Shown here: one piece after another, positions 1 through 48,047 of the stretch
How positions within the stretch are numbered: position 1 is the stretch's first letter
Layout of the letters: each line of letters begins with the position of its first letter
Source: a virus
Reading direction: 5' to 3' (one strand)
Virus genome (UHGV): UHGV-1377581
DNA: 48,047 bases
The notes under the pieces: model-generated
Told to the model about the DNA's origin: nothing
The model's input: the letters and a program-made list of their open reading frames with translations, nothing else
Database searches by the model: none
Translations under genes and position numbers: made by a program

Positions 1-77
1 TGCCGAAGATGGAGGAATTAGGCTTTATCTGCGTGATGGATTCCGAAGTCTTTATCAACCCGTCGTTCATGAGGTAA
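1..77 (+). CDS. 3' end of P-loop replication protein (in-frame continuation of the ORF that runs off the window end at 48047)
   Basis: Open frame from base 3 to TAA at 75-77. Codon phase matches the truncated ORF 46556..48047. Confidence 0.5.
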   Translation, partial: PKMEELGFICVMDSEVFINPSFMR

Positions 78-79
78 TT

Positions 80-622
80 ATGTCGAGAGCAAAAGTTAGC
101 ACGATGGAAGACGTCTCCGAGTTCCGGAGACTATTTAGCTATAGTGATGGAAAGTTGTTTTGGAAGGTTAGCCCATGCAATCGGGTGAAGGTTGGCAATG
201 AGGCTGGCGGCGAGAATAGTAACGGGTATGTGGTAATAAAGATTAGAGGTGTATTTCGCAAGGCTCACCGGATTATATGGGAGATGCATAAAGGGCCAAT
301 ACCCGAAGGTATGGAGATTGACCACAAAAACCAGATTCGCAATGATAACAGGATCGAAAACTTGCGCTTGGTAAGCAGTAAGGGTAACAAAAAGAACACG
401 ACAAGGCGATGCGACAACTCAAGCGGCGTGACTGGAGTTTATTGGTTCAAGAGAGAATGCAAGTGGAAAGTTCAGATAAAGGTTGACGGAAAGCAAAGGC
501 ACCTGGGTCTATTCGACAACTTAGATGATGCGGTTACGGCCAGAAAGGCTGCGGAGCGTCAATATGGCTTCCATGAAAATCACGGCAATGAAAAGGTGGT
601 TGGTTATGGCGTTTCTTCTTGA
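80..622 (+). CDS. HNH homing endonuclease with AP2-like DNA-binding domain
   Basis: HNH motif region (HRIIWEMHKGPIPEGMEIDHKNQIRNDNRIENLRL) followed by an AP2-like segment (SGVTGVYW...KWKVQIKVDGKQRHLGLFD). ATG at 80. Confidence 0.8.
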   Translation: MSRAKVSTMEDVSEFRRLFSYSDGKLFWKVSPCNRVKVGNEAGGENSNGYVVIKIRGVFRKAHRIIWEMHKGPIPEGMEIDHKNQIRNDNRIENLRLVSSKGNKKNTTRRCDNSSGVTGVYWFKRECKWKVQIKVDGKQRHLGLFDNLDDAVTARKAAERQYGFHENHGNEKVVGYGVSS

Positions 623-1070
623 TGTATACCGATTCTGCGAGTCACGTAAAGAATTCAACCGACAGGATCTTGCGAGGTTCGTGTATTCACACAGAGAGAG
701 TGATAGGATTGCAAATGCGGCGAATGTCACTCGCAGAATATTTGCGTCAATGGTCTCTAAGGAGTTTTTGGCGCGAAGCTATACGAATGGATACCTTGAC
801 GGAAAAAACGGCGCTGTGTGGTGTACGGGGCCGGATAACAGGGAAATAGGCTTTGATTTCCGGTCGTTCGATGGGATGGATAACAGATATATGTGGGAGA
901 TGATGCACCTTGACCAACTCAGTGATGAACAGCTTTTCGGGAAACCAGGTGGAAGATCTGATAACGGAAGTTCACAGGCTTGTTTGCGTGAAACAGATCA
1001 CACCAGAAAATTACTTGCGTGCCGCGCTCATCTTGCTCTATCAAGGAATGGCCGCAACCAACACGGTTGA
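525..1070 (+). CDS. hypothetical protein (start uncertain; possibly one frameshifted gene together with ORF 910..1128)
   Basis: Six-frame ORF. The C-terminal 40 aa are low complexity, while a second frame (910..1128) gives a sensible protein ending right at a terminator. Confidence 0.3.
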   Translation: MMRLRPERLRSVNMASMKITAMKRWLVMAFLLDVYRFCESRKEFNRQDLARFVYSHRESDRIANAANVTRRIFASMVSKEFLARSYTNGYLDGKNGAVWCTGPDNREIGFDFRSFDGMDNRYMWEMMHLDQLSDEQLFGKPGGRSDNGSSQACLRETDHTRKLLACRAHLALSRNGRNQHG

Positions 1071-1128
1071 ACATGGTCTTAACGATGAGGACGGAGTAGC
1101 GCTATTGCACGTCAAGCGGTACATATAG
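910..1128 (+). CDS. hypothetical protein / distal part of a frameshifted gene
   Basis: ORF ends immediately before the bidirectional terminator at 1134-1157. Confidence 0.3.
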   Translation: MTNSVMNSFSGNQVEDLITEVHRLVCVKQITPENYLRAALILLYQGMAATNTVEHGLNDEDGVALLHVKRYI

Positions 1129-1133
1129 AAAAA

Positions 1134-1157
1134 GGGGCATTACGCCCCTTTGTTTTT
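1134..1157. terminator. bidirectional rho-independent terminator (GGGGCattaCGCCCC flanked by A/T runs)
   Basis: GC hairpin with a T-tract on plus and an A-tract upstream. Convergent gene ends. Confidence 0.6.
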
Positions 1158-1565
1158 TCGCTCCCGCCAAAGGCTGAACGCACCGATCGCCAGCATTACT
1201 ACCCCAACACCACCAATCAGCCACGGAATAAGGCTTCCGCTTTCATCATTCCGGATCTCGATCTTCTCCGCCGTAATCTGGTTCGCGTGAATGCTGGATG
1301 TCGTCACCGCCTTTTTGTTGGAAGTGTCAACCTTGCCAACTGCAGATTCTTTGAAGGTCGTTTCCTGCTTGCTGGACGTGTCTGTTTTGTTCGTCACGCC
1401 AACCGCCTGTTTCACGTTCTCCGCACCGACTTGCGCCGTCATATCCGGCTTGCTGCCCACCAGATCGGAAAGGATCGGGACGCTGGAAGCGCAACCGGAA
1501 ACCAGTGCAACCGCCCACACGATGAAGCCGATTGCCAATGCTCGCTGAAAATTTAAGCTACTCAT
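1140..1565 (-). CDS. unimolecular spanin (u-spanin, T1 gp11-like)
   Basis: N-terminal lipoprotein signal with lipobox LVSGC, C-terminal transmembrane segment (LIPWLIGGVGVVMLAIGAFSLW). Last gene of the lysis cassette, start overlaps the endolysin stop. Confidence 0.65.
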   Translation of the reverse strand: MSSLNFQRALAIGFIVWAVALVSGCASSVPILSDLVGSKPDMTAQVGAENVKQAVGVTNKTDTSSKQETTFKESAVGKVDTSNKKAVTTSSIHANQITAEKIEIRNDESGSLIPWLIGGVGVVMLAIGAFSLWRERKNKGA

Positions 1566-2044
1566 TTTAGATCCTTAATGCACAGATTGAATTCCTGATC
1601 TCGGCGATTATGCAGGCCGCGCGATTTTTCCATCTTGCCCGTTTTCGGGTTGCGATAGTACGTCCAGCGGTAAAGCTGTTCGCACGCCTCATATAGCCGC
1701 CCCTGGTTCGTCAACTTCAGCATTGTGCTGCCGGAGTATGCGCCGCCGCCAGCGTTGAAAGTGAAGCTGTACATCGACGCCCTGAAGGTGTCCGGCACGG
1801 CCACTTTGATTTTGCTGTCAACCACACGCTTTGCGACTTGGATGTGCTTCTCCAAAAGTGCATCGCACTCTGACCGGGTATAGGTTTTCCCCTTGATTAC
1901 GTCCGGCCCTGTGATGCCTTCGCATACCGTCGAAACGCCAGCGATATCGGTATAAACTTTGTATTTCGTGTCCTCCACTTTCGGGAGGAAGGCGACAGCG
2001 ATCGCCATCGCCGCCGCGAATGTAACCCGCGTTTTAATCCCCAT
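1562..2044 (-). CDS. SAR endolysin, T4-type lysozyme (GH24 muramidase)
   Basis: N-terminal signal-anchor-release helix (VTFAAAMAIAVAFL) followed by the E...D...T catalytic triad region (CEGITGPDVIKGKTYT). Confidence 0.85.
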   Translation of the reverse strand: MGIKTRVTFAAAMAIAVAFLPKVEDTKYKVYTDIAGVSTVCEGITGPDVIKGKTYTRSECDALLEKHIQVAKRVVDSKIKVAVPDTFRASMYSFTFNAGGGAYSGSTMLKLTNQGRLYEACEQLYRWTYYRNPKTGKMEKSRGLHNRRDQEFNLCIKDLK

Positions 2045-2045
2045 G

Positions 2046-2270
2046 TTATTTACTCCTGATCTTCACCGCAGTTTTGATATCCCCTGCTTCCAGCGCTTCA
2101 CGCAGCGCCTTTGAATCTCGCCAGCGCAACCACGCGCCGAATGAGCCGAATAGAATCATGAAAAATAAACCAATGGCCGCAATGATAAGTTGCCCGGTCG
2201 CAGAGCCTGCGAGGGTAACACCGCCGCTACCATTGGTTGCCGCGTTGATGAATTCCCGCATGATATGCAA
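2046..2270 (-). CDS. holin (likely pinholin partner of the SAR endolysin)
   Basis: 74 aa, hydrophobic transmembrane segment(s), charged C-terminus, immediately upstream of the endolysin. Confidence 0.6.
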   Translation of the reverse strand: MHIMREFINAATNGSGGVTLAGSATGQLIIAAIGLFFMILFGSFGAWLRWRDSKALREALEAGDIKTAVKIRSK

Positions 2271-2321
2271 CCTCTGTTAGTTAAGTGATAATGCGATGAT
2301 ATATGCGTTGGGCCAAATAAA

Positions 2322-2350
2322 GAACAAAAAAAAGGGAACCTGTTAAGGCT
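2322..2350 (-). terminator. rho-independent terminator after the kinase gene
   Basis: Minus-strand hairpin GGGAGCC-TTAACA-GGTTCCC followed by T8. Confidence 0.55.
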
Positions 2351-2395
2351 CCCAAAGTTTAAGGCGGTGATAATAAAGGCATTACGTAGAGAATA

Positions 2396-2968
2396 TTAAT
2401 ACCCTTCGAAAACCATATCAAGGATTTTTTGCGCGTCGTCTTCCGGCTCGCCAGTCGTCATATCAAAATCGAATTCGTGATAAGTTTCGCAAATCAGATC
2501 CGGTCGGCTAATATGCTTGCGGCTATCACTCTCGAAAGTCATGCCGTCACGATGTAGGCGAACGACAAAGACGTTTACGCTATCGTGCGCCGCGATGTGC
2601 TCTACTTCTTCGTCAAATCCGCCGTCGCTGACGACGCAACTAACAGGCGAATTCACGACGGAATCGCAAAGCAACTTGCCGAACTGCTTTTTGCCTAACG
2701 TCGGCTTTACGAAATTTTCGCTAATGTGAATCAGGAATTCACGCGGCGAGCGGTCGCCTAAAAAGTCGCACTTTACTTCTTTCCGGCTGCGGTCGTGGTA
2801 GCGGACAGCGAAGCGCCTAAAGTCAATATTACCCAGCATAGAACGCGCAATGTCAAACATCGGTGATTTGAAACTCAGGATCTTATAGTCCCACTTTCGG
2901 GCGATGATTTCCGCGATGGTGTCTTTTCCGATACCCGGTGCGCCGTTGAGGATGATTACATTTTTCAT
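2396..2968 (-). CDS. P-loop kinase (polynucleotide 5'-kinase-like)
   Basis: Walker A motif GAPGIGKDT at the N-terminus. Its ATG overlaps (ATGA) the stop of the upstream HAD phosphatase. Confidence 0.65.
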   Translation of the reverse strand: MKNVIILNGAPGIGKDTIAEIIARKWDYKILSFKSPMFDIARSMLGNIDFRRFAVRYHDRSRKEVKCDFLGDRSPREFLIHISENFVKPTLGKKQFGKLLCDSVVNSPVSCVVSDGGFDEEVEHIAAHDSVNVFVVRLHRDGMTFESDSRKHISRPDLICETYHEFDFDMTTGEPEDDAQKILDMVFEGY

Positions 2969-3453
2969 TTGTCTACTCCGTGTGATTTTAAATGATCGTG
3001 AAGATTGTCGCCGTAGTCGCAGACCTGGTAAGTCGTGATCCCCAGGCCGCGCAAGTGCGCAATAACATTGGGGGAATCATCCCACGCTGCAATAATGCGA
3101 TCAAGTCCGATTTTGCGTAACTCCTCCTCCTTGATTACCGTGTCTTTACGGTTATCGCTGGCGCGGCGCATGATTAGGCTGTCATATTTCACCCCGTAGC
3201 GGTCAAGCCAAATCATTGTTTCGGTCTTCACCTCATCGGATCGGCCAGTCAGGATGATAACGGTCATTCCGGAACGATAAAGCGCATTCGCTATATCAAT
3301 GGTGCTTTGGATTGGGCTGTCGCCAATTGACGCGCCATTAAATTCGCTCCAACTTTCTGTAAGGTGGAGATCTTTTTTCGGCAGCAGGTGCAAGCGGTGG
3401 GTTCCGTCGGAAAGCGTGCCATCGAGATCGAAAATACAGATATTTCTATTCAT
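2965..3453 (-). CDS. HAD-family 3'-phosphatase (T4 Pnk C-terminal-domain-like)
   Basis: DxDGT motif (FDLDGTLSD). Clear similarity to the T4 polynucleotide kinase phosphatase domain, including the GRSDE...KEEELRKIG segment. Confidence 0.75.
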   Translation of the reverse strand: MNRNICIFDLDGTLSDGTHRLHLLPKKDLHLTESWSEFNGASIGDSPIQSTIDIANALYRSGMTVIILTGRSDEVKTETMIWLDRYGVKYDSLIMRRASDNRKDTVIKEEELRKIGLDRIIAAWDDSPNVIAHLRGLGITTYQVCDYGDNLHDHLKSHGVDK

Positions 3454-3490
3454 CGGTTTTCCTTGTTGGCCCCTCGCGGGGCCGTTGTGG

Positions 3491-4621
3491 TTACATGTTA
3501 GGACGGTAGATAAAGCGGCCTACTTCGCCATATTCTTTGCTGTACAGAATAACCGCCGCCTGGCGGTATGAACGCCATCCGCCGCGTGCGGCGTAGGCAT
3601 CTTTTGCGCCTAACTGGCCATGCACTTCGTCAATGCCTAACGAGTGTTCCGTTACAGTCTGGTGATGCCAGTGGCCGGAATGCGTGTAAATGTAGTCGCA
3701 CTGGCCGAACTCCTTACGGAAGTCGGTAGCCATCGCAGCAAGGCGCGTTTCCGGCTTTTTCATCGTGTGGCCATGCGTATAGCCCAGCATGGTTTTGCCC
3801 CACAAGGTGCGATGCAGGATCGCCGGGCTAACATCAACAAAAACGCGAGGCTCATTCTCATAGAACGCCGCCAGCGCTGCGCGTAGCCAGATCATCCCAG
3901 CCTGGTCGTGGTTGCCTTCAATCACCTGCACTTCAACTTCTGCATGATTGTTAAGCAGTAGCGACACTGCGCGACGCAGCGAACGAATGGCAACATAAAC
4001 AAGTTTTGCGTATCGGCTGTCCTGATCGAGAACGTGACCGCTTGCCGGGGTTACTGCGTCCAGTCCGTCACTGTGAAGGAAGTCACCACCGACCAACAAA
4101 ACCGCCTTTTGTGATTGCGGGGCCACCGAAACGGAATAATCAAAGAAGCGGTTTAGAACCTTCTCTGCCGTGCTGGTATCATAGTTCTCGCCGCATTCAT
4201 GCTTATGCGCCATTGCCCCAATATGCAGGTCGAAGATCGGGTACAGGGCAAGCTGATCTTCAATGTAGAACTTCGATTCATCAAGCGGTTGCGGTTCGGC
4301 TCGCGGAAGGTCTTCGCAGAAAGCCGCCTGCGCTGCCTCCATAAGCGCAACCATGCGATCGCGGTCTACTTCCGACTTGACCCACCGAACGACCTCGGAG
4401 CCGTCCGCGCGAATCATCGTCGACGTGCCTTTGACGCCGAAGCCGTCCGGGATATGCTTCGCAACGTGGGCGTTTCCGTGTAGGTGTCCTTGTCGCGCCA
4501 GGCGAACGCCGCGACGTTCAACGCTTCGAATGTTCATGCCGAACTCTTCCGCGATCTCGCGGTAGGTCTTGCCTTCCTCGCGGGCGGCTAAAAATTCTTC
4601 GTCTGTGATTTTAGGTTGCAT
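3491..4621 (-). CDS. HTH domain fused to calcineurin-like metallophosphoesterase
   Basis: N-terminal HTH (KTYREIAEEFGMNIRSVERRGVRLARQG) plus phosphoesterase motifs GDFLHSDG, GNHD and HSGHWHH. Confidence 0.7.
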   Translation of the reverse strand: MQPKITDEEFLAAREEGKTYREIAEEFGMNIRSVERRGVRLARQGHLHGNAHVAKHIPDGFGVKGTSTMIRADGSEVVRWVKSEVDRDRMVALMEAAQAAFCEDLPRAEPQPLDESKFYIEDQLALYPIFDLHIGAMAHKHECGENYDTSTAEKVLNRFFDYSVSVAPQSQKAVLLVGGDFLHSDGLDAVTPASGHVLDQDSRYAKLVYVAIRSLRRAVSLLLNNHAEVEVQVIEGNHDQAGMIWLRAALAAFYENEPRVFVDVSPAILHRTLWGKTMLGYTHGHTMKKPETRLAAMATDFRKEFGQCDYIYTHSGHWHHQTVTEHSLGIDEVHGQLGAKDAYAARGGWRSYRQAAVILYSKEYGEVGRFIYRPNM

Positions 4622-4624
4622 AAT

Positions 4625-4702
4625 TTATCCCAATTGAATTGCGTAGTTAAAGATTGCGATCGTAAACAGGATCGCCGTAAATAAGATCGCAATATATCGC
4701 AT
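4625..4702 (-). CDS. 25-aa hydrophobic micro-ORF (MRYIAILFTAILFTIAIFNYAIQLG) upstream of the phosphoesterase gene
   Basis: Strong SD GGAGGTG 6 nt before the ATG. Its stop lies 3 nt before the ATG of the next gene. Single predicted transmembrane helix. Confidence 0.35.
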   Translation of the reverse strand: MRYIAILFTAILFTIAIFNYAIQLG

Positions 4703-4716
4703 TCTTCACCTCCCCG

Positions 4717-4968
4717 CTACTTGTAATATTTCTTCTGCTGCTTAGACTCGTGGATGAACATCTTCAGCGCGTCTGCCTCCGCTCGCGTTGCCACTGCTAT
4801 TCGCGTGCGCTTCACCGGGCGCTCGTGTAGATAGGTGAGCTTCCCACCAAAAATAATTGATATATCTTTGATATCGAAATACCTTGCGATCTTCACGATA
4901 TCATCACTTATTCCAGCTTCTTTTGCGTGCTGCCATACGGCAGCGCGACCAGTCTCGACAATCATCAT
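4717..4968 (-). CDS. hypothetical protein
   Basis: ORF, overlaps the next gene by 4 nt. Confidence 0.5.
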   Translation of the reverse strand: MMIVETGRAAVWQHAKEAGISDDIVKIARYFDIKDISIIFGGKLTYLHERPVKRTRIAVATRAEADALKMFIHESKQQKKYYK

Positions 4969-5201
4969 TCGTCACCGTAAATGCAAAAACCTTCGGCCAT
5001 TTGCTCATACATGGCCACACTTTCCAGGCCGTACCCGGCGCGAAAATAAATCTCACCGACCACACCATCAAGGCCATTATCTGAAGGGTTCGCCATGTAG
5101 TCGGCCATGCACAGGCGAGAAAGGTTAACCAGGTGGCGCGATACAACTTGCGCTTTTGCTGGCACGATCTTGATGGTGTCTGCAATGGTTTTGGTTTTCA
5201 T
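4965..5201 (-). CDS. hypothetical protein
   Basis: ORF preceded by a cassette element and the leader CCAATCAGGAGC. Confidence 0.55.
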   Translation of the reverse strand: MKTKTIADTIKIVPAKAQVVSRHLVNLSRLCMADYMANPSDNGLDGVVGEIYFRAGYGLESVAMYEQMAEGFCIYGDE

Positions 5202-5274
5202 GGCGTTTGCTCCTGATTGGTTGATGGTGTAATAATACCCGCACGCGGCGGGTATTGTTTAGCAATTAGTGCTG
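5202..5274 (-). promoter_or_regulatory. intergenic cassette E1 (palindrome cAGCAC-TAAT-TGCTA, hairpin ACCCGC/GCGGGT, TATTAT, leader)
   Basis: Matches the repeated tripartite element. 22-bp spacer. Confidence 0.5.
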
Positions 5275-5502
5275 TTTTGCGAAATACTCCGCGCCTTCAT
5301 GCGATTTAAATTCAATCAATTCTCGTTCAAGAATTTCTGGCCAGTCAGCGACCGGGGTTCCGTTGTCCATGAACTCCATGTAGGTTCCGTCGATGGTGTC
5401 AGCAAAGGCTAACTTTTCCTCATCCGTCCCAATGAAGCCGTATTTGTCCAGCAATTCAACCACGATCCGAAGATACTCGGTGAAAGATTCTATCTGTTCC
5501 AT
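5266..5502 (-). CDS. hypothetical highly acidic protein
   Basis: 78 aa, about 25% Asp+Glu. Confidence 0.55.
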   Translation of the reverse strand: MEQIESFTEYLRIVVELLDKYGFIGTDEEKLAFADTIDGTYMEFMDNGTPVADWPEILERELIEFKSHEGAEYFAKQH

Positions 5503-5505
5503 TTT

Positions 5506-6237
5506 TCAGATCCCACGTTTGCGCATACGCTTTTTAGCTAATGACGGGCAAATCTCGCTTACCGGAATGTAAAGCGTCTTTTGCTCCTCGCCCGGCTTGA
5601 GTTTGCGCATGATGAAAATCACGCTGCCCTTGTTGTTGTTGTCGACTGGTTTACCGCTTAGGCCGTTGATGAAGGCCAGGAGACCGGATCGGCTTAGTTG
5701 CGTTCCGTCTTCATCCTCCGTGACGTCTGCGACAATCCAAATGATCTCAGCCGCTGCCTTCTGTGCGTCGCGGAACCACGCCGTAGAGTTGTCGCCGGGA
5801 AGCAAAATATCGATCTGGTTGTCATGCTCCATCTGCTCAATGGCTTTCAGCACGAAGGGATCCGGGAACGAGTAAGGCGGGTTAAGCCATACGTGCTTAT
5901 TTTTCCCCCACCAGCGCTTGAGACAATCGGTCTTTTCGTCGTAAAACTTCCGGCAGACGGTGTTGCTTTCTTCGGCGGCGGCGTCAAGATCGTAAGGGCC
6001 ATAACGCTCTTCCATGTATGCGATCAGGCTGCGATCGGTCGCCCACTTATCGCGCACGATATCTGGCGTTTTGCTCCCGGCGTATCGGTTGCCTGTTACC
6101 TGGTAAAACTTGTCTGGCCTGACAGCCTGATAGTGTCCGCCAGTAGCAAGGGCATTGCCAATAAACGTTTCGCGCTCCAATTGCTCAAACGTGATGAATG
6201 CGTCACGAGTGTCTTTGTCTGTGATATCTTTTGCCAT
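5506..6237 (-). CDS. dam: DNA N6-adenine methyltransferase (phage Dam family)
   Basis: NPPY motif (WLNPPYSFPDPF). Typical phage Dam length. Confidence 0.85.
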   Translation of the reverse strand: MAKDITDKDTRDAFITFEQLERETFIGNALATGGHYQAVRPDKFYQVTGNRYAGSKTPDIVRDKWATDRSLIAYMEERYGPYDLDAAAEESNTVCRKFYDEKTDCLKRWWGKNKHVWLNPPYSFPDPFVLKAIEQMEHDNQIDILLPGDNSTAWFRDAQKAAAEIIWIVADVTEDEDGTQLSRSGLLAFINGLSGKPVDNNNKGSVIFIMRKLKPGEEQKTLYIPVSEICPSLAKKRMRKRGI

Positions 6238-6239
6238 TA

Positions 6240-6518
6240 TTATTTAACCTCGCAGGTTAAGGTATTATGAAAAGCGCTCACACTAACATCAATGGTGTTT
6301 TTGTTGACTACATAATGAGCGTACCCGAAAGGAGTAAGCAGTTTATATTGATTTTCGCCAGCGCCATCAATTATAACGCCAGAGTTTTCACCCTTGACAA
6401 CTTTCATATATTTGCTAGTTACCTCGAACGCCTCACGACCGCAATCATATGTTTTCGGTTTTTCGCTGCAACCAATAAGACCAAGAGACAGAACAACTAA
6501 AGCCAGCATCTTTTTCAT
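6240..6518 (-). CDS. small lipoprotein, Cor-like superinfection-exclusion candidate
   Basis: Signal peptide plus lipobox LIGC. Real start placed at the ATG with SD GGAGTG (the ORF track extends it to 6527). Confidence 0.5.
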   Translation of the reverse strand: MKKMLALVVLSLGLIGCSEKPKTYDCGREAFEVTSKYMKVVKGENSGVIIDGAGENQYKLLTPFGYAHYVVNKNTIDVSVSAFHNTLTCEVK

Positions 6519-6527
6519 TTTCAACAC

Positions 6528-6597
6528 TCCGTTCTTCGTTTCGATGGGGTAATAATACCCGGCTTTCGCCGGGCGGTTTTAACAAAAAGTGCTATTT
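6528..6597 (-). promoter_or_regulatory. intergenic cassette E2 (TAGCAC-TTTT-TGTTA, hairpin CCGGC-GAAA-GCCGG, TATTAT, CCCCATCGAAAC)
   Basis: Repeated element. The TAG is the stop of the VRR-NUC gene. Confidence 0.55.
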
Positions 6598-6999
6598 GAT
6601 GGCATCGCAGAAAGCGATCTTGAATTGCTCGAAGCCATAGGCCACGGCGGCGAATCCGCCGCGACGGCGAACGGCAGCAAGGAATTCCCTTTGCTCCTTG
6701 CTCACTGGTGACGCCTGCGCCTTACCCTGGCGCTTTAGCTCGATGGCCGCGAACGGGTATTTGCCGCCGAACCCAATCAGGATCAGAATGTCGCTAACGC
6801 CCTTCAGCAACCCCATTTGATGATCGATAACCGCGCTCGCCTTGTGCTTGCTGCCTTCATTGACTGTATGCCAGAACAGATAATCAGGGTATTCGTGCCG
6901 CAGCCACGAAACGCTATTCATCTGATCGATTTTCTCAAGCGGGCAAGCCTTTACAGGCCCGCCGTAGTATTCGAGATAATCACCTTTATCAGTAATCAC
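6592..6999 (-). CDS. VRR-NUC domain nuclease
   Basis: PD-(D/E)XK-type VRR-NUC signature region (ILILIGFGGKYPFAAIELKRQGK). GTG start overlapping the helicase stop. Confidence 0.55.
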   Translation of the reverse strand: MITDKGDYLEYYGGPVKACPLEKIDQMNSVSWLRHEYPDYLFWHTVNEGSKHKASAVIDHQMGLLKGVSDILILIGFGGKYPFAAIELKRQGKAQASPVSKEQREFLAAVRRRGGFAAVAYGFEQFKIAFCDAIK

Positions 7000-9032
7000 T
7001 ATTCGTCTCCAAAATCTTTGCGTGAAATAATATCTTCCTTCTTACCGTTAACGCGATGCGTTACGCGCTTCGGCGCTCGGAAGTAATGCGCATTCTCAAG
7101 GATTTTTCGCGCATTTTTCATCCCGCCCAACTTGCCGCGCATTACCGCGTCGTCAACGTGCTGGAAGACTGCCTTTTGCCGCCACAACTTGCCGCAAATC
7201 TTATTCTCTGATTCCGGGAAGAACTTTTCCCTTGCGGTGAATCGCTCGCCGTCATGGTTCAGTAGCACGTAATTGAAGATGATCCCGGACTGATTGCGAG
7301 TCAAGCCGATATCGAACCCGACAACATCATACCAGTCATTCTGCGTGTAGTGCTTCCCGGTGAGATTGTCGTTGGGATCTTTAAGCTGCACCCCGCAGCA
7401 TCTGCACTGGCGAGCAACAATATCGTTTTCAGCGTAACACCCCTTTACCTTAATCTTCCCTGTTCGCGGGTCTTTCTGGTCTTCGCAGCGCTGCGAGATC
7501 CAGAAGTATTCGCAACGATTGCCGTTGCTGTCTTTGTGGATGCATCGGCGGGCGTACTCGCTATTTTCTCCCTTGCATACCGGGCAAATTTTCGGGCCGT
7601 TCTTGCTGCTCTTGCGTCTTTGGTATTGTGCCTGCTCAAGAATCGGATCGAAATATAGCTGGCCCAAATCGTCCATAGTCCCGGCGAAGTCCCAAACTAA
7701 ATGGTCTTCCTTAACCCACGAGTAAGGCGGCTGTTTTTGCCAGTCTTTTAACAGTCGCATACCGCGCCCCAAAAGCTGAATAAGCAACGTAAGCGATCCG
7801 ATCTTGCGCAATATCACCGAAAAATCCCAAAACGGAACGTTAACGCCAGTGGTTAGGGCCATCACCTGGAAGATGTATTTAATCTCCCCGCGATTCGCCT
7901 TATCCAAAATTTCGCCGCGTTTCTTTGAGTTGGTCTTCTCGGTGATGATCGCGTATGTTGCGTCCGGCGGTAAGTAGCTTGCCGCTTCCTTGCAATGCCG
8001 CTGGCCAGCGCAAGTAATAAGAACGCCGTTTCGGGTTTTCGCACGCTCAACGACCTTTTGCATAATCAGCTTCGTCATTTCGCCGGATTCATGGATTTTC
8101 TTTTCCATCTTGCGCAAGTCTTCAGCGCTAAAATCCTGCGTACCGTCCTGACTGGAACCGTGGAACTCTGACAGGTCATACCCTAACCCATCCGCCTCGG
8201 TGTCACCGAAGATGGTGGGAACTACCGAACCGAACTCGACAAGATAGTTTGTGTTAATGTCGGTGATCTGCTCGCGCCAGAATCCCGGCTGCGTCTTGTC
8301 TTCCTGCAAGATGGGAACCACCCCGCGAAACTCCGACCCCGTATAACCGACGATGCGAAGTTCTCGCCCTGTCTTCTCAAGGCACCTCCGCATTAACTCA
8401 CAAATGACGATGGTGTACTGCGTGCGACCGCCGCCGAATTCTACGTCGTCGAATTTTTCGTCGTATGGGTGGTCGGCATCGACCAGTTCCCCGTTCACGC
8501 GATACGGCTTATCCTTCGGTCTGCTCATGTACTCGAACGATTCATTGTTGGCGATCGCTTCCGCCAGATCTTGCCAGTCAACCTGGTGGCATTCGTCAAT
8601 TGCCAGAACTGAAGGCACGTAGTCGCCAAGCATTTTAAACAGGCCATTAACCACCGTCCCTTCAGATCCGACGACGATCGGGAAGTATGCCGCCTTTGTG
8701 CCTAACCCGGCGCAATAAACGGAGTTGGGAACATCGAGGTTACTGATCTCCTCGGAATCCTGCTTCACGATCTCGGCCTGGCGAGCAAGAACCATCATGG
8801 GTAAGTTCATTGCCTTGCACTGCGCCGCGAGCATGGCGATCATGATGGTTTTCCCGGCGGAAACCGAAGCCTTAATGTAAAAAGGATGTTCATATTTTGC
8901 GATCCGCTTCGCGGTCTCAATATACGCAACCGCCTGATACGGGTAAGGAACGATATTTCCTACGGTGAACCGCTTTTGTATTAGCGGGATCTTGTCTGCG
9001 TAGGCTTCAATTTGTTGTTCAATTGTGAGCAT
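6999..9032 (-). CDS. SNF2/DEAD-like ATP-dependent DNA helicase
   Basis: Walker A (SAGKT), DExH (AIDECH), helicase C-terminal motifs and a Cys4 cluster. Start placed at MLTIEQ (SD AGGA), because the longer ORF to 9101 would run through its own promoter element. Confidence 0.75.
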   Translation of the reverse strand: MLTIEQQIEAYADKIPLIQKRFTVGNIVPYPYQAVAYIETAKRIAKYEHPFYIKASVSAGKTIMIAMLAAQCKAMNLPMMVLARQAEIVKQDSEEISNLDVPNSVYCAGLGTKAAYFPIVVGSEGTVVNGLFKMLGDYVPSVLAIDECHQVDWQDLAEAIANNESFEYMSRPKDKPYRVNGELVDADHPYDEKFDDVEFGGGRTQYTIVICELMRRCLEKTGRELRIVGYTGSEFRGVVPILQEDKTQPGFWREQITDINTNYLVEFGSVVPTIFGDTEADGLGYDLSEFHGSSQDGTQDFSAEDLRKMEKKIHESGEMTKLIMQKVVERAKTRNGVLITCAGQRHCKEAASYLPPDATYAIITEKTNSKKRGEILDKANRGEIKYIFQVMALTTGVNVPFWDFSVILRKIGSLTLLIQLLGRGMRLLKDWQKQPPYSWVKEDHLVWDFAGTMDDLGQLYFDPILEQAQYQRRKSSKNGPKICPVCKGENSEYARRCIHKDSNGNRCEYFWISQRCEDQKDPRTGKIKVKGCYAENDIVARQCRCCGVQLKDPNDNLTGKHYTQNDWYDVVGFDIGLTRNQSGIIFNYVLLNHDGERFTAREKFFPESENKICGKLWRQKAVFQHVDDAVMRGKLGGMKNARKILENAHYFRAPKRVTHRVNGKKEDIISRKDFGDE

Positions 9033-9112
9033 GGGCAATCCTAATTTGTCATTCGCATAGTTGCGTGTATAATACAGTGAACATTTTATCATGTTTAACA
9101 AAAAATGCTATG
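9033..9112 (-). promoter_or_regulatory. intergenic cassette E3 (TAGCATTTTTTGTTAAAC, hairpin AACAT/ATGTT, TATTAT) driving the helicase
   Basis: Same architecture. 21-bp spacer. Confidence 0.45.
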
Positions 9113-9123
9113 AGGGTTAAATT

Positions 9124-9525
9124 ATGGAACAAATGGCAAAGGTTGATAAGCGAACCTTGAACGGCAATAACGGAACATCGCGCGGGAAAGATAAGAAGAA
9201 ACGTAAGCGACCGACTGGTTACTACGTGCTGAAGGATGAGGTTCGCGCCGGGTTGACTGCGCGGATGGAGCTGGTTATTGATGCCTTCGGTGGCATCGCT
9301 GGAACGGCAAAAGAGTTGGGAGTTAGTATCCAGGTTGTTCAGCAGTGGCGTAAGCGCGGCATGATCTCAGCCGATGGCGCTTATCTCGTACATAAGAGCT
9401 ACCGCCGGAACAATTGCAAAGGTTTCCGCGCCTCATTCTGCCGACCAGATTTAAGATTTGACAGCAACGGCAAGCCAGTGACGCGCCGATGCGACCGCCG
9501 GGAAATGCTACGCGTAGTCCGATAG
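9124..9525 (+). CDS. Cro/YdaS-like HTH DNA-binding protein
   Basis: HTH segment TAKELGVSIQVVQQWRKRGMIS. Divergent from the helicase. Confidence 0.5.
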   Translation: MEQMAKVDKRTLNGNNGTSRGKDKKKRKRPTGYYVLKDEVRAGLTARMELVIDAFGGIAGTAKELGVSIQVVQQWRKRGMISADGAYLVHKSYRRNNCKGFRASFCRPDLRFDSNGKPVTRRCDRREMLRVVR

Positions 9526-9600
9526 CACAATTTGTCTAAACACTAAACGCCTGCCGGGTTATCATTCTCGTGTAGGCGTTTTTTATTTGGAGGTAACGAC
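9523..9600 (+). promoter_or_regulatory. cassette E4 overlapping a terminator (TAGCACAATTTGTCTA, 22-bp spacer, TATCAT inside hairpin AACGCCT...AGGCGTT plus T6)
   Basis: The stop TAG of the Cro-like gene is in the palindrome. Hairpin plus U-tract immediately before the primase RBS GGAGGT. Confidence 0.55.
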
Positions 9601-10560
9601 GTGGATTTTTACGATGAAAAAGAGGTTTTGCCGTACATGGCTGGTATGTGGCGCGAAGCGTTGCAGAACATTTGCGGCATCCACTCTCGATACTTCAACG
9701 GCAAGCACCAGGACTGCCCGAACTGCGGAGGCAAAGACCGATTCCGCTGGACTGACAAGTTAGAAACGCGCGGCGACGGCGGCGCATACTGTGGCGGCTG
9801 CGGTGCCGATAAGGGGATCGGATGGTTAATGAAGTTGAGCGGCGAGCCGTATAGCGAGTGCATCAACATTCTTGGGCGATACTTGGGCAAAGTTCCGCAA
9901 GAATACGTGGTCAAGAGAAACAAGCAGGTAGCTCGTGATAACGGGTATGACTACGGAAAGATGGCAGATCATGAAAGAGTGCTGGCAGTTTTAAACAGAA
10001 CGGAGGCCGTCGATAGCACGCCTGTAACGCTCTATGAGGGCATTGAAAATGAGCATATCAAATCATATCAGGTTGGCGTAAAAACTAACGAGAACGGCAG
10101 ACAGGAGCTAATTCACGCGCTACCGATGCAACTCGTGCATGAAGATGGGCTGGATGATGAGTATTGCAATATCCTGTTCATTGATGAAGAAGGTAGGGAG
10201 AAGATGCTAGCTGGAGATCTGACCTTCGGATCGGTGATAGTGACCAATCAGAGCGACGACGGTAACGGGCCGATTTACCTTGCTCGATCCTGGATTGAGG
10301 CGATGCACTTCAATATTGCCAGTTCGTTCAAGTGCGACGTTTGGGCCTGCATCATACCTTCAAACGTCGAGATCGTGGCGTACAGGTATAAAGGCAGGGG
10401 CGGAGAAGGTAAGCGAGAAATGCGGGTAGTTTGCCGTCGTGGAGATCGGGATATGCTGGCGGCTGCCGACGATAGGGATCTCAAGGTTATCGTTCCGAAC
10501 GGCGACAACTTCAAGCTCGGCTTTGAGCGTAAGTTATACAAGGCATCATCTCTTCTCTGA
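9601..10560 (+). CDS. DNA primase-like protein with N-terminal zinc-binding motif
   Basis: CPNCGG...CGGCG zinc ribbon. Position next to the helicase. GTG start with a strong SD. Confidence 0.5.
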   Translation: MDFYDEKEVLPYMAGMWREALQNICGIHSRYFNGKHQDCPNCGGKDRFRWTDKLETRGDGGAYCGGCGADKGIGWLMKLSGEPYSECINILGRYLGKVPQEYVVKRNKQVARDNGYDYGKMADHERVLAVLNRTEAVDSTPVTLYEGIENEHIKSYQVGVKTNENGRQELIHALPMQLVHEDGLDDEYCNILFIDEEGREKMLAGDLTFGSVIVTNQSDDGNGPIYLARSWIEAMHFNIASSFKCDVWACIIPSNVEIVAYRYKGRGGEGKREMRVVCRRGDRDMLAAADDRDLKVIVPNGDNFKLGFERKLYKASSLL

Positions 10561-10580
10561 TTAAATATTGACCAGAATTT

Positions 10581-10616
10581 AGGTAAGATTGAGAAAATCA
10601 GTCTTACCTTTTTTTA
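10581..10616 (+). terminator. rho-independent terminator after the primase (GGTAAGATTGA...TCAGTCTTACC plus T7)
   Basis: Hairpin plus T-tract. The stem is itself built from the GTAAGA motif. Confidence 0.55.
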
Positions 10617-10617
10617 T

Positions 10618-10980
10618 GCCTGAAATTCAGTGGCTTGCAACTGGTCGAACCACTTTAGGTAAGATTTAGTAAGATGAATCTTACGTAAATTTCGCGCAAA
10701 ATTTAACCAATTAACCGCAATATATAGATAGTAAGTATATGATAAATAACAATATTATTATTATCACTCTGTCTGTATCTATCAATCTTGGTAAGATTTC
10801 TCCGGGGTACGTGTCTTTTTTCGCTGGATTTCGCGCAAGATTTTTCATGGATATTTACCTATAGGGATCTTACTATCTTACCGATTTGCATTAACTCGAT
10901 GAAATATATAGGAAAAATCACGTAAGATGCATCTTACTAAATCTTACGTAAATTTCGCTCATTTTTTGACCAGTTGGCGA
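10618..10980. promoter_or_regulatory. regulatory region with perfect palindromes GTAAGATGAATCTTAC (about 10669) and GTAAGATGCATCTTAC (about 10922), a direct repeat ATCTTACGTAAATTTCGC, and an AT-rich module (10719-10808)
   Basis: Multiple operator-like inverted repeats. The AT-rich 90-bp module recurs inverted at 42331-42420. Confidence 0.55.
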
Positions 10981-11056
10981 ATAGCACTTTTTGCCTTGCA
11001 CCTGGAATCGTGATGCGTATACTTAACTCAACGAAACCACAAACGGAGTGATACCA
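10981..11056 (+). promoter_or_regulatory. cassette E5 (ATAGCACTTTTTGCCTTG, TATACT, leader CTCAACGAAACC) driving the recombination operon
   Basis: Box1/box2 match without an upstream gene. Confidence 0.5.
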
Positions 11057-12103
11057 ATGGCTGAAGCAATTTTTAAGGCATACACCAACGCGGAATTATC
11101 CAACGATGATTACCACGATCCTAACTCCTGGTGCGCCAGATACGTTAGCGGCTCAAGCCTCGGCGAGATTTACGCAACCTCCCCGGCCCACTGGAAATAC
11201 AAGGAGCGAGAAGAAACAGCCGCGCTTTCATTCGGCACTTGCTCCCATACCTGCATGCTTGAGACGTCCAAATTTAATGGCGAGTACCTGCGAGCGACCG
11301 CGCCGGGCGACGTTAAGGATCTGATTACTTCGAAGTCGGCATTGTCTGCGAAATTGAAAGCGTGTGGCCTGATTGGGACGTCCAACAAGGACTACCCCGA
11401 ATTGCTGGAAATGGCATACCGCGCCGGGATTGATGTTAACGTGTGGTGGGCGATCGAACTCTGCGACGAAAGCGCCGCCATCAACTCAGGCCGGAAGCTG
11501 GTCAAGGATTCTGATTTCGATGCGGTCGTGCAAATGCGAAACGTGATGCTGGCTAACCCACGGCACGCGGCGTGCATTGAATCGGATACAGCGCAACGCG
11601 AGTTGTCAATCTTCGGCGAAATTTTCGGCGTCCCGGTAAAGGTTCGGCTCGATCATGTTGACGTCGTGTCAGATCCCGAACTCATCAAAGAGTGGGGGTT
11701 TAACCCGGATGAAGTTTTCGAAGTGGTGGTGATTACCGACTACAAAACTACTCAGACCTCTAAACCGGATGACTTTGGGCGACTGGCGTTCAACCTGGGA
11801 TACTATCTCAAAATGGCATTGCAGCGCGATCTGTTCGTTAAGACGTACAACGAAAGACGCCCGGTGGTTGTCCGCCTGCTGACTCAGGAGAAAAAATCAC
11901 CGTTCGCGCCTCTCGCGTTCACGTTAACGGATCAGCAGATTGAGATCGGGCGGAAGCAGTATCAAAGCGTGATTCACCAGTACGCCGAATGCGTCAAGCA
12001 TGACGTTTGGCCGTCATACGAATCGAACGCAGCGGAAGTGAAGTTGCCCACGCCGCAATTCGTGAAATACATGTTCCCGGAAGTATACGGCACAAATAGC
12101 TAA
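11057..12103 (+). CDS. RecE/lambda-exo-like PD-(D/E)XK exonuclease
   Basis: D...ITDYKT nuclease core. First gene of the exo-ERF-SSB module. ATG with SD GGAGTG (the ORF track starts at GTG 11048). Confidence 0.55.
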   Translation: MAEAIFKAYTNAELSNDDYHDPNSWCARYVSGSSLGEIYATSPAHWKYKEREETAALSFGTCSHTCMLETSKFNGEYLRATAPGDVKDLITSKSALSAKLKACGLIGTSNKDYPELLEMAYRAGIDVNVWWAIELCDESAAINSGRKLVKDSDFDAVVQMRNVMLANPRHAACIESDTAQRELSIFGEIFGVPVKVRLDHVDVVSDPELIKEWGFNPDEVFEVVVITDYKTTQTSKPDDFGRLAFNLGYYLKMALQRDLFVKTYNERRPVVVRLLTQEKKSPFAPLAFTLTDQQIEIGRKQYQSVIHQYAECVKHDVWPSYESNAAEVKLPTPQFVKYMFPEVYGTNS

Positions 12104-12162
12104 ACACTACGGCGCACTTGTGATATAGTGCGCTCCACCAATCAGGAAAAGGAAAGTTTGTC

Positions 12163-12819
12163 ATGCGTACATCTGAAAGTTTCAAAGAGATCGCCGTTGC
12201 GTTAATCAAAGCGAAGTCTGGCTTCGTCGCCGCGAAGAAAAGCGGGAAGAATAGCCACCTGGGTAACACCTACGCCAATCTCGGCGATATCCTGGACGCC
12301 ATCGGGCCATCGCTGGAAAAGAACAAAATTATGGTTATTCAATCAATGATGGATACCAGCACAGACAAGGTTATGCACCTTGAAACGATGTTCCTGCACG
12401 AATCTGGCGAGTGGATGGCGTTTCAGTTCAACATGCCGATCAGCAAAACCGTTGAGCAAGCGTATGGATCGACCACCTCATACGCTCGCCGTTATGCGTT
12501 AGCCGCCGCGCTGGGCATCAAGCAGGCCGACGATGACGCAGAGATCGCGAAGATGAAGCCGCAAGACTTCAAAAAACGCATTGATGCGTGCGAAGACCTC
12601 GAATCTCTCCGCGAGATTTACAAGCTGGCTAAACAGACGTTGACGCCTGCGGAATGGAAGGTGACGGAAGACGATATCACGAAGCGCCAGGCGCAACTAA
12701 AAGTGACGCCAGCGAACGGATTTAACCCCGGCAAGCCACAAGATGTTGCGAAACGTGAGCCGGAACAGGTAGAATCAAAGCCTGAACCTGAATCACAAGA
12801 TATCTCATCTTTCAACTAA
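12163..12819 (+). CDS. ERF-family single-strand annealing protein
   Basis: ERF-like N-terminal domain, acidic C-terminal tail. Positioned between exonuclease and SSB. Confidence 0.55.
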   Translation: MRTSESFKEIAVALIKAKSGFVAAKKSGKNSHLGNTYANLGDILDAIGPSLEKNKIMVIQSMMDTSTDKVMHLETMFLHESGEWMAFQFNMPISKTVEQAYGSTTSYARRYALAAALGIKQADDDAEIAKMKPQDFKKRIDACEDLESLREIYKLAKQTLTPAEWKVTEDDITKRQAQLKVTPANGFNPGKPQDVAKREPEQVESKPEPESQDISSFN

Positions 12820-12855
12820 TTTAACCGGGCGGGAAACCGCCCCATAGGAAAAACA

Positions 12856-13320
12856 ATGCATGTTGTAACAGGGGTAATCCGAAAAGCGCCTTACGTAAAA
12901 GAGGGCAGCAACAATAACGGGCCGTGGAAGATGTATGCGGTAGACCTGTCGGAGCGAATGAAGATCCGCAATCGCGACGGCCAGGACGAAACTGTATACA
13001 CCAACTATCGCGCCGTCTTCTTCGCGAAGGAAAGCATGATTGCGTGGTACGATGAAGCGTTGCAGGTCGACAAGGTTATTAGCGTAACCTGCCGGACACT
13101 TCAGATCGTAAACCGCGAGCACAACGGCGCAACTTACAGCCACAATGAAATGATTATGCCGCAACTGGAATTCAGCCAGCGCGAACCAGCGCAGGGCGGC
13201 GGTAATCAGCAGGGTGGGTGGGGCCAGCCTCAGCAACCTAAGCCGCAACAACAACAACCGAAGCCGCAAAGCGGTGGTGGTAATCATGGCATGGATTTCG
13301 ATGATGATATCCCGTTCTGA
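12856..13320 (+). CDS. ssb: single-stranded DNA-binding protein
   Basis: OB-fold, Gly/Gln/Pro-rich linker and the canonical acidic tail DFDDDIPF. Confidence 0.85.
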   Translation: MHVVTGVIRKAPYVKEGSNNNGPWKMYAVDLSERMKIRNRDGQDETVYTNYRAVFFAKESMIAWYDEALQVDKVISVTCRTLQIVNREHNGATYSHNEMIMPQLEFSQREPAQGGGNQQGGWGQPQQPKPQQQQPKPQSGGGNHGMDFDDDIPF

Positions 13321-13414
13321 TTTGACAACTAAAGGGGCCGCAAGGCTCCTTTTTTTATTGCTTCATTGATGATATTATCTCTTCGTTACTCAACCAACCA
13401 AAAGAGGTATTAAA

Positions 13415-15706
13415 ATGGCACTATACAGACAAGGCAAAGCCGCGATGGACGCAAACGGCATCGTCACCGGGACTGGAACTAACTGGCAATCAGCGCTAAC
13501 GCTAATTCGCCCAGGCGCTACGATCCTGTTTTTATCGTCCCCGATTCAAATGGCGGTAGTTAACAAGGTTGTAAGTGATACGCAAATCAATGCTATCTCC
13601 ACAAACGGCGCGGCTGTTCCGTCCAGTGATTACGCGATCCTGTTAAGCGACTCCCTGACCGTTGACGGCCTGGCGCAGGATGTTGCGGAAACTCTGCGTT
13701 ACTACCAATCGCAGGAGACCGTCATTGCTGAGGCGGTAGATTTCTTTAAGGACTTTGATTTATCCACTTTGCAAGAATTGGTAGAACAGGCAAAAGAGGA
13801 AGCTGCAGCAAGCCAGCAGTCAGCATCAGCAAGCCAGCAGTCAGCATCAGCAAGTCAGCAGGCATCGGCAGCAAGTCAGCAGGCAGCGGCAGCAAGTCAG
13901 CAGGCAGCGGCAGCAAGTCAGCAGGCAGCAGATGACGCTGAAGCAACTCGCGATGAAATTCAGCAGATCATTGATGATTCCGGCGAACAGTCAACGCTGG
14001 TTGTATTGGCTCAGCCAAATGGTGCTAAAAACATAGGGCGCTGTAGTGACATTGCGACCCTACGGACAATAGAGCCGACATTACCAAACCAAAAGATAGA
14101 AGTCATAAAATATGCCTCAGGCTACAAGCCAATAACTGGCTATTTTGAGTATGATCAAACTGACAGTACATCCGTTGATGACGGAGGTATCTGCATTGTC
14201 ACTGCTGGTGGAAAGCGCTGGAAGCGGATTTTTGATGGTGCAGTAAACGTTGCATGGTTCGGTATTCCATCGGATGGCGATATAACCAACGCTATCAATA
14301 AGGCGATTTCATATGCCAAACCAAAACGTTTGGGTTTAGTTATCTCTGCTGGACAGTATAAATACACTGGTTCGGAAATGCTGGAAATTGACTTGGGATT
14401 TATATCCTTAGTCTGCCATGTAGGTTGCGCGTCAATAGATTTTTCTGGTGTAACCTCCACTTACGCCATTAACGTCTATTCATCAGCAACATATCCAGCC
14501 CCACTGTACCGCAACACAGTCAACAAGCTGTCCGGGATTGAATGCTTTGGTGCTAAAGTTGCTGGTAAAAATGGATTACTTATCGGCAGGCCCGGTGGCG
14601 CGCAATATTATAATGGACAGTGCTGCATAGAACATTGCTCATTCCATGACTTCGATTATGTAGTTTCTTGCGCAAACAGCACCTGGAGGTACAAGTTCAA
14701 TGAGTGCGTTATTACTAAGGGAATAACTTCGATATTCTATGCTCCGGCTGGTCTTTTAGATTCAGGCGAGAGCATAACGTTTAATGGTGGGATGGTTGCA
14801 GACGCAAGCGGCGCACCGATCATAATTGCATGTGACGCTTTCAATCTTGGCCTTGACGGCACATCAACTCTTAATACAAGAGTTCAGATCACCGGAAATG
14901 GGGCTACAGTATCAATGTCTGGAATGGGTAACATAGAAAACCCTGGGCAGTCGGTGTGGTATCCTTACGTTACCTGTACTGGCACTGGTGCAAGATTTAT
15001 TCTTTCTGAAAGCACACTGACCATTAATCAGCCATTAGCACAAACACAGCCTATAATTTATGTCGGAATAAACGCATTCATAATATTTAATGTGGTTAAA
15101 TTTCCTGGTAATTCATACAAATTCGAACAGAACTCATCGGATATGGTTCGGGCATTTGTTGAGGGGCCTGGATCTGTAATGTGCAATGCTTGTACTAGCG
15201 ACATAGCATCAGGAGCCGGAAATATTCCTGTACACCGATCTTTGTCACCTGTTTATAATTCAGGTTTTGAGCAGGGTAATAATACCGGATGGTCAATTAA
15301 TAACGCTGGTTCTGCATCACAAACTGCCGTTGTGTCTGCGGAGTATGCGAAGGCTGGGTCATACGGCATGAGGATGACTTCAATCGCCGGGTTGAGCATT
15401 TTTGCAACTCAGCAGTTTAACGTAAAACCAGGACAGTATTATATGACCTCTTTTTGGGCAAGGGTTGTAAACATCGGCGCAAATGGGAATGCGGCTGGAA
15501 ATATAAACCTCTCATTCTACAGCCAAAACGGAACACATATTGCTGGCCCTACAGCTAACCTTCCGGTTAACGTTGCAGATTGGGCTGTTTATGGGAGCTT
15601 TATAAGAGGTATCGTTCCTCCTGGAGCGGCAACGGCAGTTATTTCTATGCGCGCGTATGATGGCGCAGTTGTCGATTTCGATGGCGTTCTAATAAACTTT
15701 ATCTAA
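13415..15706 (+). CDS. tail fibre with internal ASQQ heptad repeats, beta-helix-like central region and C-terminal carbohydrate-binding-like domain
   Basis: 763 aa, convergent to J. 21-bp tandem repeats, Cys/His-rich pectate-lyase-like stretch, C-terminal lectin-like domain. Confidence 0.75.
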   Translation: MALYRQGKAAMDANGIVTGTGTNWQSALTLIRPGATILFLSSPIQMAVVNKVVSDTQINAISTNGAAVPSSDYAILLSDSLTVDGLAQDVAETLRYYQSQETVIAEAVDFFKDFDLSTLQELVEQAKEEAAASQQSASASQQSASASQQASAASQQAAAASQQAAAASQQAADDAEATRDEIQQIIDDSGEQSTLVVLAQPNGAKNIGRCSDIATLRTIEPTLPNQKIEVIKYASGYKPITGYFEYDQTDSTSVDDGGICIVTAGGKRWKRIFDGAVNVAWFGIPSDGDITNAINKAISYAKPKRLGLVISAGQYKYTGSEMLEIDLGFISLVCHVGCASIDFSGVTSTYAINVYSSATYPAPLYRNTVNKLSGIECFGAKVAGKNGLLIGRPGGAQYYNGQCCIEHCSFHDFDYVVSCANSTWRYKFNECVITKGITSIFYAPAGLLDSGESITFNGGMVADASGAPIIIACDAFNLGLDGTSTLNTRVQITGNGATVSMSGMGNIENPGQSVWYPYVTCTGTGARFILSESTLTINQPLAQTQPIIYVGINAFIIFNVVKFPGNSYKFEQNSSDMVRAFVEGPGSVMCNACTSDIASGAGNIPVHRSLSPVYNSGFEQGNNTGWSINNAGSASQTAVVSAEYAKAGSYGMRMTSIAGLSIFATQQFNVKPGQYYMTSFWARVVNIGANGNAAGNINLSFYSQNGTHIAGPTANLPVNVADWAVYGSFIRGIVPPGAATAVISMRAYDGAVVDFDGVLINFI
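13801..13930 (+). repeat. six tandem 21-bp repeats (GCAAGCCAGCAGTCAGCATCA / GCAAGTCAGCAGGCAGCGGCA) inside the tail fibre gene
   Basis: Direct reading. Encodes ASQQSAS/ASQQAAA heptads. Confidence 0.8.
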
Positions 15707-15852
15707 TCATTGGGATCAAATAATGCAATACGCAAAAATTCATACCAACTACGGCCTGCAACGGTTGGCGCAGTCCAAAACAATAGTAGTTACCGAAAAC
15801 AAAATCGACATTGTTGCGATATGACATATCAAGAATATCAAGACAACAAAAG

Positions 15853-15882
15853 AAAAAAGGGGGCCATTCGGCCCCTTTTTTA
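15853..15882. terminator. bidirectional terminator (GGGGGCCATTCGGCCCC flanked by A6/T6)
   Basis: Between the convergent tail fibre and J genes. Confidence 0.65.
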
Positions 15883-15899
15883 CATCTATTATTAATATT

Positions 15900-15928
15900 A
15901 AAAGAAAGCGCCCAACCGGGCGCTTTTG
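15900..15928. terminator. second hairpin terminator (AGCGCCCAACCGGGCGCT plus TTTT)
   Basis: GC stem plus T-tract. Confidence 0.5.
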
Positions 15929-15931
15929 TCA

Positions 15932-18900
15932 CTAGACTACTATTCTATTTCCTTTTCTGTATGCTGATATGTATGTCCTCTCTCTTATAAAACCAATGTT
16001 AGATATTGTTCCATCTGAACTTTCTGTCCCTGTAGACCCATTATTTCGCTCAACCCACGGAGTAAATGTTTTTACACTGCTGCCCCTACCACTCTGCGTG
16101 ACTCTAACTATGATCCTGTTCTGTTGCCCCTTTCCTGCTGCCGGAACATCGAAGCCTCGGAGTGCATAGGATCTTGTTCCGCCGTCGTTGCCAGTATCTA
16201 TACTATAGAACTCGATCTCTTCTTTCCCTGGTGTCTGGATAATAACTCTAAATGTGTTCCTGAATGTAGAGTTAACTTGGACAATCAGGTTTGTGTCGAT
16301 GCTCCTATCGAAGTTTTCACCATTGATTTTAAGTATCTCATAATCACCACTATCAATATCCGAATAATCCTTGAATGGTATCGTATTTGACTCCGCAATC
16401 ATCACGTCACCTTCAATGTGCTCGGCATAGACAGTACCCTTAAACCAACCATCAGTTGCGTAGATTGTCCCTCTTACTGTTACCTCGCTGAACTCAGAAC
16501 TACCATTCTTGTTAACCATCCACCCTTGCTGCCCGGCGATGTAGTTGTTAGACTGAATGATGTTTCCGATCTTCGCGTTGGTAATCGAACCATCCTGAAT
16601 AAGCGCGTTATTCATGAAAACCTGGTCATTCTGCACAACAAACGGCAAAGTGTACGCTCCAGACTCAGCATTTCGGATGATAGCGAATCTATCAGCAATA
16701 AACAGAACTTGCGAAACAACGTTGTTCCCTTGCGCGGTAAGCTGTAGGGCCATCCCGGAATTGTATTCCTGGCCGTTGTACTTCAATCCCAACTTCATCG
16801 TGTACATGGAACCGACGCCATTAACGTCAGCCCATGAGTCAAGTTTCTGATCTATCGCCGCGGAGTTCTCTCCGATCCTTGCTGAAAGTGCCTCTTCCGA
16901 CGTAACCCTAGCCTCAGTTTCATTGGCTAGTGCCTCGTTAACTTGAGTTAATCCAGCATTGAGATTTTCGTTGAACTCTGCCGAGATCTGGTTAACCTGC
17001 TGCACCCTGGCTTCCGTCTCATTTGCTATGAGAACTTCTGCGTGTTTAATTTCAGCTTTCCTCTTGCCATTCTCCTTTCTCATTATTCTAACATCGCCAT
17101 CATTCGCTAATGCGTTTTGAATGATACTGTTCGCGTATTCATTGAGTTTTGCCGCGCTATCCTGCGCACTCTCCTGAAGTTCTTTCATTGCGTCGCTGTC
17201 GAGGATCTCATCCAGGATCACATCCGTGATGGCGTTAACGTCAGTAGATGACATGCCGCGAGCGTAATCAGTCCAAGGTGAAACGTTTCCGATCCTGTCT
17301 ACACTTCTCGCCTTGTACCAGTTCACATAGCCAGCGGGCAAAATTGAGTGCCAGTATTCAGCCGCCGGATAAGGAATCAGAGTAAGCAGGCTTGCATCCT
17401 GATCGGTTCCGCTTTGCGACTGGTAAAGCTCAATGTATGCCGTATCCTCTGCACCTTCAGGCATGGCCCACTTAACGCGAATCCCAAAGATTTCATTATC
17501 CGACGCGAAAAGGTTAATTGGCCCTTTCGGCGCTCCAACTTTCCCGGTCAGCGTCGCACTAGCCAAAGCAGACCACGGAGACGCGATATTGCCGCCGCTA
17601 ATGCACCTTACGCGCGCCTGGTATTCGCCAGCATAAATCCCTTCAATGTCAACCTGCGTTGTCGCTGTGCGCGGCACGTTGTTCCAGTTGCCGCCATCCT
17701 TACGCCATTGCACCTCGTAAAGTTTTGCGTACTGCACGGCAGACCAGCCGATTACCATCGTCTCGACGCTCATCCCCTGCACAATGCGTGAGAATGAACT
17801 AATCGACACGTTTTCCGGCGCGCCCATTGAATCCGGGTCAACAACCGACGTTGGGCGGTCGTCAGTGATTACGCCGTTGTCGATCGCGTCGTACTTGTTC
17901 GGGTTGTATTGGGTGGCTGTGATGGCAAAAGTAAATTCGTCGTCATCGCTCCCCTTCTCAATCCTGGTAACAACGTACTGTTCAGCCGCCAGTTGGTCAC
18001 TTTCGATCAGGAATACGCTGTCCGGCGCAACGTCGAAGTTATATCCCACGTTTAGCGTCAGGGTTTTTCCGTCTGCTGATACGCTGGCAATGGTTCGGCG
18101 TAATGGCTTGCCGTCGTCAGTGTTCAGAATCAGCGTATCTCCCGCCTTCGCGTCGCAGCGAAAAGCCAGGAAAACCTGCGTTCCAGTTACTTCCATAATG
18201 CGACCTGACAACACCAGGTTGAAGGCTGATTGCCAGTGCGGATCTGCAACGTAAATAACATCGCCGCACGAAGGGATCATACCTTCCAGACCAGTAGAAA
18301 ACGAAACGGTGGTTGCGCTTAGGTTCGTTTGCAGAATCCAGCGCCCGCGGCGGTTAGCTTCTGTCCGTCTGGTGCAACCGATCGCTGTGATGCTTGTCGG
18401 GTTGTGACCGAACCGCATGGCAGCGTCAGGGTTAAACACTGGTTCAACGTCCTGCTCGTACTGGTTTTCTTCGTCGTCGAACATCACGTTGCACGATGTG
18501 TACATCGTTTTTTCGCTCGGAAATGTTCGCACGAATACGCCGTCAACGACGTTATCAGCAGTGAACAGGTAAACCGGATCGCGTGGTTTATCGACGATAA
18601 TCGAAAGGCTTTCACCGTTGTAGAACGTCATTCCACGGAACGCGGAACAAACATCCCTTACTAACTGGAACGCCTCGACCTGCGACTGCACGATCATATC
18701 CATCAGGTAACGCGGCTCCATCCCTCCGCGATTGTCCGGCACAAGCTCATCACAGTATTGCGACACCTCATAGAGAGACCACTTGTCTACCGGGATTCCT
18801 AACTCGCGCTGGTCTAACCCATAACGCTGATTCATGATCAGGTCGTAAAGAACCCAGGCCGGGTTGTTGCTCCACGCCCATTTAAAAGTTCCGTTCCACG

Positions 18901-19702
18901 TTCCGGAGTATGTCCGGTTAATTGGGTCGTAGTTACTTGGAACCTGAATAATTTTCCACTTCTTCTTGAGCGAGATTGTCGGGATCTGGTTCTGGAACAG
19001 ATCACTATCAAACTCGACGTAAAGCATTGCCGTCAGAGGATAGCGGAATTTTGCATCGATCACCTCAGCGTAGGACTGAACCTGGAAGGCATCAACCACC
19101 TTAACCCCGTCAGCGTCCGGCGTAATTCGGCTTACGCGGATAAGAACCTGCGACGTGAAGTCTTGCGGCAAGTTGACGCGGATGCTGCGATCGTAGCCGC
19201 CAGTCGTGTTCTTGCCGTCAATCTTGCCAGTTAGGTAGGTCTGATAACTTGCGCCGTCTACCGCCATCTCGATCTTGTACTCAACAACCGATCCGACCAT
19301 ATCGCCGTTATCTTTTTGAGTCAGCACGCGCGGCCATAACAGGCGAAAGCGAATAGCAGACAGATTTTTGTTCGATACGGTAAGCGTGTACGGCGTGTTG
19401 TGAGTGACGTCGCGAGCAACCTGGAATTCAGCGCTTGATTCACTGAAGCCCTGGATGTAACTCTGCGTTTGCGTGCCGGGGCGAAATTCTGCAATAACGC
19501 CCTCATAGTTATAACTACCGTCTTCGTTCTGAACCGGAACGCCTCCGAAATGCAACTGCTTCAGGCTGAAGTCATCCACTACTTCACCGTCAGAAACGGC
19601 CAACAATAACTTAATCTTGTCTTTCGAGATCAGGTTATCAGGCATTTCTACCGGGGTTCGCGTCTTGCTGGAACCGCCCTTGCGGGCCTTGATATTAGTC
19701 AT
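15932..19702 (-). CDS. central tail fibre / host-specificity protein J
   Basis: 1256 aa, lambda J-like N-terminus, coiled-coil and C-terminal receptor-binding region. Confidence 0.85.
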   Translation of the reverse strand: MTNIKARKGGSSKTRTPVEMPDNLISKDKIKLLLAVSDGEVVDDFSLKQLHFGGVPVQNEDGSYNYEGVIAEFRPGTQTQSYIQGFSESSAEFQVARDVTHNTPYTLTVSNKNLSAIRFRLLWPRVLTQKDNGDMVGSVVEYKIEMAVDGASYQTYLTGKIDGKNTTGGYDRSIRVNLPQDFTSQVLIRVSRITPDADGVKVVDAFQVQSYAEVIDAKFRYPLTAMLYVEFDSDLFQNQIPTISLKKKWKIIQVPSNYDPINRTYSGTWNGTFKWAWSNNPAWVLYDLIMNQRYGLDQRELGIPVDKWSLYEVSQYCDELVPDNRGGMEPRYLMDMIVQSQVEAFQLVRDVCSAFRGMTFYNGESLSIIVDKPRDPVYLFTADNVVDGVFVRTFPSEKTMYTSCNVMFDDEENQYEQDVEPVFNPDAAMRFGHNPTSITAIGCTRRTEANRRGRWILQTNLSATTVSFSTGLEGMIPSCGDVIYVADPHWQSAFNLVLSGRIMEVTGTQVFLAFRCDAKAGDTLILNTDDGKPLRRTIASVSADGKTLTLNVGYNFDVAPDSVFLIESDQLAAEQYVVTRIEKGSDDDEFTFAITATQYNPNKYDAIDNGVITDDRPTSVVDPDSMGAPENVSISSFSRIVQGMSVETMVIGWSAVQYAKLYEVQWRKDGGNWNNVPRTATTQVDIEGIYAGEYQARVRCISGGNIASPWSALASATLTGKVGAPKGPINLFASDNEIFGIRVKWAMPEGAEDTAYIELYQSQSGTDQDASLLTLIPYPAAEYWHSILPAGYVNWYKARSVDRIGNVSPWTDYARGMSSTDVNAITDVILDEILDSDAMKELQESAQDSAAKLNEYANSIIQNALANDGDVRIMRKENGKRKAEIKHAEVLIANETEARVQQVNQISAEFNENLNAGLTQVNEALANETEARVTSEEALSARIGENSAAIDQKLDSWADVNGVGSMYTMKLGLKYNGQEYNSGMALQLTAQGNNVVSQVLFIADRFAIIRNAESGAYTLPFVVQNDQVFMNNALIQDGSITNAKIGNIIQSNNYIAGQQGWMVNKNGSSEFSEVTVRGTIYATDGWFKGTVYAEHIEGDVMIAESNTIPFKDYSDIDSGDYEILKINGENFDRSIDTNLIVQVNSTFRNTFRVIIQTPGKEEIEFYSIDTGNDGGTRSYALRGFDVPAAGKGQQNRIIVRVTQSGRGSSVKTFTPWVERNNGSTGTESSDGTISNIGFIRERTYISAYRKGNRIVV

Positions 19703-19789
19703 CGTTTAGCCTCCTGTTAATAGTTTTGCAATTGTACACGACAAAAAGCCCGGAGGCTATGCCCCCAGGCCAAAAAGCGAATCGCTTAA

Positions 19790-20392
19790 TTAGTTGTTGT
19801 CTTCGGCGTAAGATCCTGAACCGAACAATGCGCCTCCAGCCAATCTGTAACCGTATGGCAATTGGATTGGATAACCCGCTGCCGTGGTGTTAATCGGCCC
19901 GCCGAAAGCATACGATGGTTTGTTTTCCGGCGACTCGCTCGCTCGCATGTTGCCGCCCATCTGCGGTGCAATCATCTGCATTACGCCACCCAATACCATT
20001 GCGCCACCAGCCATAAACGCCGCCGATGAAAACGCCCCCATTGCCGCCAGTGATGCACCGCCAGTGAAGAAGGCTGCAACCATAATCGCAGCGCCGATAA
20101 CGATCTGCAACAATCCGCCGTTCTTTCTGGCCTTCGGGATGGGGATGATTCGGATCTCCTTAGCTACGGCGAACGTTGCAAAGTCATTCGTGCTGATTGG
20201 TTTTCCGTCCGCCACGATACCAAAGCGCATGTTAGAACCAACCTTGCTCTGCATGAAGGCTTTAAACCCTTCCACCTGGTAGGATAGCGCCCGGATGCAT
20301 TCGCCAACTGAATCGACCGCTAGGTTATGGAAGACACCGAACCGACGCCCAAGGGAGCCTGAAAGTTTAATCGTCTTTGTATGTGATGCCAT
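19790..20392 (-). CDS. tail assembly protein I-like
   Basis: Lambda gpI-like, Gly-rich hydrophobic C-terminal half. Confidence 0.65.
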   Translation of the reverse strand: MASHTKTIKLSGSLGRRFGVFHNLAVDSVGECIRALSYQVEGFKAFMQSKVGSNMRFGIVADGKPISTNDFATFAVAKEIRIIPIPKARKNGGLLQIVIGAAIMVAAFFTGGASLAAMGAFSSAAFMAGGAMVLGGVMQMIAPQMGGNMRASESPENKPSYAFGGPINTTAAGYPIQLPYGYRLAGGALFGSGSYAEDNN

Positions 20393-21104
20393 GTTTAAGA
20401 TCCTTATGTCTGCAAATTAAAACCTTGTGCTGCTCATACCACCCGGAATAGATATCGCGGCGTGATAGCTTGCCGAAGGCGTGGTGAAGGATATTATTGT
20501 TTCCAACGTAAATCCCAGCGTGGTTCCACTTTTCCGCCTGAAGCTGGAAGATAATCATATCTCCGACTTCGGGATCGCCAGTGTTTTCGATGAATCCATC
20601 TTCGCGCCAGTAGTCGCGGTAAAGATCCTCTTTGTATTCCGGCTTCCACCATTCGAACGGTAGGCGGCGGTCAGTCAGCGTGACGCCGTGGCGCTTGTGA
20701 AAATCCATCACCAGGCCGTAGCAATCATACGCGCCCAAAGCCCAGGGGCGACCAATCAGCGGCCTGCGCTTCGGTTCGATAATCCGCATATCACCTTCTG
20801 GAATCGACACGATAACCCACGACAAGCCAGATTCATCACAGAAGCATAAATCTGTGGCGCTCGGAACGGTGGTTGCCCCGTCGCCAGTGTGGGAGTGAAC
20901 GAAGGCGATCGGCTCTCCTTCCAGTGACGCCAGCGCGTACTGTGTTTCGTCCGGCATTGATTCGTTCTCAGGATCTGGCGAAACGTTATCGAGTCGGTGA
21001 TATTTCTGCACGCGTGATTTCTGCGTCACCAGCCCTGCGCACTCATGCGGGTAAACTTCCTTGGCATGCTGCATGATCTGCATTTTGATTTTTGGAGTTA
21101 ACAT
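20367..21104 (-). CDS. tail assembly protein K (MPN/JAB plus NlpC/P60)
   Basis: JAMM motif HSHTGDG and a C-terminal NlpC/P60-like domain. Confidence 0.8.
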   Translation of the reverse strand: MLTPKIKMQIMQHAKEVYPHECAGLVTQKSRVQKYHRLDNVSPDPENESMPDETQYALASLEGEPIAFVHSHTGDGATTVPSATDLCFCDESGLSWVIVSIPEGDMRIIEPKRRPLIGRPWALGAYDCYGLVMDFHKRHGVTLTDRRLPFEWWKPEYKEDLYRDYWREDGFIENTGDPEVGDMIIFQLQAEKWNHAGIYVGNNNILHHAFGKLSRRDIYSGWYEQHKVLICRHKDLKHGITYKDD

Positions 21105-21105
21105 A

Positions 21106-21858
21106 TTACCGTCCGCTTTTCAAGGTTGCAGTAGCGCAACCGCCAAAATCTAAAGCCTCATTGCCGAACCGCAATCGGCACGACGAAACAAGGCCACCGC
21201 AAACATCCTGGCTGGGATCATCTACCCTATTTCCTAATTTGTCAAAGTATCCGTTTTGCCCGTTGTAGCCGCATCCCTTCCCGGTTTTGTACCAGCCGCG
21301 TTGCGCCCAATAACAAACGGTTTGAGTCTGTCGGGCCGGGATCATCAATCCATCCATATCGAAGACGGATGTTAGCTCAAACGTGGCCTTCTGCGGGTCA
21401 ACCTGTTTAGGTCTTTCGATATAGTAAACGAACCGCCGAAAATCGCCATCAGCCACGCTGCCATCTTCTTTCAGCAAATCCTTGACCAAAACCCACACCG
21501 TAACTTTCGCTTGCATGAGGCCGTTGTAGGCGCGAATAAGAGCACTCGCTTGCGCATCAATATTGCTAACCGTCAGCGTTGGCTTTTCTACCGTGCCGTC
21601 ACTTGACATTGCAATCCCGCCGATCCCGAACGGGCGCGGGCCGTATTGCTCGCCGCGAAACGTGATCGCCTTCGGTGTCAGCGTTCCACCGTTAACCGCT
21701 GCCAAAAGTTCTTCGGTTGAGTAGGCGATATTCTCGTTGTGGAATCGATAGATCTTCCCGCCGAACTTCGTGGCGTCAATGTCAATCAGTGTTAAGATCT
21801 CGCCAGGGAACAGCTTTTGCAAGCAGTTCGCAAACTCTTTTGAAACGTTAGTTGTCAT
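21106..21858 (-). CDS. minor tail protein L
   Basis: Position and size, lambda gpL-like, C-terminal Cys cluster. Confidence 0.7.
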   Translation of the reverse strand: MTTNVSKEFANCLQKLFPGEILTLIDIDATKFGGKIYRFHNENIAYSTEELLAAVNGGTLTPKAITFRGEQYGPRPFGIGGIAMSSDGTVEKPTLTVSNIDAQASALIRAYNGLMQAKVTVWVLVKDLLKEDGSVADGDFRRFVYYIERPKQVDPQKATFELTSVFDMDGLMIPARQTQTVCYWAQRGWYKTGKGCGYNGQNGYFDKLGNRVDDPSQDVCGGLVSSCRLRFGNEALDFGGCATATLKSGR

Positions 21859-21897
21859 ATAAATTTCCTCCTCTTATCGACTCCAGATCATAGGCCA

Positions 21898-21930
21898 AAA
21901 AAAAGCACCCGTAAAGGGCGCTTTGTGCTA
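21898..21930 (-). terminator. terminator after M containing a half cassette box (TAGCACAAAG, hairpin, T8)
   Basis: Hairpin AGCGCCC...GGGTGCT plus T8. The TAG is the stop of the M gene. Confidence 0.45.
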
Positions 21931-22272
21931 TCCGGCTGAAGAGAATCGTTCGGCAAACTCCGCCGTTACCTCATACACCCCGCCACCCATCGGCGCGAGA
22001 TTAACAGAGTCTGCCGTTACGACGAATACACCCATTCTTCCATCTGGTGCCTTCCAGATAAATGGCTTCGTCACGTGATTCTGGCAAAAATCATAAACCG
22101 CCTCCCAATCCCTCCCGCCATAAACGATCGGAACCGTCCGGCGCTTTGTGTTGATGCCACTAGATGCAGTCTGGATATATCCATTGCCGAAACTAACCGC
22201 TCGAACGTTGTTGGAAACGGCGACTTTCGCCGCCCCTCCTTGAATTTGAGTACACCATGAAAAAGAATCCAC
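21928..22272 (-). CDS. minor tail protein M
   Basis: Position downstream of the tape measure, lambda gpM-like size. Confidence 0.65.
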   Translation of the reverse strand: MDSFSWCTQIQGGAAKVAVSNNVRAVSFGNGYIQTASSGINTKRRTVPIVYGGRDWEAVYDFCQNHVTKPFIWKAPDGRMGVFVVTADSVNLAPMGGGVYEVTAEFAERFSSAG

Positions 22273-22274
22273 TG

Positions 22275-25241
22275 TTAACCCCTCGTTTTCTCGTTTACGT
22301 ATTTCGCAATTCGCCCGTTTTGGCTCAGTGCCTCCGTGAACATATCATTCACGATCTGCCTTACGCCCTGCTCTAAGCCCTTGCTATCCTGACCGGAACC
22401 CATCGTGATGTTCACGTCACCCATACTAAATACCATTGCTGCCGATGCCGCCACGTTTCCGCCGTTAGTAACGCCAGATCCTGACGAACCGTTAGAGCCT
22501 ACCAGACCGCCGGAAGCATAGCCACGCATCAGCCTGTATAAATTTTCCGGCCCTAATCGGCTGGTCGCCTCTTTGGTAAAGACGAATTCGCCGCCATGCA
22601 CAACGCCTTTTGGTTCGTACTTGCCACCGTTGCCAGTATAGCCGCCGTTGGCGAACCCTTTGCTGAACATGCTGGCGAAGCTGAACGTACCGCCACCGCC
22701 GAACGCAGCAGACATTGCATTGAACAGCGCCATTTTGATTAGCATGCTGGTAATGTCACTAATCACGCTTCTGGCGAAGTCGCTGAAGCTGGCCTTACCC
22801 GTCATGACAAAATCAGTTAGCACAGTAGCCATTCCGTTAAATGCGTTTTGGGTGATGCTCCCGATATTGGAGTACACGTCATTAACTTCGTTACCAATGT
22901 CAGCCCAGGCATGCGTGAATCCTGCTTTCCAGTCAAGCATCTGCGCATCCTGCTGCGCGTAAAACTGTTCGCTTGCTGCCTGCATCTGCTTAAATTGGGC
23001 GTCGTCAAGCGAGCCTCCATTATTCTTCCAGTCCGCCGCCATCTGCGCGTTTGCCCTGTAGCGCTCCTGCTGCTTGCTCCCCATCCCAGCGGTATCCTGA
23101 AGTGCTTTCGTCTTCTCAGACATCTGGTTCTGATACTTCACTGACTTGTCAAGCAAGGCGTTCATGCGCTGCTGCCGGACAATCTGATCGCCCACGATCG
23201 CTTTCTGTTCCGCCATAGCGATGATACTTTGCTTATTGGCTAACATCTGCTTTTCGCTCTGCGTCAGCTTACGCTTGGCGCTCGCTTCTTCCAGCACCTG
23301 GAATTTTGCTACAGTGGTAAAGTAGTCTTTGCGCTGCTGGCTGATTTTGTCGTCAAGCCCTTTGTGCTGCTGCAATACTTTCAACTGCGCCTGCAATGAC
23401 AGCAATTCTGACTGATACTGTTCATCGATCTTAACCCCGGCGTCTGCCTGCTCCTTCCTGGCGTTTCGGTTCTTCAGGATATCCTTTTCTTCCTGATTTA
23501 CCTTATCCTTTGTTGCACTGCTGTAGCCGCCGGACACGTTTTTGTTTTTGGCCGCGTCAATGTAACCCATTTCGCCTTTCGCGATCCTTTCCTGCTGCTC
23601 CGCAATGGTCTTCGCCAGTTCCGCTGATTTGGCTTTGGAATCTTTGATTAGCTGTTCTTGCTGTGCAAGAAAATCATTCCCAAAGTCACCCATGCCAAGC
23701 ACTTTCTGCAACTGCCGACCAGCATCAACGATGAATTGTGCGATCATGGCGTCGCCATCCGTAATCAGTTTCCTGATAACGTTGATGATAGATGAAACCG
23801 TGTCAACAATAAGGTTTAGCGCTCCGACGGTGTGATCACCTACCCACTTCCAGGAGTCTGCGGCCCACTTCTTAATGTCAGTCCACATCGTTTCAAGCGG
23901 CGTTGCGCTGTCTGCGATATCCTTCAGGCGTTTATCCATCGTGTCAGCAAAGAGTTTCGTTGCCGCTTCCGCTGCTGCCGTCTCACCTTTTGTTTTTCGC
24001 AAAGACTCGATGTAGGTTAGCTGCCCTTCCTTCAGGAAATTAAACTGATCATTCAGTTCAGCAAGCCCCTTAACCGGATCCTTTGCGATAGAGTCAAAGT
24101 AACCAGTAATGGTCTTTTCGCTCTCCCCGGTCTGCGCCGCCCATTCCGCCGTAGTCTTCGTGATCGCCTTAATCTGGTTGATGCTGTATTTTCCAGATTG
24201 AGCCAGTGACGTTGCGATCGCCTGAATGCTTCCGACAGTAGCCGATGATGTTTTGTTGATTTCATCGGTTAGGGAGGTGATTTGCCCGGTAGTTGTTGCA
24301 GCATAGCCACCAGTCAGCACCAATGCATTCGCTAGATCTCGCTGTGACTTCCAGGAGTCGTATCCAGCTTTGGCGATAGCCGCAAGAGCAACACCCAAAG
24401 CAACCGCGCCAACTGTTAGCGGGTTAATGTAGCTCAACAAAACTTTGAACGTGTTCCCGATACCGCCGAAGCTATCCTTGATTTGCCCGCCTTGCTGAAT
24501 AGCCACTAACCATACTGGCATCCCGGAAGCAAGAGACGTTACTACGTCAGTGATCTGCGCCGGAAGTTGGCGCATCGCCATTTTATATTGACCTGCTGAA
24601 ATTCCAGCAAGCCCCATAGCATTCTGCTGTTTCTTTAACGCCTGCTCTTGCTGCTTCAGGGCGTTAATGAACGGTGCCGCTTCAGTTGAAACGCCTAATT
24701 GTGCCGCCTTCATTTCCAGCAGTTCGGCGCGAGTCTTGCCGATCGAGTCTGCTTGCTGTTTCAGGCTGGCGACAAAATCACGCCCGGCGTTGGTCGCCTT
24801 CTGCTTCGCCTCAGCCTCAGCGATTGCCGCGCGGCCTTCTTCGGTTAGCGCCAACTGCTGCTGTCTCAGCCTGTTGGTGGTCGACTCAATGACAGCGCCC
24901 AGGCGGAAGAATTCCTTATCCGGCACAAGGCCCAATTGCCAGGCCTTATCCAGTTCTTCCGAAGCCTTGCGCAAGTTAGCCATTTTCGCGATCGTGGGAT
25001 CGATAGCGCCCGCGATGTTGTTGAAATTGGTCTTGGCCTTTTCCGTGGTTTTCTTTTGGTTCTGCAACGCGCGGTTCATTTCCTCAGTCTGCGCCGTCGC
25101 GCGCTTCTCAGCGTCCGCCAGCGACTGAAGACCCGCCCCGGTTTGTTGGCTTTGGTTCTTCAGTTCGGCAAGTGATCGCACCGCTCTGTCAACCTGCGAC
25201 ACGTCAACGCCGAACGTCAAGCCAGCTACTTTATCAGCCAT
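22275..25241 (-). CDS. tail tape measure protein
   Basis: About 990 aa, coiled-coil rich, hydrophobic Gly-rich segments. Start at ATG with SD GGGGG (the track gives 25253). Confidence 0.85.
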   Translation of the reverse strand: MADKVAGLTFGVDVSQVDRAVRSLAELKNQSQQTGAGLQSLADAEKRATAQTEEMNRALQNQKKTTEKAKTNFNNIAGAIDPTIAKMANLRKASEELDKAWQLGLVPDKEFFRLGAVIESTTNRLRQQQLALTEEGRAAIAEAEAKQKATNAGRDFVASLKQQADSIGKTRAELLEMKAAQLGVSTEAAPFINALKQQEQALKKQQNAMGLAGISAGQYKMAMRQLPAQITDVVTSLASGMPVWLVAIQQGGQIKDSFGGIGNTFKVLLSYINPLTVGAVALGVALAAIAKAGYDSWKSQRDLANALVLTGGYAATTTGQITSLTDEINKTSSATVGSIQAIATSLAQSGKYSINQIKAITKTTAEWAAQTGESEKTITGYFDSIAKDPVKGLAELNDQFNFLKEGQLTYIESLRKTKGETAAAEAATKLFADTMDKRLKDIADSATPLETMWTDIKKWAADSWKWVGDHTVGALNLIVDTVSSIINVIRKLITDGDAMIAQFIVDAGRQLQKVLGMGDFGNDFLAQQEQLIKDSKAKSAELAKTIAEQQERIAKGEMGYIDAAKNKNVSGGYSSATKDKVNQEEKDILKNRNARKEQADAGVKIDEQYQSELLSLQAQLKVLQQHKGLDDKISQQRKDYFTTVAKFQVLEEASAKRKLTQSEKQMLANKQSIIAMAEQKAIVGDQIVRQQRMNALLDKSVKYQNQMSEKTKALQDTAGMGSKQQERYRANAQMAADWKNNGGSLDDAQFKQMQAASEQFYAQQDAQMLDWKAGFTHAWADIGNEVNDVYSNIGSITQNAFNGMATVLTDFVMTGKASFSDFARSVISDITSMLIKMALFNAMSAAFGGGGTFSFASMFSKGFANGGYTGNGGKYEPKGVVHGGEFVFTKEATSRLGPENLYRLMRGYASGGLVGSNGSSGSGVTNGGNVAASAAMVFSMGDVNITMGSGQDSKGLEQGVRQIVNDMFTEALSQNGRIAKYVNEKTRG

Positions 25242-25255
25242 GTTAGCCCCCATAT

Positions 25256-25276
25256 GAAAAAAGCGCCCGTAGGCGC
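25256..25276 (-). terminator. intra-operon terminator between the GT chaperone and the tape measure (AAGCGCCTACGGGCGCTT plus T6)
   Basis: Hairpin plus T-tract on the minus strand. Confidence 0.45.
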
Positions 25277-25672
25277 TTATTGTGATTTTTTGTAGATCTG
25301 TTTGAGGTATTCACCCTCCAGGATCTGCAAGTCAAGCAATGCCGCTTCTCGATTGTCGATTTTATACAATTCAAAGAACATAGGCAATGTATTATAGTCC
25401 AGACCCGTTGGGCCATTCACCCCAATGCGCCACTGCGTTTGCATGGCCTGGAATAGTTGCCAACTTTGGGCGGTCTGCTCATCGAAGAAAATTTCCTCTA
25501 AATCAGCCTCGTAATCCGATCGCCGTAAACCATACTCAGCAAGCTGGCGATCGGTTAACTCAGGCTGAAGCGTTAGATAAACAGCCCGCCTTAGACTTTT
25601 GCACGATGCCCGGCAAGCGCGGCCATGTACGTTTGAGGCAATGCCATGACAAAGGAAGGGTAATGCGAGCAC
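25277..25672 (-). CDS. tail assembly chaperone GT, -1 frame extension (T part)
   Basis: ORF in the -1 frame, overlaps the 3' end of G by about 80 nt. No independent ATG or SD. Confidence 0.5.
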   Translation of the reverse strand: MLALPFLCHGIASNVHGRACRASCKSLRRAVYLTLQPELTDRQLAEYGLRRSDYEADLEEIFFDEQTAQSWQLFQAMQTQWRIGVNGPTGLDYNTLPMFFELYKIDNREAALLDLQILEGEYLKQIYKKSQ

Positions 25673-25917
25673 AGCCAGGAAATGTTTTCATCCGTAAATT
25701 CTTCGTCCAGATCCCAGCCTTCGGCCATGAAGCGGATAAAATCCACGTTACCTTTCGGCGCTTTTTCTTCGCTTTCATAAAACTCCTTCATTTCATCGGT
25801 GGAGTGATGTTTTACCGTCATGTTGATGGTTGCATCTTTGCCATCTGGGCAAGTGAAAGTTACCGGAAGTTTGAAGGAAGGAAGTTCGCCGCCAATACGA
25901 ATTTTAAACTTAGCCAT
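25591..25917 (-). CDS. tail assembly chaperone G
   Basis: Position between major tail and tape measure. ATG with SD CAGGAGA. Confidence 0.6.
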   Translation of the reverse strand: MAKFKIRIGGELPSFKLPVTFTCPDGKDATINMTVKHHSTDEMKEFYESEEKAPKGNVDFIRFMAEGWDLDEEFTDENISWLCSHYPSFVMALPQTYMAALAGHRAKV

Positions 25918-25993
25918 TTTGTAATCTCCTGATTGGTATGTGTTGATTGCTATTATGCACAAAAAAAGGCGAGGCACAAGCCCCGCCAGTTAA

Positions 25994-26650
25994 TTAAGCG
26001 TTGGTTACAGGTAAGAAAACGTGCGAACCTTTAAGTGCAACGTTGAGGGTCACGGTTTCCATTTCGTTGACAGCCGTCGACGGGATATCATCGAAGGAAG
26101 CCGTTCCAGACCAATAACGAACTTCCGCCGCTCGCGGTACATACATGTACATCGCTTTCGCCTCTTTGCTCGCATCGGCAGCACGCAGAACCGGGTAGAT
26201 CGCGTTGTCGTACTCATGCGCAAATTGGTAGTTGAGCGTTACCGCAGATTTGTAGGTCGGTTCGGACTGCTCGCGTTCGTCGCTCAGGCACTGATAGTTA
26301 TAATACTGCTGCTCGTTACCATCCTTGCCCAAATCCTGAATACATGGCAATTCGATCCAGTCAGTGACGACGCTCACGCTTCCGGTTGCGGCGGTTGGAT
26401 ACTTGTTGGTGTCGGAGGTGTCGAACTCCTCAAGTGTTGCCACGCCTGCCGCCACTGCTTTTACGCGAGCCACCTTGTTAACAAAGTCGCCCCAAGTGCA
26501 ATCGGTAAAGATTACGATATCGTTAACATCGAGCGCACCATCTGCCACCGTGATTTTTGGGTTTTTCGCGTCGTTGGTCATTGCGGTGAACGGAACCTCC
26601 GCACCGCGAGTCTTCTCAAAGAAGACCTTTGCACCGTTTGGTAAATGCAT
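25994..26650 (-). CDS. major tail protein
   Basis: Position and size (218 aa), followed by a strong leader region. Confidence 0.65.
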   Translation of the reverse strand: MHLPNGAKVFFEKTRGAEVPFTAMTNDAKNPKITVADGALDVNDIVIFTDCTWGDFVNKVARVKAVAAGVATLEEFDTSDTNKYPTAATGSVSVVTDWIELPCIQDLGKDGNEQQYYNYQCLSDEREQSEPTYKSAVTLNYQFAHEYDNAIYPVLRAADASKEAKAMYMYVPRAAEVRYWSGTASFDDIPSTAVNEMETVTLNVALKGSHVFLPVTNA

Positions 26651-26806
26651 GTTGAATACTCCTGTTTTGATGAAAGTTTAACAACGCCATTATGCCCGCT
26701 AGTTAGCTGGATGGCAAGAAATTATAAGCGCCTCGTACAGACATGCGTAGCGTCACAACCCGCATTTCATTAACTGCTGCTTGATTCAATAAAAATCTTA
26801 CTCCCG

Positions 26807-27241
26807 TTAGGTAAGTGCATACCCGTTCGCCTCCGTTTGTTCACATCTTACCGTAAAGCGAACGGGGAAGAACCACCCGGTTTGCGCCTTCTGAACCCCA
26901 TGAACCTCAGCCCACTCGCTTACGTAAAGATCTAATTTATCGTCGCCTAAGATTTTACCTTCAGGGAAATATTTTGCAACGTTTTGCGCGATTAACCTTG
27001 CGGCATCGGTGCCAGTTCCGGGTTTAAAGATCACATCGACCTGAGCCAGCCCCAGGTAAACGCGACACTCCCTGGAGAGGCTAACAGATCGGGAATCCGC
27101 TTCGACGTATGAAAATTTAAGATACGTGTCGCCGTTGGCTGGCGGCGTAAAGTCAACGTTATCGCTCGCGATCTTAATCCCGTTATCGGAGGCAAATTTA
27201 GCCGCCGCTGCCTTGCATTTTAACGCAATATCATAGTGCAT
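26807..27241 (-). CDS. tail terminator / tail completion protein (gpU-like)
   Basis: Gene order. Confidence 0.4.
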   Translation of the reverse strand: MHYDIALKCKAAAAKFASDNGIKIASDNVDFTPPANGDTYLKFSYVEADSRSVSLSRECRVYLGLAQVDVIFKPGTGTDAARLIAQNVAKYFPEGKILGDDKLDLYVSEWAEVHGVQKAQTGWFFPVRFTVRCEQTEANGYALT

Positions 27242-27668
27242 TTTTCGCCCTCGCTCGTTTGATTGCTTCAGTCACATATACGCCTAATCGGATCGCGACT
27301 ACTCCCATAACGCCATTCGGCGCTTGTTTTGAGTGTCCGTATTCGAGCGCGTTAGCATAGATTAGCATGTTACTGAACCAGATCGAAGTAATCCCGGCTC
27401 CCTTTGTGAACAGAGCAATGTTCGCGTTGCCGTTCTGGATAGTCTTCGTCCCGGTCTGGTCGTATGCGTTGATGGCGTAAAGTGGCGCACGGTTAAAAGT
27501 GATTTGCCAGTTGCCACGGAAGCGGCCTGTATCGACAGGAGAACGCATCACAAGATCCTTTAGGATATCCTCGCACGTCATGCGTACAACGTCCTCCAGA
27601 GCATCACCAGCCGCCTTGCACCATGCATCAATCGCACCTGTGAATTCACGGATGGTGTAATTAGCCAT
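27231..27668 (-). CDS. tail completion / neck protein (gpZ-like)
   Basis: Gene order. Start at ATG MANYTIREF. Confidence 0.4.
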   Translation of the reverse strand: MANYTIREFTGAIDAWCKAAGDALEDVVRMTCEDILKDLVMRSPVDTGRFRGNWQITFNRAPLYAINAYDQTGTKTIQNGNANIALFTKGAGITSIWFSNMLIYANALEYGHSKQAPNGVMGVVAIRLGVYVTEAIKRARAKNAL

Positions 27669-28038
27669 AAGTCGCCACCCTTCGCAAAACTGGACGGTAA
27701 GCAACGACGGTTCCCGTTGGTTTCACCGGGCGGGCATTAACCACGCGATAGCGCTCCCCGTCGACGTCGATTTCGTCACCTTCCATGATTGGTACGTCGT
27801 GAGTGAAGAAGCCGCGCTTGTCGCCAGCGAGGATAGTTTCGCCGTTGATATCGCGATCTTTGATATCCCGCACCGCACCTTTGATTGTGGTCACAACCTC
27901 GCCAGGGATGATATCCTCCCCGGTTTCGGGGTCGATGCCGCCGCCAGCGCCTTTGGTGTACTTGTTGAATACGCCATCGGCATCGCTGAAAAACTTGATG
28001 CCCGCACTAGCGCGGGCCTGAATTGCTTTGTAGTTCAT
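27661..28038 (-). CDS. head-tail joining protein (head closure)
   Basis: Gene order. Start at MNYKAIQ with SD GGGAGG. Confidence 0.4.
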   Translation of the reverse strand: MNYKAIQARASAGIKFFSDADGVFNKYTKGAGGGIDPETGEDIIPGEVVTTIKGAVRDIKDRDINGETILAGDKRGFFTHDVPIMEGDEIDVDGERYRVVNARPVKPTGTVVAYRPVLRRVATYG

Positions 28039-28043
28039 GGCGT

Positions 28044-28460
28044 TTAACCTCCCATGCCGCAACGATGAAGACCGCCAGCGGTCATAAGGCCGAAGCCGCC
28101 GCCGCGCATTTTCAGCATGCGCCAGTACATTTTACCCCACGGAGTTGATAGCATTTCGTTGTCACTAGCCGAAGACACGCGATCGAATGTTTGGGAAAAC
28201 TCCCCGGTCAGGGTGAATGACGATACACGCTGCGAGTATGATTCCACGCTTTCGCCTTCCTGCTTCATTGCGCCGTCCAGAAACATCAGGTGCATGGTCA
28301 TCAGCGCCAACGCTGTAATGATCGAATCGCCGAACTTAGACGCGCATACGAATTCCTCAGCCAGCACCACCCACGCGGTTAACAGTTCTTCAGGTACTTC
28401 TTTAAGCGGCGGCGCGAGGCTGCGCATTTTGTCGATCACATCTTGAATCGTATAATTCAT
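28044..28460 (-). CDS. head-tail connector protein
   Basis: Gene order downstream of the capsid genes. Confidence 0.4.
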
Positions 28461-28512
28461 GGTCTTTCTCCAGATATGAAAAAGGACGCCGTAGCGCCCT
28501 TGTTGGTTTTTT

Positions 28513-28821
28513 TTATTCGGCGCTCGTAGGCTGCACGATGGTTTTTGCTTTCGCTTTCACTGCTGCGATGTAGTCGCGAGTGCGGCGAATATCATCGTGG
28601 AATTCTACGCGGCCTTTGAAGATATCGTGGCGGAAGCGGTCAACTTGAGACTCTTCGATCTCGAAGGTTTCGCCAGGTAGCACTTTCTTGCCGTCGAACT
28701 TAATCAGGCAAGCGCCCACGTTTTGCATTGTTACCATATCCGGCTTCGCGGTTTCCGGCTGTGAGCTTTCCGGCTTTTCGTTGATTTCCGGTTCGATGGT
28801 AGCAGTATCTTTTTTAGCCAT
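28513..28821 (-). CDS. hypothetical head-associated protein
   Basis: ATG with SD AGGAGA. Flanked by terminators. Confidence 0.4.
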
Positions 28822-28883
28822 TTTATATCTCTCCTGTTTTGGTGAGGTTTGATTTAAACACAATGAAAGGTTTTTCGCAACAA

Positions 28884-28912
28884 TAAAAAATGGCCCCGAA
28901 GGGCCATTCTAA
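28884..28912 (-). terminator. terminator after the major capsid gene (GGCCCTTCGGGGCC plus T5)
   Basis: Hairpin plus T-tract on the minus strand. Confidence 0.6.
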
Positions 28913-29854
28913 TTACACGCCAGAAAGAATGGCGATAGTCAGCGGACGATACACGATGAGGCCAGTGCATTTGGAGGTGCAAGGCACTTTGAAATGCAGG
29001 TCTTTCGGCTGCATCGGCAGCATGTTGAAGCGTTCCGGGATCTCGATCGACATATTCATCGGATCTTTTTCGTATGCCAGCACGCCTTTAGTATCTGCGC
29101 CGTCGATATCTTCCAGTTCCGCAATCGCGGTGATGGTGACATTCGGGTAGTTCTCTTTGAACCACGCGAGGTAACTTTCCGTAACGTCCGGCATTTTCTG
29201 CGTCAGCAGGCGGCGCTTGGACGGCGGGATCACGATGTTGGTAACATGGTGACGACCCAGCGTTACATCTTCGATCGTCTCGATCAGATCCTGCAACTCG
29301 CTGAATGCGATTTCCGGCGTAGTCCAGCTTGCGGAGGTCAGACGGTTAATGTTCGGCTGATCGAACACGCTAACGATGTTATGCGGCGCGGAACCTTTGA
29401 ACACCAGATCGTTAACCAAGGTTTCATGGCCTTCGCGTGCAAGAGACGCTTTGCGGTCGCTCAGGCTGGAACCCAGCGCCTGACCTGCTTTGATTTCGTC
29501 GATGGAGATAAACCACGCGTTACCCAGGCGGAACACTTTGCCAGTTTTCTCGGACGCCATCGCTTCAACGGTCGGCAGGTCGTCGGTATAATCCGCGATG
29601 ATTTTCGCAGAGGTTACGCCGTCAAACTCCAGCCATTCAAAGTTTTTCGTTACCGGACTCAGTTCGGTAGTAACCGGGAAAAGCTCCAGCACACCAGTTT
29701 GCGGGTAAGCCTGCTCGTACTGGCGATTTAAGAGTTGGGTAAGCTGATTAACAGTCCAGATGCCGTGCGCGTCGAGTTTGTTAGCGTCGATGCCCATACC
29801 CTGCATTGCAACCTTGATTGCATTCTGCTCGAATGCATCTAATTTCATAGTCAT
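28913..29854 (-). CDS. major capsid protein (HK97 fold)
   Basis: 313 aa, T1-type MCP features. Strongest terminator downstream. Confidence 0.8.
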   Translation of the reverse strand: MTMKLDAFEQNAIKVAMQGMGIDANKLDAHGIWTVNQLTQLLNRQYEQAYPQTGVLELFPVTTELSPVTKNFEWLEFDGVTSAKIIADYTDDLPTVEAMASEKTGKVFRLGNAWFISIDEIKAGQALGSSLSDRKASLAREGHETLVNDLVFKGSAPHNIVSVFDQPNINRLTSASWTTPEIAFSELQDLIETIEDVTLGRHHVTNIVIPPSKRRLLTQKMPDVTESYLAWFKENYPNVTITAIAELEDIDGADTKGVLAYEKDPMNMSIEIPERFNMLPMQPKDLHFKVPCTSKCTGLIVYRPLTIAILSGV

Positions 29855-29930
29855 TTGAAACTCCTGTTTGTGTGTTTTGACTTAACGAGATGAAGAATAG
29901 CACGAATTGCTAAACGGTCAAAGGTTTTTT

Positions 29931-29962
29931 TAACGTATGAAAAAGGGGCCGAAGCCCCTATT
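29931..29962. terminator. bidirectional terminator (GGGGCCGAAGCCCC flanked by A5/T5)
   Basis: Hairpin with flanking runs. Confidence 0.55.
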
Positions 29963-29963
29963 T

Positions 29964-30476
29964 TTACGCCCCACCAGTAGCGGTAGCGGCTGGCGCGGTT
30001 GCGTCCTGCGTTAACTGGATTTTCACCAGGACTACGCCATCTTTGTTTTTGAACCACTCGCCAGTGTGAGTGTACCCGGTTTTGATTAGGCCAGCATCGC
30101 CTTTTGCCACGGTGCCATCATCACCGAAAGTTACCGGCGACTTAAAAGCACAATCAGCTGCGGTTACGGTAGATGCAGCGCGACACCACACGCGGCCATG
30201 CGTCATAACGTTTACGGCGGAAAATTTGTCGTATTTGAATTCCGGCGATTGGTAATGGGAATGAGTGGTTACGCCCACCAGAACAGCATCAGCAGTTTTA
30301 GCGGTATCGACCACTTTATGACCATCAACAACGCCACCGGACAACGCGACCAGAACGCCAGTTAAAATGTCATTTGCAGCGGCACAGGTGCCGTCGATGT
30401 TGTACAGCGAAGTATCCGCGATCTGGCCCGGAATGCAAATATCGCGCTTGCGGGTATAGGTTGCAGGAATTGCCAT
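29964..30476 (-). CDS. head decoration / auxiliary head protein
   Basis: Position between the scaffold and MCP genes. Confidence 0.4.
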   Translation of the reverse strand: MAIPATYTRKRDICIPGQIADTSLYNIDGTCAAANDILTGVLVALSGGVVDGHKVVDTAKTADAVLVGVTTHSHYQSPEFKYDKFSAVNVMTHGRVWCRAASTVTAADCAFKSPVTFGDDGTVAKGDAGLIKTGYTHTGEWFKNKDGVVLVKIQLTQDATAPAATATGGA

Positions 30477-30527
30477 GATTAAATCTCCTTGTTTTGGATT
30501 TTGTAGCGGCCCGAAGGCCGCACGGTA

Positions 30528-31658
30528 TTAGTTACGGAATTTGGCTTGCGGGTCGATGATGTTAGAACCATCGAGTTTCGGCGCGCCTTTCTTGTCTTCC
30601 TGCTCACCATCTTCTTTTTTGGCGAAGACTTTAGAGCGATTGCTTGCCATCTTATCAGAATTGGAGATAAAGTCAAAAGAAGCGTCGATATACGAATCTT
30701 CTTTATCTGACAAGTCGCGGCCATCCGCTTCTTTGATGTAAGCAACTTTCATCGCTTTAACGTCCAGGCTGTCGCACTTGATGCCAGCGGCGGAGACGAT
30801 CGCGACAACTTTCTGCTTCGCGTCTTCGTCGGCTTTGATTTTGGCAACGCGTGCCGCCACTTCATCTTCAATGCCATCAACTTTGGTTTGAAGTGCGTCG
30901 CGCTCTGCGGTGATGCTCGTTACCTGACTGGTTGCGGTTGCGATCTGTGCGTCCAGTTTAGCAATATGTGCGCCTACGTTATCGGCTACTTCGACGTCTA
31001 CGCCGTCAATTTTGATAATCATCGTTTTAGCTCCTTTGTGGTTTGAGTCGTCATCATAGGGAAATTCTTGCTCACTATCAAGATTTAATTTCGCAATTCC
31101 CGCACGCCCGCGAAAAACAAGCGCCACATGGTTAACGCGAATCTTCGTTTGCACGGCATCAAAGCGAACCCAATCAGAGACGGAATCGTTTTTCAGTTCT
31201 TCGAAGTTTTCCGGTAGGTCTTCATCGAAGTAGTATTCGCCCGTCGCGTTGTTGCCCCAGCCTTTTTTGTCGATATCGATCGAGGTGTACCCAACGGACA
31301 ATTCAGCCGCTACGCGCCGTTTCGCCTGCTCGATCGACTCCCCGTCGTAAATCATCACCGGAACCAGAACCCCGATCCCGTCCTCTTTGCCAGCGCCGGA
31401 ACAGGATCCGACCACCAGCCCTTTCGCGTTTTTGGCGTTGACCATCTTGTGACCCAAAGTAATTGGCTTGCCTTGGTATGACGCCAGCGATTCAGCGTCG
31501 AACACCTCGGAGCGCGGGCGAAACTCAACGCGTGGGCCGTTCGGGGTCTGGTAGGTCTGTGCGCCGATACGCGCAACGATCGGGGTATCGACCAGAAAGC
31601 CGTTTTCATCAAAGCGGGCCTTCACCTTTACCGTGTCGAATCTTTGAACTCTTTTCAT
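30528..31658 (-). CDS. prohead protease/scaffold protein
   Basis: Coiled-coil Ala/Lys/Glu-rich C-terminal half typical of scaffolds. Position after the head morphogenesis gene. Confidence 0.5.
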   Translation of the reverse strand: MKRVQRFDTVKVKARFDENGFLVDTPIVARIGAQTYQTPNGPRVEFRPRSEVFDAESLASYQGKPITLGHKMVNAKNAKGLVVGSCSGAGKEDGIGVLVPVMIYDGESIEQAKRRVAAELSVGYTSIDIDKKGWGNNATGEYYFDEDLPENFEELKNDSVSDWVRFDAVQTKIRVNHVALVFRGRAGIAKLNLDSEQEFPYDDDSNHKGAKTMIIKIDGVDVEVADNVGAHIAKLDAQIATATSQVTSITAERDALQTKVDGIEDEVAARVAKIKADEDAKQKVVAIVSAAGIKCDSLDVKAMKVAYIKEADGRDLSDKEDSYIDASFDFISNSDKMASNRSKVFAKKEDGEQEDKKGAPKLDGSNIIDPQAKFRN

Positions 31659-32425
31659 TGTAATTCCTCTACGTTATTAAAATCGGGAACCGCCCAGCAA
31701 CGGCAACCGTACTCCTCGCCGGGAAAAATGCCGTCACCGTTTACGCGGCGTCGCTTACCTTCTAGTTTGATGTGGCTTTCGCGTTCGCGGTCGTCCATCA
31801 TGCCGAACCAAAAGTAATGCGATACTTTAGCATCTTTTAGTCGCTGCATCATCAACATACTGTTAAAACTTCCGATAATGCCGCTCGCCCGGTTGCGCGA
31901 CCAACTGCCATAAATGGCGTATCGGCCCTCGATGATTTCATCGATCTGTTCGCGAGTCTTGCCGATGTTGTTGGCGGTTCTAACTTTCGTTGTCCAGTCA
32001 GCGACGATATCGGCTGTTAACTTCTGGATTGATGCCTTTGCGGTGTCCTGCCATTTCTTCAGCGCCTGCTGATACCACTGCTCATAACCACCAGCGCCGA
32101 ACTCCTTCAGCATCATGACCGCTTCATTATCGCGCCCGCCAGCCGCCAGTGCAATAACCAGCCACTGCTTAGAGTTGAAGCGGTAGATAGTCAGGCCAAT
32201 GGAGGCAAGCGCCGCAATGACGGTGACAAAGAACGCGATCGCCGCCTCGTTGATATCGTCTTCCGCCTCGTTGATTTCCTCTGCCGTGGCGTCGAACTTC
32301 AGGCGGTCTAACCGATCCCGCATTTCCACCACCAGATCGGTTGTCGCGTCCTTCATCAAGCGGGATAAATCCCGCTCGCTTGCTTCAGGATAACGCCAGT
32401 TTGGAATTCTGCCGTTAACTTTCAT
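31655..32425 (-). CDS. head morphogenesis protein (SPP1 gp7 / Mu F family)
   Basis: C-terminal signature FGMMDDRERESH...CRCW. Confidence 0.65.
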   Translation of the reverse strand: MKVNGRIPNWRYPEASERDLSRLMKDATTDLVVEMRDRLDRLKFDATAEEINEAEDDINEAAIAFFVTVIAALASIGLTIYRFNSKQWLVIALAAGGRDNEAVMMLKEFGAGGYEQWYQQALKKWQDTAKASIQKLTADIVADWTTKVRTANNIGKTREQIDEIIEGRYAIYGSWSRNRASGIIGSFNSMLMMQRLKDAKVSHYFWFGMMDDRERESHIKLEGKRRRVNGDGIFPGEEYGCRCWAVPDFNNVEELQ

Positions 32426-33734
32426 CGCCGCCTTCCTCCGTGTTGTTCAGGATCTGCGTGCTTTGCGTTTTGGTCTTGCTTGACCCTGACGTGCGATCCG
32501 GTAGCTGCTTCTGTTCCGGCGCATTTCCCTTCAATTTCAGTTCGGGAACCATCGCGGATAGAGTATCGCGCGCTTCGTTCGCGTCAATGACCTGATCCGT
32601 AACCAGTCCTTGTACTGCTTCGGCGTTTTTCTTAAAGATATCAGCCTTCTCTGAATCGGTCGGCAGTGACAGCGGTTCGAACTCTACGCTGAAGTCTTCC
32701 TCAGTGACGATGAATTGTAGCAGGAATTCTAACAGCGGTTTGTAGTCGTCGTTGCGCTTCCGCTCCACCAGCTTATAAAACGTCTGCAACGCAGTGTTTT
32801 GGCTGGCACTAACGCCACCTGTGTTTTTGTTCTTCAGTACAATTTCGTGAATACCTGACAGCGCGACAATCCGATCCATTTTGGCGGACAAGAATTCCGG
32901 GATGCCTGAAATATCAGAGTTAATCACGGTGTATTCTTCGTCGTCCGCATCAATGCCGATCGTGTTACCAACACCGGAATTCGCGTCAACCTGTGCCATG
33001 CGCAATCGGGCCGCGTATTCGCCCTCCCTGTCGTCGCAGATTAGAGCAAGACCTTTGGCCTTCCATACGCCCTGCTGCTTACGCTTCAGCAACTGCGTTG
33101 CGAGGTACTCCGAATAATCGTAATCAAGAATCGCTTCAATCATCGACTTGTTCAGCACCGTACCGCCAGCGCCCTTGTTGAGTTTTCGCACCTTGTTGGT
33201 TACGCGCTCGCCGTCGATGTAGTGCATGCGGGTATAATGCACGTTAAAGTCGCTTCCGCCGTTTAGCGGCTTAACGGTGTACATTTTAGGCTTGCCGAAT
33301 CGTGGGCTTCGCGGGTTCTTCTCCTCCTCCGCTACGGACACCGAATCGTAGTCGTAAACGACAATTGATTCCAGCGGCTTGCCTCGCTTCGCGGCTGAAG
33401 TCAGCATGCGGCCATCGTTAACCATCGCCAGGATGTAAGAGCCACCATACAGGCGCGCCCAGCAGAGGGCATCGGTGATTTGCGGCTCAAGTTTAAGGCC
33501 GTCCCACTCTGACTGGAATTTAGTATTATCGGAGACGCCGTTAAGCTGGAATCCGGGCGACACCATTTCTTCCGGGATCACGTCAACAATCTTTTTCGCC
33601 AGTCCGTTGCTGTGATAGAACTCCTCGATTTGCGACATATTCCCGAACGTGCTTGCAATCATCGCCGTGGTTGACGCGTACCCCGCGCCACCATTGAAGA
33701 TCTGATTGTAATCATCCATCTTGATAGCTTTCAT
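32415..33734 (-). CDS. portal protein
   Basis: 439 aa, immediately downstream of TerL, acidic C-terminus. Confidence 0.8.
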   Translation of the reverse strand: MKAIKMDDYNQIFNGGAGYASTTAMIASTFGNMSQIEEFYHSNGLAKKIVDVIPEEMVSPGFQLNGVSDNTKFQSEWDGLKLEPQITDALCWARLYGGSYILAMVNDGRMLTSAAKRGKPLESIVVYDYDSVSVAEEEKNPRSPRFGKPKMYTVKPLNGGSDFNVHYTRMHYIDGERVTNKVRKLNKGAGGTVLNKSMIEAILDYDYSEYLATQLLKRKQQGVWKAKGLALICDDREGEYAARLRMAQVDANSGVGNTIGIDADDEEYTVINSDISGIPEFLSAKMDRIVALSGIHEIVLKNKNTGGVSASQNTALQTFYKLVERKRNDDYKPLLEFLLQFIVTEEDFSVEFEPLSLPTDSEKADIFKKNAEAVQGLVTDQVIDANEARDTLSAMVPELKLKGNAPEQKQLPDRTSGSSKTKTQSTQILNNTEEGGDES

Positions 33735-33780
33735 ATTTTAACCTTGTGTGATTTGTGGGCCGTTAAGCCCACATTATGTA

Positions 33781-35385
33781 TTAGCGGCCCAGCTTTTTCA
33801 ATCCTGCTAGGCGTTTCATTCGCTCTACCGGGTCGTCGCTCAGGTTCATTTCCAGGTTCGCGGCGTCAAATACGTTGTCGCAAATGTCATCGTGGGGATG
33901 TGAATCGTCATATGTAAATGCGCTCATTTCCGCCACAAGCTCCGCAATGAACGGATGGTTGTCCGGCAGTACGACGCGGCCACCCTTGATAATTGGCTGC
34001 GCATCCATCGCGCGAGTAACCTTATCTTTGTCTCGCTGAACCGGGACGATCTCACCCATGCCATTAACTGCTTTGGTTAGATCCTGGATTAGACCCGTGC
34101 CGCTAGCCTTGTCTTCGATGTAAATCTTTCGCAGATTCCCGCATTCCTTGTTTCTGCGCCAGCACTGCTTAATGAATGCCTCGGCCTGCACGCGCAAATC
34201 CGGCGCTTCCCACTTACCACGAATTCCATCAATGAAGTAGACGCGATCGCGGTACTTGCCCCAATAGCACAGCACGGAATAGTCGTTTAACTCGTTCGTC
34301 TTCTGCGCGGTATCCGCCGTAATGAAGGTGTATTCGAACTTGTCCGGGCGCGGTTCATGCGCCTTTTCGCTGTCGCCGTAATAGCGCCACCATTCCGACT
34401 TAAACACGTTACCGCCCAATGCGATCGGCTCCTGCTGATACTGCGAAAGGAACGTATAAAGATCGGCATCGCGCAAGGCAACCAGGTTATCGATCGATTC
34501 GTTGTCCTCCCAAAATGACCAGTATTCGACACCATCAATGACCACCGACGGCCCGGATAACACGTCGCGTTCGAACTCAGGACGCAACCAGTCAGGGAGC
34601 GATTCGCCGTATTCCCTCGTTACCATCGCCGGAATAACAATGCGATCGAATTCGATAGCCATCCCGCCGCTCATCATGAACCAGGTGGAATCCTGTGCAT
34701 GCAGCCGCTGCTGTACGGACAGGATCGGCGTTTCGTCGCCTTGTTTCTTCTTCGCACGACGGGATCGAATGGTGTTCTTCAGCAAGATGTGGCTCTTTTC
34801 GCGCTTCACCTTTGAGAACATATCATCAGGCTTGTCGATATCATCCAGCGCGATTAGGCCGCTGAAACCCGGCGTCATGTACCCGCCACGCTTACCGACG
34901 ATCTGACCACCAGACGAACGGGACACCATTTCCAGCCTTACGCGATCGTTGTCATCCAAAACCTGGAATTCGTCGATCTGCTTCCGCCCGAATTTCGAGG
35001 GCCATAGCTCCTGCCATTCTCCCGATGAAAAGATCTTGATTACGCGGTCGGAGTTGCCTTTCGAAAGCGCATCACCCTGCGAGATCTGAAGGTTGCGAAC
35101 CTTCCGGCACTTGAGATACGCATACGGCGCGAGGTGGATAGAAAACGCTTCGGTTTTCGTCGAACCAGGCGCAACGTTTACGATCGTGCTTTTGCGCTTC
35201 CCGGCGATGATTTCATCTACCGTGTGGCAAAAGTAGGAGTGATGCCAGTTCCACATCAGCTTTTCGCCCTGGATAATCTGAAACCAGATCTTCAGGAATA
35301 GCGAAAAGTTGCGCGTACTCAATGCCTTGATTGCCAGCTTATCGGCTGGCTTCAGGTCTTCCCAAATAATCATTTCGTCATTCAT
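33781..35385 (-). CDS. terminase large subunit
   Basis: ATPase Walker B/coupling motifs (LIALDDIDKPDD) and a C-terminal RNaseH-like nuclease. Confidence 0.85.
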   Translation of the reverse strand: MNDEMIIWEDLKPADKLAIKALSTRNFSLFLKIWFQIIQGEKLMWNWHHSYFCHTVDEIIAGKRKSTIVNVAPGSTKTEAFSIHLAPYAYLKCRKVRNLQISQGDALSKGNSDRVIKIFSSGEWQELWPSKFGRKQIDEFQVLDDNDRVRLEMVSRSSGGQIVGKRGGYMTPGFSGLIALDDIDKPDDMFSKVKREKSHILLKNTIRSRRAKKKQGDETPILSVQQRLHAQDSTWFMMSGGMAIEFDRIVIPAMVTREYGESLPDWLRPEFERDVLSGPSVVIDGVEYWSFWEDNESIDNLVALRDADLYTFLSQYQQEPIALGGNVFKSEWWRYYGDSEKAHEPRPDKFEYTFITADTAQKTNELNDYSVLCYWGKYRDRVYFIDGIRGKWEAPDLRVQAEAFIKQCWRRNKECGNLRKIYIEDKASGTGLIQDLTKAVNGMGEIVPVQRDKDKVTRAMDAQPIIKGGRVVLPDNHPFIAELVAEMSAFTYDDSHPHDDICDNVFDAANLEMNLSDDPVERMKRLAGLKKLGR

Positions 35386-35394
35386 GATCGGCCC

Positions 35395-35919
35395 TTAAAT
35401 CTTGTCCAGAATGTTACTAACAGCCTTCTCCAATACTTCATCGGTGATCTCGTTCTTGTTGCCAGCTACGGCGTCAATGTTGAGAACAGCGGGCTTATCG
35501 ATCCCCATTTCCTTACCGACGAACGAAGCGTTAATCATGCCGACGGCAGCAAGCTGGAATTTCTGCTCATAGATTACAGAGTCGATAAACTCCATGACCG
35601 GGGCATAGTTAGGGTCGTGGCGATAGCGTACAAGAGTTGACTGGTTCACGCCGCAAAACAGGCTTAACCCTGTTATCGTGAAAATACGCGGCTTGTTCAC
35701 TCCCCACTCGTTAACGTCGCCCTGGAAAGTGGCTGTTTCCGCAGCCTTGATGGCGTTTTCTTCGGCCCACTGGAAATAACCCTTCGCGATCTCGAAGAAT
35801 TGTTGTGGCGTCATTTCGGCGGTTCGCCCCAGCACTACGCCAAAATCTTTTTCGTATAGCGCCTTGAAATTGCCTTCGAAGTGCGATTTCGTTACGCGTT
35901 TTTTGCGTTCTTCAGACAT
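35395..35919 (-). CDS. terminase small subunit
   Basis: Immediately upstream of TerL. Start at ATG with SD AGGAGGA (the longer ORF to 36000 would span a terminator). Confidence 0.5.
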   Translation of the reverse strand: MSEERKKRVTKSHFEGNFKALYEKDFGVVLGRTAEMTPQQFFEIAKGYFQWAEENAIKAAETATFQGDVNEWGVNKPRIFTITGLSLFCGVNQSTLVRYRHDPNYAPVMEFIDSVIYEQKFQLAAVGMINASFVGKEMGIDKPAVLNIDAVAGNKNEITDEVLEKAVSNILDKI

Positions 35920-35967
35920 TGTGAATCCTCCTTCTGTGTTGAGTTGCGAGTATACCAGATTGCAGGC

Positions 35968-35994
35968 ACAAAAAAACCCGCCGAAGCGGGTTAT
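35968..35994 (-). terminator. terminator (AACCCGCTTCGGCGGGTT plus T7)
   Basis: Hairpin plus T-tract on the minus strand. Confidence 0.55.
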
Positions 35995-35996
35995 GT

Positions 35997-36260
35997 TCAT
36001 ATCAGTTTGTTACGCCGCTTCAGTGTTTTCTGAAGTGATGCAAATGGCTCACAGTCAACATACGGGAGCGGCGAAAACTCAATTCGTTTCGCGATACCTC
36101 CCGGATCGCCAATTTTTTCCCAGCGTTTCGTTTTCTTGTTGTACAGCATCGCGGCGAAAGTGCCTTCATGCACGCGTTTGGACAGCCGCTCGACAAGGTG
36201 GAAAGTGCCTGCATAGAAGCCTATGACCAGCATAATTAATGCGACAATCAGAGTTATCAT
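35997..36260 (-). CDS. small membrane protein
   Basis: N-terminal transmembrane helix (LIVALIMLVIGFYAG). Confidence 0.45.
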   Translation of the reverse strand: MITLIVALIMLVIGFYAGTFHLVERLSKRVHEGTFAAMLYNKKTKRWEKIGDPGGIAKRIEFSPLPYVDCEPFASLQKTLKRRNKLI

Positions 36261-36448
36261 TGTGTTGCTTCCATTACGTAGTTGATGCTTATTTTGTGAG
36301 TGTCCAGGTTTACGCCGGATTGTTTTTTTGCTTTCTCTACCGCGTCGGCGGTATCGTTCGCTTCAATCGTCATGCTGAACTCTTGAATGCAGGACTTGCA
36401 AAAGCCGCCCATTTTCCTTGCTGTGAGTATGACCTTGTACTGCATCAT
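36257..36448 (-). CDS. hypothetical protein
   Basis: ATG after a G-rich SD. Terminator hairpin upstream at about 36465-36495. Confidence 0.45.
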   Translation of the reverse strand: MMQYKVILTARKMGGFCKSCIQEFSMTIEANDTADAVEKAKKQSGVNLDTHKISINYVMEATQ

Positions 36449-36578
36449 AACCCCCCCCAATAAAAGCCCCAAAGCGGGGCGAGACTTGCGGATGTTTGCC
36501 GCCTCTTGTGTCTACGCTTTTAACGATACCCGGTCAGCGTGAATGCGTCAATAGGCGGTTGATTCGTTCGCTTATTTT

Positions 36579-36812
36579 TTACTCATACTCGCCATCACGG
36601 CGACCGAAACGGCCTTCGAGATAGCCAGCCAGCCAGATAAACTGACCGCGAGTTAACAGCGTGTTGACTTCGGCCCAATGCTTATCGATCATCCTGGCTG
36701 CAACCTGATCGTAAGTCTTTTTGTCTTTCCGTATGGCGTCTTTGGTTTCCGCCGTCATTCGTTTCGCCACGCGCTTCACAGCGTTGTACTGCGCCTCATT
36801 CAGTCCGAACAT
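36579..36812 (-). CDS. hypothetical protein
   Basis: ORF. Confidence 0.5.
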   Translation of the reverse strand: MFGLNEAQYNAVKRVAKRMTAETKDAIRKDKKTYDQVAARMIDKHWAEVNTLLTRGQFIWLAGYLEGRFGRRDGEYE

Positions 36813-37037
36813 TTAAGCCTTCTCCCATTCGACCCAGGTTCCGCGAGCAATGAAGATCTCGACACGCAGAGGGGCATTAAAATTTCTGTAGATGAAGATG
36901 AAACCTTTCTTGCTGTCGGTTTCGACCTGTGTAACCGGAAAGGCCAGCGGAGTAATCGTATCGACCGACTCACTCATCTGGATACCCGTTACCGTTGCGC
37001 CAATCGGCATATCTTCGACTTTTGAGAACTCAGACAT
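36813..37037 (-). CDS. hypothetical protein
   Basis: ORF. Confidence 0.5.
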   Translation of the reverse strand: MSEFSKVEDMPIGATVTGIQMSESVDTITPLAFPVTQVETDSKKGFIFIYRNFNAPLRVEIFIARGTWVEWEKA

Positions 37038-37106
37038 AGAATCACCTTAATGAAATTTGCACCCGCCATAATCGCTTACAGGCGCTTTAAATGGTATACG
37101 AATTCG

Positions 37107-37682
37107 TTAATTTTTCAAGTGGTGGCACGGCTCGCCATCTTTAACGGCTCCCCACTGGCGGCGTTTGTTCCGCTCCAGCTTTTCCGCCACCGCCACTGCC
37201 AACTGCTCATCGGTGATTCCGGCGCGGCGGGTTGCGTCCCACACCAGCATGATGATATCGGCGAACTCGCTAATGTCATCCGGCGCTTCAGCGGCTTCAT
37301 TGGCCTCTTTAGCCAGGTGTTTCAGCGGGCCGACCGGGCCAACGTTGCCGAACTGGCGATCCGACCATTCCGCATGGGCCAGCCGGACAAAATGGAATGG
37401 ATCCCGCACTGACTCAGCGTCGAAATCGCAAAGGTACAGATCTTTCCACGCCGCAGGTTTGTTTTGCACCTGGCGAATTTCATGCAGCACGGCGTCAACA
37501 TCCATCTTCTCAGGCCAATTGACCTGGAAGGATTCCGGCTGGCGGATGTATTCGACCACTTCGCCGCCCAGCACGCGCTGCTGCATTTCCGCCTGCGCTT
37601 TCGTGTCGCAGGTGAGGCGACGCGATTTGCGACCCTCGTTAGTCCCGATAGTGTAGGTCAGCACCCAAATTTTGTTGTTCAT
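37107..37682 (-). CDS. MazG-like nucleotide pyrophosphohydrolase (DUF550-type dNTP pyrophosphatase)
   Basis: C-terminal all-alpha NTP-PPase-like region (EANEAAEA...FADIIMLVWDATRRAGIT). Confidence 0.5.
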   Translation of the reverse strand: MNNKIWVLTYTIGTNEGRKSRRLTCDTKAQAEMQQRVLGGEVVEYIRQPESFQVNWPEKMDVDAVLHEIRQVQNKPAAWKDLYLCDFDAESVRDPFHFVRLAHAEWSDRQFGNVGPVGPLKHLAKEANEAAEAPDDISEFADIIMLVWDATRRAGITDEQLAVAVAEKLERNKRRQWGAVKDGEPCHHLKN

Positions 37683-37951
37683 TCTTCGATCACCTTATAT
37701 TCGCCTTCGTTAAGTTTGAACCAGTCGGTAGGGAGCACCTGGCCGAATTCTTCGGTGTGGTAGTCGCGCCCTACCTGCGCCCACTTCTCGCCGTCGCTAT
37801 AGCATTCGACTGTCAGTCGATCACCTGCTTTGAATCCGGCCCACTGTGCAAGGGTAGGCTCATCCGGGGAGTTGGTCACATCCGGGTTGACAATCTCAAC
37901 AACGGCCAGGCCCAGGAATGATTTGTCTTTGGTCGGATACGGAATGCTCAT
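37679..37951 (-). CDS. hypothetical protein
   Basis: ORF with leader CCAATCAGGAGC. Confidence 0.5.
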   Translation of the reverse strand: MSIPYPTKDKSFLGLAVVEIVNPDVTNSPDEPTLAQWAGFKAGDRLTVECYSDGEKWAQVGRDYHTEEFGQVLPTDWFKLNEGEYKVIEE

Positions 37952-38033
37952 TTGTTTAGCTCCTGATTGGTTCGCTTCAATAAGGCCACTATATCAAATG
38001 GCCTTGCGGAAGTTTTAGCAAAAAGTGCTATTT
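37952..38033 (-). promoter_or_regulatory. cassette E7 (TAGCACTTTTTGCTAAAAC, hairpin AAGGCCA/TGGCCTT, TATAGT)
   Basis: Repeated element. 22-bp spacer. TAG is the stop of the upstream gene. Confidence 0.55.
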
Positions 38034-38780
38034 GACGTCGCGCCACAAACTAACCAGGGCGTCGGCCATCTGGCGGAGAACTTTCGCATGGGTCTGCGCG
38101 TCATCACCTTCCGGCGTGCGCATGGCTTCACGGATTTTCTCGATCGTGTTGTGGGCGGCGTTAAGCTCTGACTCAAGCTCTTTAACCCGGTCAGCGAGCG
38201 AGGCTTCTTTTGCGCCTTCCGGTTTCACGATCACCGACCGCGACAGCATGCCCAGGGCTGCAACTGCATCGCTTGCCGACTTCACGCCCTCTTTGAAGTG
38301 CGCGGATTTTTCAGCGCCGATCTTAAATCCACGTACAACGCCCCGCGACTCATCTCGCCCGAACATATTCAGCATGCGGTCGACCATTGATTCGAGATCG
38401 CGATCTTTATCGCGTTCGTGGGCCTTCAGGTCAGCAAAGAACAAGGGCGACTCAGTGGAGGTAACTCCGCCGAACATTGACGCCGAAGTGTGGAGGGGGT
38501 ATTTCAGCGCATCGCTAACTAACCCGCCGAAGGAGAGTTCGCCGCCAGCGAAACAGTTATTGATTTGCAACTCAATGTTGAACTGACCGCCGCCGATGTA
38601 GTGCGAGTTGCGCGGGTTGACCGCGTACATGTTGCCTTCGTCATCGGTGATTTTGTACAGTGAATCCCCGGTGTATTTGGTGAAAGGCTCGGCCTCATAG
38701 CGCTTGCCTTTGGTGAATTTCGCGCCCACGCCAGCGGGAGAATCGGCGTTCGGGGTCAGGATGAATTTGTAGGTGCTCAT
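38028..38780 (-). CDS. hypothetical 250-aa protein
   Basis: ATG with SD AGAGGAAAA (the track start 38843 would cover cassette E8). Confidence 0.55.
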   Translation of the reverse strand: MSTYKFILTPNADSPAGVGAKFTKGKRYEAEPFTKYTGDSLYKITDDEGNMYAVNPRNSHYIGGGQFNIELQINNCFAGGELSFGGLVSDALKYPLHTSASMFGGVTSTESPLFFADLKAHERDKDRDLESMVDRMLNMFGRDESRGVVRGFKIGAEKSAHFKEGVKSASDAVAALGMLSRSVIVKPEGAKEASLADRVKELESELNAAHNTIEKIREAMRTPEGDDAQTHAKVLRQMADALVSLWRDVK

Positions 38781-38854
38781 GATTTTTCCTCTTTGGTTGG
38801 TGTGGGGATAGTATGCACCATCCCAGGACGGCGGTTTTAGCAATTCGTGCTATT
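38781..38854 (-). promoter_or_regulatory. cassette E8 (TAGCACGAATTGCTAAAAC, 24-bp spacer, TACTAT, leader CCCCACACCAAC)
   Basis: Near-identical twin of E15. Confidence 0.55.
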
Positions 38855-39059
38855 CAATCACCTTGATTACGCGCTCCGGGCGATTGGGTGCGCCGGATTT
38901 GTGGAGCCAGTAGCGGGCCTGCGTCAACTGGCCGAAGTGCTCGACCGTCACCCACCAGAAGAATGCAACACGCCGCTGTGCTGCATACCACTCCACCGGA
39001 CGCCCGAACGCATCAAGCGTCGCAATGCGCACGATCCTGAATTTTCGGTTAGAAGCCAT
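38850..39059 (-). CDS. hypothetical protein
   Basis: ATG MASNRKF overlapping the stop of the upstream gene. Confidence 0.45.
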   Translation of the reverse strand: MASNRKFRIVRIATLDAFGRPVEWYAAQRRVAFFWWVTVEHFGQLTQARYWLHKSGAPNRPERVIKVIE

Positions 39060-39246
39060 AAGCCTGACTCTCCAGGGAAGCGAGCGATGAGAACGTGTAA
39101 GTTCTGGCGCATGAGCAATCGCCCACGAATCCGCAGATCTCAATGCTTCCGGCCTCAATGGTCAGGGATATAACTTTCATATCCAGGTGAAAGGCGAACA
39201 TTGCAAGCGCTTTATGTGCGCGATGCATATATTCGAACTGGTTCAT
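39049..39246 (-). CDS. hypothetical Cys-containing protein
   Basis: ORF. Confidence 0.45.
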   Translation of the reverse strand: MNQFEYMHRAHKALAMFAFHLDMKVISLTIEAGSIEICGFVGDCSCARTYTFSSLASLESQAYGF

Positions 39247-39512
39247 TTGTCTATATCCTTGAGTTGATAATCACATACGAATGAGAACTCTTTTTCGGCT
39301 GGATTTTTTGGGTCAATGGGGCGATAGTTGCACATGACCGAATGCTGCCTTAACTCACCCCAACATACCTGATCTACTTCTTCGCTCCACCCGTCGCAAG
39401 CCTCACCGCGATAACATGCTATAGCATCATCTGCGTATTGCTTCGCTTGCTCGGCAGTTTCGAATAGTTCGAACCCACATTCAGGATCGTAACCAAAGAA
39501 TTTGAATTTCAT
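39243..39512 (-). CDS. hypothetical protein
   Basis: ORF, ATGA overlap. Confidence 0.5.
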   Translation of the reverse strand: MKFKFFGYDPECGFELFETAEQAKQYADDAIACYRGEACDGWSEEVDQVCWGELRQHSVMCNYRPIDPKNPAEKEFSFVCDYQLKDIDK

Positions 39513-39763
39513 TTAAAGATCGCCCCTTTGATTTTATTCCAGAAGGCGAACGGTACGCGCTTTTGCTTCAACTCCACCACGTCGTGATCGTAGAAGCCCA
39601 AGAGCGCGCCGCATTTCTTCGGCGGTACATCCCCAATCACATCACCCATGAAGTACCAGCTATCGCCATCCTTAAAGTAAACGCCTACGCACGCACCAGG
39701 GGCGGCATGGGTAGCAGTGTCCGGCAGGTTGTAGGTCTTGCCGCGAGATTCAAATTGTTGCAT
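39509..39763 (-). CDS. hypothetical protein
   Basis: ATG with SD AAGGAGA. Confidence 0.5.
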   Translation of the reverse strand: MQQFESRGKTYNLPDTATHAAPGACVGVYFKDGDSWYFMGDVIGDVPPKKCGALLGFYDHDVVELKQKRVPFAFWNKIKGAIFK

Positions 39764-39855
39764 TCTTCTGTCTCCTTGCATAATCGGTTTGTTAATATAC
39801 TTCTTGATAATTACGCCCGATCCTCTGACCGGGCGTTTAGCAATGCGTGCTATTT
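39764..39855 (-). promoter_or_regulatory. cassette E9 (TAGCACGCATTGCTAAAC, hairpin CGCCCG/CGGGCG)
   Basis: Repeated element with a divergent box2. Confidence 0.5.
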
Positions 39856-40170
39856 CAGTCCGCGAAGGTCAATCTTCGATTTTGCCCAATCAGGGAAGCG
39901 AGCCATTGACCCGATTTGGTCTAGCCTGTTTTTGGCCTTCCCTACGTCGCACCATGCTTCACCCTGGCCCTCAAAAATGCGAACCTCTTCGGCTGTAGAC
40001 TCATAGGCCCAAATTGCACCGTCGGCATCAATGGCGATCGTGTTGGCCCAAATCGGCACGTCAATCGACCGCGCGTCGTCGGGGTCGGGAATGTTAAGCT
40101 GGAAGGCAACAACCCTCCTCTTCTTGAGGTTTGCCACCACTTGTTTTTTTGACTTAATTTCGTGAATCAT
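39850..40170 (-). CDS. hypothetical protein
   Basis: ATG with SD AAGGAGAA. Confidence 0.5.
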   Translation of the reverse strand: MIHEIKSKKQVVANLKKRRVVAFQLNIPDPDDARSIDVPIWANTIAIDADGAIWAYESTAEEVRIFEGQGEAWCDVGKAKNRLDQIGSMARFPDWAKSKIDLRGLK

Positions 40171-40180
40171 TGCGTTCTCC

Positions 40181-40393
40181 TTACAGGAACATTCCAGCCA
40201 GGCGCAGGCGGTTGATGATATCGTCACGCTTGACGCGGAGGCCGTCATAGTAGTCTTCTAGTTGGGGATCCCATGACGGCAGTTCAAGCATTGCTTTCAT
40301 CTCATCGCAGGCTACTTTAAGCGCGTTGAAGTTCTGCTCGACGGCGCGACGGTGGGCTGCTGCGTTCAGTTCGTTGTTGTGGTTGCCAATCAT
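40181..40393 (-). CDS. hypothetical protein
   Basis: ORF preceded by cassette E10. Confidence 0.5.
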   Translation of the reverse strand: MIGNHNNELNAAAHRRAVEQNFNALKVACDEMKAMLELPSWDPQLEDYYDGLRVKRDDIINRLRLAGMFL

Positions 40394-40465
40394 GTTTTTG
40401 CTCCTCTGTTTCGATGGGGTAATAATAACGCATTGCCCCGATCGAGTTTTAGCAAAAAGTGCTAC
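40394..40465 (-). promoter_or_regulatory. cassette E10 (TAGCACTTTTTGCTAAAAC, 22-bp spacer, TATTAT, CCCCATCGAAAC)
   Basis: Repeated element. Confidence 0.55.
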
Positions 40466-40686
40466 TCGTGCTTCTTGAACTCGTGAACCTGGTTCCCGCC
40501 GGAATGGTCTTCAATATCCACTCGGTCGCAGGTCACGTAAAAGCCGCGAATGACGGTGAAGCGCCACTTTCCTAACCAGTGGAAGTAAACGCCGTGTTCG
40601 CTGCCCTGGACGGCTTTGGTTGATGAGTATGGGATCGGCATCCCGGCGAAGGTGCGAAGTTTGGTTGTCGCTGAAAAACGTGGCAT
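40462..40686 (-). CDS. hypothetical protein
   Basis: ATG after SD AGGAGG. Confidence 0.5.
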   Translation of the reverse strand: MPRFSATTKLRTFAGMPIPYSSTKAVQGSEHGVYFHWLGKWRFTVIRGFYVTCDRVDIEDHSGGNQVHEFKKHE

Positions 40687-40879
40687 GGCCATTCCTCCTG
40701 GCGTTTGCCGTGCTGTGGTTGGAATATAGCGCCACCGAAGCGGCGCTATTGCGATTATTTTCCCTGGCGTGCAAGGTGGCGCTCTTTGAGTTTCTGCCAG
40801 TGCCAGCGCATGACGTGTTCGTTATGGTAGTTGCTGGTTGAATATGGATTCTTCTTGCTCATCTTCATCTCCAGGTTGC

Positions 40880-41059
40880 TTACTTGATACGAACTTCAAC
40901 TTCAATGTCGGACTGCGGCGCGAAGAGTTGGGCCTTGCCATTAACGCGAATTGTGAGAATGTTCGCCTTGCGATCTGCTGCGAGAACCAGGCGAAACTTG
41001 CCAGCAAACTTGACCATCATACCCGGCTTAACTTCACTCATCTTGATAACCTTATCCAT
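40880..41059 (-). CDS. hypothetical small protein
   Basis: ATG MDKVIKM with SD GAGGTG. The track's TTG start at 41125 would cover cassette E11. Confidence 0.45.
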   Translation of the reverse strand: MDKVIKMSEVKPGMMVKFAGKFRLVLAADRKANILTIRVNGKAQLFAPQSDIEVEVRIK

Positions 41060-41135
41060 CTTCATCACCTCAGTTCGTTGTCGATGGGTAAATAATACCG
41101 GATCTCGCCATCGGCGTTTTAGCAAAAAGTGCTAT
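41060..41135 (-). promoter_or_regulatory. cassette E11 (TAGCACTTTTTGCTAAAAC, hairpin GCCGATGGC, TATTAT, CCCATCGACAAC)
   Basis: Repeated element. 22-bp spacer. Confidence 0.55.
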
Positions 41136-41341
41136 CTTTCAACCTCGTGCATATCGCCAACGGAAAGATAATAAGCGATATCAAGGCGGCTCATTGTGGG
41201 GTGGGGCCAGCCGCATTCATGCCAAATAACATCGCCCTCGCCTTTAGTCCACATAGTTTCGCCATCCCAGCGCCAAAGGCGGTTGTTGAGGCGCGATCCG
41301 TAGACCGCGCCAGGTTTTACATCGCTCGCCTTAAAATTCAT
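41132..41341 (-). CDS. hypothetical protein
   Basis: ATG MNFKASD. Confidence 0.45.
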   Translation of the reverse strand: MNFKASDVKPGAVYGSRLNNRLWRWDGETMWTKGEGDVIWHECGWPHPTMSRLDIAYYLSVGDMHEVER

Positions 41342-41483
41342 AATCGACAACCCCGAACTCGTTAACAATCTGCGCCTTGTAAAATCCACCGTTTGCCGCC
41401 AGGTTGTAGCACGCCGCCACGGTCTCGAACTCGCGCACTTCTGGCTTGCTGTTTTCGTGTTCCCAGGTGATCAGAGTAATCAT
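41331..41483 (-). CDS. hypothetical small protein
   Basis: ATG MITLITW with SD GAGGAA. Confidence 0.45.
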   Translation of the reverse strand: MITLITWEHENSKPEVREFETVAACYNLAANGGFYKAQIVNEFGVVDYEF

Positions 41484-41561
41484 TTCGGTTTCCTCGGTTC
41501 GTTGTCGATGAAGAGATAATACCCGATCTCCCTGACCGGGTTTTAACAAAAAGTGCTATTT
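41484..41561 (-). promoter_or_regulatory. cassette E12 (TAGCACTTTTTGTTAAAAC, hairpin CCCGG/CGGG, TATTAT, leader CATCGACAAC)
   Basis: Repeated element. 22-bp spacer. Confidence 0.55.
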
Positions 41562-42140
41562 CGTGGTGGTTGCCTCCTGGCTGATATCGCTGGCGTTCAA
41601 TCCAAGATCGATAGCCGCGAACAAGGTCGCCTTGTAAATCCCGGTCAGGGCATTCCCGGCGAAGTCTACGGCAAGAGCGGCCACTAAACCCTTAATCCGC
41701 TCCCGCTCGGAGATAGCGCCCTGCCGCCTGTACGCCTCGGCCTCCAGGTGTGAGGCGGTCGTTGCGTCGAACTCGGTAAAGACGGAGATTAACCCCGCCC
41801 CCAGGCTCACCCGCAACACTTCTCCCGGCTCCAGGAGTTTCAGCAACGGCCTGCGGAAATGGTTGTCGACCGGATTAACGCCGAACTTCTCCACGAACTC
41901 CTCCGCCGTCATCTGGATACGCCGCCCGCCATCCAGGAACATGCGTCGGATCTCGGAAGAGCGGTTGCCAGTGAATGTGCCTTCAGTCTTCGCTGCTTCC
42001 TGGCTCCGTCCGGCTGGCCTGGTGGCTTCACCAAACGTGATGGATTGCAGCCATTCATGGTAAGCGGCTTGCTTATCTGCGTCGTACCGCATCCACTCGG
42101 ACACGTCGACCTCTTCGAACTCATAGCCTTTATATTGCAT
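41556..42140 (-). CDS. hypothetical protein, first gene of the leftward early operon
   Basis: ORF. Possible start MQYKGYE with SD GGGGGAAA. Confidence 0.5.
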   Translation of the reverse strand: MQYKGYEFEEVDVSEWMRYDADKQAAYHEWLQSITFGEATRPAGRSQEAAKTEGTFTGNRSSEIRRMFLDGGRRIQMTAEEFVEKFGVNPVDNHFRRPLLKLLEPGEVLRVSLGAGLISVFTEFDATTASHLEAEAYRRQGAISERERIKGLVAALAVDFAGNALTGIYKATLFAAIDLGLNASDISQEATTTK

Positions 42141-42155
42141 TTGTGTTTCCCCCAC

Positions 42156-42718
42156 ACTTACGGCGTTTGGTAATGTTTCGGAAGGTGATAATACAGGCCG
42201 CAGGCCGCGCCGTCAAAGGGTTTCGGCGTGTTTGGTAAGATTTGCTGTCATCCACTATATATCCCTATATACATTTTTTCGCGGCGGAACATCTAAAAAT
42301 TATGGCTTGCGCAAGGAGAATCCATAACCTCCCCGGAGAAATCTTACCAAACATATATAAAGATAAAGAGTAATAATAATAATATTATTATTTATCATAT
42401 ACTTACTATCTATATATGGGCTTATATTGGTCACTTTTTGTGCAACTTTCTGGTAAGATTTTTCCTCCCACACATTCCCACACGCCCTAAATGTTGGGGA
42501 AACACACGCACCGTTTTGGCAGGATTTGAACGGCGAATTATGTGCATAGTGCATACATTTATGCAATTCGTTGCAAATCATGAAACACTCCAAAAATCGT
42601 TGCACAAAATGAAACAATCAAAAGCAATCATGATTCGTCAAAACTAATCACCAGGGAATCAGGTGCAATCACCATCTATTCCGCTATTCCGAATCGGTGG
42701 AATAATCAGCAATCGCAG
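42156..42718. promoter_or_regulatory. divergent regulatory region: GGTAAGAT motifs (about 42232, 42341, 42451), inverted AT-rich module (42331-42420), TGCATA/ATGAAACA/TTGCAA repeat cluster (42500-42660)
   Basis: Direct reading. 650-bp non-coding stretch between divergent operons. Confidence 0.55.
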
Positions 42719-42803
42719 GAATAGCATTTTTTGTTAAAACCCACCCGATCGGCTTTGCTATGATGACTTCAACGAAACGAATTGAGCCAAAGGGGCTAAA
42801 GCT
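42719..42803 (+). promoter_or_regulatory. cassette E13 (ATAGCATTTTTTGTTAAAAC, hairpin CCGATCGG, TATGAT, leader CAACGAAAC)
   Basis: 22-bp spacer. Drives the rightward operon. Confidence 0.55.
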
Positions 42804-43085
42804 ATGAAACTTCAACGCGAATCAATCAACCTGGGCAGCGAGTATAACGGCAAGTGGAACTTCGTTATCATGGATAGCGACGCCGACAAGATCGAAGCGG
42901 TTGAGGAAGCGTTATGCGAAATGGCCACTGGCTTCTCTGTCGGCGGCGAAGATAAAACCTGGGGCGACTACTGCGACCAATGCCCTTGCTATGACGATGG
43001 TTATGGCTCCGGCTTCTGGATTCCGGTCGAAGATGTTCCGGCTTTCAAAGAGGCGTACAAGGCAGCGAAGAAAGCAGTGAAATAA
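42804..43085 (+). CDS. hypothetical acidic protein with CxxCxC cluster
   Basis: ORF with SD AAAGGGG. Acidic composition. Confidence 0.55.
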   Translation: MKLQRESINLGSEYNGKWNFVIMDSDADKIEAVEEALCEMATGFSVGGEDKTWGDYCDQCPCYDDGYGSGFWIPVEDVPAFKEAYKAAKKAVK

Positions 43086-43157
43086 GCACGAATTGCTAAA
43101 CGCCGGGCCGCGAGGCCTGGTATAGTTAACCCATCGAAACCAGTCAGGAGATTAACC
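43083..43157 (+). promoter_or_regulatory. cassette E14 (TAAGCACGAATTGCTAAAC, hairpin GGCC-GCGA-GGCC, TATAGT, CCCATCGAAACC)
   Basis: 22-bp spacer. The TAA stop is inside the palindrome. Confidence 0.55.
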
Positions 43158-43352
43158 ATGAAAGCATTTGCGGATGTAGTCGTCGGGGATAAAATTCAAT
43201 ATGGCGCAAGCGATCTGTTCCGTACCGTAACCGATATCGAGAAGGGTCGCGGCGTCAATGGATTTACTGTCTTCGTGGTGCTCGACGGCGTTGCACGCTT
43301 TGCGGTTGACGCTCGTGATTGGGTTTTCTGCATCGAGAAGGGCCAGGTATGA
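43158..43352 (+). CDS. hypothetical protein
   Basis: ATG with SD CAGGAG. Confidence 0.55.
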   Translation: MKAFADVVVGDKIQYGASDLFRTVTDIEKGRGVNGFTVFVVLDGVARFAVDARDWVFCIEKGQV

Positions 43353-43510
43353 GGAAACGGCGGGCCGGGGAGGTGGTTTGCACCTGCGATGCTTACCCCT
43401 TCCCTCATCGAATGTTCGGCGGTTCATGCAACGGGATCGCCATTGTCATTGCCAGTGTTGGCGGCGCGGAGTGCCAGCATTGCCAGCTACTGAATAACGG
43501 GGCGTGCTAG
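43349..43510 (+). CDS. small Cys-rich putative zinc-binding protein
   Basis: ATGA overlap with the upstream gene. CTC...C...C..C pattern. Confidence 0.45.
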   Translation: MRKRRAGEVVCTCDAYPFPHRMFGGSCNGIAIVIASVGGAECQHCQLLNNGAC

Positions 43511-43587
43511 GTGCTGGCGGGTATCGAGAATCCGGTCGAATGCCATTACGTCGCCGACTTCATCCACCAAAACGAGGTTAAAATATA

Positions 43588-43965
43588 ATGCGAACAGTTA
43601 CCATTTCGAACAGCTTTTCCTACATCATCGGATCGCCGGAAGAGCGTATCAAGGCCATGCGCGACAAGGCGACCAATGACGTTACCGATGCCTTCAGTGC
43701 TGCGGCTAAAGCTGCGATCACGCATTACTACGGTCGTGGCCCGGAAGAGTTCAGCGCGGAAAGTGCGCCTTTCCTGGTGGTCAAAAAGGAAGGTGGCCAT
43801 GTATGGCAAATCAACGACAAGCAGACTGGCGAGTTTATTTTCGGATCGGTTCCGTGCCGGGTAGGAAGCAACGATGTTACCATCCAGGAACTCGGCGATC
43901 ATGAACCTCGCGTTCAGCGCACGATCTATATTAGCCAGGATTACACGACCTGCGTTCCGGCATAG
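43588..43965 (+). CDS. hypothetical protein
   Basis: ORF with RBS. Confidence 0.55.
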   Translation: MRTVTISNSFSYIIGSPEERIKAMRDKATNDVTDAFSAAAKAAITHYYGRGPEEFSAESAPFLVVKKEGGHVWQINDKQTGEFIFGSVPCRVGSNDVTIQELGDHEPRVQRTIYISQDYTTCVPA

Positions 43966-44037
43966 CACGTTTTGCTAAAACAACATGGCGGGATAGTGGC
44001 ATACTATCCCCACACCAACAAGCGAAGGAGCTACACA
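43963..44037 (+). promoter_or_regulatory. cassette E15 (TAGCACGTTTTGCTAAAAC, hairpin GGGATAGT/ACTATCCC enclosing TACTAT, leader CCCCACACCAAC)
   Basis: Twin of E8. 24-bp spacer. Confidence 0.55.
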
Positions 44038-44265
44038 ATGAACCATCCGAAGACTGATTCCATTCTCGCCGTCCTGAACGCGCATGGCCGCGTCGTTCTC
44101 CGCATGAACCGCGCCTCCGGCTTCACTCAGATCACGATCACGAAGTCGAAGGGCCGCTACATCATCGGGACGGTTCCGGGCGGTCGCCTCGTTCAGTCCT
44201 CCCTGGCTGGCGTCACGCTGACGCTGGAATCGAACAGAATGTTCATTGAGTCGTGGAGAAGCTAA
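44038..44265 (+). CDS. hypothetical protein
   Basis: ATG with SD AAGGAG. Confidence 0.5.
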   Translation: MNHPKTDSILAVLNAHGRVVLRMNRASGFTQITITKSKGRYIIGTVPGGRLVQSSLAGVTLTLESNRMFIESWRS

Positions 44266-44606
44266 TGAAAGAAGGCGATCGCGCATACCTGGAAGTCAAC
44301 GGCGAAATGCATCATTGCACCGTGCTTCTGAAAAGCAAGGGCGTTTACATGTTCGTTAATGAGTTCGGCGAGGAGGTCGCGACAGTGCAACTTTTCTGGT
44401 CGACGAAGAATCCCGGCGATAGCTCCCTGACTGGTCGACCGGATCACGTTGGGACGAAGGAAAGCATGAAGTGCTGCGAGGCTCCAGGATGCGGGGCTGT
44501 CTATAAGGTAAAGGCGGCGGATCTTAAACGCGGCTGGGGTAAAACCTGTTCGAAGTCATGCGCCGCCAGTTTGCGAGAATTTAACCGGAGGAAAAGCAAT
44601 GGCTGA
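44265..44606 (+). CDS. hypothetical protein with C-terminal C4 zinc-finger-like motif
   Basis: TAATG overlap. CCEAPGC...CSKSC. Confidence 0.5.
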   Translation: MKEGDRAYLEVNGEMHHCTVLLKSKGVYMFVNEFGEEVATVQLFWSTKNPGDSSLTGRPDHVGTKESMKCCEAPGCGAVYKVKAADLKRGWGKTCSKSCAASLREFNRRKSNG

Positions 44607-44838
44607 TAATTACGACGATGCCTACTGGCACCGTTTCTTAACCGCCCAGGATGCTGGGCTTAACCGCGAATATTGCATCAAAGTAGCCAATCAGGAAATG
44701 ACGCTATCGGATGCCCTGGGCAGTATGGATATGGATGCCGAAAGTCTGCCGATGCGTGACGATCTGGTAGAGCAAGAAGAAAATAGTTGCGGCTGCACTG
44801 GTGAAGAAGGTTGCCGCGAATGTATCCCTTTCTGGTGA
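44599..44838 (+). CDS. hypothetical acidic protein with C-terminal Cys cluster
   Basis: SD GGAGGAAAA. CGCTGEEGCREC. Confidence 0.5.
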   Translation: MADNYDDAYWHRFLTAQDAGLNREYCIKVANQEMTLSDALGSMDMDAESLPMRDDLVEQEENSCGCTGEEGCRECIPFW

Positions 44839-44845
44839 GGTGACA

Positions 44846-45538
44846 ATGAAAAAGCGCGTTGTGTGGTGCATGTTTGACGGTTCCGGGATTATGGGCCTGC
44901 CGTGGGCAATTCGCGGTTGCGATGTATATTGCTTTAACGCAGATTCCGGCGACCACGGCGAGTACAAAATCCGCATGGAGCATGCAAAAATCCAGTATGT
45001 CAACATCTGGATTGACAAAGATTTCGACGTGAAGCGCACGATCCTGGGCATCCCGGATCCTGACATTATTTTCGCTTTCCCTTCCTGCACGCTGTTAGCG
45101 CATAGCGGGGTGAAGCACGCCCGGCAGACTCAGGATGTTTTATCAGCCGCCGATGATGCGAAGATGATCGAGCAATTGGGCGACCAATATAATTGCCCCT
45201 GGATGGTAGAAAACCCGGTTGGAAAATTGTCGACGCTTTGGCGCAAGCCGGATTTTTATTTCCACCCTCGCGACTTCGGCGGGTATGTTGCTCCGCATGA
45301 GGAAGTTTGGCACCCAAAAATGCCGCACTGCGACAATTACACGAAGAAAACGTGCATCTGGCACGGTAACGGATTCGTGGAGCCGAAACGGTTATTACCG
45401 CCGGAAGGTGTGGAGGGCGTAGATTTCTTTTGGGCGTGGAAATTCCTGGGCGGCAAGTCTGAAAGAACAAAGATGCTTCGCTCTATCACTCCGCGCGGAT
45501 TCGCTCGCGCCGTGTTCCAGGCGAATTTTAATGAATAG
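44846..45538 (+). CDS. DNA cytosine-5 methyltransferase-like protein (short, non-canonical)
   Basis: Motif I-like FDGSG, motif IV-like FPSC, motif VI-like MVENPVG. Start MKKRVVW with SD GAGGTGA. Confidence 0.5.
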   Translation: MKKRVVWCMFDGSGIMGLPWAIRGCDVYCFNADSGDHGEYKIRMEHAKIQYVNIWIDKDFDVKRTILGIPDPDIIFAFPSCTLLAHSGVKHARQTQDVLSAADDAKMIEQLGDQYNCPWMVENPVGKLSTLWRKPDFYFHPRDFGGYVAPHEEVWHPKMPHCDNYTKKTCIWHGNGFVEPKRLLPPEGVEGVDFFWAWKFLGGKSERTKMLRSITPRGFARAVFQANFNE

Positions 45539-45610
45539 CACAAATTGCTAAACGTACCCGCTTAATTGCGGGTATAGTTATTCCATCGAAACGCAACGGA
45601 GAAAACAAGA
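45536..45610 (+). promoter_or_regulatory. cassette E16 (TAGCACAAATTGCTAAAC, hairpin ACCCGC/GCGGGT, TATAGT, TTCCATCGAAAC)
   Basis: 22-bp spacer. Confidence 0.55.
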
Positions 45611-45820
45611 ATGAAATTCACGATCGCAGTAATGACCGCACTATTTTCTATGTATGGGCCTGGTGCTCTTATCTTTCCAATCATGATTTTGTGGGTTTGT
45701 GGGATTGTTGACGTCATGCACCACAAAACGATGATTAATATCAGAGTGAATCGCCTAATTAGCGATATCGAAGGCGCTTGCAAAAACACTAAATTTACGG
45801 TGGTGAAATATGATATATAA
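45611..45820 (+). CDS. small membrane protein (two predicted transmembrane helices)
   Basis: Hydrophobic segments. SD GGAGAA. Confidence 0.5.
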   Translation: MKFTIAVMTALFSMYGPGALIFPIMILWVCGIVDVMHHKTMINIRVNRLISDIEGACKNTKFTVVKYDI

Positions 45821-45992
45821 AAAACTGGCTGACGTATGCCGCGAAGTTCTGAAGATGAATAACGGCGGCGCAACGATGGCGGAGATGCAAAATAAGATCG
45901 AATCGCATGTTGGCTTTAAATTGAGTTGCAGAAACAAATCCGACTTTCTGGAACTGGTAAACATCTATATCGAAATTGGAAATGAGAAATAA
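45810..45992 (+). CDS. hypothetical protein
   Basis: ORF overlapping the previous gene by 11 nt. Confidence 0.45.
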   Translation: MIYKKLADVCREVLKMNNGGATMAEMQNKIESHVGFKLSCRNKSDFLELVNIYIEIGNEK

Positions 45993-45993
45993 A

Positions 45994-46431
45994 ATGGCAA
46001 AGTCAATCAAAATTAAATGCACCTCAAGCCGTGCTGTTAATATCCAGGAAAACAACCTTTATTCCGCTCGCATTGACGACGAAGGCAATGTGTCAATGAT
46101 GGTATATAACAGCGCCGAACTGAAGAAGAAGCGCGTTTACTTGTCGGTCGGCATTAGCGGTGAGTTGTTCATTGCTGGCGTTGGCGGCGTGGTGGTGGCG
46201 ACGTTTATCGAACTGAAAACGAAAACCCTGAAATGCGTTGGCCTCGACCACAAAAACCCGGTGAAAAAATCCTTCACCGTCGGCAAGCGTTACCAGGTGG
46301 AAAGTGGTCGAGCGCTGGGAGGCGTCGCCGGGTACATCTTCGACCGTGACGGTTGCCGCTGGACGCTCTACCGTGAGGAAGTCGGTTTCAGCGTGTCGGA
46401 CGGAACCACGTTTGAGGCGAAATACCTGTAA
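45994..46431 (+). CDS. hypothetical protein
   Basis: ATG MAKSIKIK right after the upstream stop. Confidence 0.5.
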   Translation: MAKSIKIKCTSSRAVNIQENNLYSARIDDEGNVSMMVYNSAELKKKRVYLSVGISGELFIAGVGGVVVATFIELKTKTLKCVGLDHKNPVKKSFTVGKRYQVESGRALGGVAGYIFDRDGCRWTLYREEVGFSVSDGTTFEAKYL

Positions 46432-46555
46432 CGAATTCGGGGCCATGCGACCCGATAACCTAAGCACATTTTGCAAGTGCGTTTAGATTATCACTGGATC
46501 TCGGATTTAAGACGGCTTATCATTAGCCGCACGATTAACCAATCAGGAGCAAGGC

Positions 46556-48047
46556 ATGTTTTTAAATGACCGCGTGTCCCCACAAGATATTATTGCCATC
46601 GCAGAGAAGGAAGGCATCAGCCCCTTGCGCGTCGCCATCCGTGCGAACGGGTATCGCGACTCCGTTTCTTTCTGGCCCAAGCCGAAAGATATCGACGTAA
46701 ACGCGGATAAATACCCAACAATCTCGATCGCCAATGATTACGATGTGGTCGGCAAGCTGGCGCTAAATGCAGCGCGTTCTGTTCAGTTCCCGGAATCATC
46801 CGCTTACATGCACTTTCTCGGAACCGTGTCCGCCGCGATGATGGGTCGCTTTTGGGTCGAGTACCACGGCAGCGAGCAACCGACAACGCTTTACGTTATC
46901 ACGTCGCAGCCGCCTTCCGCTGGTAAGTCTGCCATTAACTCGCTGGCCATCGATCCGATCGTCGCCGAAGTCGAGCGCATTAACGAGTCGCGCAAGAAGG
47001 AGCGTAAGAAAATCATGGCGAAGCTGTCCGCCAACAAGCAGGCGCTAAAAGGGGAGTTATCGCAATCTGATATGGTGAAACTTTTCGAGGATCGTGACGA
47101 ACTGGAAGAGAAACTTGAAAAATTATGTGATCTAACTTTCCCGGTATCCGATACCACCCCGGAAGGTCTGGCGAAGATTAACAACCGCCAGGGCAACTTT
47201 GCCGTTATCTCGGATGAGGCGACGGCGGTTAACAGCCTTTTGGGGATCACGTATGGCAACGATGGTGGCAAGAAGACGAACAGCGAACTGGTGCTCAAAG
47301 CATGGGATAAAGGCCACGTATCGATCGCTCGTGCCGACGTTAGCAATAATATGTCATTTGTGGCTTTGGGCTGCATTTGCGTAATTGCACAGGATGAAAC
47401 CATCGACGCCATCATGCAAGCGGGTTCTCGCGGGATCGGTGTCTCGGAGCGTTTCCTTTTGGTTCGTGAGCAAACCCGTTTAGGCGAACGCGTGTTCATC
47501 GACGAAAACGGGAATTCGACCTATGAGCCGATCGACCAGTCACTGAAGGCAGATTACTTCCGGCTGATTCATGACATTATGAGCGAGTCGAACGTTAAGT
47601 TGCAGGTTACGGATGCAGCCATGCGGAGACTGAATAAGGCCCGCCAGGAGTTAGAACCGGAGTTAGGCGACGGCGGCAAGTATTCGCATACTATGCTTCG
47701 CGGTGCGATGGGTAAGTTTGATAAGCAGGTTATGCGTCTGGCTTCCGTGATTCACACGATCCGGAACTGGCAACCATGCGGGAAGCGCTCGAAGAAGATC
47801 GACACGGCGACCATTGACGAAGCGATCATCATGTTCCATGAATTGAGCAAAACGTATTTGTCGTCGGCTGACTCTTCCGGCTTTGCTGGTGAGGGCGCGG
47901 AAATTAAAGCGCTGTATGACGTTATCGCCAGTCGTTGCAAACAGGCAAAAGGTGTTATGACCGTCCAGGGCATTTATAACGCCTGCCGCAACCTGAAGAT
48001 CTTCAAAGGCCAGGCCGGGGTGAGCAAAAAGATTAAGGAACGCTTAT
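46556..48047 (+). CDS. P-loop NTPase replication protein (DUF3987/primase-associated helicase-like), truncated at the 3' end by the window
   Basis: Walker A motif QPPSAGKS. Open to the last base. SD CAGGAG. Frame continues at window base 1. Confidence 0.55.
   Translation, partial: MFLNDRVSPQDIIAIAEKEGISPLRVAIRANGYRDSVSFWPKPKDIDVNADKYPTISIANDYDVVGKLALNAARSVQFPESSAYMHFLGTVSAAMMGRFWVEYHGSEQPTTLYVITSQPPSAGKSAINSLAIDPIVAEVERINESRKKERKKIMAKLSANKQALKGELSQSDMVKLFEDRDELEEKLEKLCDLTFPVSDTTPEGLAKINNRQGNFAVISDEATAVNSLLGITYGNDGGKKTNSELVLKAWDKGHVSIARADVSNNMSFVALGCICVIAQDETIDAIMQAGSRGIGVSERFLLVREQTRLGERVFIDENGNSTYEPIDQSLKADYFRLIHDIMSESNVKLQVTDAAMRRLNKARQELEPELGDGGKYSHTMLRGAMGKFDKQVMRLASVIHTIRNWQPCGKRSKKIDTATIDEAIIMFHELSKTYLSSADSSGFAGEGAEIKALYDVIASRCKQAKGVMTVQGIYNACRNLKIFKGQAGVSKKIKERL

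Follow-up and report, generated by a model that had tools for sequence, protein, structure and literature searches.

Gene-boundary cassettes of a T1-like Klebsiella phage read as early promoters with boxes that match host marboxes

The window analysed here, a viral genome of 48,047 nucleotides (UHGV-1377581), is that of a Webervirus (Drexlerviridae), a T1-like Klebsiella phage. Its gene boundaries carry repeated cassettes, and the reading of these as about 15 early promoters is well supported. What is new is that, by sequence comparison, the box at the upstream end of each cassette turns out to match the binding site of the host MarA/SoxS/Rob proteins in sequence, orientation and spacing, making a host MarA/SoxS/Rob/RamA protein a plausible, putative activator. 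For the whole reading, namely class II early promoters on consensus marboxes, a host reader of the MarA/SoxS/Rob family, attenuating hairpins and use of the repeats as exchange substrate, we think the chances are slightly better than even. The box itself has been published as a 21-nt direct repeat, aaATAGCACnnnTTGnTAAAA, in phage TLS, where its role was an open question for the authors (German et al. 2024). The first-pass annotation of this DNA recognised it neither as the TLS repeat nor as a consensus marbox, and a literature search for binding, footprint, transcription-start or host-mutant data on the cassettes found none.

All 15 cassette copies listed by that annotation are present and oriented as the downstream gene, and they lie far above chance: TAGCA-N5-TGCTA with up to one mismatch is found 14 times in the window (1.07 expected), and TAGCAC-N3-TTGCTAAA with up to two mismatches 16 times (0.3 expected). 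A weight matrix trained on T1, Rtp and TLS only scores 11 window cassettes above 41 bits, while the null maxima mostly stay under 6 bits, and the box occurs in all seven enterobacterial phages tested. A supposed half copy at 21898-21930 is a terminator that happens to start with ATAGCAC. Two further copies were found, a degenerate one at 12087-12106 (plus strand) and a perfect one at 29897..29916 (plus strand), which runs in reverse to late transcription and forms the spacer of the minus-strand major-capsid promoter (TTGACC-16-TATTCT). A protein bound to it would repress that promoter, a box position for which pbpG offers a comparison.

The box is an asymmetric 20-mer, (a)ATAGCAC-[T/G]WW-TTGYTAAAAC, located at about -50 to -31 and centred at -40.5, with GCAC distal and AAA proximal, so oriented that every box points with transcription. 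It is followed by 18 bp of free sequence and an extended -10, TGnTAnnnT, with G at -14 in 48/58 cassettes (conservation counts here and below refer to 58 cassettes from four genera). Among 86 boxes with a good -10 in five genomes, 67 have exactly this spacing, which is the 22 bp previously counted from TTGCTA, now measured from the end of the 20-mer. The predicted start lies 7 nt past the -10, with A at +1 in 50/58 and a pyrimidine at -1 in 53/58, and is probably the conserved A within CCCC-A-TCGAAAC. The predicted leader of 20-30 nt carries a Shine-Dalgarno sequence; the exact leader string proposed earlier, ACCCCATCGAAAC, is not enriched, but its core (Y at -1, A at +1, TCGAAAC) is kept in register. 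No -35 hexamer was found at a normal distance from the cassette -10, a generic sigma70 scan of the early region revealed no excess of ordinary promoters, and TLS has only three of them. Fixed spacing, extended -10 and the Y/A start 7 nt after it bear out the proposal that these are activator-dependent class II promoters lacking a usable -35.

On the minus strand, the cassette at 5225..5275, upstream of the ORF adjacent to 5266..5502 (ATG about 5201), has the box ACAGCACTAATTGCTAAACA (5275-5256), an in-spacer hairpin, TATTAT at 5237-5232 and a predicted +1 A at 5225. The one at 6545..6595 has the box ATAGCACTTTTTGTTAAAAC (6595-6576), the hairpin CCCGGCGAAAGCCGGG, TATTAT at 6557-6552, +1 A at 6545 and the leader CATCGAAAC. 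The helicase cassette (9061..9111) combines the box ATAGCATTTTTTGTTAAACA (9111-9092) with a 17-bp spacer without hairpin and TATTAT at 9074-9069. Further along are 37981..38031 (box ATAGCACTTTTTGCTAAAAC, hairpin AAGGCCA...TGGCCTT around TATAGT at 37993-37988, +1 A at 37981), 38803..38853 (box ATAGCACGAATTGCTAAAAC, CATACT at 38815-38810 within a hairpin) and 39803..39853, where box and hairpin are intact and the -10 is damaged (CGTAAT; CATAAT in KLPN1). The remaining minus-strand copies are 40415..40465 (box GTAGCACTTTTTGCTAAAAC, TATTAT at 40427-40422, +1 A at 40415, spacer GGGG pairing with leader CCCC), 41085..41135 (box ATAGCACTTTTTGCTAAAAC, TATTAT at 41097-41092, +1 A at 41085) and 41509..41559 (box ATAGCACTTTTTGTTAAAAC, hairpin CCCGGTC...GATCGGG, TATTAT at 41521-41516). 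This early operon is headed by an ordinary sigma70 promoter at 42188..42216 (minus strand, TTGACG-17-TATTAT), a candidate activator-independent entry point.

On the plus strand, the primase cassette (9522..9572) has the box ATAGCACAATTTGTCTAAAC, with a 1-nt insertion in the right half, and TATCAT at 9560-9565; the right half is degenerate (ATAGCACTTTTTGCCTTGCA) in the RecE cassette (10981..11031, TATACT at 11020-11025). The degenerate copy missing from the earlier list belongs to a cassette at 12087..12137, upstream of the Erf gene (12163..12819), with the box ACGGCACAAATAGCTAAACA and a hairpin holding TATAGT (12124-12129) in its loop. Four more follow: 42721..42771 (box ATAGCATTTTTTGTTAAAAC, extended -10 TGCTATGAT with its hexamer at 42759-42764, hairpin absent in this genome), 43083..43133 (box TAAGCACGAATTGCTAAACG with an in-box TAA stop, hairpin, extended -10 TGGTATAGT with its hexamer at 43121-43126, +1 A at 43133), 43962..44012 (box ATAGCACGTTTTGCTAAAAC, CATACT at 44000-44005 within a hairpin) and 45535..45585 (box ATAGCACAAATTGCTAAACG, hairpin ACCCGC...GCGGGT, TATAGT at 45573-45578, +1 A at 45585).

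The box fits both published marbox consensuses, AYnGCACnnWnnRYYAAAYn and GCAnnWWnTGnnAAA; the soxbox/marbox consensus is quoted as AYNGCACNNWNNRYYAAAYN in PMC2064960, and the ChIP-derived MarA motif is gcannwwntgnnaaa (PMC12052159). Of the 14 positions that the 20-nt consensus specifies, 13 have the same majority base or class in the 58 cassettes, including the degenerate positions W10 (58/58), R13 (58/58), Y14 (56/58) and Y15 (57/58); at position 19 (Y) 42/58 cassettes have A, as does micF. With up to one mismatch, the 20-mer occurs 12 times in the window (1.0 expected) and 21 times in T1 (1.3 expected), and exact matches to the ChIP motif number 14 in the window (0.7 expected), 20 in T1, 14 in Rtp and 19 in TLS. 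The window copy at 45535 matches the 20-nt consensus perfectly. That at 43962 agrees in 17/20 positions with the marRAB marbox (its sequence confirmed from E. coli genomes), and a T1 copy at 39977 agrees equally well (17/20) with the box of micF. According to the literature, class II marbox sites lie forward, overlap the -35, are centred near -41 and serve promoters without a -35. E. coli micF, a proven class II marbox promoter, reads ACAGCACTGAATGTCAAAAC, 18 bp, TAGAAT, 7 nt, +1, and the modal phage spacing and orientation are the same.

In the view of our first-pass annotation, the box would instead be an operator read by a regulator that the phage itself encodes, the Cro-like protein at 9124..9525 (T1 gp23 family), which would sit as a dimer on TAGCA-N5-TGCTA at -42, activating as lambda cI does at PRM and repressing where it lies over a core promoter. 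The core is indeed an inverted repeat of 5+5 with half-site centres 10 bp apart. Moreover, the regulator, a protein of Cro fold that is conserved throughout the family, would be made first from a near-consensus sigma70 promoter (9046..9073, plus strand, TTGTCA-16-TATAAT); of the boxes at its gene, one adjoins the ribosome-binding site and one runs over the stop codon. (The -10 of that promoter overlaps the -10 of the helicase cassette on the opposite strand, a layout also seen at TLS P57.) However, conservation of the box is asymmetric, G4 being invariant (58/58) and position 14, its mirror, split between C (33) and T (23), C7 being mirrored by T11 and not by G, and the AA and AAA flanks not being mirror images; the box is therefore no true dimer operator, and each copy is oriented with transcription. 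Also, the single HTH is the least conserved part of the protein (0.49-0.56 in its helices vs 0.79-0.85 elsewhere), and the putative recognition helix is its most variable portion, with 8-10 residue types at 69, 73 and 74, against an invariant box; in L127 this helix is very different (KYPNILKW) and the boxes are the same. The palindrome thus survives as a core, and its reading as a Cro-type operator is unlikely. A3, T11 and in part T12 are nearly invariant though open in the marbox consensus, and since A3 and T12 are the bases that complete the palindrome, a second, symmetric reader is possible.

The distribution of the box among other phages bears on who reads it. IME_EC2 (Murrayvirus) and C130_2 (Hungariovirus), from two unrelated podovirus genera of enterobacteria, have 6-8 perfect boxes, each followed after 18 bp by a -10, and neither has a homologue of the Cro-like regulator or of the sigma4-like exonuclease (3491..4621), another reader suggested earlier. 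A Vibrio phage encodes the exonuclease and, like a Pseudoalteromonas phage, shares the replication module and has the box at chance level. Box presence thus tracks the host clade, in a small sample of seven enteric and two marine phages. A phage factor that has escaped recognition, either a small protein made early or a pair of sigma-appropriating proteins, might redirect host RNA polymerase as MotA/AsiA does at T4 middle promoters. Virulent phages commonly have their own middle-gene activators, many early ORFs have no Pfam match, and the record of the T4-like phage KP15 labels its two T1-type cassettes 'putative middle promoter'. Further, since IME_EC2 and C130_2 share the early or replication module of T1-like phages, their promoters may have been inherited together with such a small factor. 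Helicase and primase are common to the window, IME_EC2 and C130_2; when every window ORF was compared with IME_EC2 by BLAST, only RecE, Erf and methyltransferases were added. MotA boxes lie at -30 and not at -40.5, and the fit to two independent host marbox definitions at micF spacing would have to be coincidental, so that we hold a phage factor to be improbable.

It could also be that no dedicated activator is involved and sigma70 holoenzyme acts alone, as a TGn extended -10 can work without a -35; the box, with its A/T-rich stretches, would serve the alpha C-terminal domain as a UP-like or enhancer element, or form a roadblock ('stoperator'), options put forward by the authors of the TLS paper (German et al. 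2024). The invariant GCAC and TTG core and the strict W-only positions are unlike UP elements, and -50 to -31 is downstream of their usual position. A free-standing roadblock is hard to reconcile with the fixed 18 bp to the -10, and these lytic phages lack an L5-type repressor. We regard this explanation as quite improbable.

In most Drexlerviridae cassettes, a GC-rich hairpin lies within the spacer or surrounds the -10. Hairpins are enriched (dG <= -8 in 13/17 window sites and 19/23 T1 sites, vs 19% of random T1 40-mers), and, as had been noted, their sequence varies, with unrelated stems in orthologous cassettes. At 9523-9600 a true terminator (AAACGCCT...AGGCGTTTTTT) does hold TATCAT in its loop, as proposed. 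For the rest, the terminator reading is weak because the U-tract is missing after most hairpins, and only one window hairpin meets a simple intrinsic-terminator rule; the cassette hairpins are real, yet they are not canonical terminators, and without U-tracts their role is a guess. A purely RNA-level element, with box and hairpin forming a terminator or processing site in the upstream 3' UTR and the '-10' as its U-rich tail, would agree with this enrichment, with the three cassette hairpins marked as rho-independent terminators in the T1 GenBank record, and with the stop codon often lying within the box. In 11 window cassettes the upstream ORF stops at the TAG of the box (12 of 16 had been claimed), and two more stop at an in-box TAA; the fraction is smaller in T1 (5 cassettes), Rtp (9) and TLS (7). 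Since the box starts with TAG, genome compaction would often turn this triplet into the upstream stop codon. Many cassettes, including most in IME_EC2 and C130_2, have box and -10 without a hairpin, the box stem is only 5 bp, and TAnnnT, G at -14 and the Y/A start are features of promoters and not of tails, making an RNA-level element very improbable.

No MarA/SoxS/Rob homologue was found in five T1-like genomes with a query validated against 1BL0. Together, the marbox match, the micF geometry, the asymmetry, the variable HTH of the phage regulator, the podoviruses lacking it and the box-less marine relatives point to host MarA, SoxS, Rob or RamA as the likely reader. Unstressed cells contain little MarA and SoxS, and most of their Rob is sequestered, so it is not self-evident that a fast lytic phage should depend on these proteins. 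Rob is the family member present without stress.

We propose that each cassette would be a self-contained class II early promoter needing an activator. A monomeric two-HTH host protein of the MarA/SoxS/Rob family, with RamA in addition in Klebsiella, would bind the box as at micF, move sigma region 4 off the -35 position and recruit RNA polymerase, which alone would give some basal activity through the extended -10. The 5' arm of the hairpin is always upstream of the start, so that only read-through RNA folds it; transcripts starting at the cassette would escape the hairpin, whose role is probably to attenuate read-through or to stabilise the upstream message at its 3' end. Finally, some support exists for the suggestion that the cassettes act as a recombination module: three KLPN1 homology breakpoints (38853, 39810 and 41560) fall inside cassettes, the second, approximate one being a gene-replacement junction, and KP15 carries T1-type copies. 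The cassettes, about 15 nearly identical stretches of 50-80 bp, may thus allow the genes lying between them to be swapped by homologous exchange.

All 15 cassette copies listed in the first-pass annotation were found in the window, each co-oriented with the gene downstream, and the palindrome core is well above chance there (14 matches, 1.07 expected). Allowing up to 2 mismatches, a longer form of the box has 16 matches in the window where 0.3 are expected. We also built a weight matrix trained only on the cassettes of T1, Rtp and TLS, leaving the window out; it scored 11 window cassettes above 41 bits, a value to be compared with simulated windows, which rarely exceed 6 bits. Klebsiella Webervirus genomes (Drexlerviridae, T1-like) match the first 25 kb of the window at 88-97% identity, the window being in reverse orientation relative to phage KLPN1, and the cassettes lie in its two early arms, among small unknown genes and those for helicase, primase, RecE, Erf and methylases. 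The statement that all copies stand in transcript orientation holds for all but one, a perfect box at 29897 that is reversed and had not been listed. A degenerate copy at 12087 had not been listed either, and the supposed half copy at 21898 is merely a terminator. The TAG of the box was said to be the stop codon of the upstream gene in 12 of 16 copies; we found this in 11 window cassettes, with an in-box TAA serving in two more, and the proportion with TAG is smaller in other genera than in the window. As proposed, calling the longest ORF swallows cassettes: TTG-start ORFs cross them at 6999-9101, 40880-41125 and 41331-41549 (minus strand). The real ATG starts lie 72-90 nt 3' of the box, that of the helicase, for example, at about 9033 (677 codons).

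Box 1 is already published as a repeat. In TLS, German, DeGiulio, Ramsey, Kropinski and Misra (2024, PHAGE 5:173, PMC11447400) described a 21-nt intergenic direct repeat, aaATAGCACnnnTTGnTAAAA, in 21 copies that point with transcription, about 76 nt 5' of start codons, with similar repeats in T1, Rtp and Rogue1. They reported only three sigma70-like promoters in TLS and counted the function of the repeat as an open question, for which stoperators, enhancer sites or UP elements were put forward; a downstream -10, a start point, a hairpin or a known binding protein are mentioned neither in the main text nor in Supplementary Table S1. The cassette logo is identical to the TLS sequence, orientation and distance to start codons are alike, and the A/T/G subgroups of the central triplet are common to both. 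The TLS repeat was described as a 21-mer alone, whereas the window copy is in a Webervirus and is accompanied by a -10, a predicted start point, a hairpin and the marbox identity discussed below.

The anatomy of the cassette was derived from a logo in which 58 cassettes of four genera were pooled. In it, the box has the sequence a-A-A-T-A-G-C-A-C-[T/G]-W-W-T-T-G-Y-T-A-A-A-a-c and is followed by an 18-bp spacer with no sequence conservation, an extended -10 (G at -14 in 48 of the 58 cassettes, T at -15 in 27) and a hexamer of the form T-A-t-a-a-T. Six bases past this hexamer there is a pyrimidine (53/58) and then an A (50/58), the usual start-point dinucleotide, which gives the predicted start point. 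Relative to this +1 the box spans -50 to -31, with GCAC distal and AAA proximal and its centre at about -40.5. At 17 bp upstream of the -10 the logo has no -35 and reads AAAACN, as in micF. The fixed spacing noted earlier, 22 bp after TTGCTA, corresponds to a -10 exactly 18 bp past the 20-mer, and it is found in 67 of the 86 boxes that have a good -10 hexamer among 98 pooled from the window, KLPN1, T1, Rtp and TLS. A generic sigma70 scan of 37500-46000 found promoters no more often than in shuffles.

The conclusion that the cassettes act as promoters is, on this sequence evidence, well supported and hard to avoid, with the fixed -10, the start point and the missing -35 all backing the original interpretation. 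Taken together, the fixed spacing, extended -10, start point and absent -35 imply that these promoters would depend on something bound at the box. Given the positions of the -10 and the start point, the conserved 'leader' of the first-pass annotation, ACCCCATCGAAAC, therefore covers the discriminator and the first RNA bases; taken alone, this exact string shows no enrichment in the window when up to 3 mismatches are allowed. Several start codons (window 5201-5230, 12140-12160, 37955-37980 and 46530-46555) are preceded by a second recurrent context of leader or ribosome-binding site, (A)CCAATCAGGAG, in place of the CATCGAAAC leader.

What the box resembles is the binding site of the host activators MarA, SoxS and Rob. 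The published soxbox/marbox consensus is AYNGCACNNWNNRYYAAAYN (PMC2064960), and a ChIP-derived MarA motif, GCAnnWWnTGnnAAA, is stated to be 'not a palindrome' (PMC12052159). The phage logo agrees with the 20-bp marbox consensus AYnGCACnnWnnRYYAAAYn at 13 of its 14 specified positions and with the ChIP-derived motif at all 11. Degenerate classes of the marbox are kept as well: A/T at position 10 in 58/58 cassettes, A/T at position 9 in 57/58, and C/T at position 14 in 56/58. In the window, the 20-mer marbox has five perfect copies (0 expected) and 12 with at most one mismatch (1.0 expected), and the ChIP-derived motif has 14 exact matches (0.7 expected). The latter occurs 14-20 times in each of T1, Rtp and TLS, whose counts of marbox patterns are similar to or above those of the window.

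The closest comparison is micF, a textbook class II member. In the E. coli sequence, 18 bp separate its box (ACAGCACTGAATGTCAAAAC) from TAGAAT, and after a further 7 nt comes the known +1, so that orientation and the 18-bp gap between box and -10 are identical to those of the phage cassettes; even the one departure from consensus, A instead of Y at position 19, is found in both. Only 3 of 20 positions separate the window copy at 43962 from the marbox of marRAB, the region of which was confirmed in E. coli genomes (100% identity). Class II sites are described in the literature as forward, overlapping the -35 region and centred near -41, in promoters that have no -35. In the cassettes the box is likewise forward, overlaps the -35 region, is centred near -41 and stands at a micF-like distance from the -10. 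Unlike chromosomal class II marboxes, the phage boxes are nearer to consensus and almost identical among themselves, are repeated 15-25 times per 48 kb and go together with an extended -10 and, in many cases, a hairpin; A3, T11 and T12 are additionally fixed with respect to the marbox consensus. Searches of the literature on Webervirus and KLPN1, T1 and Drexlerviridae found nothing linking the repeat to a protein that reads it and no start-site mapping, and the putative identity of the repeat as a consensus class II marbox appears to be unnoted in the searchable literature.

On which protein reads the box, the evidence is indirect. A profile HMM of MarA, SoxS and Rob (the MarA query having been checked against PDB 1BL0) and run against all six-frame ORFs detected no homologue in five T1-like genomes (best E = 0.095), and its weak matches do not fall at conserved places among them. 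In IME_EC2, a Murrayvirus, one tblastn match from the search for a MarA-like protein (E = 0.001) was discarded because it does not share the reading frame of the annotated gene and has low complexity. Pfam found no AraC-type HTH in 18 early proteins.

The first-pass annotation had placed the box as an activator or operator site for HTH proteins of the phage, with the product of 9124..9525 as the main candidate. It has a Cro fold with a single HTH (AlphaFold model, pLDDT 85.6), the best matches being the Cro proteins of Xfaso-1 and N15; the possibility that it conceals two HTHs was dropped, since the model shows one, of Cro type. There is a precedent in lambda, where cI at OR2 activates PRM from -42: the centre of the 5+5 inverted repeat within the box is also at -42, and the window phage likewise encodes a Cro-fold protein. 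Unlike the lambda case, conservation of the box is asymmetric, the HTH of the regulator is variable and the promoters are kept in phages that lack the regulator. Specifically, G4 is invariant (58/58) while its mirror position is divided between C (33) and T (23), C7 stands opposite T11, and the A-rich flanks are not mirror images, so that the two-fold symmetry of a Cro/cI-type operator is missing. The protein is well conserved across the family, yet its HTH helices are its least conserved parts, and one lineage (L127) has a very different regulator helix and keeps the same boxes. These observations speak against an operator for a phage HTH protein. Two parts of this Cro-like protein (9124-9525, plus strand) are far more conserved than the HTH: an N-terminal arm, which is basic (DKRTxNGNNGTxRGxDKKxRKRPTGYY), and a C-terminal part that contains Cys (RASFCRPDLRFDSNGKP...C). 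Its place between primase and helicase may indicate a role other than sequence-specific gene control.

The distribution of the box points in the same direction. Two enterobacterial podoviruses, IME_EC2 and C130_2 (a Hungariovirus), have 6-8 perfect boxes each, which run in the direction of the genes and are followed by a -10 at 18 bp. Both phages lack homologues of the Cro-like protein and of another proposed reader, the sigma4-like exonuclease (3491..4621), so here the sites occur without the regulator that a Cro/cI-type operator would accompany. Helicase and primase are common to the window, IME_EC2 and C130_2, and when every window ORF was compared with IME_EC2 by BLAST, RecE, Erf and methylases were the only additions. 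The helicase is also shared with a Vibrio phage (91E33-1) and a Pseudoalteromonas phage (in the latter we looked at the helicase only), and the Vibrio phage has the primase and the exonuclease too; in both the box is at chance level. The box thus follows the host clade and not any identified phage regulator, which, by inference from sequence comparison, favours a host reader. Within the MarA/SoxS/Rob family, Rob is the member present without stress.

This Vibrio phage, 91E33-1, has a repeat of its own, TTATGACACGGATT, with an 11-nt core found 7 times and no marbox-type box. A divergent T1-like metagenomic contig (SRR10605995_911) has degenerate boxes, e.g. ACAGCACTAAATGCAAAACA, which keep GCAC, TG, AAA and the 18 bp to the -10 and have lost the palindrome.

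A near-consensus sigma70 promoter, TTGTCA-16-TATAAT (9046-9073, plus strand), serves the regulator gene; its -10 occupies the same bases, face to face, as the -10 of the helicase cassette (TATTAT, minus strand; 9046-9074), and the box, in the 5' leader of the regulator, adjoins its Shine-Dalgarno sequence; TLS has the same face-to-face layout (P57 and DR11). The reversed box at 29897 is the spacer of the major-capsid promoter, TTGACC-16-TATTCT (minus strand, 29897-29940), and its end, TGCTAT, provides the TGn and the beginning of the -10. T1 and TLS share this arrangement with the window; KLPN1 has it in degenerate form, and Rtp lacks it. At pbpG, MarA is described as repressing from the equivalent position.

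Hairpins are enriched in the cassettes (dG of -8 or lower in 19 of 23 T1 sites, compared with 19% of random 40-mers) and take two forms, one inside the spacer and ending at the -10, the other enclosing the -10, with GGGG in the spacer pairing with CCCC just 5' of the start point. Orthologous cassettes carry unrelated stems, not aligned variants of one stem, or in some cases none, and most cassettes of IME_EC2 and C130_2 have no spacer hairpin. This turnover and the hairpin-less cassettes mark the hairpin as an overlay that does not belong to the promoter itself. The likeness to intrinsic terminators that had been proposed is weak. In a scan of 37500-46000, only the hairpin at 41541-41521 passes a simple rule, and the cassette at 9523 does have a T6 tail; others end in TATTAT or CCCCA, and overall the cassette hairpins lack the U-tract of a rho-independent terminator. 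Three of them are annotated as terminators in the T1 record. The 5' arm is upstream of the predicted start point in every case, so only read-through RNA can fold the hairpin, and we would guess at an insulating or 3'-end-stabilising role.

The suggestion that cassettes also serve in gene exchange received support from two sides. Breakpoints of homology with KLPN1 fall at 38853, 39810 and 41560, all within cassettes; the block of small genes at 38853-39810 has been replaced and is wholly different from that of KLPN1, both junctions being inside cassettes, and the key A of the -10 has been lost from the cassette at 39853, at a junction (CGTAAT, CATAAT in KLPN1). The T4-like Slopekvirus KP15, a Klebsiella phage (GU295964.1, 10042-10425), contains two adjacent T1-type cassettes, one intact and one with a 1-nt deletion in the box, both annotated in its record as 'putative middle promoter; discovered using MEME' and at least 99% conserved in more than 100 related genomes. 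None of the five T1-like genomes contains homologues of the genes that they flank. Both the KLPN1 breakpoints and the KP15 copies thus support the view that cassettes act as exchange modules too.

T4-type phages offer two likenesses. Their PeSL (promoter-early stem-loop) cassettes, reportedly described by Arbiol et al. in 2010, pair an ordinary sigma70 early promoter, -35 included, with a stem-loop next to it and lie on either side of small genes that can be exchanged. They share with our cassettes the short, repeated combination of promoter and hairpin beside small early genes and the exchange of genes there, but the cassette promoter is of an activator-site type without -35, unrelated in sequence and from another phage family. 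T4 middle promoters, which use a MotA box and AsiA, also have an upstream box with TGCT in place of the -35 and a good -10. In these, however, the box is centred at -30 and ends 11-13 bp from the -10, as against about -40.5 and 18 bp in the cassettes, and its sequence is different; no MotA or AsiA is known in these T1-like phages. Apart from the cassettes, the window contains two copies, inverted with respect to each other, of an AT-rich element about 130 bp long (TATAGATAGTAAGTATATGATAAATAA.AATATTATTATTAT...TTGGTAAGATTTCTCCGGGG): at 10677-10804 (plus strand), between primase and RecE, and at 42331-42615, in the divergent region where the early arms begin. Both copies are also in KLPN1 (1-292 and 33901-34031), and the element may represent an origin, a pac-related site or a promoter cluster.

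We propose tentatively, and with slightly less than even confidence, that T1-like phages and the Murrayvirus and Hungariovirus podoviruses have nearly their whole early programme wired to host MarA/SoxS/Rob/RamA through 15-25 consensus class II marboxes per genome. If so, bile salts, oxidative stress, salicylate or antibiotic-resistance mutations that raise MarA, SoxS, Rob or RamA would increase early expression. Replicating phage DNA would titrate the activators and shut down the host mar/sox/rob regulon, and this titration could work as a copy-number timer, relieving repression of the capsid promoter with the reversed box in its spacer. T1-like phages are among the oldest model phages, and for them the function of the repeat is a stated open question, which the class II marbox reading makes accessible to a few direct experiments. 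For annotation, gene starts 3' of cassettes and about 15 promoters per genome become callable from sequence. Webervirus is one of the most commonly isolated groups of Klebsiella phages. If confirmed, the cassettes would constitute a set of compact, insulated, activator-responsive promoter parts, and a virulent phage family would be using the antibiotic- and stress-response regulon of its host as the switch for early transcription, with a bearing on how phages behave in the gut, where Rob is activated by bile, and on phage-antibiotic interactions in strains overexpressing RamA or MarA.

What the first reader, a model, noticed from the sequence alone, without database searches (positions are those of the whole stretch)
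9523..9600. Model overlapping terminator-promoter between the Cro-like gene and the primase
TAG (stop) CACAATTTGTCTA, then a 22-bp spacer, then TATCAT sitting in the loop of a 7-bp GC stem followed by TTTTTTATTT, then GGAGGT and GTG. Upstream transcripts would terminate here. Initiation about 7 nt after TATCAT would start inside the hairpin's 3' arm and escape termination. This is the clearest structural prototype of the cassette.
Basis: inference. Interest (0 to 1): 0.55.

Follow-up and report, generated by a model that had tools for sequence, protein, structure and literature searches.

The report
Promoter nested inside a phage terminator
Between the regulator gene and the primase gene of this T1-like Klebsiella phage, a strong transcription terminator hairpin carries a conserved promoter -10 element in its loop. 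The 20-base box in front of it, repeated about 17 times in the genome, matches the binding site of the bacterial MarA/SoxS/Rob stress activators, which suggests the phage borrows host regulators to switch on its genes.

Summary
After the TAG stop (9523-9525) comes a hairpin at 9545-9581. It has 14 pairs with one bulge, not 7, and an 8-nt loop that holds TATCAT (9560-9565). T6AT3, the GGAGGT ribosome-binding site and the primase GTG (9601) follow.

Homologous junctions across Drexlerviridae have at least 14 unrelated stem sequences. All keep the hairpin, the T-tract, and a TAnnnT hexamer with invariant A2 and T6, always 24-25 nt after a conserved upstream box.

That box (9522-9541) is not a -35 element. 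It is one copy of the T1-like phage 21-nt "direct repeat", whose function the literature leaves open. I find that this repeat fits the E. coli mar/sox/rob box consensus AYNGCACNNWNNRYYAAAYN. The window has 12 hits at one mismatch or fewer, against 1.0 expected. The box lies in forward orientation 18 bp upstream of the -10, exactly as in the class II promoter micF.

In 15 of 17 copies a -10 follows at that distance, and a pyrimidine-purine start-site signature follows 7 nt after the -10. Twelve of 17 carry an RNA hairpin in or around the gap.

Its -35 assignment is wrong. This copy is the exception rather than the prototype: it alone has a true T-run, and its box is imperfect (2 mismatches).

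The parts
9124..9525 (+). Upstream gene: 133-aa Cro-fold regulator, a Drexlerviridae hallmark. Stop codon TAG at 9523-9525.
   Evidence: PHROG 2856, E = 2e-75. Pfam P22_Cro and YdaS hits fall below the curated cut-off. AF2 model pLDDT 87; best PDB folds are the all-alpha Cro proteins 3bd1 (TM 0.74) and N15 Cro (TM 0.70). Found in 831 phage records.
9522..9541 (+). 20-bp box ATAGCACAATTTGTCTAAAC. It is a copy of the T1-like 21-nt direct repeat and is marbox-like. It overlaps the regulator stop codon.
   Evidence: Repeat consensus aaATAGCACnnnTTGnTAAAA from PMC11447400. Repeat-pattern searches. Two mismatches to AYNGCACNNWNNRYYAAAY, with RE2 displaced by 1 nt. The same site is a perfect marbox in other genera.
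9545..9581 (+). Terminator hairpin. 5' arm 9545-9558, loop 9559-9566, 3' arm 9567-9581 with T9571 bulged.
   Evidence: Folds. Conserved with at least 14 unrelated stems. The equivalent site is annotated as a terminator in T1 and TLS.
9560..9565 (+). -10-like hexamer TATCAT in the hairpin loop.
   Evidence: A2 and T6 are invariant in 27 homologous sequences. It begins 25 nt after G13 of the box, so the gap from box to -10 is 18 bp.
9572..9572 (+). Predicted transcription start (G, preceded by T9571), inside the 3' arm. This is inferred.
   Evidence: Position 7 after the -10 is A in 12 of 14 window cassettes and 15 of 18 T1 cassettes. Position 6 is a pyrimidine in 14 of 14 and 16 of 18.
9579..9588 (+). 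T-tract TTTTTTATTT. Its first three T pair with A9545-9547.
   Evidence: TTT is invariant in the family alignment.
9589..9594 (+). Shine-Dalgarno sequence GGAGGT of the primase gene.
9601..10560 (+). Primase gene with GTG start.
   Evidence: Pfam Zn_Ribbon_Prim, E = 4.9e-10; PHROG 510, E = 1.6e-104.
10583..10611 (+). Terminator-like hairpin plus T7 after the primase gene. It closes a one-gene transcription unit.
9046..9073 (+). Near-consensus sigma-70 promoter of the regulator gene: TTGTCA-16-TATAAT, 11 of 12.
9069..9111 (-). Box (9111 to 9092) plus -10 TATTAT (9074 to 9069) in front of the helicase gene. Its -10 overlaps the -10 of the regulator promoter on the other strand.
   Evidence: TLS has the same layout, P57 with DR11.
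10981..11023 (+). Box plus -10 (TATACT) cassette in front of the exonuclease gene.
12087..12129 (+). Box (exact marbox match) plus -10 (TGA TATAGT) cassette in front of the Erf-like gene. The hairpin encloses the -10.
5232..5275 (-). Box (exact marbox match), gap hairpin and TATTAT.
6552..6595 (-). Box, gap hairpin and TATTAT.
37988..38031 (-). Box plus a hairpin that encloses TGA TATAGT.
38810..38853 (-). Box plus a hairpin that overlaps CATACT.
39834..39853 (-). Box (exact marbox match) with a strong gap hairpin. No clean hexamer at 24-25 nt.
40422..40465 (-). Box, hairpin and TATTAT.
41092..41135 (-). Box plus TATTAT.
41516..41559 (-). Box, gap hairpin and TATTAT.
42721..42764 (+). Box plus TGC TATGAT.
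43083..43126 (+). Box, gap hairpin and TGG TATAGT.
43962..44005 (+). Box plus a hairpin that overlaps TGG CATACT.
45535..45578 (+). Box (exact marbox match), gap hairpin and TATAGT.

Best explanation
The interval 9522-9600 is a two-in-one junction.

(1) Terminator. A strong Rho-independent terminator (hairpin 9545-9581 plus U6AU3) ends the transcript that starts at the near-consensus sigma-70 promoter 9046-9073 and encodes the Cro-fold regulator.

(2) Promoter. Nested in the terminator is one copy of the promoter type that drives most early and replication genes of T1-like phages. This type has three parts:
- a 20-bp asymmetric box (here 9522-9541) that fits the MarA/SoxS/Rob binding site, lies in forward orientation and covers the -35 region;
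- an 18-bp gap with no sequence requirement;
- a -10 hexamer (here TATCAT 9560-9565).

There is no usable -35 element. I therefore infer that RNA polymerase is recruited by a MarA-family activator bound to the box, as at class II mar/sox/rob promoters such as micF. In Drexlerviridae this would be a host protein (Rob, MarA, SoxS, or RamA in Klebsiella). In Dibbivirus it could be the phage's own MarA homologue.

Initiation is predicted at G9572, inside the 3' arm. Such an RNA lacks the 5' arm, cannot form the hairpin, and reads through the T-tract into the primase gene.

Elsewhere in the genome the phage uses the free 18-bp gap to encode a smaller RNA hairpin, with the T-rich -10 serving as a poor U-tract. 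That would give leaky insulators. At this junction the stem is extended around the -10 and a true U-tract is added, giving tight termination without changing the distance from box to -10.

What is shown: the sequence anatomy, the conservation and covariation, the box/marbox identity, and the geometry identical to micF. What is inferred: termination, the start site, and which protein binds the box.
For: Terminator:
- 14-bp stem, about -20 kcal/mol, z = -5.6, followed by T6AT3 and beginning 20 nt after the stop codon.
- 27 homologous junctions from several genera, plus a variant with an inserted HNH gene, all keep a hairpin of -15 to -25 kcal/mol and a T-tract.
- The basal six pairs occur as 14 distinct stems with 2-6 pair types per position and 84 of 84 cells paired.
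- The equivalent site is annotated as a terminator in T1 and TLS.

Promoter:
- A2 and T6 of the loop hexamer are invariant while the other positions vary.
- TGn precedes the hexamer in many relatives.
- The distance from box G13 to the hexamer is 24-25 nt everywhere.
- In the window 15 of 17 boxes are followed by [TC]AnnnT at that distance, against a null rate of 5.5% (P about 2e-17). In T1 the count is 18 of 23.
- Position 6/7 after the hexamer is pyrimidine/A in 12 of 14 window cassettes and 15 of 18 T1 cassettes.
- The T-tract runs straight into the ribosome-binding site, so there is no room for another primase promoter.

Box is a marbox:
- The consensus string is confirmed in PMC3709825 and PMC2064960.
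- The window has 5 exact hits and 12 hits at one mismatch or fewer, against 1.01 expected. T1 has 21 against 1.0.
- The variable box positions 8-10 are the unspecified marbox centre. The family-invariant positions G4 C5 A6, G13 and A17 fall in RE1, R13 and RE2.
- In E. coli micF the marbox ACAGCACTGAATGTCAAAAC lies forward with an 18-bp gap to TAGAAT and the annotated +1. The phage geometry is identical.
- The related Dibbivirus AAM37 has the same cassettes and encodes a MarA homologue: Pfam HTH_18 E = 1.8e-14, and blastp against MarA E = 3e-12.
- The window and T1 encode no such protein. Neither does any Drexlerviridae record.
Against: - No transcript 5' or 3' ends are available for any T1-like phage in the searchable literature.
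- This particular box is a poor marbox, with 2 mismatches and RE2 shifted by 1 nt. The hexamer lacks TGn, having GGT before it.
- A U6 run at +8 to +13 of the predicted transcript could hamper promoter escape.
- The marbox consensus is known to be degenerate, with thousands of sites in E. coli (PMC2064960).
- The 18-19 bp rule for class II promoters rests on one promoter measured here (micF) plus my memory of Martin et al. 1999. The fumC promoter gave an ambiguous -10.
- Classical T1-resistant mutants are not known to map to rob, marA or soxS (my own knowledge), although the redundancy of the three proteins could hide such an effect.
- A loop of 8 nt and a bulge are at the unfavourable end for intrinsic terminators.
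Confidence: 0.55

Rival explanations
1. Plain attenuator. The hairpin and U-tract form only a leaky terminator that lowers primase expression relative to the regulator. The primase is made from read-through, and there is no internal promoter.
For: The terminator features are strong. The box here is imperfect and the -10 lacks TGn. T1 and TLS annotators saw only a terminator here.
Against: It does not explain three conserved features. A2 and T6 of the loop hexamer are invariant across at least 14 unrelated stems. The spacing to the box is fixed at 24-25 nt. The same box-plus-hexamer module sits in front of 15 other genes.
Confidence: 0.2
2. The box is the operator of the adjacent phage-encoded Cro-fold regulator. 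The regulator would act as a class II-type activator of all box promoters, or as a roadblock or 'stoperator' repressor. The regulator-primase junction would then be the early-to-middle switch.
For: The regulator has a Cro fold. It is expressed from the best sigma-70 promoter in the region. A box lies at +14 to +31 of its own transcript and shares the -10 region with the divergent helicase promoter, a switch-like layout also seen in TLS. Regulator family and boxes co-occur in all Drexlerviridae and in Dibbivirus. Many window copies contain the dyad TAGCA-N5-TGCTA.
Against: The predicted recognition helix (residues 69-78) is variable across the family while the box core is invariant. In other genera the dyad decays to AGC-N7-GCT while the asymmetric marbox positions stay conserved. 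The strict orientation of the boxes fits a monomeric two-HTH binder better than a Cro dimer. A stoperator role would not predict a -10 at a fixed distance.
Confidence: 0.17
3. RNA-level control. The box transcribed as RNA would form a small boxB/nut-like hairpin that loads an antiterminator, for example through the basic N-terminus of the regulator, so that polymerase reads through the hairpins.
For: In many window copies the box can fold as a 5-bp stem with a 5-nt loop. The regulator has a conserved, disordered basic N-terminal block. Hairpins follow almost every box.
Against: There is no covariation in the box. The stem decays to 3 bp in other genera and the conserved bases are not pairing partners. 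The hypothesis does not explain the -10 hexamer or the start-site signature.
Confidence: 0.04

Closest known systems
Rho-independent terminator annotated between gene 23 (regulator) and gene 24 (primase) of phage T1 (NC_005833, 35930..35971). Also TLS terminator T57 with direct repeat DR10 (PMC11447400, Table S1).
   Same: It is the orthologous element. It has the same position, a hairpin with a TAnnnT hexamer in the loop (TAACAT in T1, TATCAT in TLS), a T-tract, and the 21-nt repeat just upstream.
   Different: Those annotations list the terminator and the repeat as separate items. The function of the repeat is left open, with stoperator, enhancer or UP-like element offered as possibilities. 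No -10, no fixed spacing and no marbox identity is noted.
Class II mar/sox/rob-regulon promoters of E. coli, with micF as the type example.
   Same: A 20-bp asymmetric box fits AYNGCACNNWNNRYYAAAYN. It lies in forward orientation, overlaps the -35 region, and has an 18-bp gap to the -10. The micF box ACAGCACTGAATGTCAAAAC resembles the window box ACAGCACTAATTGCTAAAC.
   Different: This is a virulent phage genome carrying 17-23 such boxes. The gap is filled with GC-rich inverted repeats. Binding by MarA, SoxS or Rob was not tested. The copy at 9522 has two mismatches.
E. coli fumA terminator followed by the fumC marbox promoter.
   Same: An intrinsic terminator (GCCGCCC-TTCG-GGGCGGT plus T8) is followed after 2 nt by an exact marbox in front of the next gene. 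This is a compact terminator-promoter junction.
   Different: There the two elements lie side by side. In the phage the promoter is interleaved with the terminator, with the -10 in the loop or the hairpin in the gap.
Phage T4 middle promoters (MotA box plus -10). This comparison rests on my own knowledge.
   Same: A phage promoter class in which a specific box replaces the -35 element and an activator recruits sigma-70 holoenzyme.
   Different: T4 encodes its own factors (MotA, AsiA) and its box is centred at -30. Here the box matches a host activator site and no phage factor is identified in Drexlerviridae.

Membership tests
Rho-independent (intrinsic) terminator | A stable GC-rich stem-loop in the RNA. 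| tested here: met
   14 pairs, about -20 kcal/mol, z = -5.6.
Rho-independent (intrinsic) terminator | A U-tract immediately 3' of the stem. | tested here: met
   U6AU3 at 9579-9588. It is conserved in the family.
Rho-independent (intrinsic) terminator | Pairing kept through compensatory change in relatives. | tested here: met
   14 distinct basal stems with 84 of 84 cells paired, against 40 of 84 when arms are shuffled. The register was taken from each sequence's own fold. RNAalifold on the MAFFT alignment found nothing because that alignment was out of register.
Rho-independent (intrinsic) terminator | Measured transcript 3' ends or termination in vitro. | not testable with these tools
   No Term-seq data were found.
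Sigma-70 promoter | A -10 hexamer TAnnnT. | tested here: met
   TATCAT at 9560-9565. A2 and T6 are invariant in 27 sequences.
Sigma-70 promoter | A -35 hexamer (TTGACA) at 17 +/- 1 bp. | tested here: not met
   TTGTCT lies at 22 bp. TAAACA at 17 bp matches 4 of 6 but is not conserved even within Webervirus (TAACTA). Other cassettes have TAAAAC at that position.
Sigma-70 promoter | Start-site context: pyrimidine at -1 and purine at +1, about 7 nt after the -10. | tested here: met
   T9571/G9572. The signature holds in 12 of 14 window cassettes and 15 of 18 T1 cassettes.
Sigma-70 promoter | A mapped transcription start. | not testable with these tools
   No data found.
T1-like 21-nt direct repeat (PMC11447400) | Consensus aaATAGCACnnnTTGnTAAAA. 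| tested here: met
   cgATAGCACAATTTGTCTAAAC, with one extra base before TAAA.
T1-like 21-nt direct repeat (PMC11447400) | Oriented with transcription, between genes, about 76 nt before a start codon. | tested here: met
   Plus strand, 79 nt before GTG 9601. It overlaps the regulator stop codon.
mar/sox/rob box, class II promoter | A 20-bp asymmetric consensus AYNGCACNNWNNRYYAAAYN. | tested here: inconclusive
   This copy has 2 mismatches. The repeat family as a whole meets the feature: 5 exact and 12 at one mismatch or fewer against 1.0 expected, and 21 against 1.0 in T1. The orthologous site in other genera is an exact match.
mar/sox/rob box, class II promoter | Forward orientation, overlapping the -35 region, about 18-19 bp from the -10. 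| tested here: met
   The gap is 18 bp, identical to micF as measured on E. coli K-12. The general 18-19 bp rule comes from my own knowledge (Martin et al. 1999).
mar/sox/rob box, class II promoter | Bound and activated by MarA, SoxS or Rob. | not testable with these tools
   Indirect only. Dibbivirus, which has the same cassettes, encodes a MarA homologue.
Lambda N / nut-type antitermination site | A conserved RNA hairpin (boxB) with its pairing maintained. | tested here: not met
   The box stem decays to 3 bp in other genera and shows no covariation.
Mycobacteriophage L5-type stoperator | An asymmetric repeated repressor site oriented with transcription. | tested here: inconclusive
   The orientation rule is met. 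However, the box is coupled to a -10 at a fixed distance, which a roadblock site would not need. No repressor is known.
Cro family (upstream gene) | An all-alpha Cro fold with an HTH motif. | tested here: met
   Foldseek: 3bd1 with target-normalised TM 0.74, and N15 Cro with TM 0.70. The sequence hits are weak: Pfam below cut-off and PDB E = 0.01.
Rfam RNA families | A match to any curated covariance model. | tested here: not met
   No hit at gathering score in the window, and none at E <= 10 in 9400-9700.

The most novel reading that the evidence does not exclude
T1-like phages (Drexlerviridae) may run most early and replication-gene transcription from about 17-23 class II marbox promoters. 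In that case they would hijack the host stress and multidrug-resistance activators Rob, MarA and SoxS (RamA in Klebsiella) instead of encoding a factor of their own. The sister genus Dibbivirus carries its own MarA homologue.

The phage would also pack an RNA hairpin into the sequence-free 18-bp gap of each promoter, so that every promoter is at the same time a terminator or insulator for the upstream unit. The regulator-primase junction would be the extreme form, with the -10 in the loop of a full terminator.

Phage development would then be coupled to the mar/sox/rob/ram state of the host.
Probability: 0.4. Interest if true: 0.8.

Novelty: new variant of a known kind. Interest (0 to 1): 0.6.

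Why it matters
T1-like phages are classic laboratory phages. As Webervirus they are also common candidates for Klebsiella phage therapy. Even so, how their genes are transcribed is unresolved. The latest re-annotation of TLS found only three sigma-70 promoters and left the 21-nt repeats unexplained.

Reading the repeats as class II marbox promoters with built-in hairpins gives a concrete model that can be tested directly. It explains the orientation rule, the fixed distance to start codons and the missing -35 elements. It also predicts a link between host MarA/SoxS/Rob/RamA activity, which is often raised in multidrug-resistant isolates, and phage gene expression.

The nested terminator-promoter is also a compact design for insulating one-gene transcription units.

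Tried and rejected
- RNAalifold on the MAFFT alignment of 27 junctions returned no pairs because the alignment was out of structural register. I replaced it with per-sequence folds and a register taken from the base of each stem.
- Rfam searches of the whole window, and of 9400-9700 at E <= 10, found nothing.
- Lrp site. The box flanks TAGCA...TGCTA fit yAGhAwATTwTdCTr at 13 of 15. That consensus is so loose that the window has 63 hits at three mismatches or fewer against 58.6 expected. I dropped it in favour of the marbox.
- I compared IHF, Fis, CRP and sigma-32 (CCCCAT in the leaders) by eye from memory. None gave a convincing fit.
- Cruciform extrusion cannot bring TTGCTA to a proper -35 distance. 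It would shorten the spacer far too much.
- The regulator HTH as reader of the box is weakened by the variable recognition helix.
- The box as a boxB-like RNA shows no covariation.
- I searched the literature for transcript mapping in Drexlerviridae or Webervirus and found none. The Rtp genome paper and two marbox papers were not held. The T1 genome paper (Virology 2004) carries no PMC id and was not looked up.
- The fumC promoter as a second geometry benchmark has an exact marbox, but the -10 is ambiguous, giving a gap of 15-19 bp.

Full report
**Source of the window.** The window is a Webervirus, a T1-like Klebsiella siphophage of the family Drexlerviridae. The 3-kb stretch 8500-11500 matches 353 phage records, the best at 95-97% identity. 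The finding lies between a 133-aa regulator gene (9124-9525) and the primase gene (9601-10560).

**Observation.** The stem was underestimated. The RNA fold pairs 9545-9558 with 9567-9581, giving 14 pairs with T9571 bulged and an 8-nt loop TTATCATT. T6AT3 follows. The hairpin alone is about -20 kcal/mol, with z = -5.6 and 0 of 300 shuffles as good. By sigma-70 rules the promoter is poor. TTGTCT lies 22 bp from TATCAT, and TAAACA at 17 bp gives only 9 of 12.

**Conservation of the junction.** I collected the homologous regulator-primase junction from IMG/VR contigs and GenBank phages of several genera, with primase identity down to about 51%.
- There are 27 non-identical sequences. Each has a hairpin of -15 to -25 kcal/mol followed by a T-tract, but the stems are unrelated in sequence.
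- The six basal pairs occur as 14 different stems with 2-6 pair types per position. All 84 cells are paired, against 40 of 84 when the 3' arms are shuffled.
- The hairpin always encloses a TAnnnT hexamer, in or at the loop: TATCAT, TATGAT, TATTAT, TAACAT, TAGATT, TAAAGT, TAGAAT, TAAACT, CATTAT, CATAAT or TAATAT.
- In the alignment the only invariant columns outside the upstream box and the T-tract are A2 and T6 of this hexamer. These are the two positions that matter most in a -10 element. Many relatives have TGn in front of it.
- A natural variant, L009, has an HNH endonuclease gene inserted before the primase. It carries yet another stem (AGCCGATGAT/ATCGTCGGCT) with TTATTATAAT in the loop and the same spacing.
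- The equivalent hairpin is already annotated as a rho-independent terminator in T1 (35930..35971) and in TLS (T57).

**The upstream block.** The sequence right after the stop codon (9522-9541) is a copy of the 21-nt direct repeat aaATAGCACnnnTTGnTAAAA. This repeat was described for TLS, and its authors note similar repeats in T1, Rtp and Rogue1. Its function was left open, with stoperator, enhancer or UP-like element suggested (PMC11447400). The window holds about 17 good copies against about 4 pattern matches expected.

**A repeated cassette.** Aligning the copies shows a fixed module.
- In 15 of 17 copies a [TC]AnnnT hexamer starts 24-25 nt after the G of TTG. The null rate is 5.5%, giving a binomial P of about 2e-17. 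In T1 the count is 18 of 23.
- Seven nucleotides after the hexamer there is an A in 12 of 14 window cassettes and in 15 of 18 T1 cassettes, preceded by a pyrimidine in 14 of 14 and 16 of 18. This is the usual start-site signature.
- The -35 position holds TAAAAC or similar, which is not a -35 element.
- Twelve of 17 cassettes have a significant GC-rich hairpin (z <= -2.4). It lies either inside the gap and abuts the hexamer, or encloses the hexamer.
- Only the 9522 copy is followed by a real T-run.
- The same cassette occurs in the outgroup Dibbivirus AAM37.

**What the box is.** I first noted the dyad TAGCA-N5-TGCTA, whose centre lies near -42. In other genera this dyad decays. The positions that stay invariant are G4 C5 A6, G13 and A17. 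These are the specified positions of the mar/sox/rob box AYNGCACNNWNNRYYAAAYN. I recalled that consensus from memory and confirmed the string in PMC3709825 and PMC2064960.
- The window has 5 exact matches and 12 at one mismatch or fewer, against 1.01 expected. All 12 are repeat copies. T1 has 21 against 1.0.
- The three variable positions of the repeat are the unspecified centre of the marbox.
- As a geometry test I read the E. coli K-12 micF promoter, a known MarA/SoxS/Rob target. Its marbox ACAGCACTGAATGTCAAAAC lies forward, 18 bp from TAGAAT, and the annotated micF +1 follows. The phage cassettes have the same orientation and the same 18-bp gap.
- The mar marbox sequence I recalled is present upstream of marR.
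- The fumA-fumC junction shows a terminator directly followed by an exact marbox, but its -10 is ambiguous.

**Who binds the box.** Dibbivirus AAM37 encodes a 136-aa MarA homologue. Pfam HTH_18 gives E = 1.8e-14. blastp against MarA gives E = 3e-12 over 116 residues, and against the Rob N-terminal domain E = 3e-9.
- The window and T1 encode nothing of this kind: tblastn E > 0.7 and profile E > 2.
- No Drexlerviridae record in the phage collection has a homologue.
- The adjacent regulator has a Cro fold. The AF2 model has pLDDT 87, and the best folds are Xfaso1 Cro and N15 Cro. Its predicted recognition helix is variable across the family while the box is invariant, so it is a weaker candidate.
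- I therefore favour a host MarA-family protein. This is an inference.

**Model for the finding.**
- The regulator gene is transcribed from the near-consensus promoter at 9046-9073, and the transcript ends at the 9545-9581 terminator.
- The primase gene has no room for another promoter. It is served by the box promoter whose -10 lies in the loop, with a predicted start at G9572. That RNA lacks the 5' arm and escapes termination.
- The distance from box to -10 is fixed. A strong terminator needs a long stem and an uninterrupted U-tract. Wrapping the stem around the -10 is a way to fit both.
- The primase unit ends at the hairpin 10583-10611.

**Limits.**
- No transcript ends are known for any T1-like phage.
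- This copy of the box is imperfect, with 2 mismatches.
- The marbox consensus is degenerate.
- Binding of the box by any protein is untested.
To my knowledge it has not.

Noticed in passing
window 10560-10980: The 420-bp gap after the primase gene holds 10 of the window's 16 copies of GTAAGAT/ATCTTAC, in both orientations. About 4 copies are expected in the whole window. The copies flank a very AT-rich stretch at 10720-10775. This layout of iterons plus an AT-rich region makes it a candidate replication origin. Three more copies lie at 42235-42459.
   Followed up: partly
window 9046-9111: The regulator promoter (TTGTCA-16-TATAAT, plus strand) and the box-type helicase promoter (box 9111 to 9092, TATTAT 9074 to 9069, minus strand) share the same -10 region. 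The box lies at about +14 to +31 of the regulator transcript. This looks like a mutually exclusive switch. TLS has the same layout, P57 with DR11.
   Followed up: partly
window 29897-29916: An orphan box, an exact marbox match on the plus strand, lies in the structural-gene region, where the genes run on the minus strand. It covers the -10 of a minus-strand sigma-70-like promoter (TTGACC-16-TATTCT, 29921 to 29894). It lies next to a bidirectional terminator at 29944-29959, upstream of a 313-aa ORF on the minus strand (28913-29854).
   Followed up: no
L009:880-1500 (IMGVR_UViG_2974545369): A 173-aa HNH-type endonuclease ORF is inserted between the regulator and the primase. The junction in front of it keeps the box, a different hairpin with TTATTATAAT in the loop, and T6AT5.
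   Followed up: yes
L125 (Pantoea phage AAM37, Dibbivirus) 6889-7110, 8332, 11210, 12759-13169, 13167: In this outgroup the 73-aa regulator homologue overlaps the primase start, so there is no intergenic element. Three cassettes of box, hairpin and -10 exist elsewhere. The phage encodes a MarA-like AraC-family protein (gp49), found only in Dibbivirus.
   Followed up: yes
window: leaders after the -10 of most cassettes (e.g. 6538-6551, 40408-40421, 43127-43140): The predicted 5' leaders are conserved between paralogous cassettes and in T1. The common forms are (C)CCATCGAAAC and ACCAATCAGGAG. This suggests a shared initial transcribed or translation-enhancing sequence. The 9522 copy lacks it.
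   Followed up: no
window 9124-9525 (regulator protein): The most conserved parts of the protein are a disordered basic N-terminal block (DKRT.NGNNGT.RG.D..RKR) and a C-terminal motif (RASFCRPDLRFD.NGK). The HTH recognition helix is not among them. The function of these blocks is unknown.
   Followed up: partly
L126 (phage T1) 38973-39001, 39998-40024, 41980-42007: Three further rho-independent terminators annotated in T1 are the gap hairpins of box cassettes, with the -10 (for example TATAGTTA or TATTATTG) counted as the U-tract.
   Followed up: yes

What the first reader, a model, noticed from the sequence alone, without database searches (positions are those of the whole stretch)
10561..11047. 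487-bp non-coding control region with perfect 16-bp palindromes GTAAGAT-NN-ATCTTAC and repeated ATCTTACGTAAATTTCGC units
Seen in the sequence:
- A terminator built from GGTAAGA/TCTTACC (10581-10616).
- GTAAGATGAATCTTAC at about 10669 and GTAAGATGCATCTTAC at about 10922, both perfect palindromes.
- Each is followed by the direct repeat ATCTTACGTAAATTTCGC.
- Extra half-sites ATCTTACTATCTTACC (about 10868) and TTGGTAAGATTT (about 10790).
- Two TTTCGCGCAA(A/G)ATTT boxes.
- A 90-bp AT-rich module (10719-10808), and finally cassette E5.

This density of dyad-symmetric sites looks like an operator array for a dimeric regulator controlling the exo-ERF-SSB-fibre operon, and possibly a replication origin.
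Basis: seen in the sequence. Interest (0 to 1): 0.75.

Follow-up and report, generated by a model that had tools for sequence, protein, structure and literature searches.

The report
Twin iteron-plus-AT-rich regions, candidate origin
The gap between the primase and exonuclease genes of this T1-like Klebsiella phage holds a conserved array of GTAAGAT protein-binding repeats around the most easily melted DNA in the genome. It is one of two such copies per genome and is most likely a replication origin, which has not been mapped for this phage family in anything I could read, though a role in gene control cannot be excluded.

Summary
The window is a Webervirus (T1-like Klebsiella phage) genome, and 10561-11056 is the primase|exonuclease VIII intergenic region. 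GTAAGAT occurs 16 times in the window (3.9 expected), 10 of them within 10583-10947. These sites are conserved blocks in 36 distinct Webervirus sequences.

New points:
- The 130-bp core unit (site, box, AT-rich tract, site) is duplicated, inverted, at 42331-42460.
- The two AT tracts are the two least stable duplex segments of the genome. The same holds in T1, Rtp, tunus and K62PH164C2.
- The two copies evolve in concert within each genome.
- The flanking repeat is lineage-specific: GTAAGAT here, ATCCTCCGCAA, GTAACA or TCCGCGGAA elsewhere.
- Half-site spacing varies (N1-N3), many sites are solitary or about 10 bp apart, and none overlaps the exoVIII promoter.

A classical dimer operator is therefore poorly supported. 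The best reading (about 0.4) is one of a pair of iteron-plus-unwinding-element replication origins. The main rival (about 0.35) is a transcription-control nucleoprotein region. The binding protein is unidentified: the adjacent Cro-like HTH protein is a candidate, but covariation does not support it.

The parts
10581..10616 (+). Intrinsic terminator of the primase gene. Its stem is built from one GTAAGAT site (10583-10589) and an imperfect inverted copy (GTCTTAC, 10602-10608), followed by T7.
   Evidence: -16.3 kcal/mol, z = -4.9. Conserved in Weberviruses. In L136 the equivalent iteron palindrome is followed by T8.
10659..10684 (.). Iteron cluster I. Three GTAAGAT sites: 10659 (+), 10669 (+) and 10678 (-). 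The first two are 10 bp apart. The last two form the perfect 16-bp palindrome 10669-10684.
   Evidence: Conserved block.
10687..10704 (+). Box 1, AAATTTCGCGCAAAATTT. It is near-palindromic and lies between the iterons and the AT core.
   Evidence: Related boxes occupy the same position in K62PH164C2, L135, L136, L042 and tunus.
10719..10790 (+). AT-rich core: 79% AT, 15 TA steps, no A or T tract of 4 or more. It contains TATATAGATAG and (ATT)4. It is the second least stable 60-bp duplex in the genome and the candidate DNA-unwinding element.
10791..10797 (+). Solitary GTAAGAT site (TTGGTAAGATTT) abutting the 3' edge of the AT core. The same position holds an inverted ATCCTCCG site in L042/L043.
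10826..10843 (+). Box 2, GGATTTCGCGCAAGATTT.
10867..10881 (-). Two direct GTAAGAT sites 8 bp apart (ATCTTACTATCTTAC on the + strand).
   Evidence: The same pair is present in K62PH164C2, L135 and L136.
10922..10947 (.). Iteron cluster II. Sites at 10922 (+), 10931 (-) and 10941 (-). It contains the perfect palindrome 10922-10937 plus a direct copy 10 bp on. It mirrors cluster I.
   Evidence: I1, D1, D2. It is the most conserved block of the region.
10949..10973 (+). Box 3 (AAATTTCGCTCATTTTTTGACC), a partial copy of box 1.
   Evidence: D2.
10979..10999 (+).
   Evidence: 11 copies with up to 2 mismatches against 1.4 expected; shared geometry. Described for TLS, T1 and Rtp in PMC11447400.
10996..11023 (+). 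exoVIII operon promoter: TTGCAC, 16-bp spacer, TATACT. The -10 lies 38 nt after the start of ATAGCAC, as at the other repeat-type promoters.
   Evidence: Conserved.
42331..42460 (-). Second, inverted copy of the unit. It is 81% identical to 10677-10808, with a 51-bp AT-rich stretch 96% identical. It contains the least stable 60-bp duplex in the genome (42354-42413). It lies in the 648-bp divergent early intergenic region. GTAAGAT sites are at 42453 (+), 42341 (-) and 42235 (+).
9124..9525 (+). Candidate, unproven, site-binding protein. A 133-aa Cro-like HTH protein encoded directly upstream of primase, separated from it by a terminator-like hairpin.

Best explanation
The region is one of two paralogous cis-acting assembly sites in the phage genome, and most likely a replication origin.

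Shown:
- Ten copies of a 7-bp repeat (GTAAGAT), in both orientations and often about one helical turn apart, flank a roughly 70-bp TA-step-rich tract.
- That tract and its twin at 42.4 kb are the easiest DNA to melt in the genome.

Inferred:
- A phage-encoded sequence-specific protein, not yet identified, coats the repeats as monomers or loosely coupled pairs.
- The candidate is the Cro-like HTH protein encoded directly upstream of primase.
- The resulting complex strains and opens the AT tract.
- The adjacent P4-alpha-type primase and the SF2 helicase then start DNA synthesis using host Pol III.

Separate components:
- The primase terminator upstream shields the site from read-through transcription.
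- The exoVIII promoter downstream is a separate, ordinary ATAGCAC-repeat promoter.
For: 1. Motif enrichment and clustering, and purifying selection on the sites but not on the spacers.
2. In 5 of 5 Drexlerviridae genomes from different lineages (this window, T1, K62PH164C2, tunus, Rtp), the two least stable 60-bp duplexes (z = 4.6-5.8, next best at most 3.75) are exactly these two regions: one upstream of recE and one in the divergent early region.
3. The core is rich in TA steps and has no A-tracts. It looks meltable rather than like an UP element or curved DNA. It carries a conserved (ATT)n run.
4. Positions are kept while the repeat sequence changes between lineages. L042/L043 have 8 copies of ATCCTCCGCAA, four of them tandem at a 10-11 bp period. 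T1 has GTGTAACA. Rtp has TCCGCGGAA, with 6 of 6 genomic copies in these regions. This is the pattern of iteron and initiator specificity.
5. Within each genome the two copies are each other's best match, so both must fit the same lineage-specific factor.
6. The region lies inside the replication and recombination gene block. The primase has the P4-alpha/T7-type zinc ribbon PF08273. P4 itself uses two distant cis sites (ori and crr) that share short iterons (from my own knowledge).
7. Variable half-site spacing and solitary sites fit iterons better than dimer operators.
8. The exoVIII promoter does not need the array, because about 10 sibling promoters lack it.
9. The two Drexlerviridae genome papers I could read report looking for an origin and finding none (TLS, PMC11447400; SU57, PMC7718038).
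Against: - There is no experimental evidence of any kind.
- Wherever the module's polarity could be read (T1, Rtp, K62PH164C2 and this window; ambiguous in tunus), both copies point towards the operon downstream, and module A stays attached to recE when gene order changes. That is what a promoter-linked element would do.
- In region B, and in K62PH164C2 region B, GGTAAG/TTACC sites abut and follow a canonical sigma-70 promoter. That looks regulatory.
- There are no DnaA boxes and no IHF sites, and GATC is depleted rather than enriched.
- The initiator is unidentified. The Cro-like protein's recognition helix differs at 4-5 of 6 positions among phages that share GTAAGAT.
- Tunus shows no clear iteron.
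- Two origins in a 48-kb genome need explaining.
Confidence: 0.4

Rival explanations
1. Transcription-control region. The GTAAGAT sites are operator or enhancer sites for a phage regulator, for example the Cro-like gp at 9124-9525. With the flexible AT tract it forms a looped or wrapped complex that times expression of the exoVIII-erf-ssb operon and of the early operon at 42.1 kb, without any role in replication.
For: - A Cro-fold HTH protein matched in 831 phage records is encoded 1 kb upstream.
- Both copies of the unit point towards the operon downstream in each lineage where the polarity could be read.
- In region B the sites flank the TTGACG-17-TATTAT promoter. In K62PH164C2 region B they abut the -35 and fill the leader.
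- Two perfect palindromes suit a dimer.
- The regulator's recognition helix is the fastest-evolving part of the protein, and the repeats are lineage-specific.
Against: - No site overlaps the exoVIII promoter. The array spans roughly -80 to -450 relative to the start.
- The promoter is of the common ATAGCAC-repeat type, which works elsewhere without the array.
- Half-site spacing varies from N1 to N3 for the same motif.
- The helix sequence does not track the motif.
- This reading does not explain why the AT tracts are the two least stable segments in five genomes, or why they carry conserved internal sequence.
- No conserved sigma-70 promoter was found inside the module.
Confidence: 0.35
2. 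Single-strand signals. The inverted GTAAGAT pairs act as hairpins in RNA or in unwound DNA. They would serve as terminators or attenuators, or as primase or primosome entry (ssi-like) signals on opposite strands either side of the AT tract.
For: - One pair is a bona fide terminator here and in L136.
- Clusters I and II fold with z of about -4, and alternative pairings are possible.
- Loop length varies from N1 to N3, which hairpins tolerate.
- Clusters I and II are mirror images, 67 nt and 75% complementary (I1).
- The primase gene is adjacent.
Against: - About half the sites have no partner.
- Only the first hairpin is followed by a T-run.
- Direct repeats at 8-10 bp spacing suggest recognition of duplex DNA.
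- The sequence between the sites is not conserved as an RNA would be. There is no Rfam match and no stable fold downstream of the module.
Confidence: 0.1
3. Gene for a small protein or small RNA. This would be the 41-codon ORF 10739-10864, annotated 'hypothetical protein' in some GenBank records, or a transcript starting in the AT module.
For: - The ORF is open at 41 codons in 26 of 36 Weberviruses.
- It is annotated in VAC5 and others.
- TTGATC-18-TATAAT matches sit at the edge of the AT core in K62PH164C2 and L135.
Against: - By eye, amino-acid replacements between Webervirus groups (about 17 of 41) are nearly as numerous as the nucleotide differences expected at about 85% identity. Some copies are cut to 17-29 codons.
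- The reading frame differs in copy B, and the ORF is absent in K62PH164C2.
- There is no Shine-Dalgarno sequence.
- There is no Rfam hit and no stable structure.
- The promoter match is not conserved in Webervirus.
Confidence: 0.04
4. Packaging signal. The repeats would be small-terminase binding sites of a pac region.
For: In T1 the second module lies about 200 bp from base 1 of the record, which I take to be the pac end. Pac sites of P1 and SPP1 have repeated boxes around bent DNA (from my own knowledge).
Against: - Region A holds most of the sites (10 against 3) yet lies far from the region homologous to that T1 end.
- Region A is duplicated and is conserved next to recE in all lineages.
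- As I recall, T1 is described as packaging from a single pac site.
Confidence: 0.03

Closest known systems
Satellite phage P4 ori / crr with the alpha primase-helicase
   Same: - Two distant cis sites share the same short repeat (an octamer in P4, a heptamer here) in both orientations, with an AT-rich tract at the origin.
- The phage primase is of the P4-alpha zinc-ribbon type (PF08273; T1 record note).
   Different: - Here the primase is only 319 aa. It lacks alpha's helicase and C-terminal origin-binding domains.
- The neighbouring DNA-binding protein has a Cro fold, not a winged helix.
- Both sites here carry an AT core, whereas as I recall crr does not.
- Function is untested.
Iteron-plus-AT-rich phage origins (lambda ori with O protein; SPP1 oriL/oriR with G38P)
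   Same: - Clustered initiator-type repeats lie next to an unwinding element.
- Specificity differs between related phages.
- SPP1 also has two origins with the same boxes.
   Different: - Lambda's iterons are 19-bp, tandem, and lie inside the initiator gene.
- Here the sites are 7-bp, mixed in orientation, on both sides of the AT core, and intergenic.
- No O-like or G38P-like initiator gene was recognised.
Cro/cI operator arrays of lambdoid phages (OR/OL)
   Same: - Perfect short palindromes occur in multiple copies at two distant loci.
- A Cro-fold protein is encoded nearby.
   Different: - Operators have fixed half-site spacing and overlap promoters.
- Here spacing varies from N1 to N3, many sites are half-sites, and the exoVIII promoter is not overlapped.
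T1-like 21-nt intergenic direct repeat aaATAGCACnnnTTGnTAAAA (TLS paper, PMC11447400)
   Same: The 3' end of the finding (10979-10999) is one of 11 copies in this genome. It has the same orientation and the same distance to the gene.
   Different: It is a different element from the GTAAGAT array. It is pan-family and is found at many genes. Its own function is still unknown.

Membership tests
Iteron-type replication origin | Multiple copies of a short repeat clustered in a non-coding region | tested here: met
   10 GTAAGAT within 365 bp; 16 in the genome against 3.9 expected. The sites are conserved.
Iteron-type replication origin | Adjacent AT-rich DNA-unwinding element | tested here: met
   10721-10780 and 42354-42413 are the two least stable 60-bp duplexes (z = 4.7 and 5.7). 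The same holds in 4 other genomes.
Iteron-type replication origin | Repeats phased near the helical period | tested here: inconclusive
   Spacings here are 10, 10 and 8 bp. L042 has four tandem copies at 10-11 bp. Other sites are irregularly spaced.
Iteron-type replication origin | A cognate initiator protein that binds the repeats | tested here: inconclusive
   A Cro-like HTH protein is encoded next to primase. Its variable helix does not track the iteron type. Binding is not testable here.
Iteron-type replication origin | Replication starts there, or the region supports replication in cis | not testable with these tools
   Needs marker-frequency analysis, 2-D gels or a plasmid amplification assay.
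oriC-like origin | DnaA boxes, IHF site, GATC clustering | tested here: not met
   No DnaA box with up to 1 mismatch and no IHF consensus in region A. There is 1 GATC in 487 bp against 6 per kb genome-wide.
Cro/cI-type operator array | Dyad sites with fixed half-site spacing | tested here: not met
   N2 here; N3 and N1 in K62PH164C2; N3 and N2 in L135 and L136. Five of the ten sites here have no close (2-bp) inverted partner; one of those five pairs only with an imperfect copy in the terminator stem.
Cro/cI-type operator array | Sites overlap the regulated promoter | tested here: not met
   In region A the nearest site ends at 10947 and the -35-like hexamer starts at 10996. In region B the sites flank but do not cover the promoter.
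Cro/cI-type operator array | HTH regulator of Cro/cI fold encoded by the phage | tested here: met
P4 ori/crr system | Alpha-type protein with a C-terminal origin-binding domain | tested here: not met
   The primase is 319 aa, and the only Pfam domain found is the zinc ribbon. The Toprim core was not tested. No winged-helix origin-binding domain was found.
T1-like 21-nt direct repeat promoters | ATAGCAC...TTG motif, co-oriented with the gene, about 70-90 nt before the start codon | tested here: met
   ATAGCAC starts at 10981, 76 nt before the ATG at 11057. There are 11 copies against 1.4 expected, all with the same geometry.
Intrinsic terminator | GC-containing hairpin followed by a U-run, downstream of a gene | tested here: met
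   12-bp stem, 5-nt loop, U7, -16.3 kcal/mol, 21 nt after the primase stop.
Known RNA family (Rfam) | Covariance-model match | tested here: not met
   No hit at gathering threshold in the window. No hit at E <= 1 in 10400-11200.

The most novel reading that the evidence does not exclude
Every Drexlerviridae (T1-family) genome carries a pair of concertedly evolving iteron-plus-unwinding-element origins, one upstream of recE and one in the divergent early region. The short repeat has been swapped several times between lineages. This would locate the T1 replication origin, which the two genome papers I could read (TLS and SU57) looked for and did not find. It would also point to an unrecognised initiator.
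Probability: 0.35. Interest if true: 0.65.

Novelty: new member of a known kind. Interest (0 to 1): 0.5.

Why it matters
T1-like phages are classic models and are now common therapy candidates against Klebsiella. The two Drexlerviridae genome papers I could read (TLS and SU57) report finding no origin, and the TLS paper lists the function of the intergenic repeats as an open question.

The twin modules give two small, precisely bounded targets for marker-frequency, footprinting and deletion experiments. If they are origins, they offer:
- a handle for engineering replication or host range;
- a natural case of iteron-specificity switching.

If they are regulatory, they define the control point of the early and recombination operons.

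They are also recombination hot spots. The window's own mosaic junction lies in the conserved cluster II.

Tried and rejected
- **Rfam**: the whole window at gathering threshold and the region at E <= 1 gave nothing.
- **Folding downstream of both modules**: no better than shuffled sequence. A small RNA is not supported.
- **Small ORF 10739-10864**: usually open, but not under protein-level selection and not kept in copy B.
- **DnaA and IHF boxes, GATC clustering**: absent.
- **GC skew**: follows transcription direction only.
- **A sigma-70 promoter conserved inside the module**: good matches only in K62PH164C2 and L135, none in Webervirus.
- **Covariation of the Cro-like protein's recognition helix with repeat type**: suggestive with 5 genomes. 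It failed when L135 and L136, which use GTAAGAT but have different helices, were added.
- **Sliding identity of primase, regulator and exoVIII between motif classes**: no discriminating segment.
- **Proteins shared only by GTAAGAT-class genomes** (DUF5417 and two PHROGs of unknown function): no DNA-binding annotation.
- **The three GTAAGAT copies outside the two regions** (19808, 26795, 26845): these lie at gene ends and look like chance.
- **Literature searches** for Webervirus or Drexlerviridae origins, transcription start sites and transcriptomes: no description of this array. The Rtp genome paper could not be read and the T1 genome paper was not read either.

Full report
**Context.** The window is a complete or near-complete Webervirus genome (T1-like Klebsiella siphovirus, Drexlerviridae). 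A 1-kb query around the finding matches 345 phage records at 80-96% identity. Relatives annotate the flanks as DNA primase and exonuclease VIII. Local gene order is:
- SF2 helicase (6999-9033, - strand);
- 133-aa 'transcriptional regulator' (9124-9525);
- primase (9601-10560, PF08273 zinc ribbon);
- the finding;
- exoVIII (from the ATG at 11057), Erf, an ORF at the SSB position, and a tail fibre.

**Observation.**
- GTAAGAT occurs 16 times in 48 kb against 3.9 +/- 1.8 in shuffles, and 10 copies lie in 10583-10947.
- The hairpin 10581-10609 plus U7 is a strong intrinsic terminator (-16.3 kcal/mol, z = -4.9).
- In 36 distinct Webervirus sequences the GTAAGAT sites, the boxes, the ATAGCAC repeat and the -10 hexamer are invariant blocks. 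The spacers between them drift. Across 33 Webervirus loci read through this region the heptamer count stays at 8-10.
- 'Cassette E5' is the published T1-like 21-nt direct repeat, whose function is unknown (PMC11447400). The window has 11 copies against 1.4 expected, all co-oriented with a gene, with a TATTAT/TATACT -10 about 38 nt after the start of ATAGCAC. The exoVIII promoter is therefore an ordinary member of that class.

- The unit 10677-10808 (site, box, AT core, site) is repeated, inverted, at 42460-42331. Identity is 81% overall and 96% over a 51-bp AT-rich stretch. This second copy lies in the 648-bp divergent early intergenic region, and three more GTAAGAT copies lie there.
- The two AT cores are the two most AT-rich 70-bp windows and the two least stable 60-bp duplexes of the genome (z = 5.7 and 4.7, next best 3.4). 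They are rich in TA steps and contain no A-tracts.
- The same holds in T1, K62PH164C2, tunus and Rtp. In each, the two least stable windows are one upstream of recE and one in the divergent early region.
- Within each genome the two copies are each other's best match. Local alignment scores are 81, 57, 44, 81 and 51, against at most 49 between genomes. The copies therefore evolve in concert.

**Lineage-specific repeats on a conserved scaffold.**
- K62PH164C2 and the metagenomic loci L135 and L136 keep the primase-module-exoVIII order and use GGTAAGAT. K62PH164C2 has 11 GTAAGAT genome-wide, 10 of them in its two regions; L135 and L136 have 8-9 copies in the region read.
- L042 and L043 keep the same order, terminator, box, AT core and ATAGCAC-type repeat. 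In them the repeat is ATCCTCCGCAA: 8 copies, four tandem at a 10-11 bp period, and an inverted copy exactly where Webervirus has TTGGTAAGAT.
- T1 has GTGTAACA/TGTTAC. Rtp has TCCGCGGAA, with 6 of 6 genomic copies in these regions, plus GTTACGC. Tunus shows no clear repeat.
- The AT core itself carries conserved sequence (TATATAGATA, (ATT)n, ACTCT) in most of the lineages examined.

**Operator reading.**
- The half-sites of the palindrome are 2 bp apart here. They are 3 and 1 bp apart in K62PH164C2, and 3 and 2 bp apart in L135 and L136.
- Half of the sites are solitary or are direct repeats 8-10 bp apart.
- The nearest site ends 49 bp upstream of the exoVIII -35-like hexamer.
- Sibling ATAGCAC promoters lack any such array.
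- These points argue against a rigid dimer operator acting on this promoter. In region B, however, GGTAAG/TTACC-type sites flank a canonical promoter (TTGACG-17-TATTAT). In K62PH164C2 they abut the -35 and fill the leader. A regulatory role is therefore not excluded.

**Who binds.**
- It is matched in 831 phage records and always sits directly upstream of primase.
- Its recognition helix (residues 68-74) is the most variable part of the family, with entropy 2.1 bits against 0.7-0.9 elsewhere. That would suit lineage-specific targets, and L042 has both the most divergent helix and the most divergent repeat.
- Against this, phages that share GTAAGAT carry helices IQVVQQ, YQALQN, HQLIQQ and YQVLES. 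Covariation therefore does not support the assignment.
- Proteins restricted to GTAAGAT-class genomes have no DNA-binding annotation. The binder is unknown.

**Other readings tested.**
- There is no Rfam match and no stable RNA downstream of the modules.
- The 41-codon ORF annotated in some records is usually open, but it changes mostly non-synonymously and is not kept in copy B.
- There are no DnaA or IHF sites, and GATC is depleted.
- No record among those listed annotates an origin here.
- The two genome papers I could read state that no origin was found in TLS or SU57.

**Verdict.**
- The array is real, conserved and part of a family-wide twin element.
- I favour a replication-origin function (about 0.4): iterons plus an unwinding element, comparable to P4 ori/crr or SPP1 oriL/oriR.
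- A transcription-control nucleoprotein region is the main rival (about 0.35).
- Hairpin or single-strand signals are a minor third option.
- All functional steps are inferred. Only the anatomy and its conservation are shown.

Noticed in passing
window 10900-11000: Mosaic junction. Up to about 10900 the window is 93-100% identical (mostly 96-99%) to one Webervirus group (e.g. L041). From about 10900 onward it is mostly 96-100% identical to another group (e.g. L008, L010), which is only 76-87% identical over 10400-10899. The crossover falls in the conserved iteron cluster II / ATAGCAC repeat.
   Followed up: partly
window, 11 sites (e.g. 6583, 38019, 41123, 41547 on the - strand; 10981, 42721, 43962 on the + strand): The ATAGCACTTTTTG(C/T)TAAAAC repeats sit at a fixed distance, with the -10 (TATTAT) about 38 nt after the start of the repeat and no usable -35. 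The TTTGCTAAA part resembles the T4 MotA box TTTGCTTTA as I recall it. This suggests activator-dependent middle or late promoters.
   Followed up: partly
window 9526-9600: Between the regulator gene and primase there is an ATAGCAC-type repeat and then a terminator-like hairpin (ACGCCT...AGGCGT plus a T-run). T1 annotates a terminator at the same place. It may be an attenuator controlling primase dosage.
   Followed up: no
window 42480-42720: Repeated GATTG/TGATTGC and TGCAAC motifs here resemble the first 60-130 nt of the T1 record, which I take to be the pac end. This may be the Webervirus pac region, about 100-300 bp from module B.
   Followed up: no
window 42804-43085: The first gene of the rightward early operon encodes an acidic 93-aa DUF5417 protein. 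It is 84% identical to its K62PH164C2 homologue, which is unusually high, and is absent from T1 and tunus.
   Followed up: partly
window 10561-11047 and 42156-42803: GATC is depleted, with 1 site in each region, although the genome averages 6 per kb and encodes a Dam methylase (5506-6237).
   Followed up: no
window 10739-10864: A 41-codon ORF across the AT core is annotated 'hypothetical protein' in several GenBank Webervirus records. It shows no protein-level constraint and is probably a mis-annotation.
   Followed up: yes
L003 2375-2420; L135 about 5092-5135: In K62PH164C2 and L135 a conserved 10-bp-stem hairpin (GGTATATTCC...GGAATATACC) plus a TATTTAT tail lies downstream of the AT core, after a TTGATC-18-TATAAT match. 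This could be a short transcript in those lineages. It is not present in Webervirus.
   Followed up: no

What the first reader, a model, noticed from the sequence alone, without database searches (positions are those of the whole stretch)
42156..42803. Second control region carrying the same GGTAAGAT sites and an inverted copy of the 90-bp AT-rich module, about 31.6 kb from the first
The segment 42331-42420 is, with a few substitutions, the reverse complement of 10719-10808, including the terminal TTGGTAAGATTTCTCCGGGG. The shared core is ATATATAGATAGTAAGTATATGATAAATAA...AATATTATTATTAT.

The two copies point outward into the two major oppositely oriented transcription units: rightward recE-erf-ssb-fibre, and leftward early genes and structural module. 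The same promoter/operator module therefore appears to be reused in opposite orientation, bracketing two thirds of the genome.

Also present: 42500-42660 holds TGCATA x3, ATGAAACA x2, TTGCAA and GCAATCATGA repeats, which look iteron-like. The region ends with cassette E13.
Basis: seen in the sequence. Interest (0 to 1): 0.75.

Follow-up and report, generated by a model that had tools for sequence, protein, structure and literature searches.

The report
Twin AT-rich control/origin modules in T1-like phage
This Klebsiella T1-like phage carries two copies of a ~200-bp non-coding module, an extremely AT-rich core flanked by GGTAAGAT protein-binding sites. The same two-copy design is found throughout the T1 phage family, so these spacers are the best candidates so far for the family's unidentified replication origins or master early control regions.

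Summary
Window 42331-42420 is an inverted copy of 10719-10808: 88 nt at 87.5% identity, 100 bits against at most 33 bits in shuffles that keep local AT content. The homology extends to about 205-225 bp. GTAAGAT occurs 16 times in the genome and 13 of these lie in the two spacers.

The window is a complete Webervirus genome (Drexlerviridae). In every genome tested (Webervirus, T1, Rogue1 and about 20 IMG/VR contigs from at least 7 lineages), the only extreme AT blocks sit in the same two spacers. One lies ahead of the recE operon and one in the divergent spacer next to T1's pac end. Each block is flanked by lineage-specific short sites of one family, GnTAA(C/G).

Outside Webervirus the two copies are direct repeats, so the inverted arrangement is a by-product of a flipped recE module. 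No inversion isomers were seen.

My best reading (confidence 0.4) is a pair of origin-type unwinding modules, like SPP1 oriL/oriR, bound by the conserved Cro-like HTH protein encoded next to the primase. The main rival (0.3) is a pure early promoter/operator region.

The "iteron-like" stretch at 42530-42715 is collinear with T1's pac-end region. The closing "cassette" is the known 21-nt intergenic repeat of T1-like phages.

The parts
42331..42420 (-). R copy of the core module: AT-rich core (>=86% AT over 42339-42420) plus TTGGTAAGATTTCTCCGGGG (42331-42350 as its reverse complement)
10719..10808 (+). L copy of the core module: AT block 10719-10768 plus TTGGTAAGATTTCTCCGGGG at 10788-10807
42234..42459 (-). 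Full R unit, bounded by the outer sites. The three GGTAAGAT sites (42234-41, 42341-48, 42452-59) are spaced 107 and 111 bp apart. The unit also holds TATAGGGAT (42261-42269) and the TTGCGCAA-type words.
10678..10882 (+). Full L unit homologous to the R unit: ATCTTAC 10678-84, AT block, GGTAAGAT 10790-97, TATAGGGAT 10860-68, ATCTTAC x2 at 10867-81
10658..10684 (.). Left triple site GGTAAGAT-N3-GTAAGAT-N2-ATCTTAC. The last two form a 16-bp palindrome typical of an HTH dimer operator. Invariant in 34 Webervirus spacers.
10922..10947. Right triple site GTAAGAT-N2-ATCTTAC-N3-ATCTTAC, the mirror image of 10658-10684 (repeat finder I2). It lies at about -83 to -108 of the recE promoter.
10581..10616 (+). 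Terminator-like hairpin after the primase gene, built from an inverted GGTAAGA pair and followed by a T-run. Invariant across Webervirus.
10980..11023 (+). recE promoter cassette: 21-nt repeat AATAGCACTTTTTGCCTTGCA plus -10 TATACT (11018-11023)
   Evidence: consensus from PMC11447400
42188..42216 (-). Canonical sigma-70 promoter TTGACG-17-TATTAT for the leftward 199-aa gene. It is the counterpart of TLS P01.
42530..42715 (.). It is collinear with T1 record positions ~48760-48836 and 1-60, which hold T1's pac/left end.
42720..42764 (+). Cassette for the rightward DUF5417 gene: 21-nt repeat AATAGCATTTTTTGTTAAAA plus -10 TATGAT (42759-42764)
9124..9525 (+). Candidate trans-factor: 133-aa Cro/YdaS-like HTH protein (T1 ST23 homologue) with recognition helix SIQVVQQWRKR, encoded just upstream of the primase

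Best explanation
The region is one of two copies of a family-conserved cis-acting module of about 200 bp. Its anatomy is shown. The AT-rich core is one of the only two stretches in the genome with >=86% AT. An inverted pair of 7-8-bp sites brackets it (ATCTTAC ... ~112 bp ... GGTAAGAT), and further sites lie nearby. One copy sits ahead of the recE-erf-ssb operon, directly after the primase gene in this phage. The other sits in the divergent spacer, next to the homologue of T1's pac end and ahead of the leftward early operon.

The mechanism is inferred. A phage-encoded sequence-specific protein binds the sites as dimers. The most likely candidate is the conserved Cro-like HTH protein encoded beside the primase. 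Together the bound proteins bracket and destabilise the AT core, so that the primase and helicases, with host Pol III, can start replication. This would be a two-origin arrangement like SPP1 oriL/oriR. In SPP1 the second copy and the adjacent exonuclease/annealase/SSB genes drive the switch to concatemer synthesis. The same protein-site complexes probably also modulate the immediate-early promoters 130-230 bp downstream.

The inverted orientation of the two copies has no function of its own. It follows from the recE module being flipped in Webervirus.
For: 1. Significance and extent of the repeat.
2. Exactly two blocks of >=86% AT per genome, always in the same two homologous spacers, in the window, Roth93, T1 and Rogue1. 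The same holds wherever the locus reaches far enough in 47 paired IMG/VR contigs.
3. Lineage-specific short words are confined to the two spacers: ATCTTAC 13 of 16, T1 TGTAACA 6 of 6, Rogue1 ACGCGTA 4 of 4. Shared flank words average 13.3 within a genome against 7.6 in mismatched pairs. The words form one family, GnTAA(C/G).
4. The sites, including two palindromic pairs, are invariant across 34 distinct Webervirus spacers, while the DNA between them varies.
5. The two copies within a genome are far more alike (70-127 bits) than copies from different genera (median 24 bits).
6. The spacers are 490-650 bp in a roughly 91%-coding genome, and the L copy directly follows the primase gene.
7. The phage encodes a primase, two helicases, SSB, RecE and Erf but no recognised initiator. 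The literature states that no origin has been found in T1-like phages (PMC7718038; PMC11447400).
8. There is a documented precedent: SPP1 has two origins, each made of gp38-binding repeats plus an AT-rich DUE, about 13 kb apart on the circular map (PMC6316719).
9. The cumulative GC-skew minimum falls at the R spacer. This is weak evidence because it is confounded by transcription direction.
Against: - There is no experimental evidence of initiation, unwinding or binding.
- The candidate binder is Cro-like (P22 Cro is its best solved relative, E=0.004) and is annotated as a transcriptional regulator. That fits a pure regulatory role at least as well.
- Both spacers hold the family's rare canonical sigma-70 promoters (TLS P01 and P51). 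In T1 the sites overlap the ST77 promoter (-10 and +1 region), which looks operator-like.
- Module orientation relative to the downstream operon is conserved, which a symmetric origin would not require.
- There are no DnaA boxes or IHF consensus sites.
- The module is not found on any real plasmid.
- Co-variation of site and HTH recognition helix is confounded by phylogeny.
- In T1 and Rogue1 the recE-side copy is not next to the primase gene.
Confidence: 0.4

Rival explanations
1. Pure early-transcription control regions. The two spacers are the immediate-early promoter regions of the recE operon and the leftward early operon. The Cro-like HTH protein binds the GTAAGAT sites and represses or times these promoters, for example through ~110-bp loops around the AT-rich DNA as in the gal repressosome. 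The module itself may carry an extended -10 promoter (TGGTAAGAT), with the AT core acting as an UP element or curved DNA.
For: - Cro-like HTH.
- Palindromic 16-bp site pairs.
- The spacers hold the canonical sigma-70 promoters.
- Module orientation relative to the operon is conserved across genera.
- In T1, GTGTAACA sites flank the -10 and +1 of the ST77 promoter. TLS P01 and P51 contain AGAACAA/GAAACAA words between -35 and -10.
- TGGTAAGAT resembles TGnTATAAT, and the AT core would then lie at about -40 to -90 (sequence).
Against: - Hexamer matches inside the module are at chance frequency.
- In this phage no site overlaps a core promoter. The nearest sites are at -53 to -60 and -83 to -108.
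- The AT block lies 130-230 bp upstream of the recognisable promoters, too far for an UP element.
- The third canonical early promoter (HTH-primase operon) has no AT block and no site.
- No extended -10 at an equivalent position is evident in T1 or Rogue1.
- 500-650 bp is far more DNA than a promoter/operator needs.
Confidence: 0.3
2. Packaging-related element. The GGTAAGATTT sites are small-terminase recognition sequences (compare P22 pac GAAGATTTATCTG and the AGATTT proposed for TLS), and the AT core assists pac cleavage.
For: - The R copy lies about 100-250 bp from the homologue of T1's genome left end.
- TerS is P22-gp3-like.
- AAGATTT resembles the P22 pac core (PMC11447400).
Against: - 10 of the 13 sites, and a full second module, lie 16-31 kb from the pac end, ahead of recE.
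- T1 and Rogue1 have different site words and no AAGATTT.
- Record ends that fall inside the module were set manually by convention (PMC12629751), and they scatter over about 570 bp across records.
- A second pac in inverted orientation would start packaging in the wrong direction.
Confidence: 0.07
3. Recombination substrate. The inverted copies recombine through RecE/Erf or a site-specific enzyme and flip the 31.6-kb segment, producing genome isomers.
For: - A 45-nt near-identical stretch plus a 20-nt identical stretch in inverted orientation.
- The phage encodes RecE and Erf.
- Within-genus similarity of the two copies far exceeds between-genus similarity, which implies occasional gene conversion over long time spans.
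Against: - No chimeric L-upstream/R-downstream modules in 29 loci.
- All 34 Webervirus contigs keep primase-spacer-recE contiguity.
- R-specific variants are not copied into the L copy of the same genome.
- In other genera the copies are direct repeats, where crossover would delete essential genes.
- No recombinase is annotated in relatives.
Confidence: 0.03
4. Binding platform for a host nucleoid protein (H-NS, Fis or HU type) or a purely structural DNA element, for example an insulator between transcription units, with the short sites playing a secondary role.
For: - Extreme AT content.
- From memory, GATAAAT in the core resembles the high-affinity H-NS motif.
- A terminator immediately upstream of the L copy, here and in TLS, suggests insulation.
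Against: This does not explain the lineage-specific, invariant, palindromic short sites shared by both copies. It also does not explain the 20-nt GC-containing identical segment.
Confidence: 0.1

Closest known systems
Bacillus phage SPP1 oriL / oriR (bound by gp38)
   Same: A pac-type siphovirus of about 44-48 kb with two distant cis regions of similar organisation. Each has repeats for one phage DNA-binding protein next to an AT-rich unwinding element, and one copy lies in a long intergenic spacer. Exonuclease, annealase and SSB genes take part in the later replication mode (PMC6316719).
   Different: The SPP1 repeats are direct and are bound by a dedicated replisome organiser that works with a DnaB-type helicase and loader. 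oriL lies inside gene 38. Here the sites are 7-8-bp half-sites, partly palindromic, and the candidate binder is a small Cro-like HTH protein. No initiator, loader or DnaB homologue is recognisable, and there is no sequence homology to SPP1. Function here is untested.
Lambda-type origins (iterons plus AT-rich region, O protein)
   Same: Several dimer-binding sites with dyad symmetry lie beside an AT-rich region, and nearby transcription is important. This comparison is from general knowledge and the summary in PMC11447400.
   Different: The lambda origin is a single copy inside the O gene, with four 19-bp iterons in tandem. Here there are two intergenic copies with sites on both sides of the AT block.
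Satellite phage P4 ori / crr (alpha protein)
   Same: Two separated cis regions carry the same short repeat. The T1-type primase is annotated as similar to the P4/CP-933 alpha N-terminal primase domain. The P4 details are from memory.
   Different: P4 alpha carries its own helicase and origin-binding domain. The 319-aa primase here has only a Zn-ribbon/TOPRIM region, and the DUF3987 helicase shows no DNA-binding match.
Cro/operator early-switch regions of lambdoid phages, and the gal repressosome
   Same: A Cro-like HTH protein, 16-bp palindromic sites, and sites about 110 bp apart enclosing AT-rich DNA upstream of early operons.
   Different: Operators in those systems overlap the core promoters. 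Here they do not, and no site lies at the HTH gene's own promoter.
21-nt intergenic repeat of T1-like phages (aaATAGCACnnnTTGnTAAAA; TLS DR1-18)
   Same: The 'cassette' that closes the region (42720-42739) and the one ahead of recE (10980-11000) match this published repeat.
   Different: It is a separate, already described element of unknown function. It is not part of the AT-rich module.

Membership tests
Iteron-plus-DUE phage replication origin (lambda / SPP1 type) | AT-rich, easily unwound segment | tested here: met
   The only two blocks of >=86% AT (50-bp window) in the genome are 10719-10768 and 42339-42420. The same holds in T1, Rogue1 and Roth93.
Iteron-plus-DUE phage replication origin (lambda / SPP1 type) | Cluster of repeated binding sites for one protein beside the AT-rich segment | tested here: met
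   13 of 16 GTAAGAT sites lie in the two spacers. They are invariant in 34 spacers, and analogous lineage-specific words occur in other genera. Binding itself was not shown.
Iteron-plus-DUE phage replication origin (lambda / SPP1 type) | A dedicated initiator protein that binds the repeats | tested here: inconclusive
   Only a Cro-like 133-aa HTH protein is a candidate. No O, gp38 or RepA-type protein was found in Pfam or PHROGs scans of the neighbouring replication genes.
Iteron-plus-DUE phage replication origin (lambda / SPP1 type) | Supports initiation of DNA synthesis (autonomous or phage-dependent replication, copy-number peak) | not testable with these tools
   This needs marker-frequency sequencing or a plasmid replication assay. 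The module was absent from real plasmids.
Iteron-plus-DUE phage replication origin (lambda / SPP1 type) | Host DnaA boxes or IHF site (present in many origins, not all) | tested here: not met
   TTWTNCACA and WATCAANNNNTTR have no match in either spacer.
Sigma-70 promoter/operator control region | -35/-10 pair inside the repeated module, above chance | tested here: not met
   3 matches found against 2.0 expected, and 2 against 2.2. The only shared candidate, TAGATA-17-AATAAT, lies in pure AT-rich DNA. TGGTAAGAT as an extended -10 remains possible but is untested.
Sigma-70 promoter/operator control region | Operator sites overlapping the core promoter | tested here: inconclusive
   Not met in this phage, where the nearest sites are at -53 to -60 and -83 to -108. 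In T1 the sites flank the -10 and +1 of the ST77 promoter.
Sigma-70 promoter/operator control region | Cognate HTH regulator encoded by the phage | tested here: met
   phrog_2856 'transcriptional regulator', P22_Cro/YdaS-type HTH, conserved in 831 phage records. Cognate binding was not shown.
pac site (P22/T1-type headful packaging signal) | Coincides with the physical start of packaging; one functional copy | tested here: not met
   The module exists twice, and 10 of the 13 sites are far from the T1-homologous end. Record ends inside the module are conventions, not measurements. Physical ends were not measurable here.
Invertible segment bounded by inverted repeats | Both orientations occur; a recombinase is present; the inverted arrangement is conserved | tested here: not met
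   No chimeras in 29 loci, and contiguity kept in 34 of 34 contigs. The copies are direct in other genera. No recombinase is annotated in relatives.
Structured RNA / sRNA gene | Rfam match or fold stability above shuffles | tested here: not met
   No Rfam family at gathering score. Fold z-scores were -0.6 to -1.3 and +1.05.
21-nt intergenic repeat of T1-like phages | Match to aaATAGCACnnnTTGnTAAAA, about 60-80 nt upstream of a start codon, in the direction of transcription | tested here: met
   AATAGCATTTTTTGTTAAAA at 42720-42739 lies 65 nt before the ATG at 42804. AATAGCACTTTTTGCCTTGCA lies at 10980-11000. The D2 repeat family is, and the consensus is.

The most novel reading that the evidence does not exclude
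Drexlerviridae (T1-like phages) replicate from two matched origins, one ahead of recE and one beside pac. Each is an AT-rich unwinding core clamped by dimers of a small Cro-like protein that co-evolves with its GnTAA(C/G) sites. This protein doubles as the early-transcription switch, so one protein-DNA module couples origin firing, shut-off of the immediate-early operons and, at the pac-proximal copy, the hand-over to recombination-dependent concatemer synthesis and packaging.
Probability: 0.3. Interest if true: 0.75.

Novelty: new member of a known kind. Interest (0 to 1): 0.6.

Why it matters
T1 is one of the seven classical T phages, and Webervirus phages are among the most commonly isolated Klebsiella therapy candidates. 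Their origin of replication and early regulatory circuit have never been defined. Recent genome papers state that no origin or iterons could be found (PMC7718038, PMC11447400).

This analysis pins down two short DNA segments of about 200 bp, a 7-8-bp site and a 133-aa candidate binding protein, all conserved in design across the family. That turns an open question into a set of direct experiments: EMSA, marker-frequency sequencing, plasmid ori assays and TSS mapping.

It also matters for engineering these phages. Deletions or insertions in these 'empty' spacers are likely to be harmful. It further explains why the inverted repeat in Webervirus is not a sign of genome isomerisation.

Tried and rejected
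- **Record ends as physical termini.** Several GenBank records start or end inside the module. The Roth ends were set manually to follow T1 (PMC12629751), and ends in other records scatter from about 42211 to 42781. Rejected as evidence.
- **Short-term concerted evolution.** R-specific variants are not mirrored in the L copy of the same genome. Rejected. Only long-term homogenisation is implied.
- **Inversion isomers.** None in 29 plus 34 loci.
- **DnaA box and IHF consensus.** Absent.
- **Rfam and RNA/DNA folding.** Nothing.
- **Motif co-variation with HTH versus TerS.** All proteins diverge in parallel (41-66% identity). Helix groups track motif groups, but phylogeny confounds this. Inconclusive.
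- **The third GTAAGAT pair at 26795/26845.** It lies in coding-type sequence and is not regulatory.
- **The ST9 helicase as a P4-alpha-like origin binder.** It is DUF3987 with no DNA-binding or PDB match. Left open.
- **Plasmid carriage of the module.** The only hit is a whole phage genome mis-filed as a plasmid.
- **Literature.** No TSS, transcriptome or origin data for Drexlerviridae. The T1 genome paper (PMID 14972552) is not held.
- **Technical failure.** My first shuffle script hung and was replaced.
Full report
**What the window is.**
The window is about 95% identical to many Klebsiella Webervirus genomes (Drexlerviridae, T1-like siphoviruses). The DUF3987 helicase ORF reads across the window ends, so the window is a complete, circularly permuted genome. 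The finding's region, 42156-42803, is the 648-bp divergent spacer between a leftward 199-aa gene (41556-42155, Webervirus-specific and mosaic) and a rightward DUF5417 gene (42804-43085). The 'first' region, 10561-11047, is a 487-bp spacer between two co-directional genes, primase (9601-10560) and recE (11048-12103).

**Checking the observation.**
The inverted copy is real. MAFFT aligns a 45-nt AT-rich core with two substitutions, plus an identical 20-mer TTGGTAAGATTTCTCCGGGG. blastn gives 88 nt at 87.5% identity and 100 bits. In 300 shuffles of the right spacer that preserve composition in 10- or 25-nt blocks, the highest score was 33 bits.

GGTAAGAT occurs 8 times (0.86 expected) and GTAAGAT 16 times (3.9 expected). 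Of the 16, 13 lie in the two spacers: 10 on the left and 3 on the right. The remaining three are in coding-type sequence.

Stacking 29 IMG/VR copies shows a shared order: ATCTTAC, TT(G/C)CGCAAAA, ACCAAT, AT core, about 22 type-specific nt, TTGGTAAGATTTCTCCGGGG, GCGC(A/C)AG, ATTTTT, TATAGGGAT, ATCTTACC. This corresponds to roughly 10678-10882 against 42459-42234. In both copies an inverted pair of sites encloses the AT core at 111-113 bp.

The words listed for 42500-42660 are mostly there, although GCAATCATGA is not itself repeated. The closing cassette is present.

**The pattern is family-wide.**
Phage T1's record starts inside the homologous divergent spacer (position 1, with terminal repeat 1-2800), and T1's recE is also preceded by a spacer of about 530 bp. 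Both T1 spacers contain an AT block with TATATAGATA, flanked by GTGTAACA/TGTTACA words.

A scan for 50-bp windows of >=86% AT finds exactly two blocks per genome in the window, Roth93, T1 and Rogue1, always in these two spacers. The k-mers most concentrated there are lineage-specific:

| Genome | k-mer | In the two spacers | Genome total |
|---|---|---|---|
| Window | ATCTTAC | 13 | 16 |
| T1 | TGTAACA | 6 | 6 |
| Rogue1 | ACGCGTA | 4 | 4 |

I then fetched 80 loci around the HTH gene and 80 around the DUF3987 helicase from IMG/VR. These cover at least seven HTH recognition-helix groups. Wherever a locus reaches far enough, it contains the expected AT block. In 24 contigs with both blocks:
- Within-genome L-R similarity is 70-127 bits in Webervirus and up to 119 bits elsewhere, against a cross-lineage median of 24 bits.
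- With the AT block masked, the flanks share more short words within a genome (mean 13.3) than in mismatched pairs (mean 7.6).
- The top words (GGTAAGA, GTGTAAC, GCGTAAC, GATAACA) form one family, GnTAA(C/G).

**Orientation.**
Outside Webervirus the two copies are direct repeats. Only Webervirus has them inverted, because its recE-erf-ssb block, together with its upstream spacer, is flipped and moved relative to T1 and Rogue1. What is conserved is the module's orientation relative to the operon downstream of it.

So the inverted repeat as such is not the functional feature. In this window the copies point into the bracketed 31.6-kb segment, whose two units converge at 15.7-15.9 kb.

**Selection on the sites.**
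I used 34 distinct Webervirus left spacers, chosen through the flanking HTH protein and so unbiased with respect to the module. Every GTAAGAT site, both mirror-image triple sites (10658-10684 and 10922-10947, each with a 16-bp palindrome GTAAGAT-N2-ATCTTAC) and the terminator hairpin built from a GGTAAGA pair (10581-10616) are invariant or nearly so. The DNA between the sites varies.

All 34 keep primase-spacer-recE contiguity, and none of 29 module copies is an L/R chimera, so no inversion isomer has been fixed. R-specific variants are not copied into the L copy of the same genome, which argues against frequent gene conversion. The much higher within-lineage than between-lineage similarity still implies occasional homogenisation, or joint tracking of a changing binding protein.

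**Candidate binding protein.**
A 133-aa protein (9124-9525), encoded just upstream of the primase, is the T1 ST23 homologue. It belongs to phrog_2856 ('transcriptional regulator') and has a weak P22_Cro/YdaS HTH match. Its nearest solved relative is P22 Cro (1rzs, E=0.004).

The protein is present in 831 phage records. Its recognition helix differs between lineages that have different site words: Webervirus SIQVVQQWRKR, T1 SNQTVQGWKER, Rogue1 TRQAVEEWCKR. This is consistent with co-evolution but confounded by phylogeny, because TerS, primase and RecE diverge just as much. The DUF3987 helicase shows no DNA-binding match.

**Promoters.**
Promoter-like hexamer pairs inside the module occur at chance frequency. 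The recognisable promoters lie downstream of it:
- TTGACG-17-TATTAT at 42216-42188, for the leftward gene.
- A 21-nt-repeat cassette plus TATACT at 10980-11023, for recE.

In TLS the only three canonical sigma-70 promoters are P01 (divergent spacer), P51 (ahead of recE) and P57 (HTH-primase operon) (PMC11447400, Table S1). So the two module-bearing spacers host immediate-early-type promoters, while the third such promoter has neither an AT block nor sites.

In this phage the nearest sites lie at -53 to -60 and -83 to -108, not over the core promoters. In T1, GTGTAACA sites do flank the -10 and +1 of the ST77 promoter.

**The rest of the region.**
The stretch at 42530-42715 (rich in TGATT, GCAATC, TTGCA, GTGCAAC and GGAATAATCA) is collinear with the T1 sequence on both sides of record position 1, and with the equivalent Rogue1 stretch. 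It occurs only in the divergent spacer. The best reading is that it is the pac/terminase-recognition region rather than replication iterons. This rests on homology to the T1 record's declared end and is not measured here.

The cassette at 42720-42764 is the published 21-nt intergenic repeat of T1-like phages, whose function is an acknowledged open question.

**Interpretation.**
The following are shown:
- The twin-module anatomy.
- Its statistical significance.
- Its conservation in design across the family.
- Constraint on the sites.
- The absence of inversion isomers.

The function is inferred. I favour (0.4) origin-type unwinding modules, for these reasons:
- They are the only extreme AT blocks in the genome.
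- Repeated, partly palindromic sites for one protein bracket them.
- They sit in unusually long spacers.
- One copy abuts the primase gene.
- No origin is known for the family.
- SPP1 offers a close documented precedent with two matched origins.

The main rival (0.3) is a purely regulatory early promoter/operator hub for the Cro-like protein. The two are not exclusive. Packaging (0.07), host-protein platform (0.1) and recombination/inversion (0.03) readings fit less well.

**Novelty.**
The elements of the design (repeats plus an AT-rich core, a Cro-like binder) are known kinds. Their existence, twin arrangement and family-wide conservation in T1-like phages do not appear in the literature I could search. 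Recent papers explicitly report finding no such repeats.

Noticed in passing
window 42530-42715; L002 (T1) 48760-48836 and 1-60; L033 (Rogue1) 45735-45805 and 1-130: A stretch rich in TGATT, GCAATC, GTTGCA, GTGCAAC and GGAATAATCA is conserved in position across three genera and spans T1's declared left (pac) end. It is probably the family's terminase-recognition region. By homology, the Webervirus pac end would lie near 42590-42620.
   Followed up: partly
window 6528-6595, 40398-40465, 41068-41135, 41492-41559 (-), 10980-11000 (+), 42720-42739 (+): These are copies of the published 21-nt repeat aaATAGCACnnnTTGnTAAAA. In these cassettes the TTGnTA lies about 22 nt, not 17, from the -10 hexamer, and a GC-rich hairpin often sits between them. 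So these are not standard -35/-10 promoters.
   Followed up: partly
window 26769-26819 (-) versus 26621-26650 (-): A short ORF, MHLPNGSKIFIESSSS*, with its own Shine-Dalgarno sequence, duplicates the first ten codons of the tail-tube gene (MHLPNGAKVF...) about 120 nt upstream of it.
   Followed up: no
window 13776-13943: Eight tandem 21-bp units (AGCAAGCCAGCAGTCAGCATC-like) lie inside the 763-aa tail-fibre gene and encode a Q/A/S-rich heptad repeat.
   Followed up: no
window 11048-13320 versus L002 30378-32633: The recE-erf-ssb block, with its upstream spacer, is inverted and sits on the other side of the tail-fibre gene in Webervirus compared with T1 and Rogue1. This rearrangement is what turns the two modules from direct into inverted repeats.
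   Followed up: yes
plasmid record CP124687.1: A 49,647-bp 'plasmid' of Paraclostridium bifermentans in PLSDB matches both spacers at 93-94% identity. It is evidently a whole Webervirus genome mis-filed as a plasmid, probably a contaminant.
   Followed up: partly
window 47101-48047 joined to 1-622: The DUF3987 helicase gene (T1 ST9 homologue) runs across the window ends, so the window is a complete genome opened inside this gene.
   Followed up: yes
window 9124-9200 (N-terminus of the HTH protein): The segment NGNNGT.RGKDKK.RKRP ahead of the HTH is invariant across genera. This basic arm could contact the minor groove of AT-rich DNA. The idea was not tested.
   Followed up: no
window 42453-42647: Relatives annotate conflicting small ORFs in this spacer: 35 aa on the - strand in PhiKpNIH-2, 77 aa on the + strand in Roth93, and none in most records. 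They are probably over-calls in non-coding DNA.
   Followed up: partly
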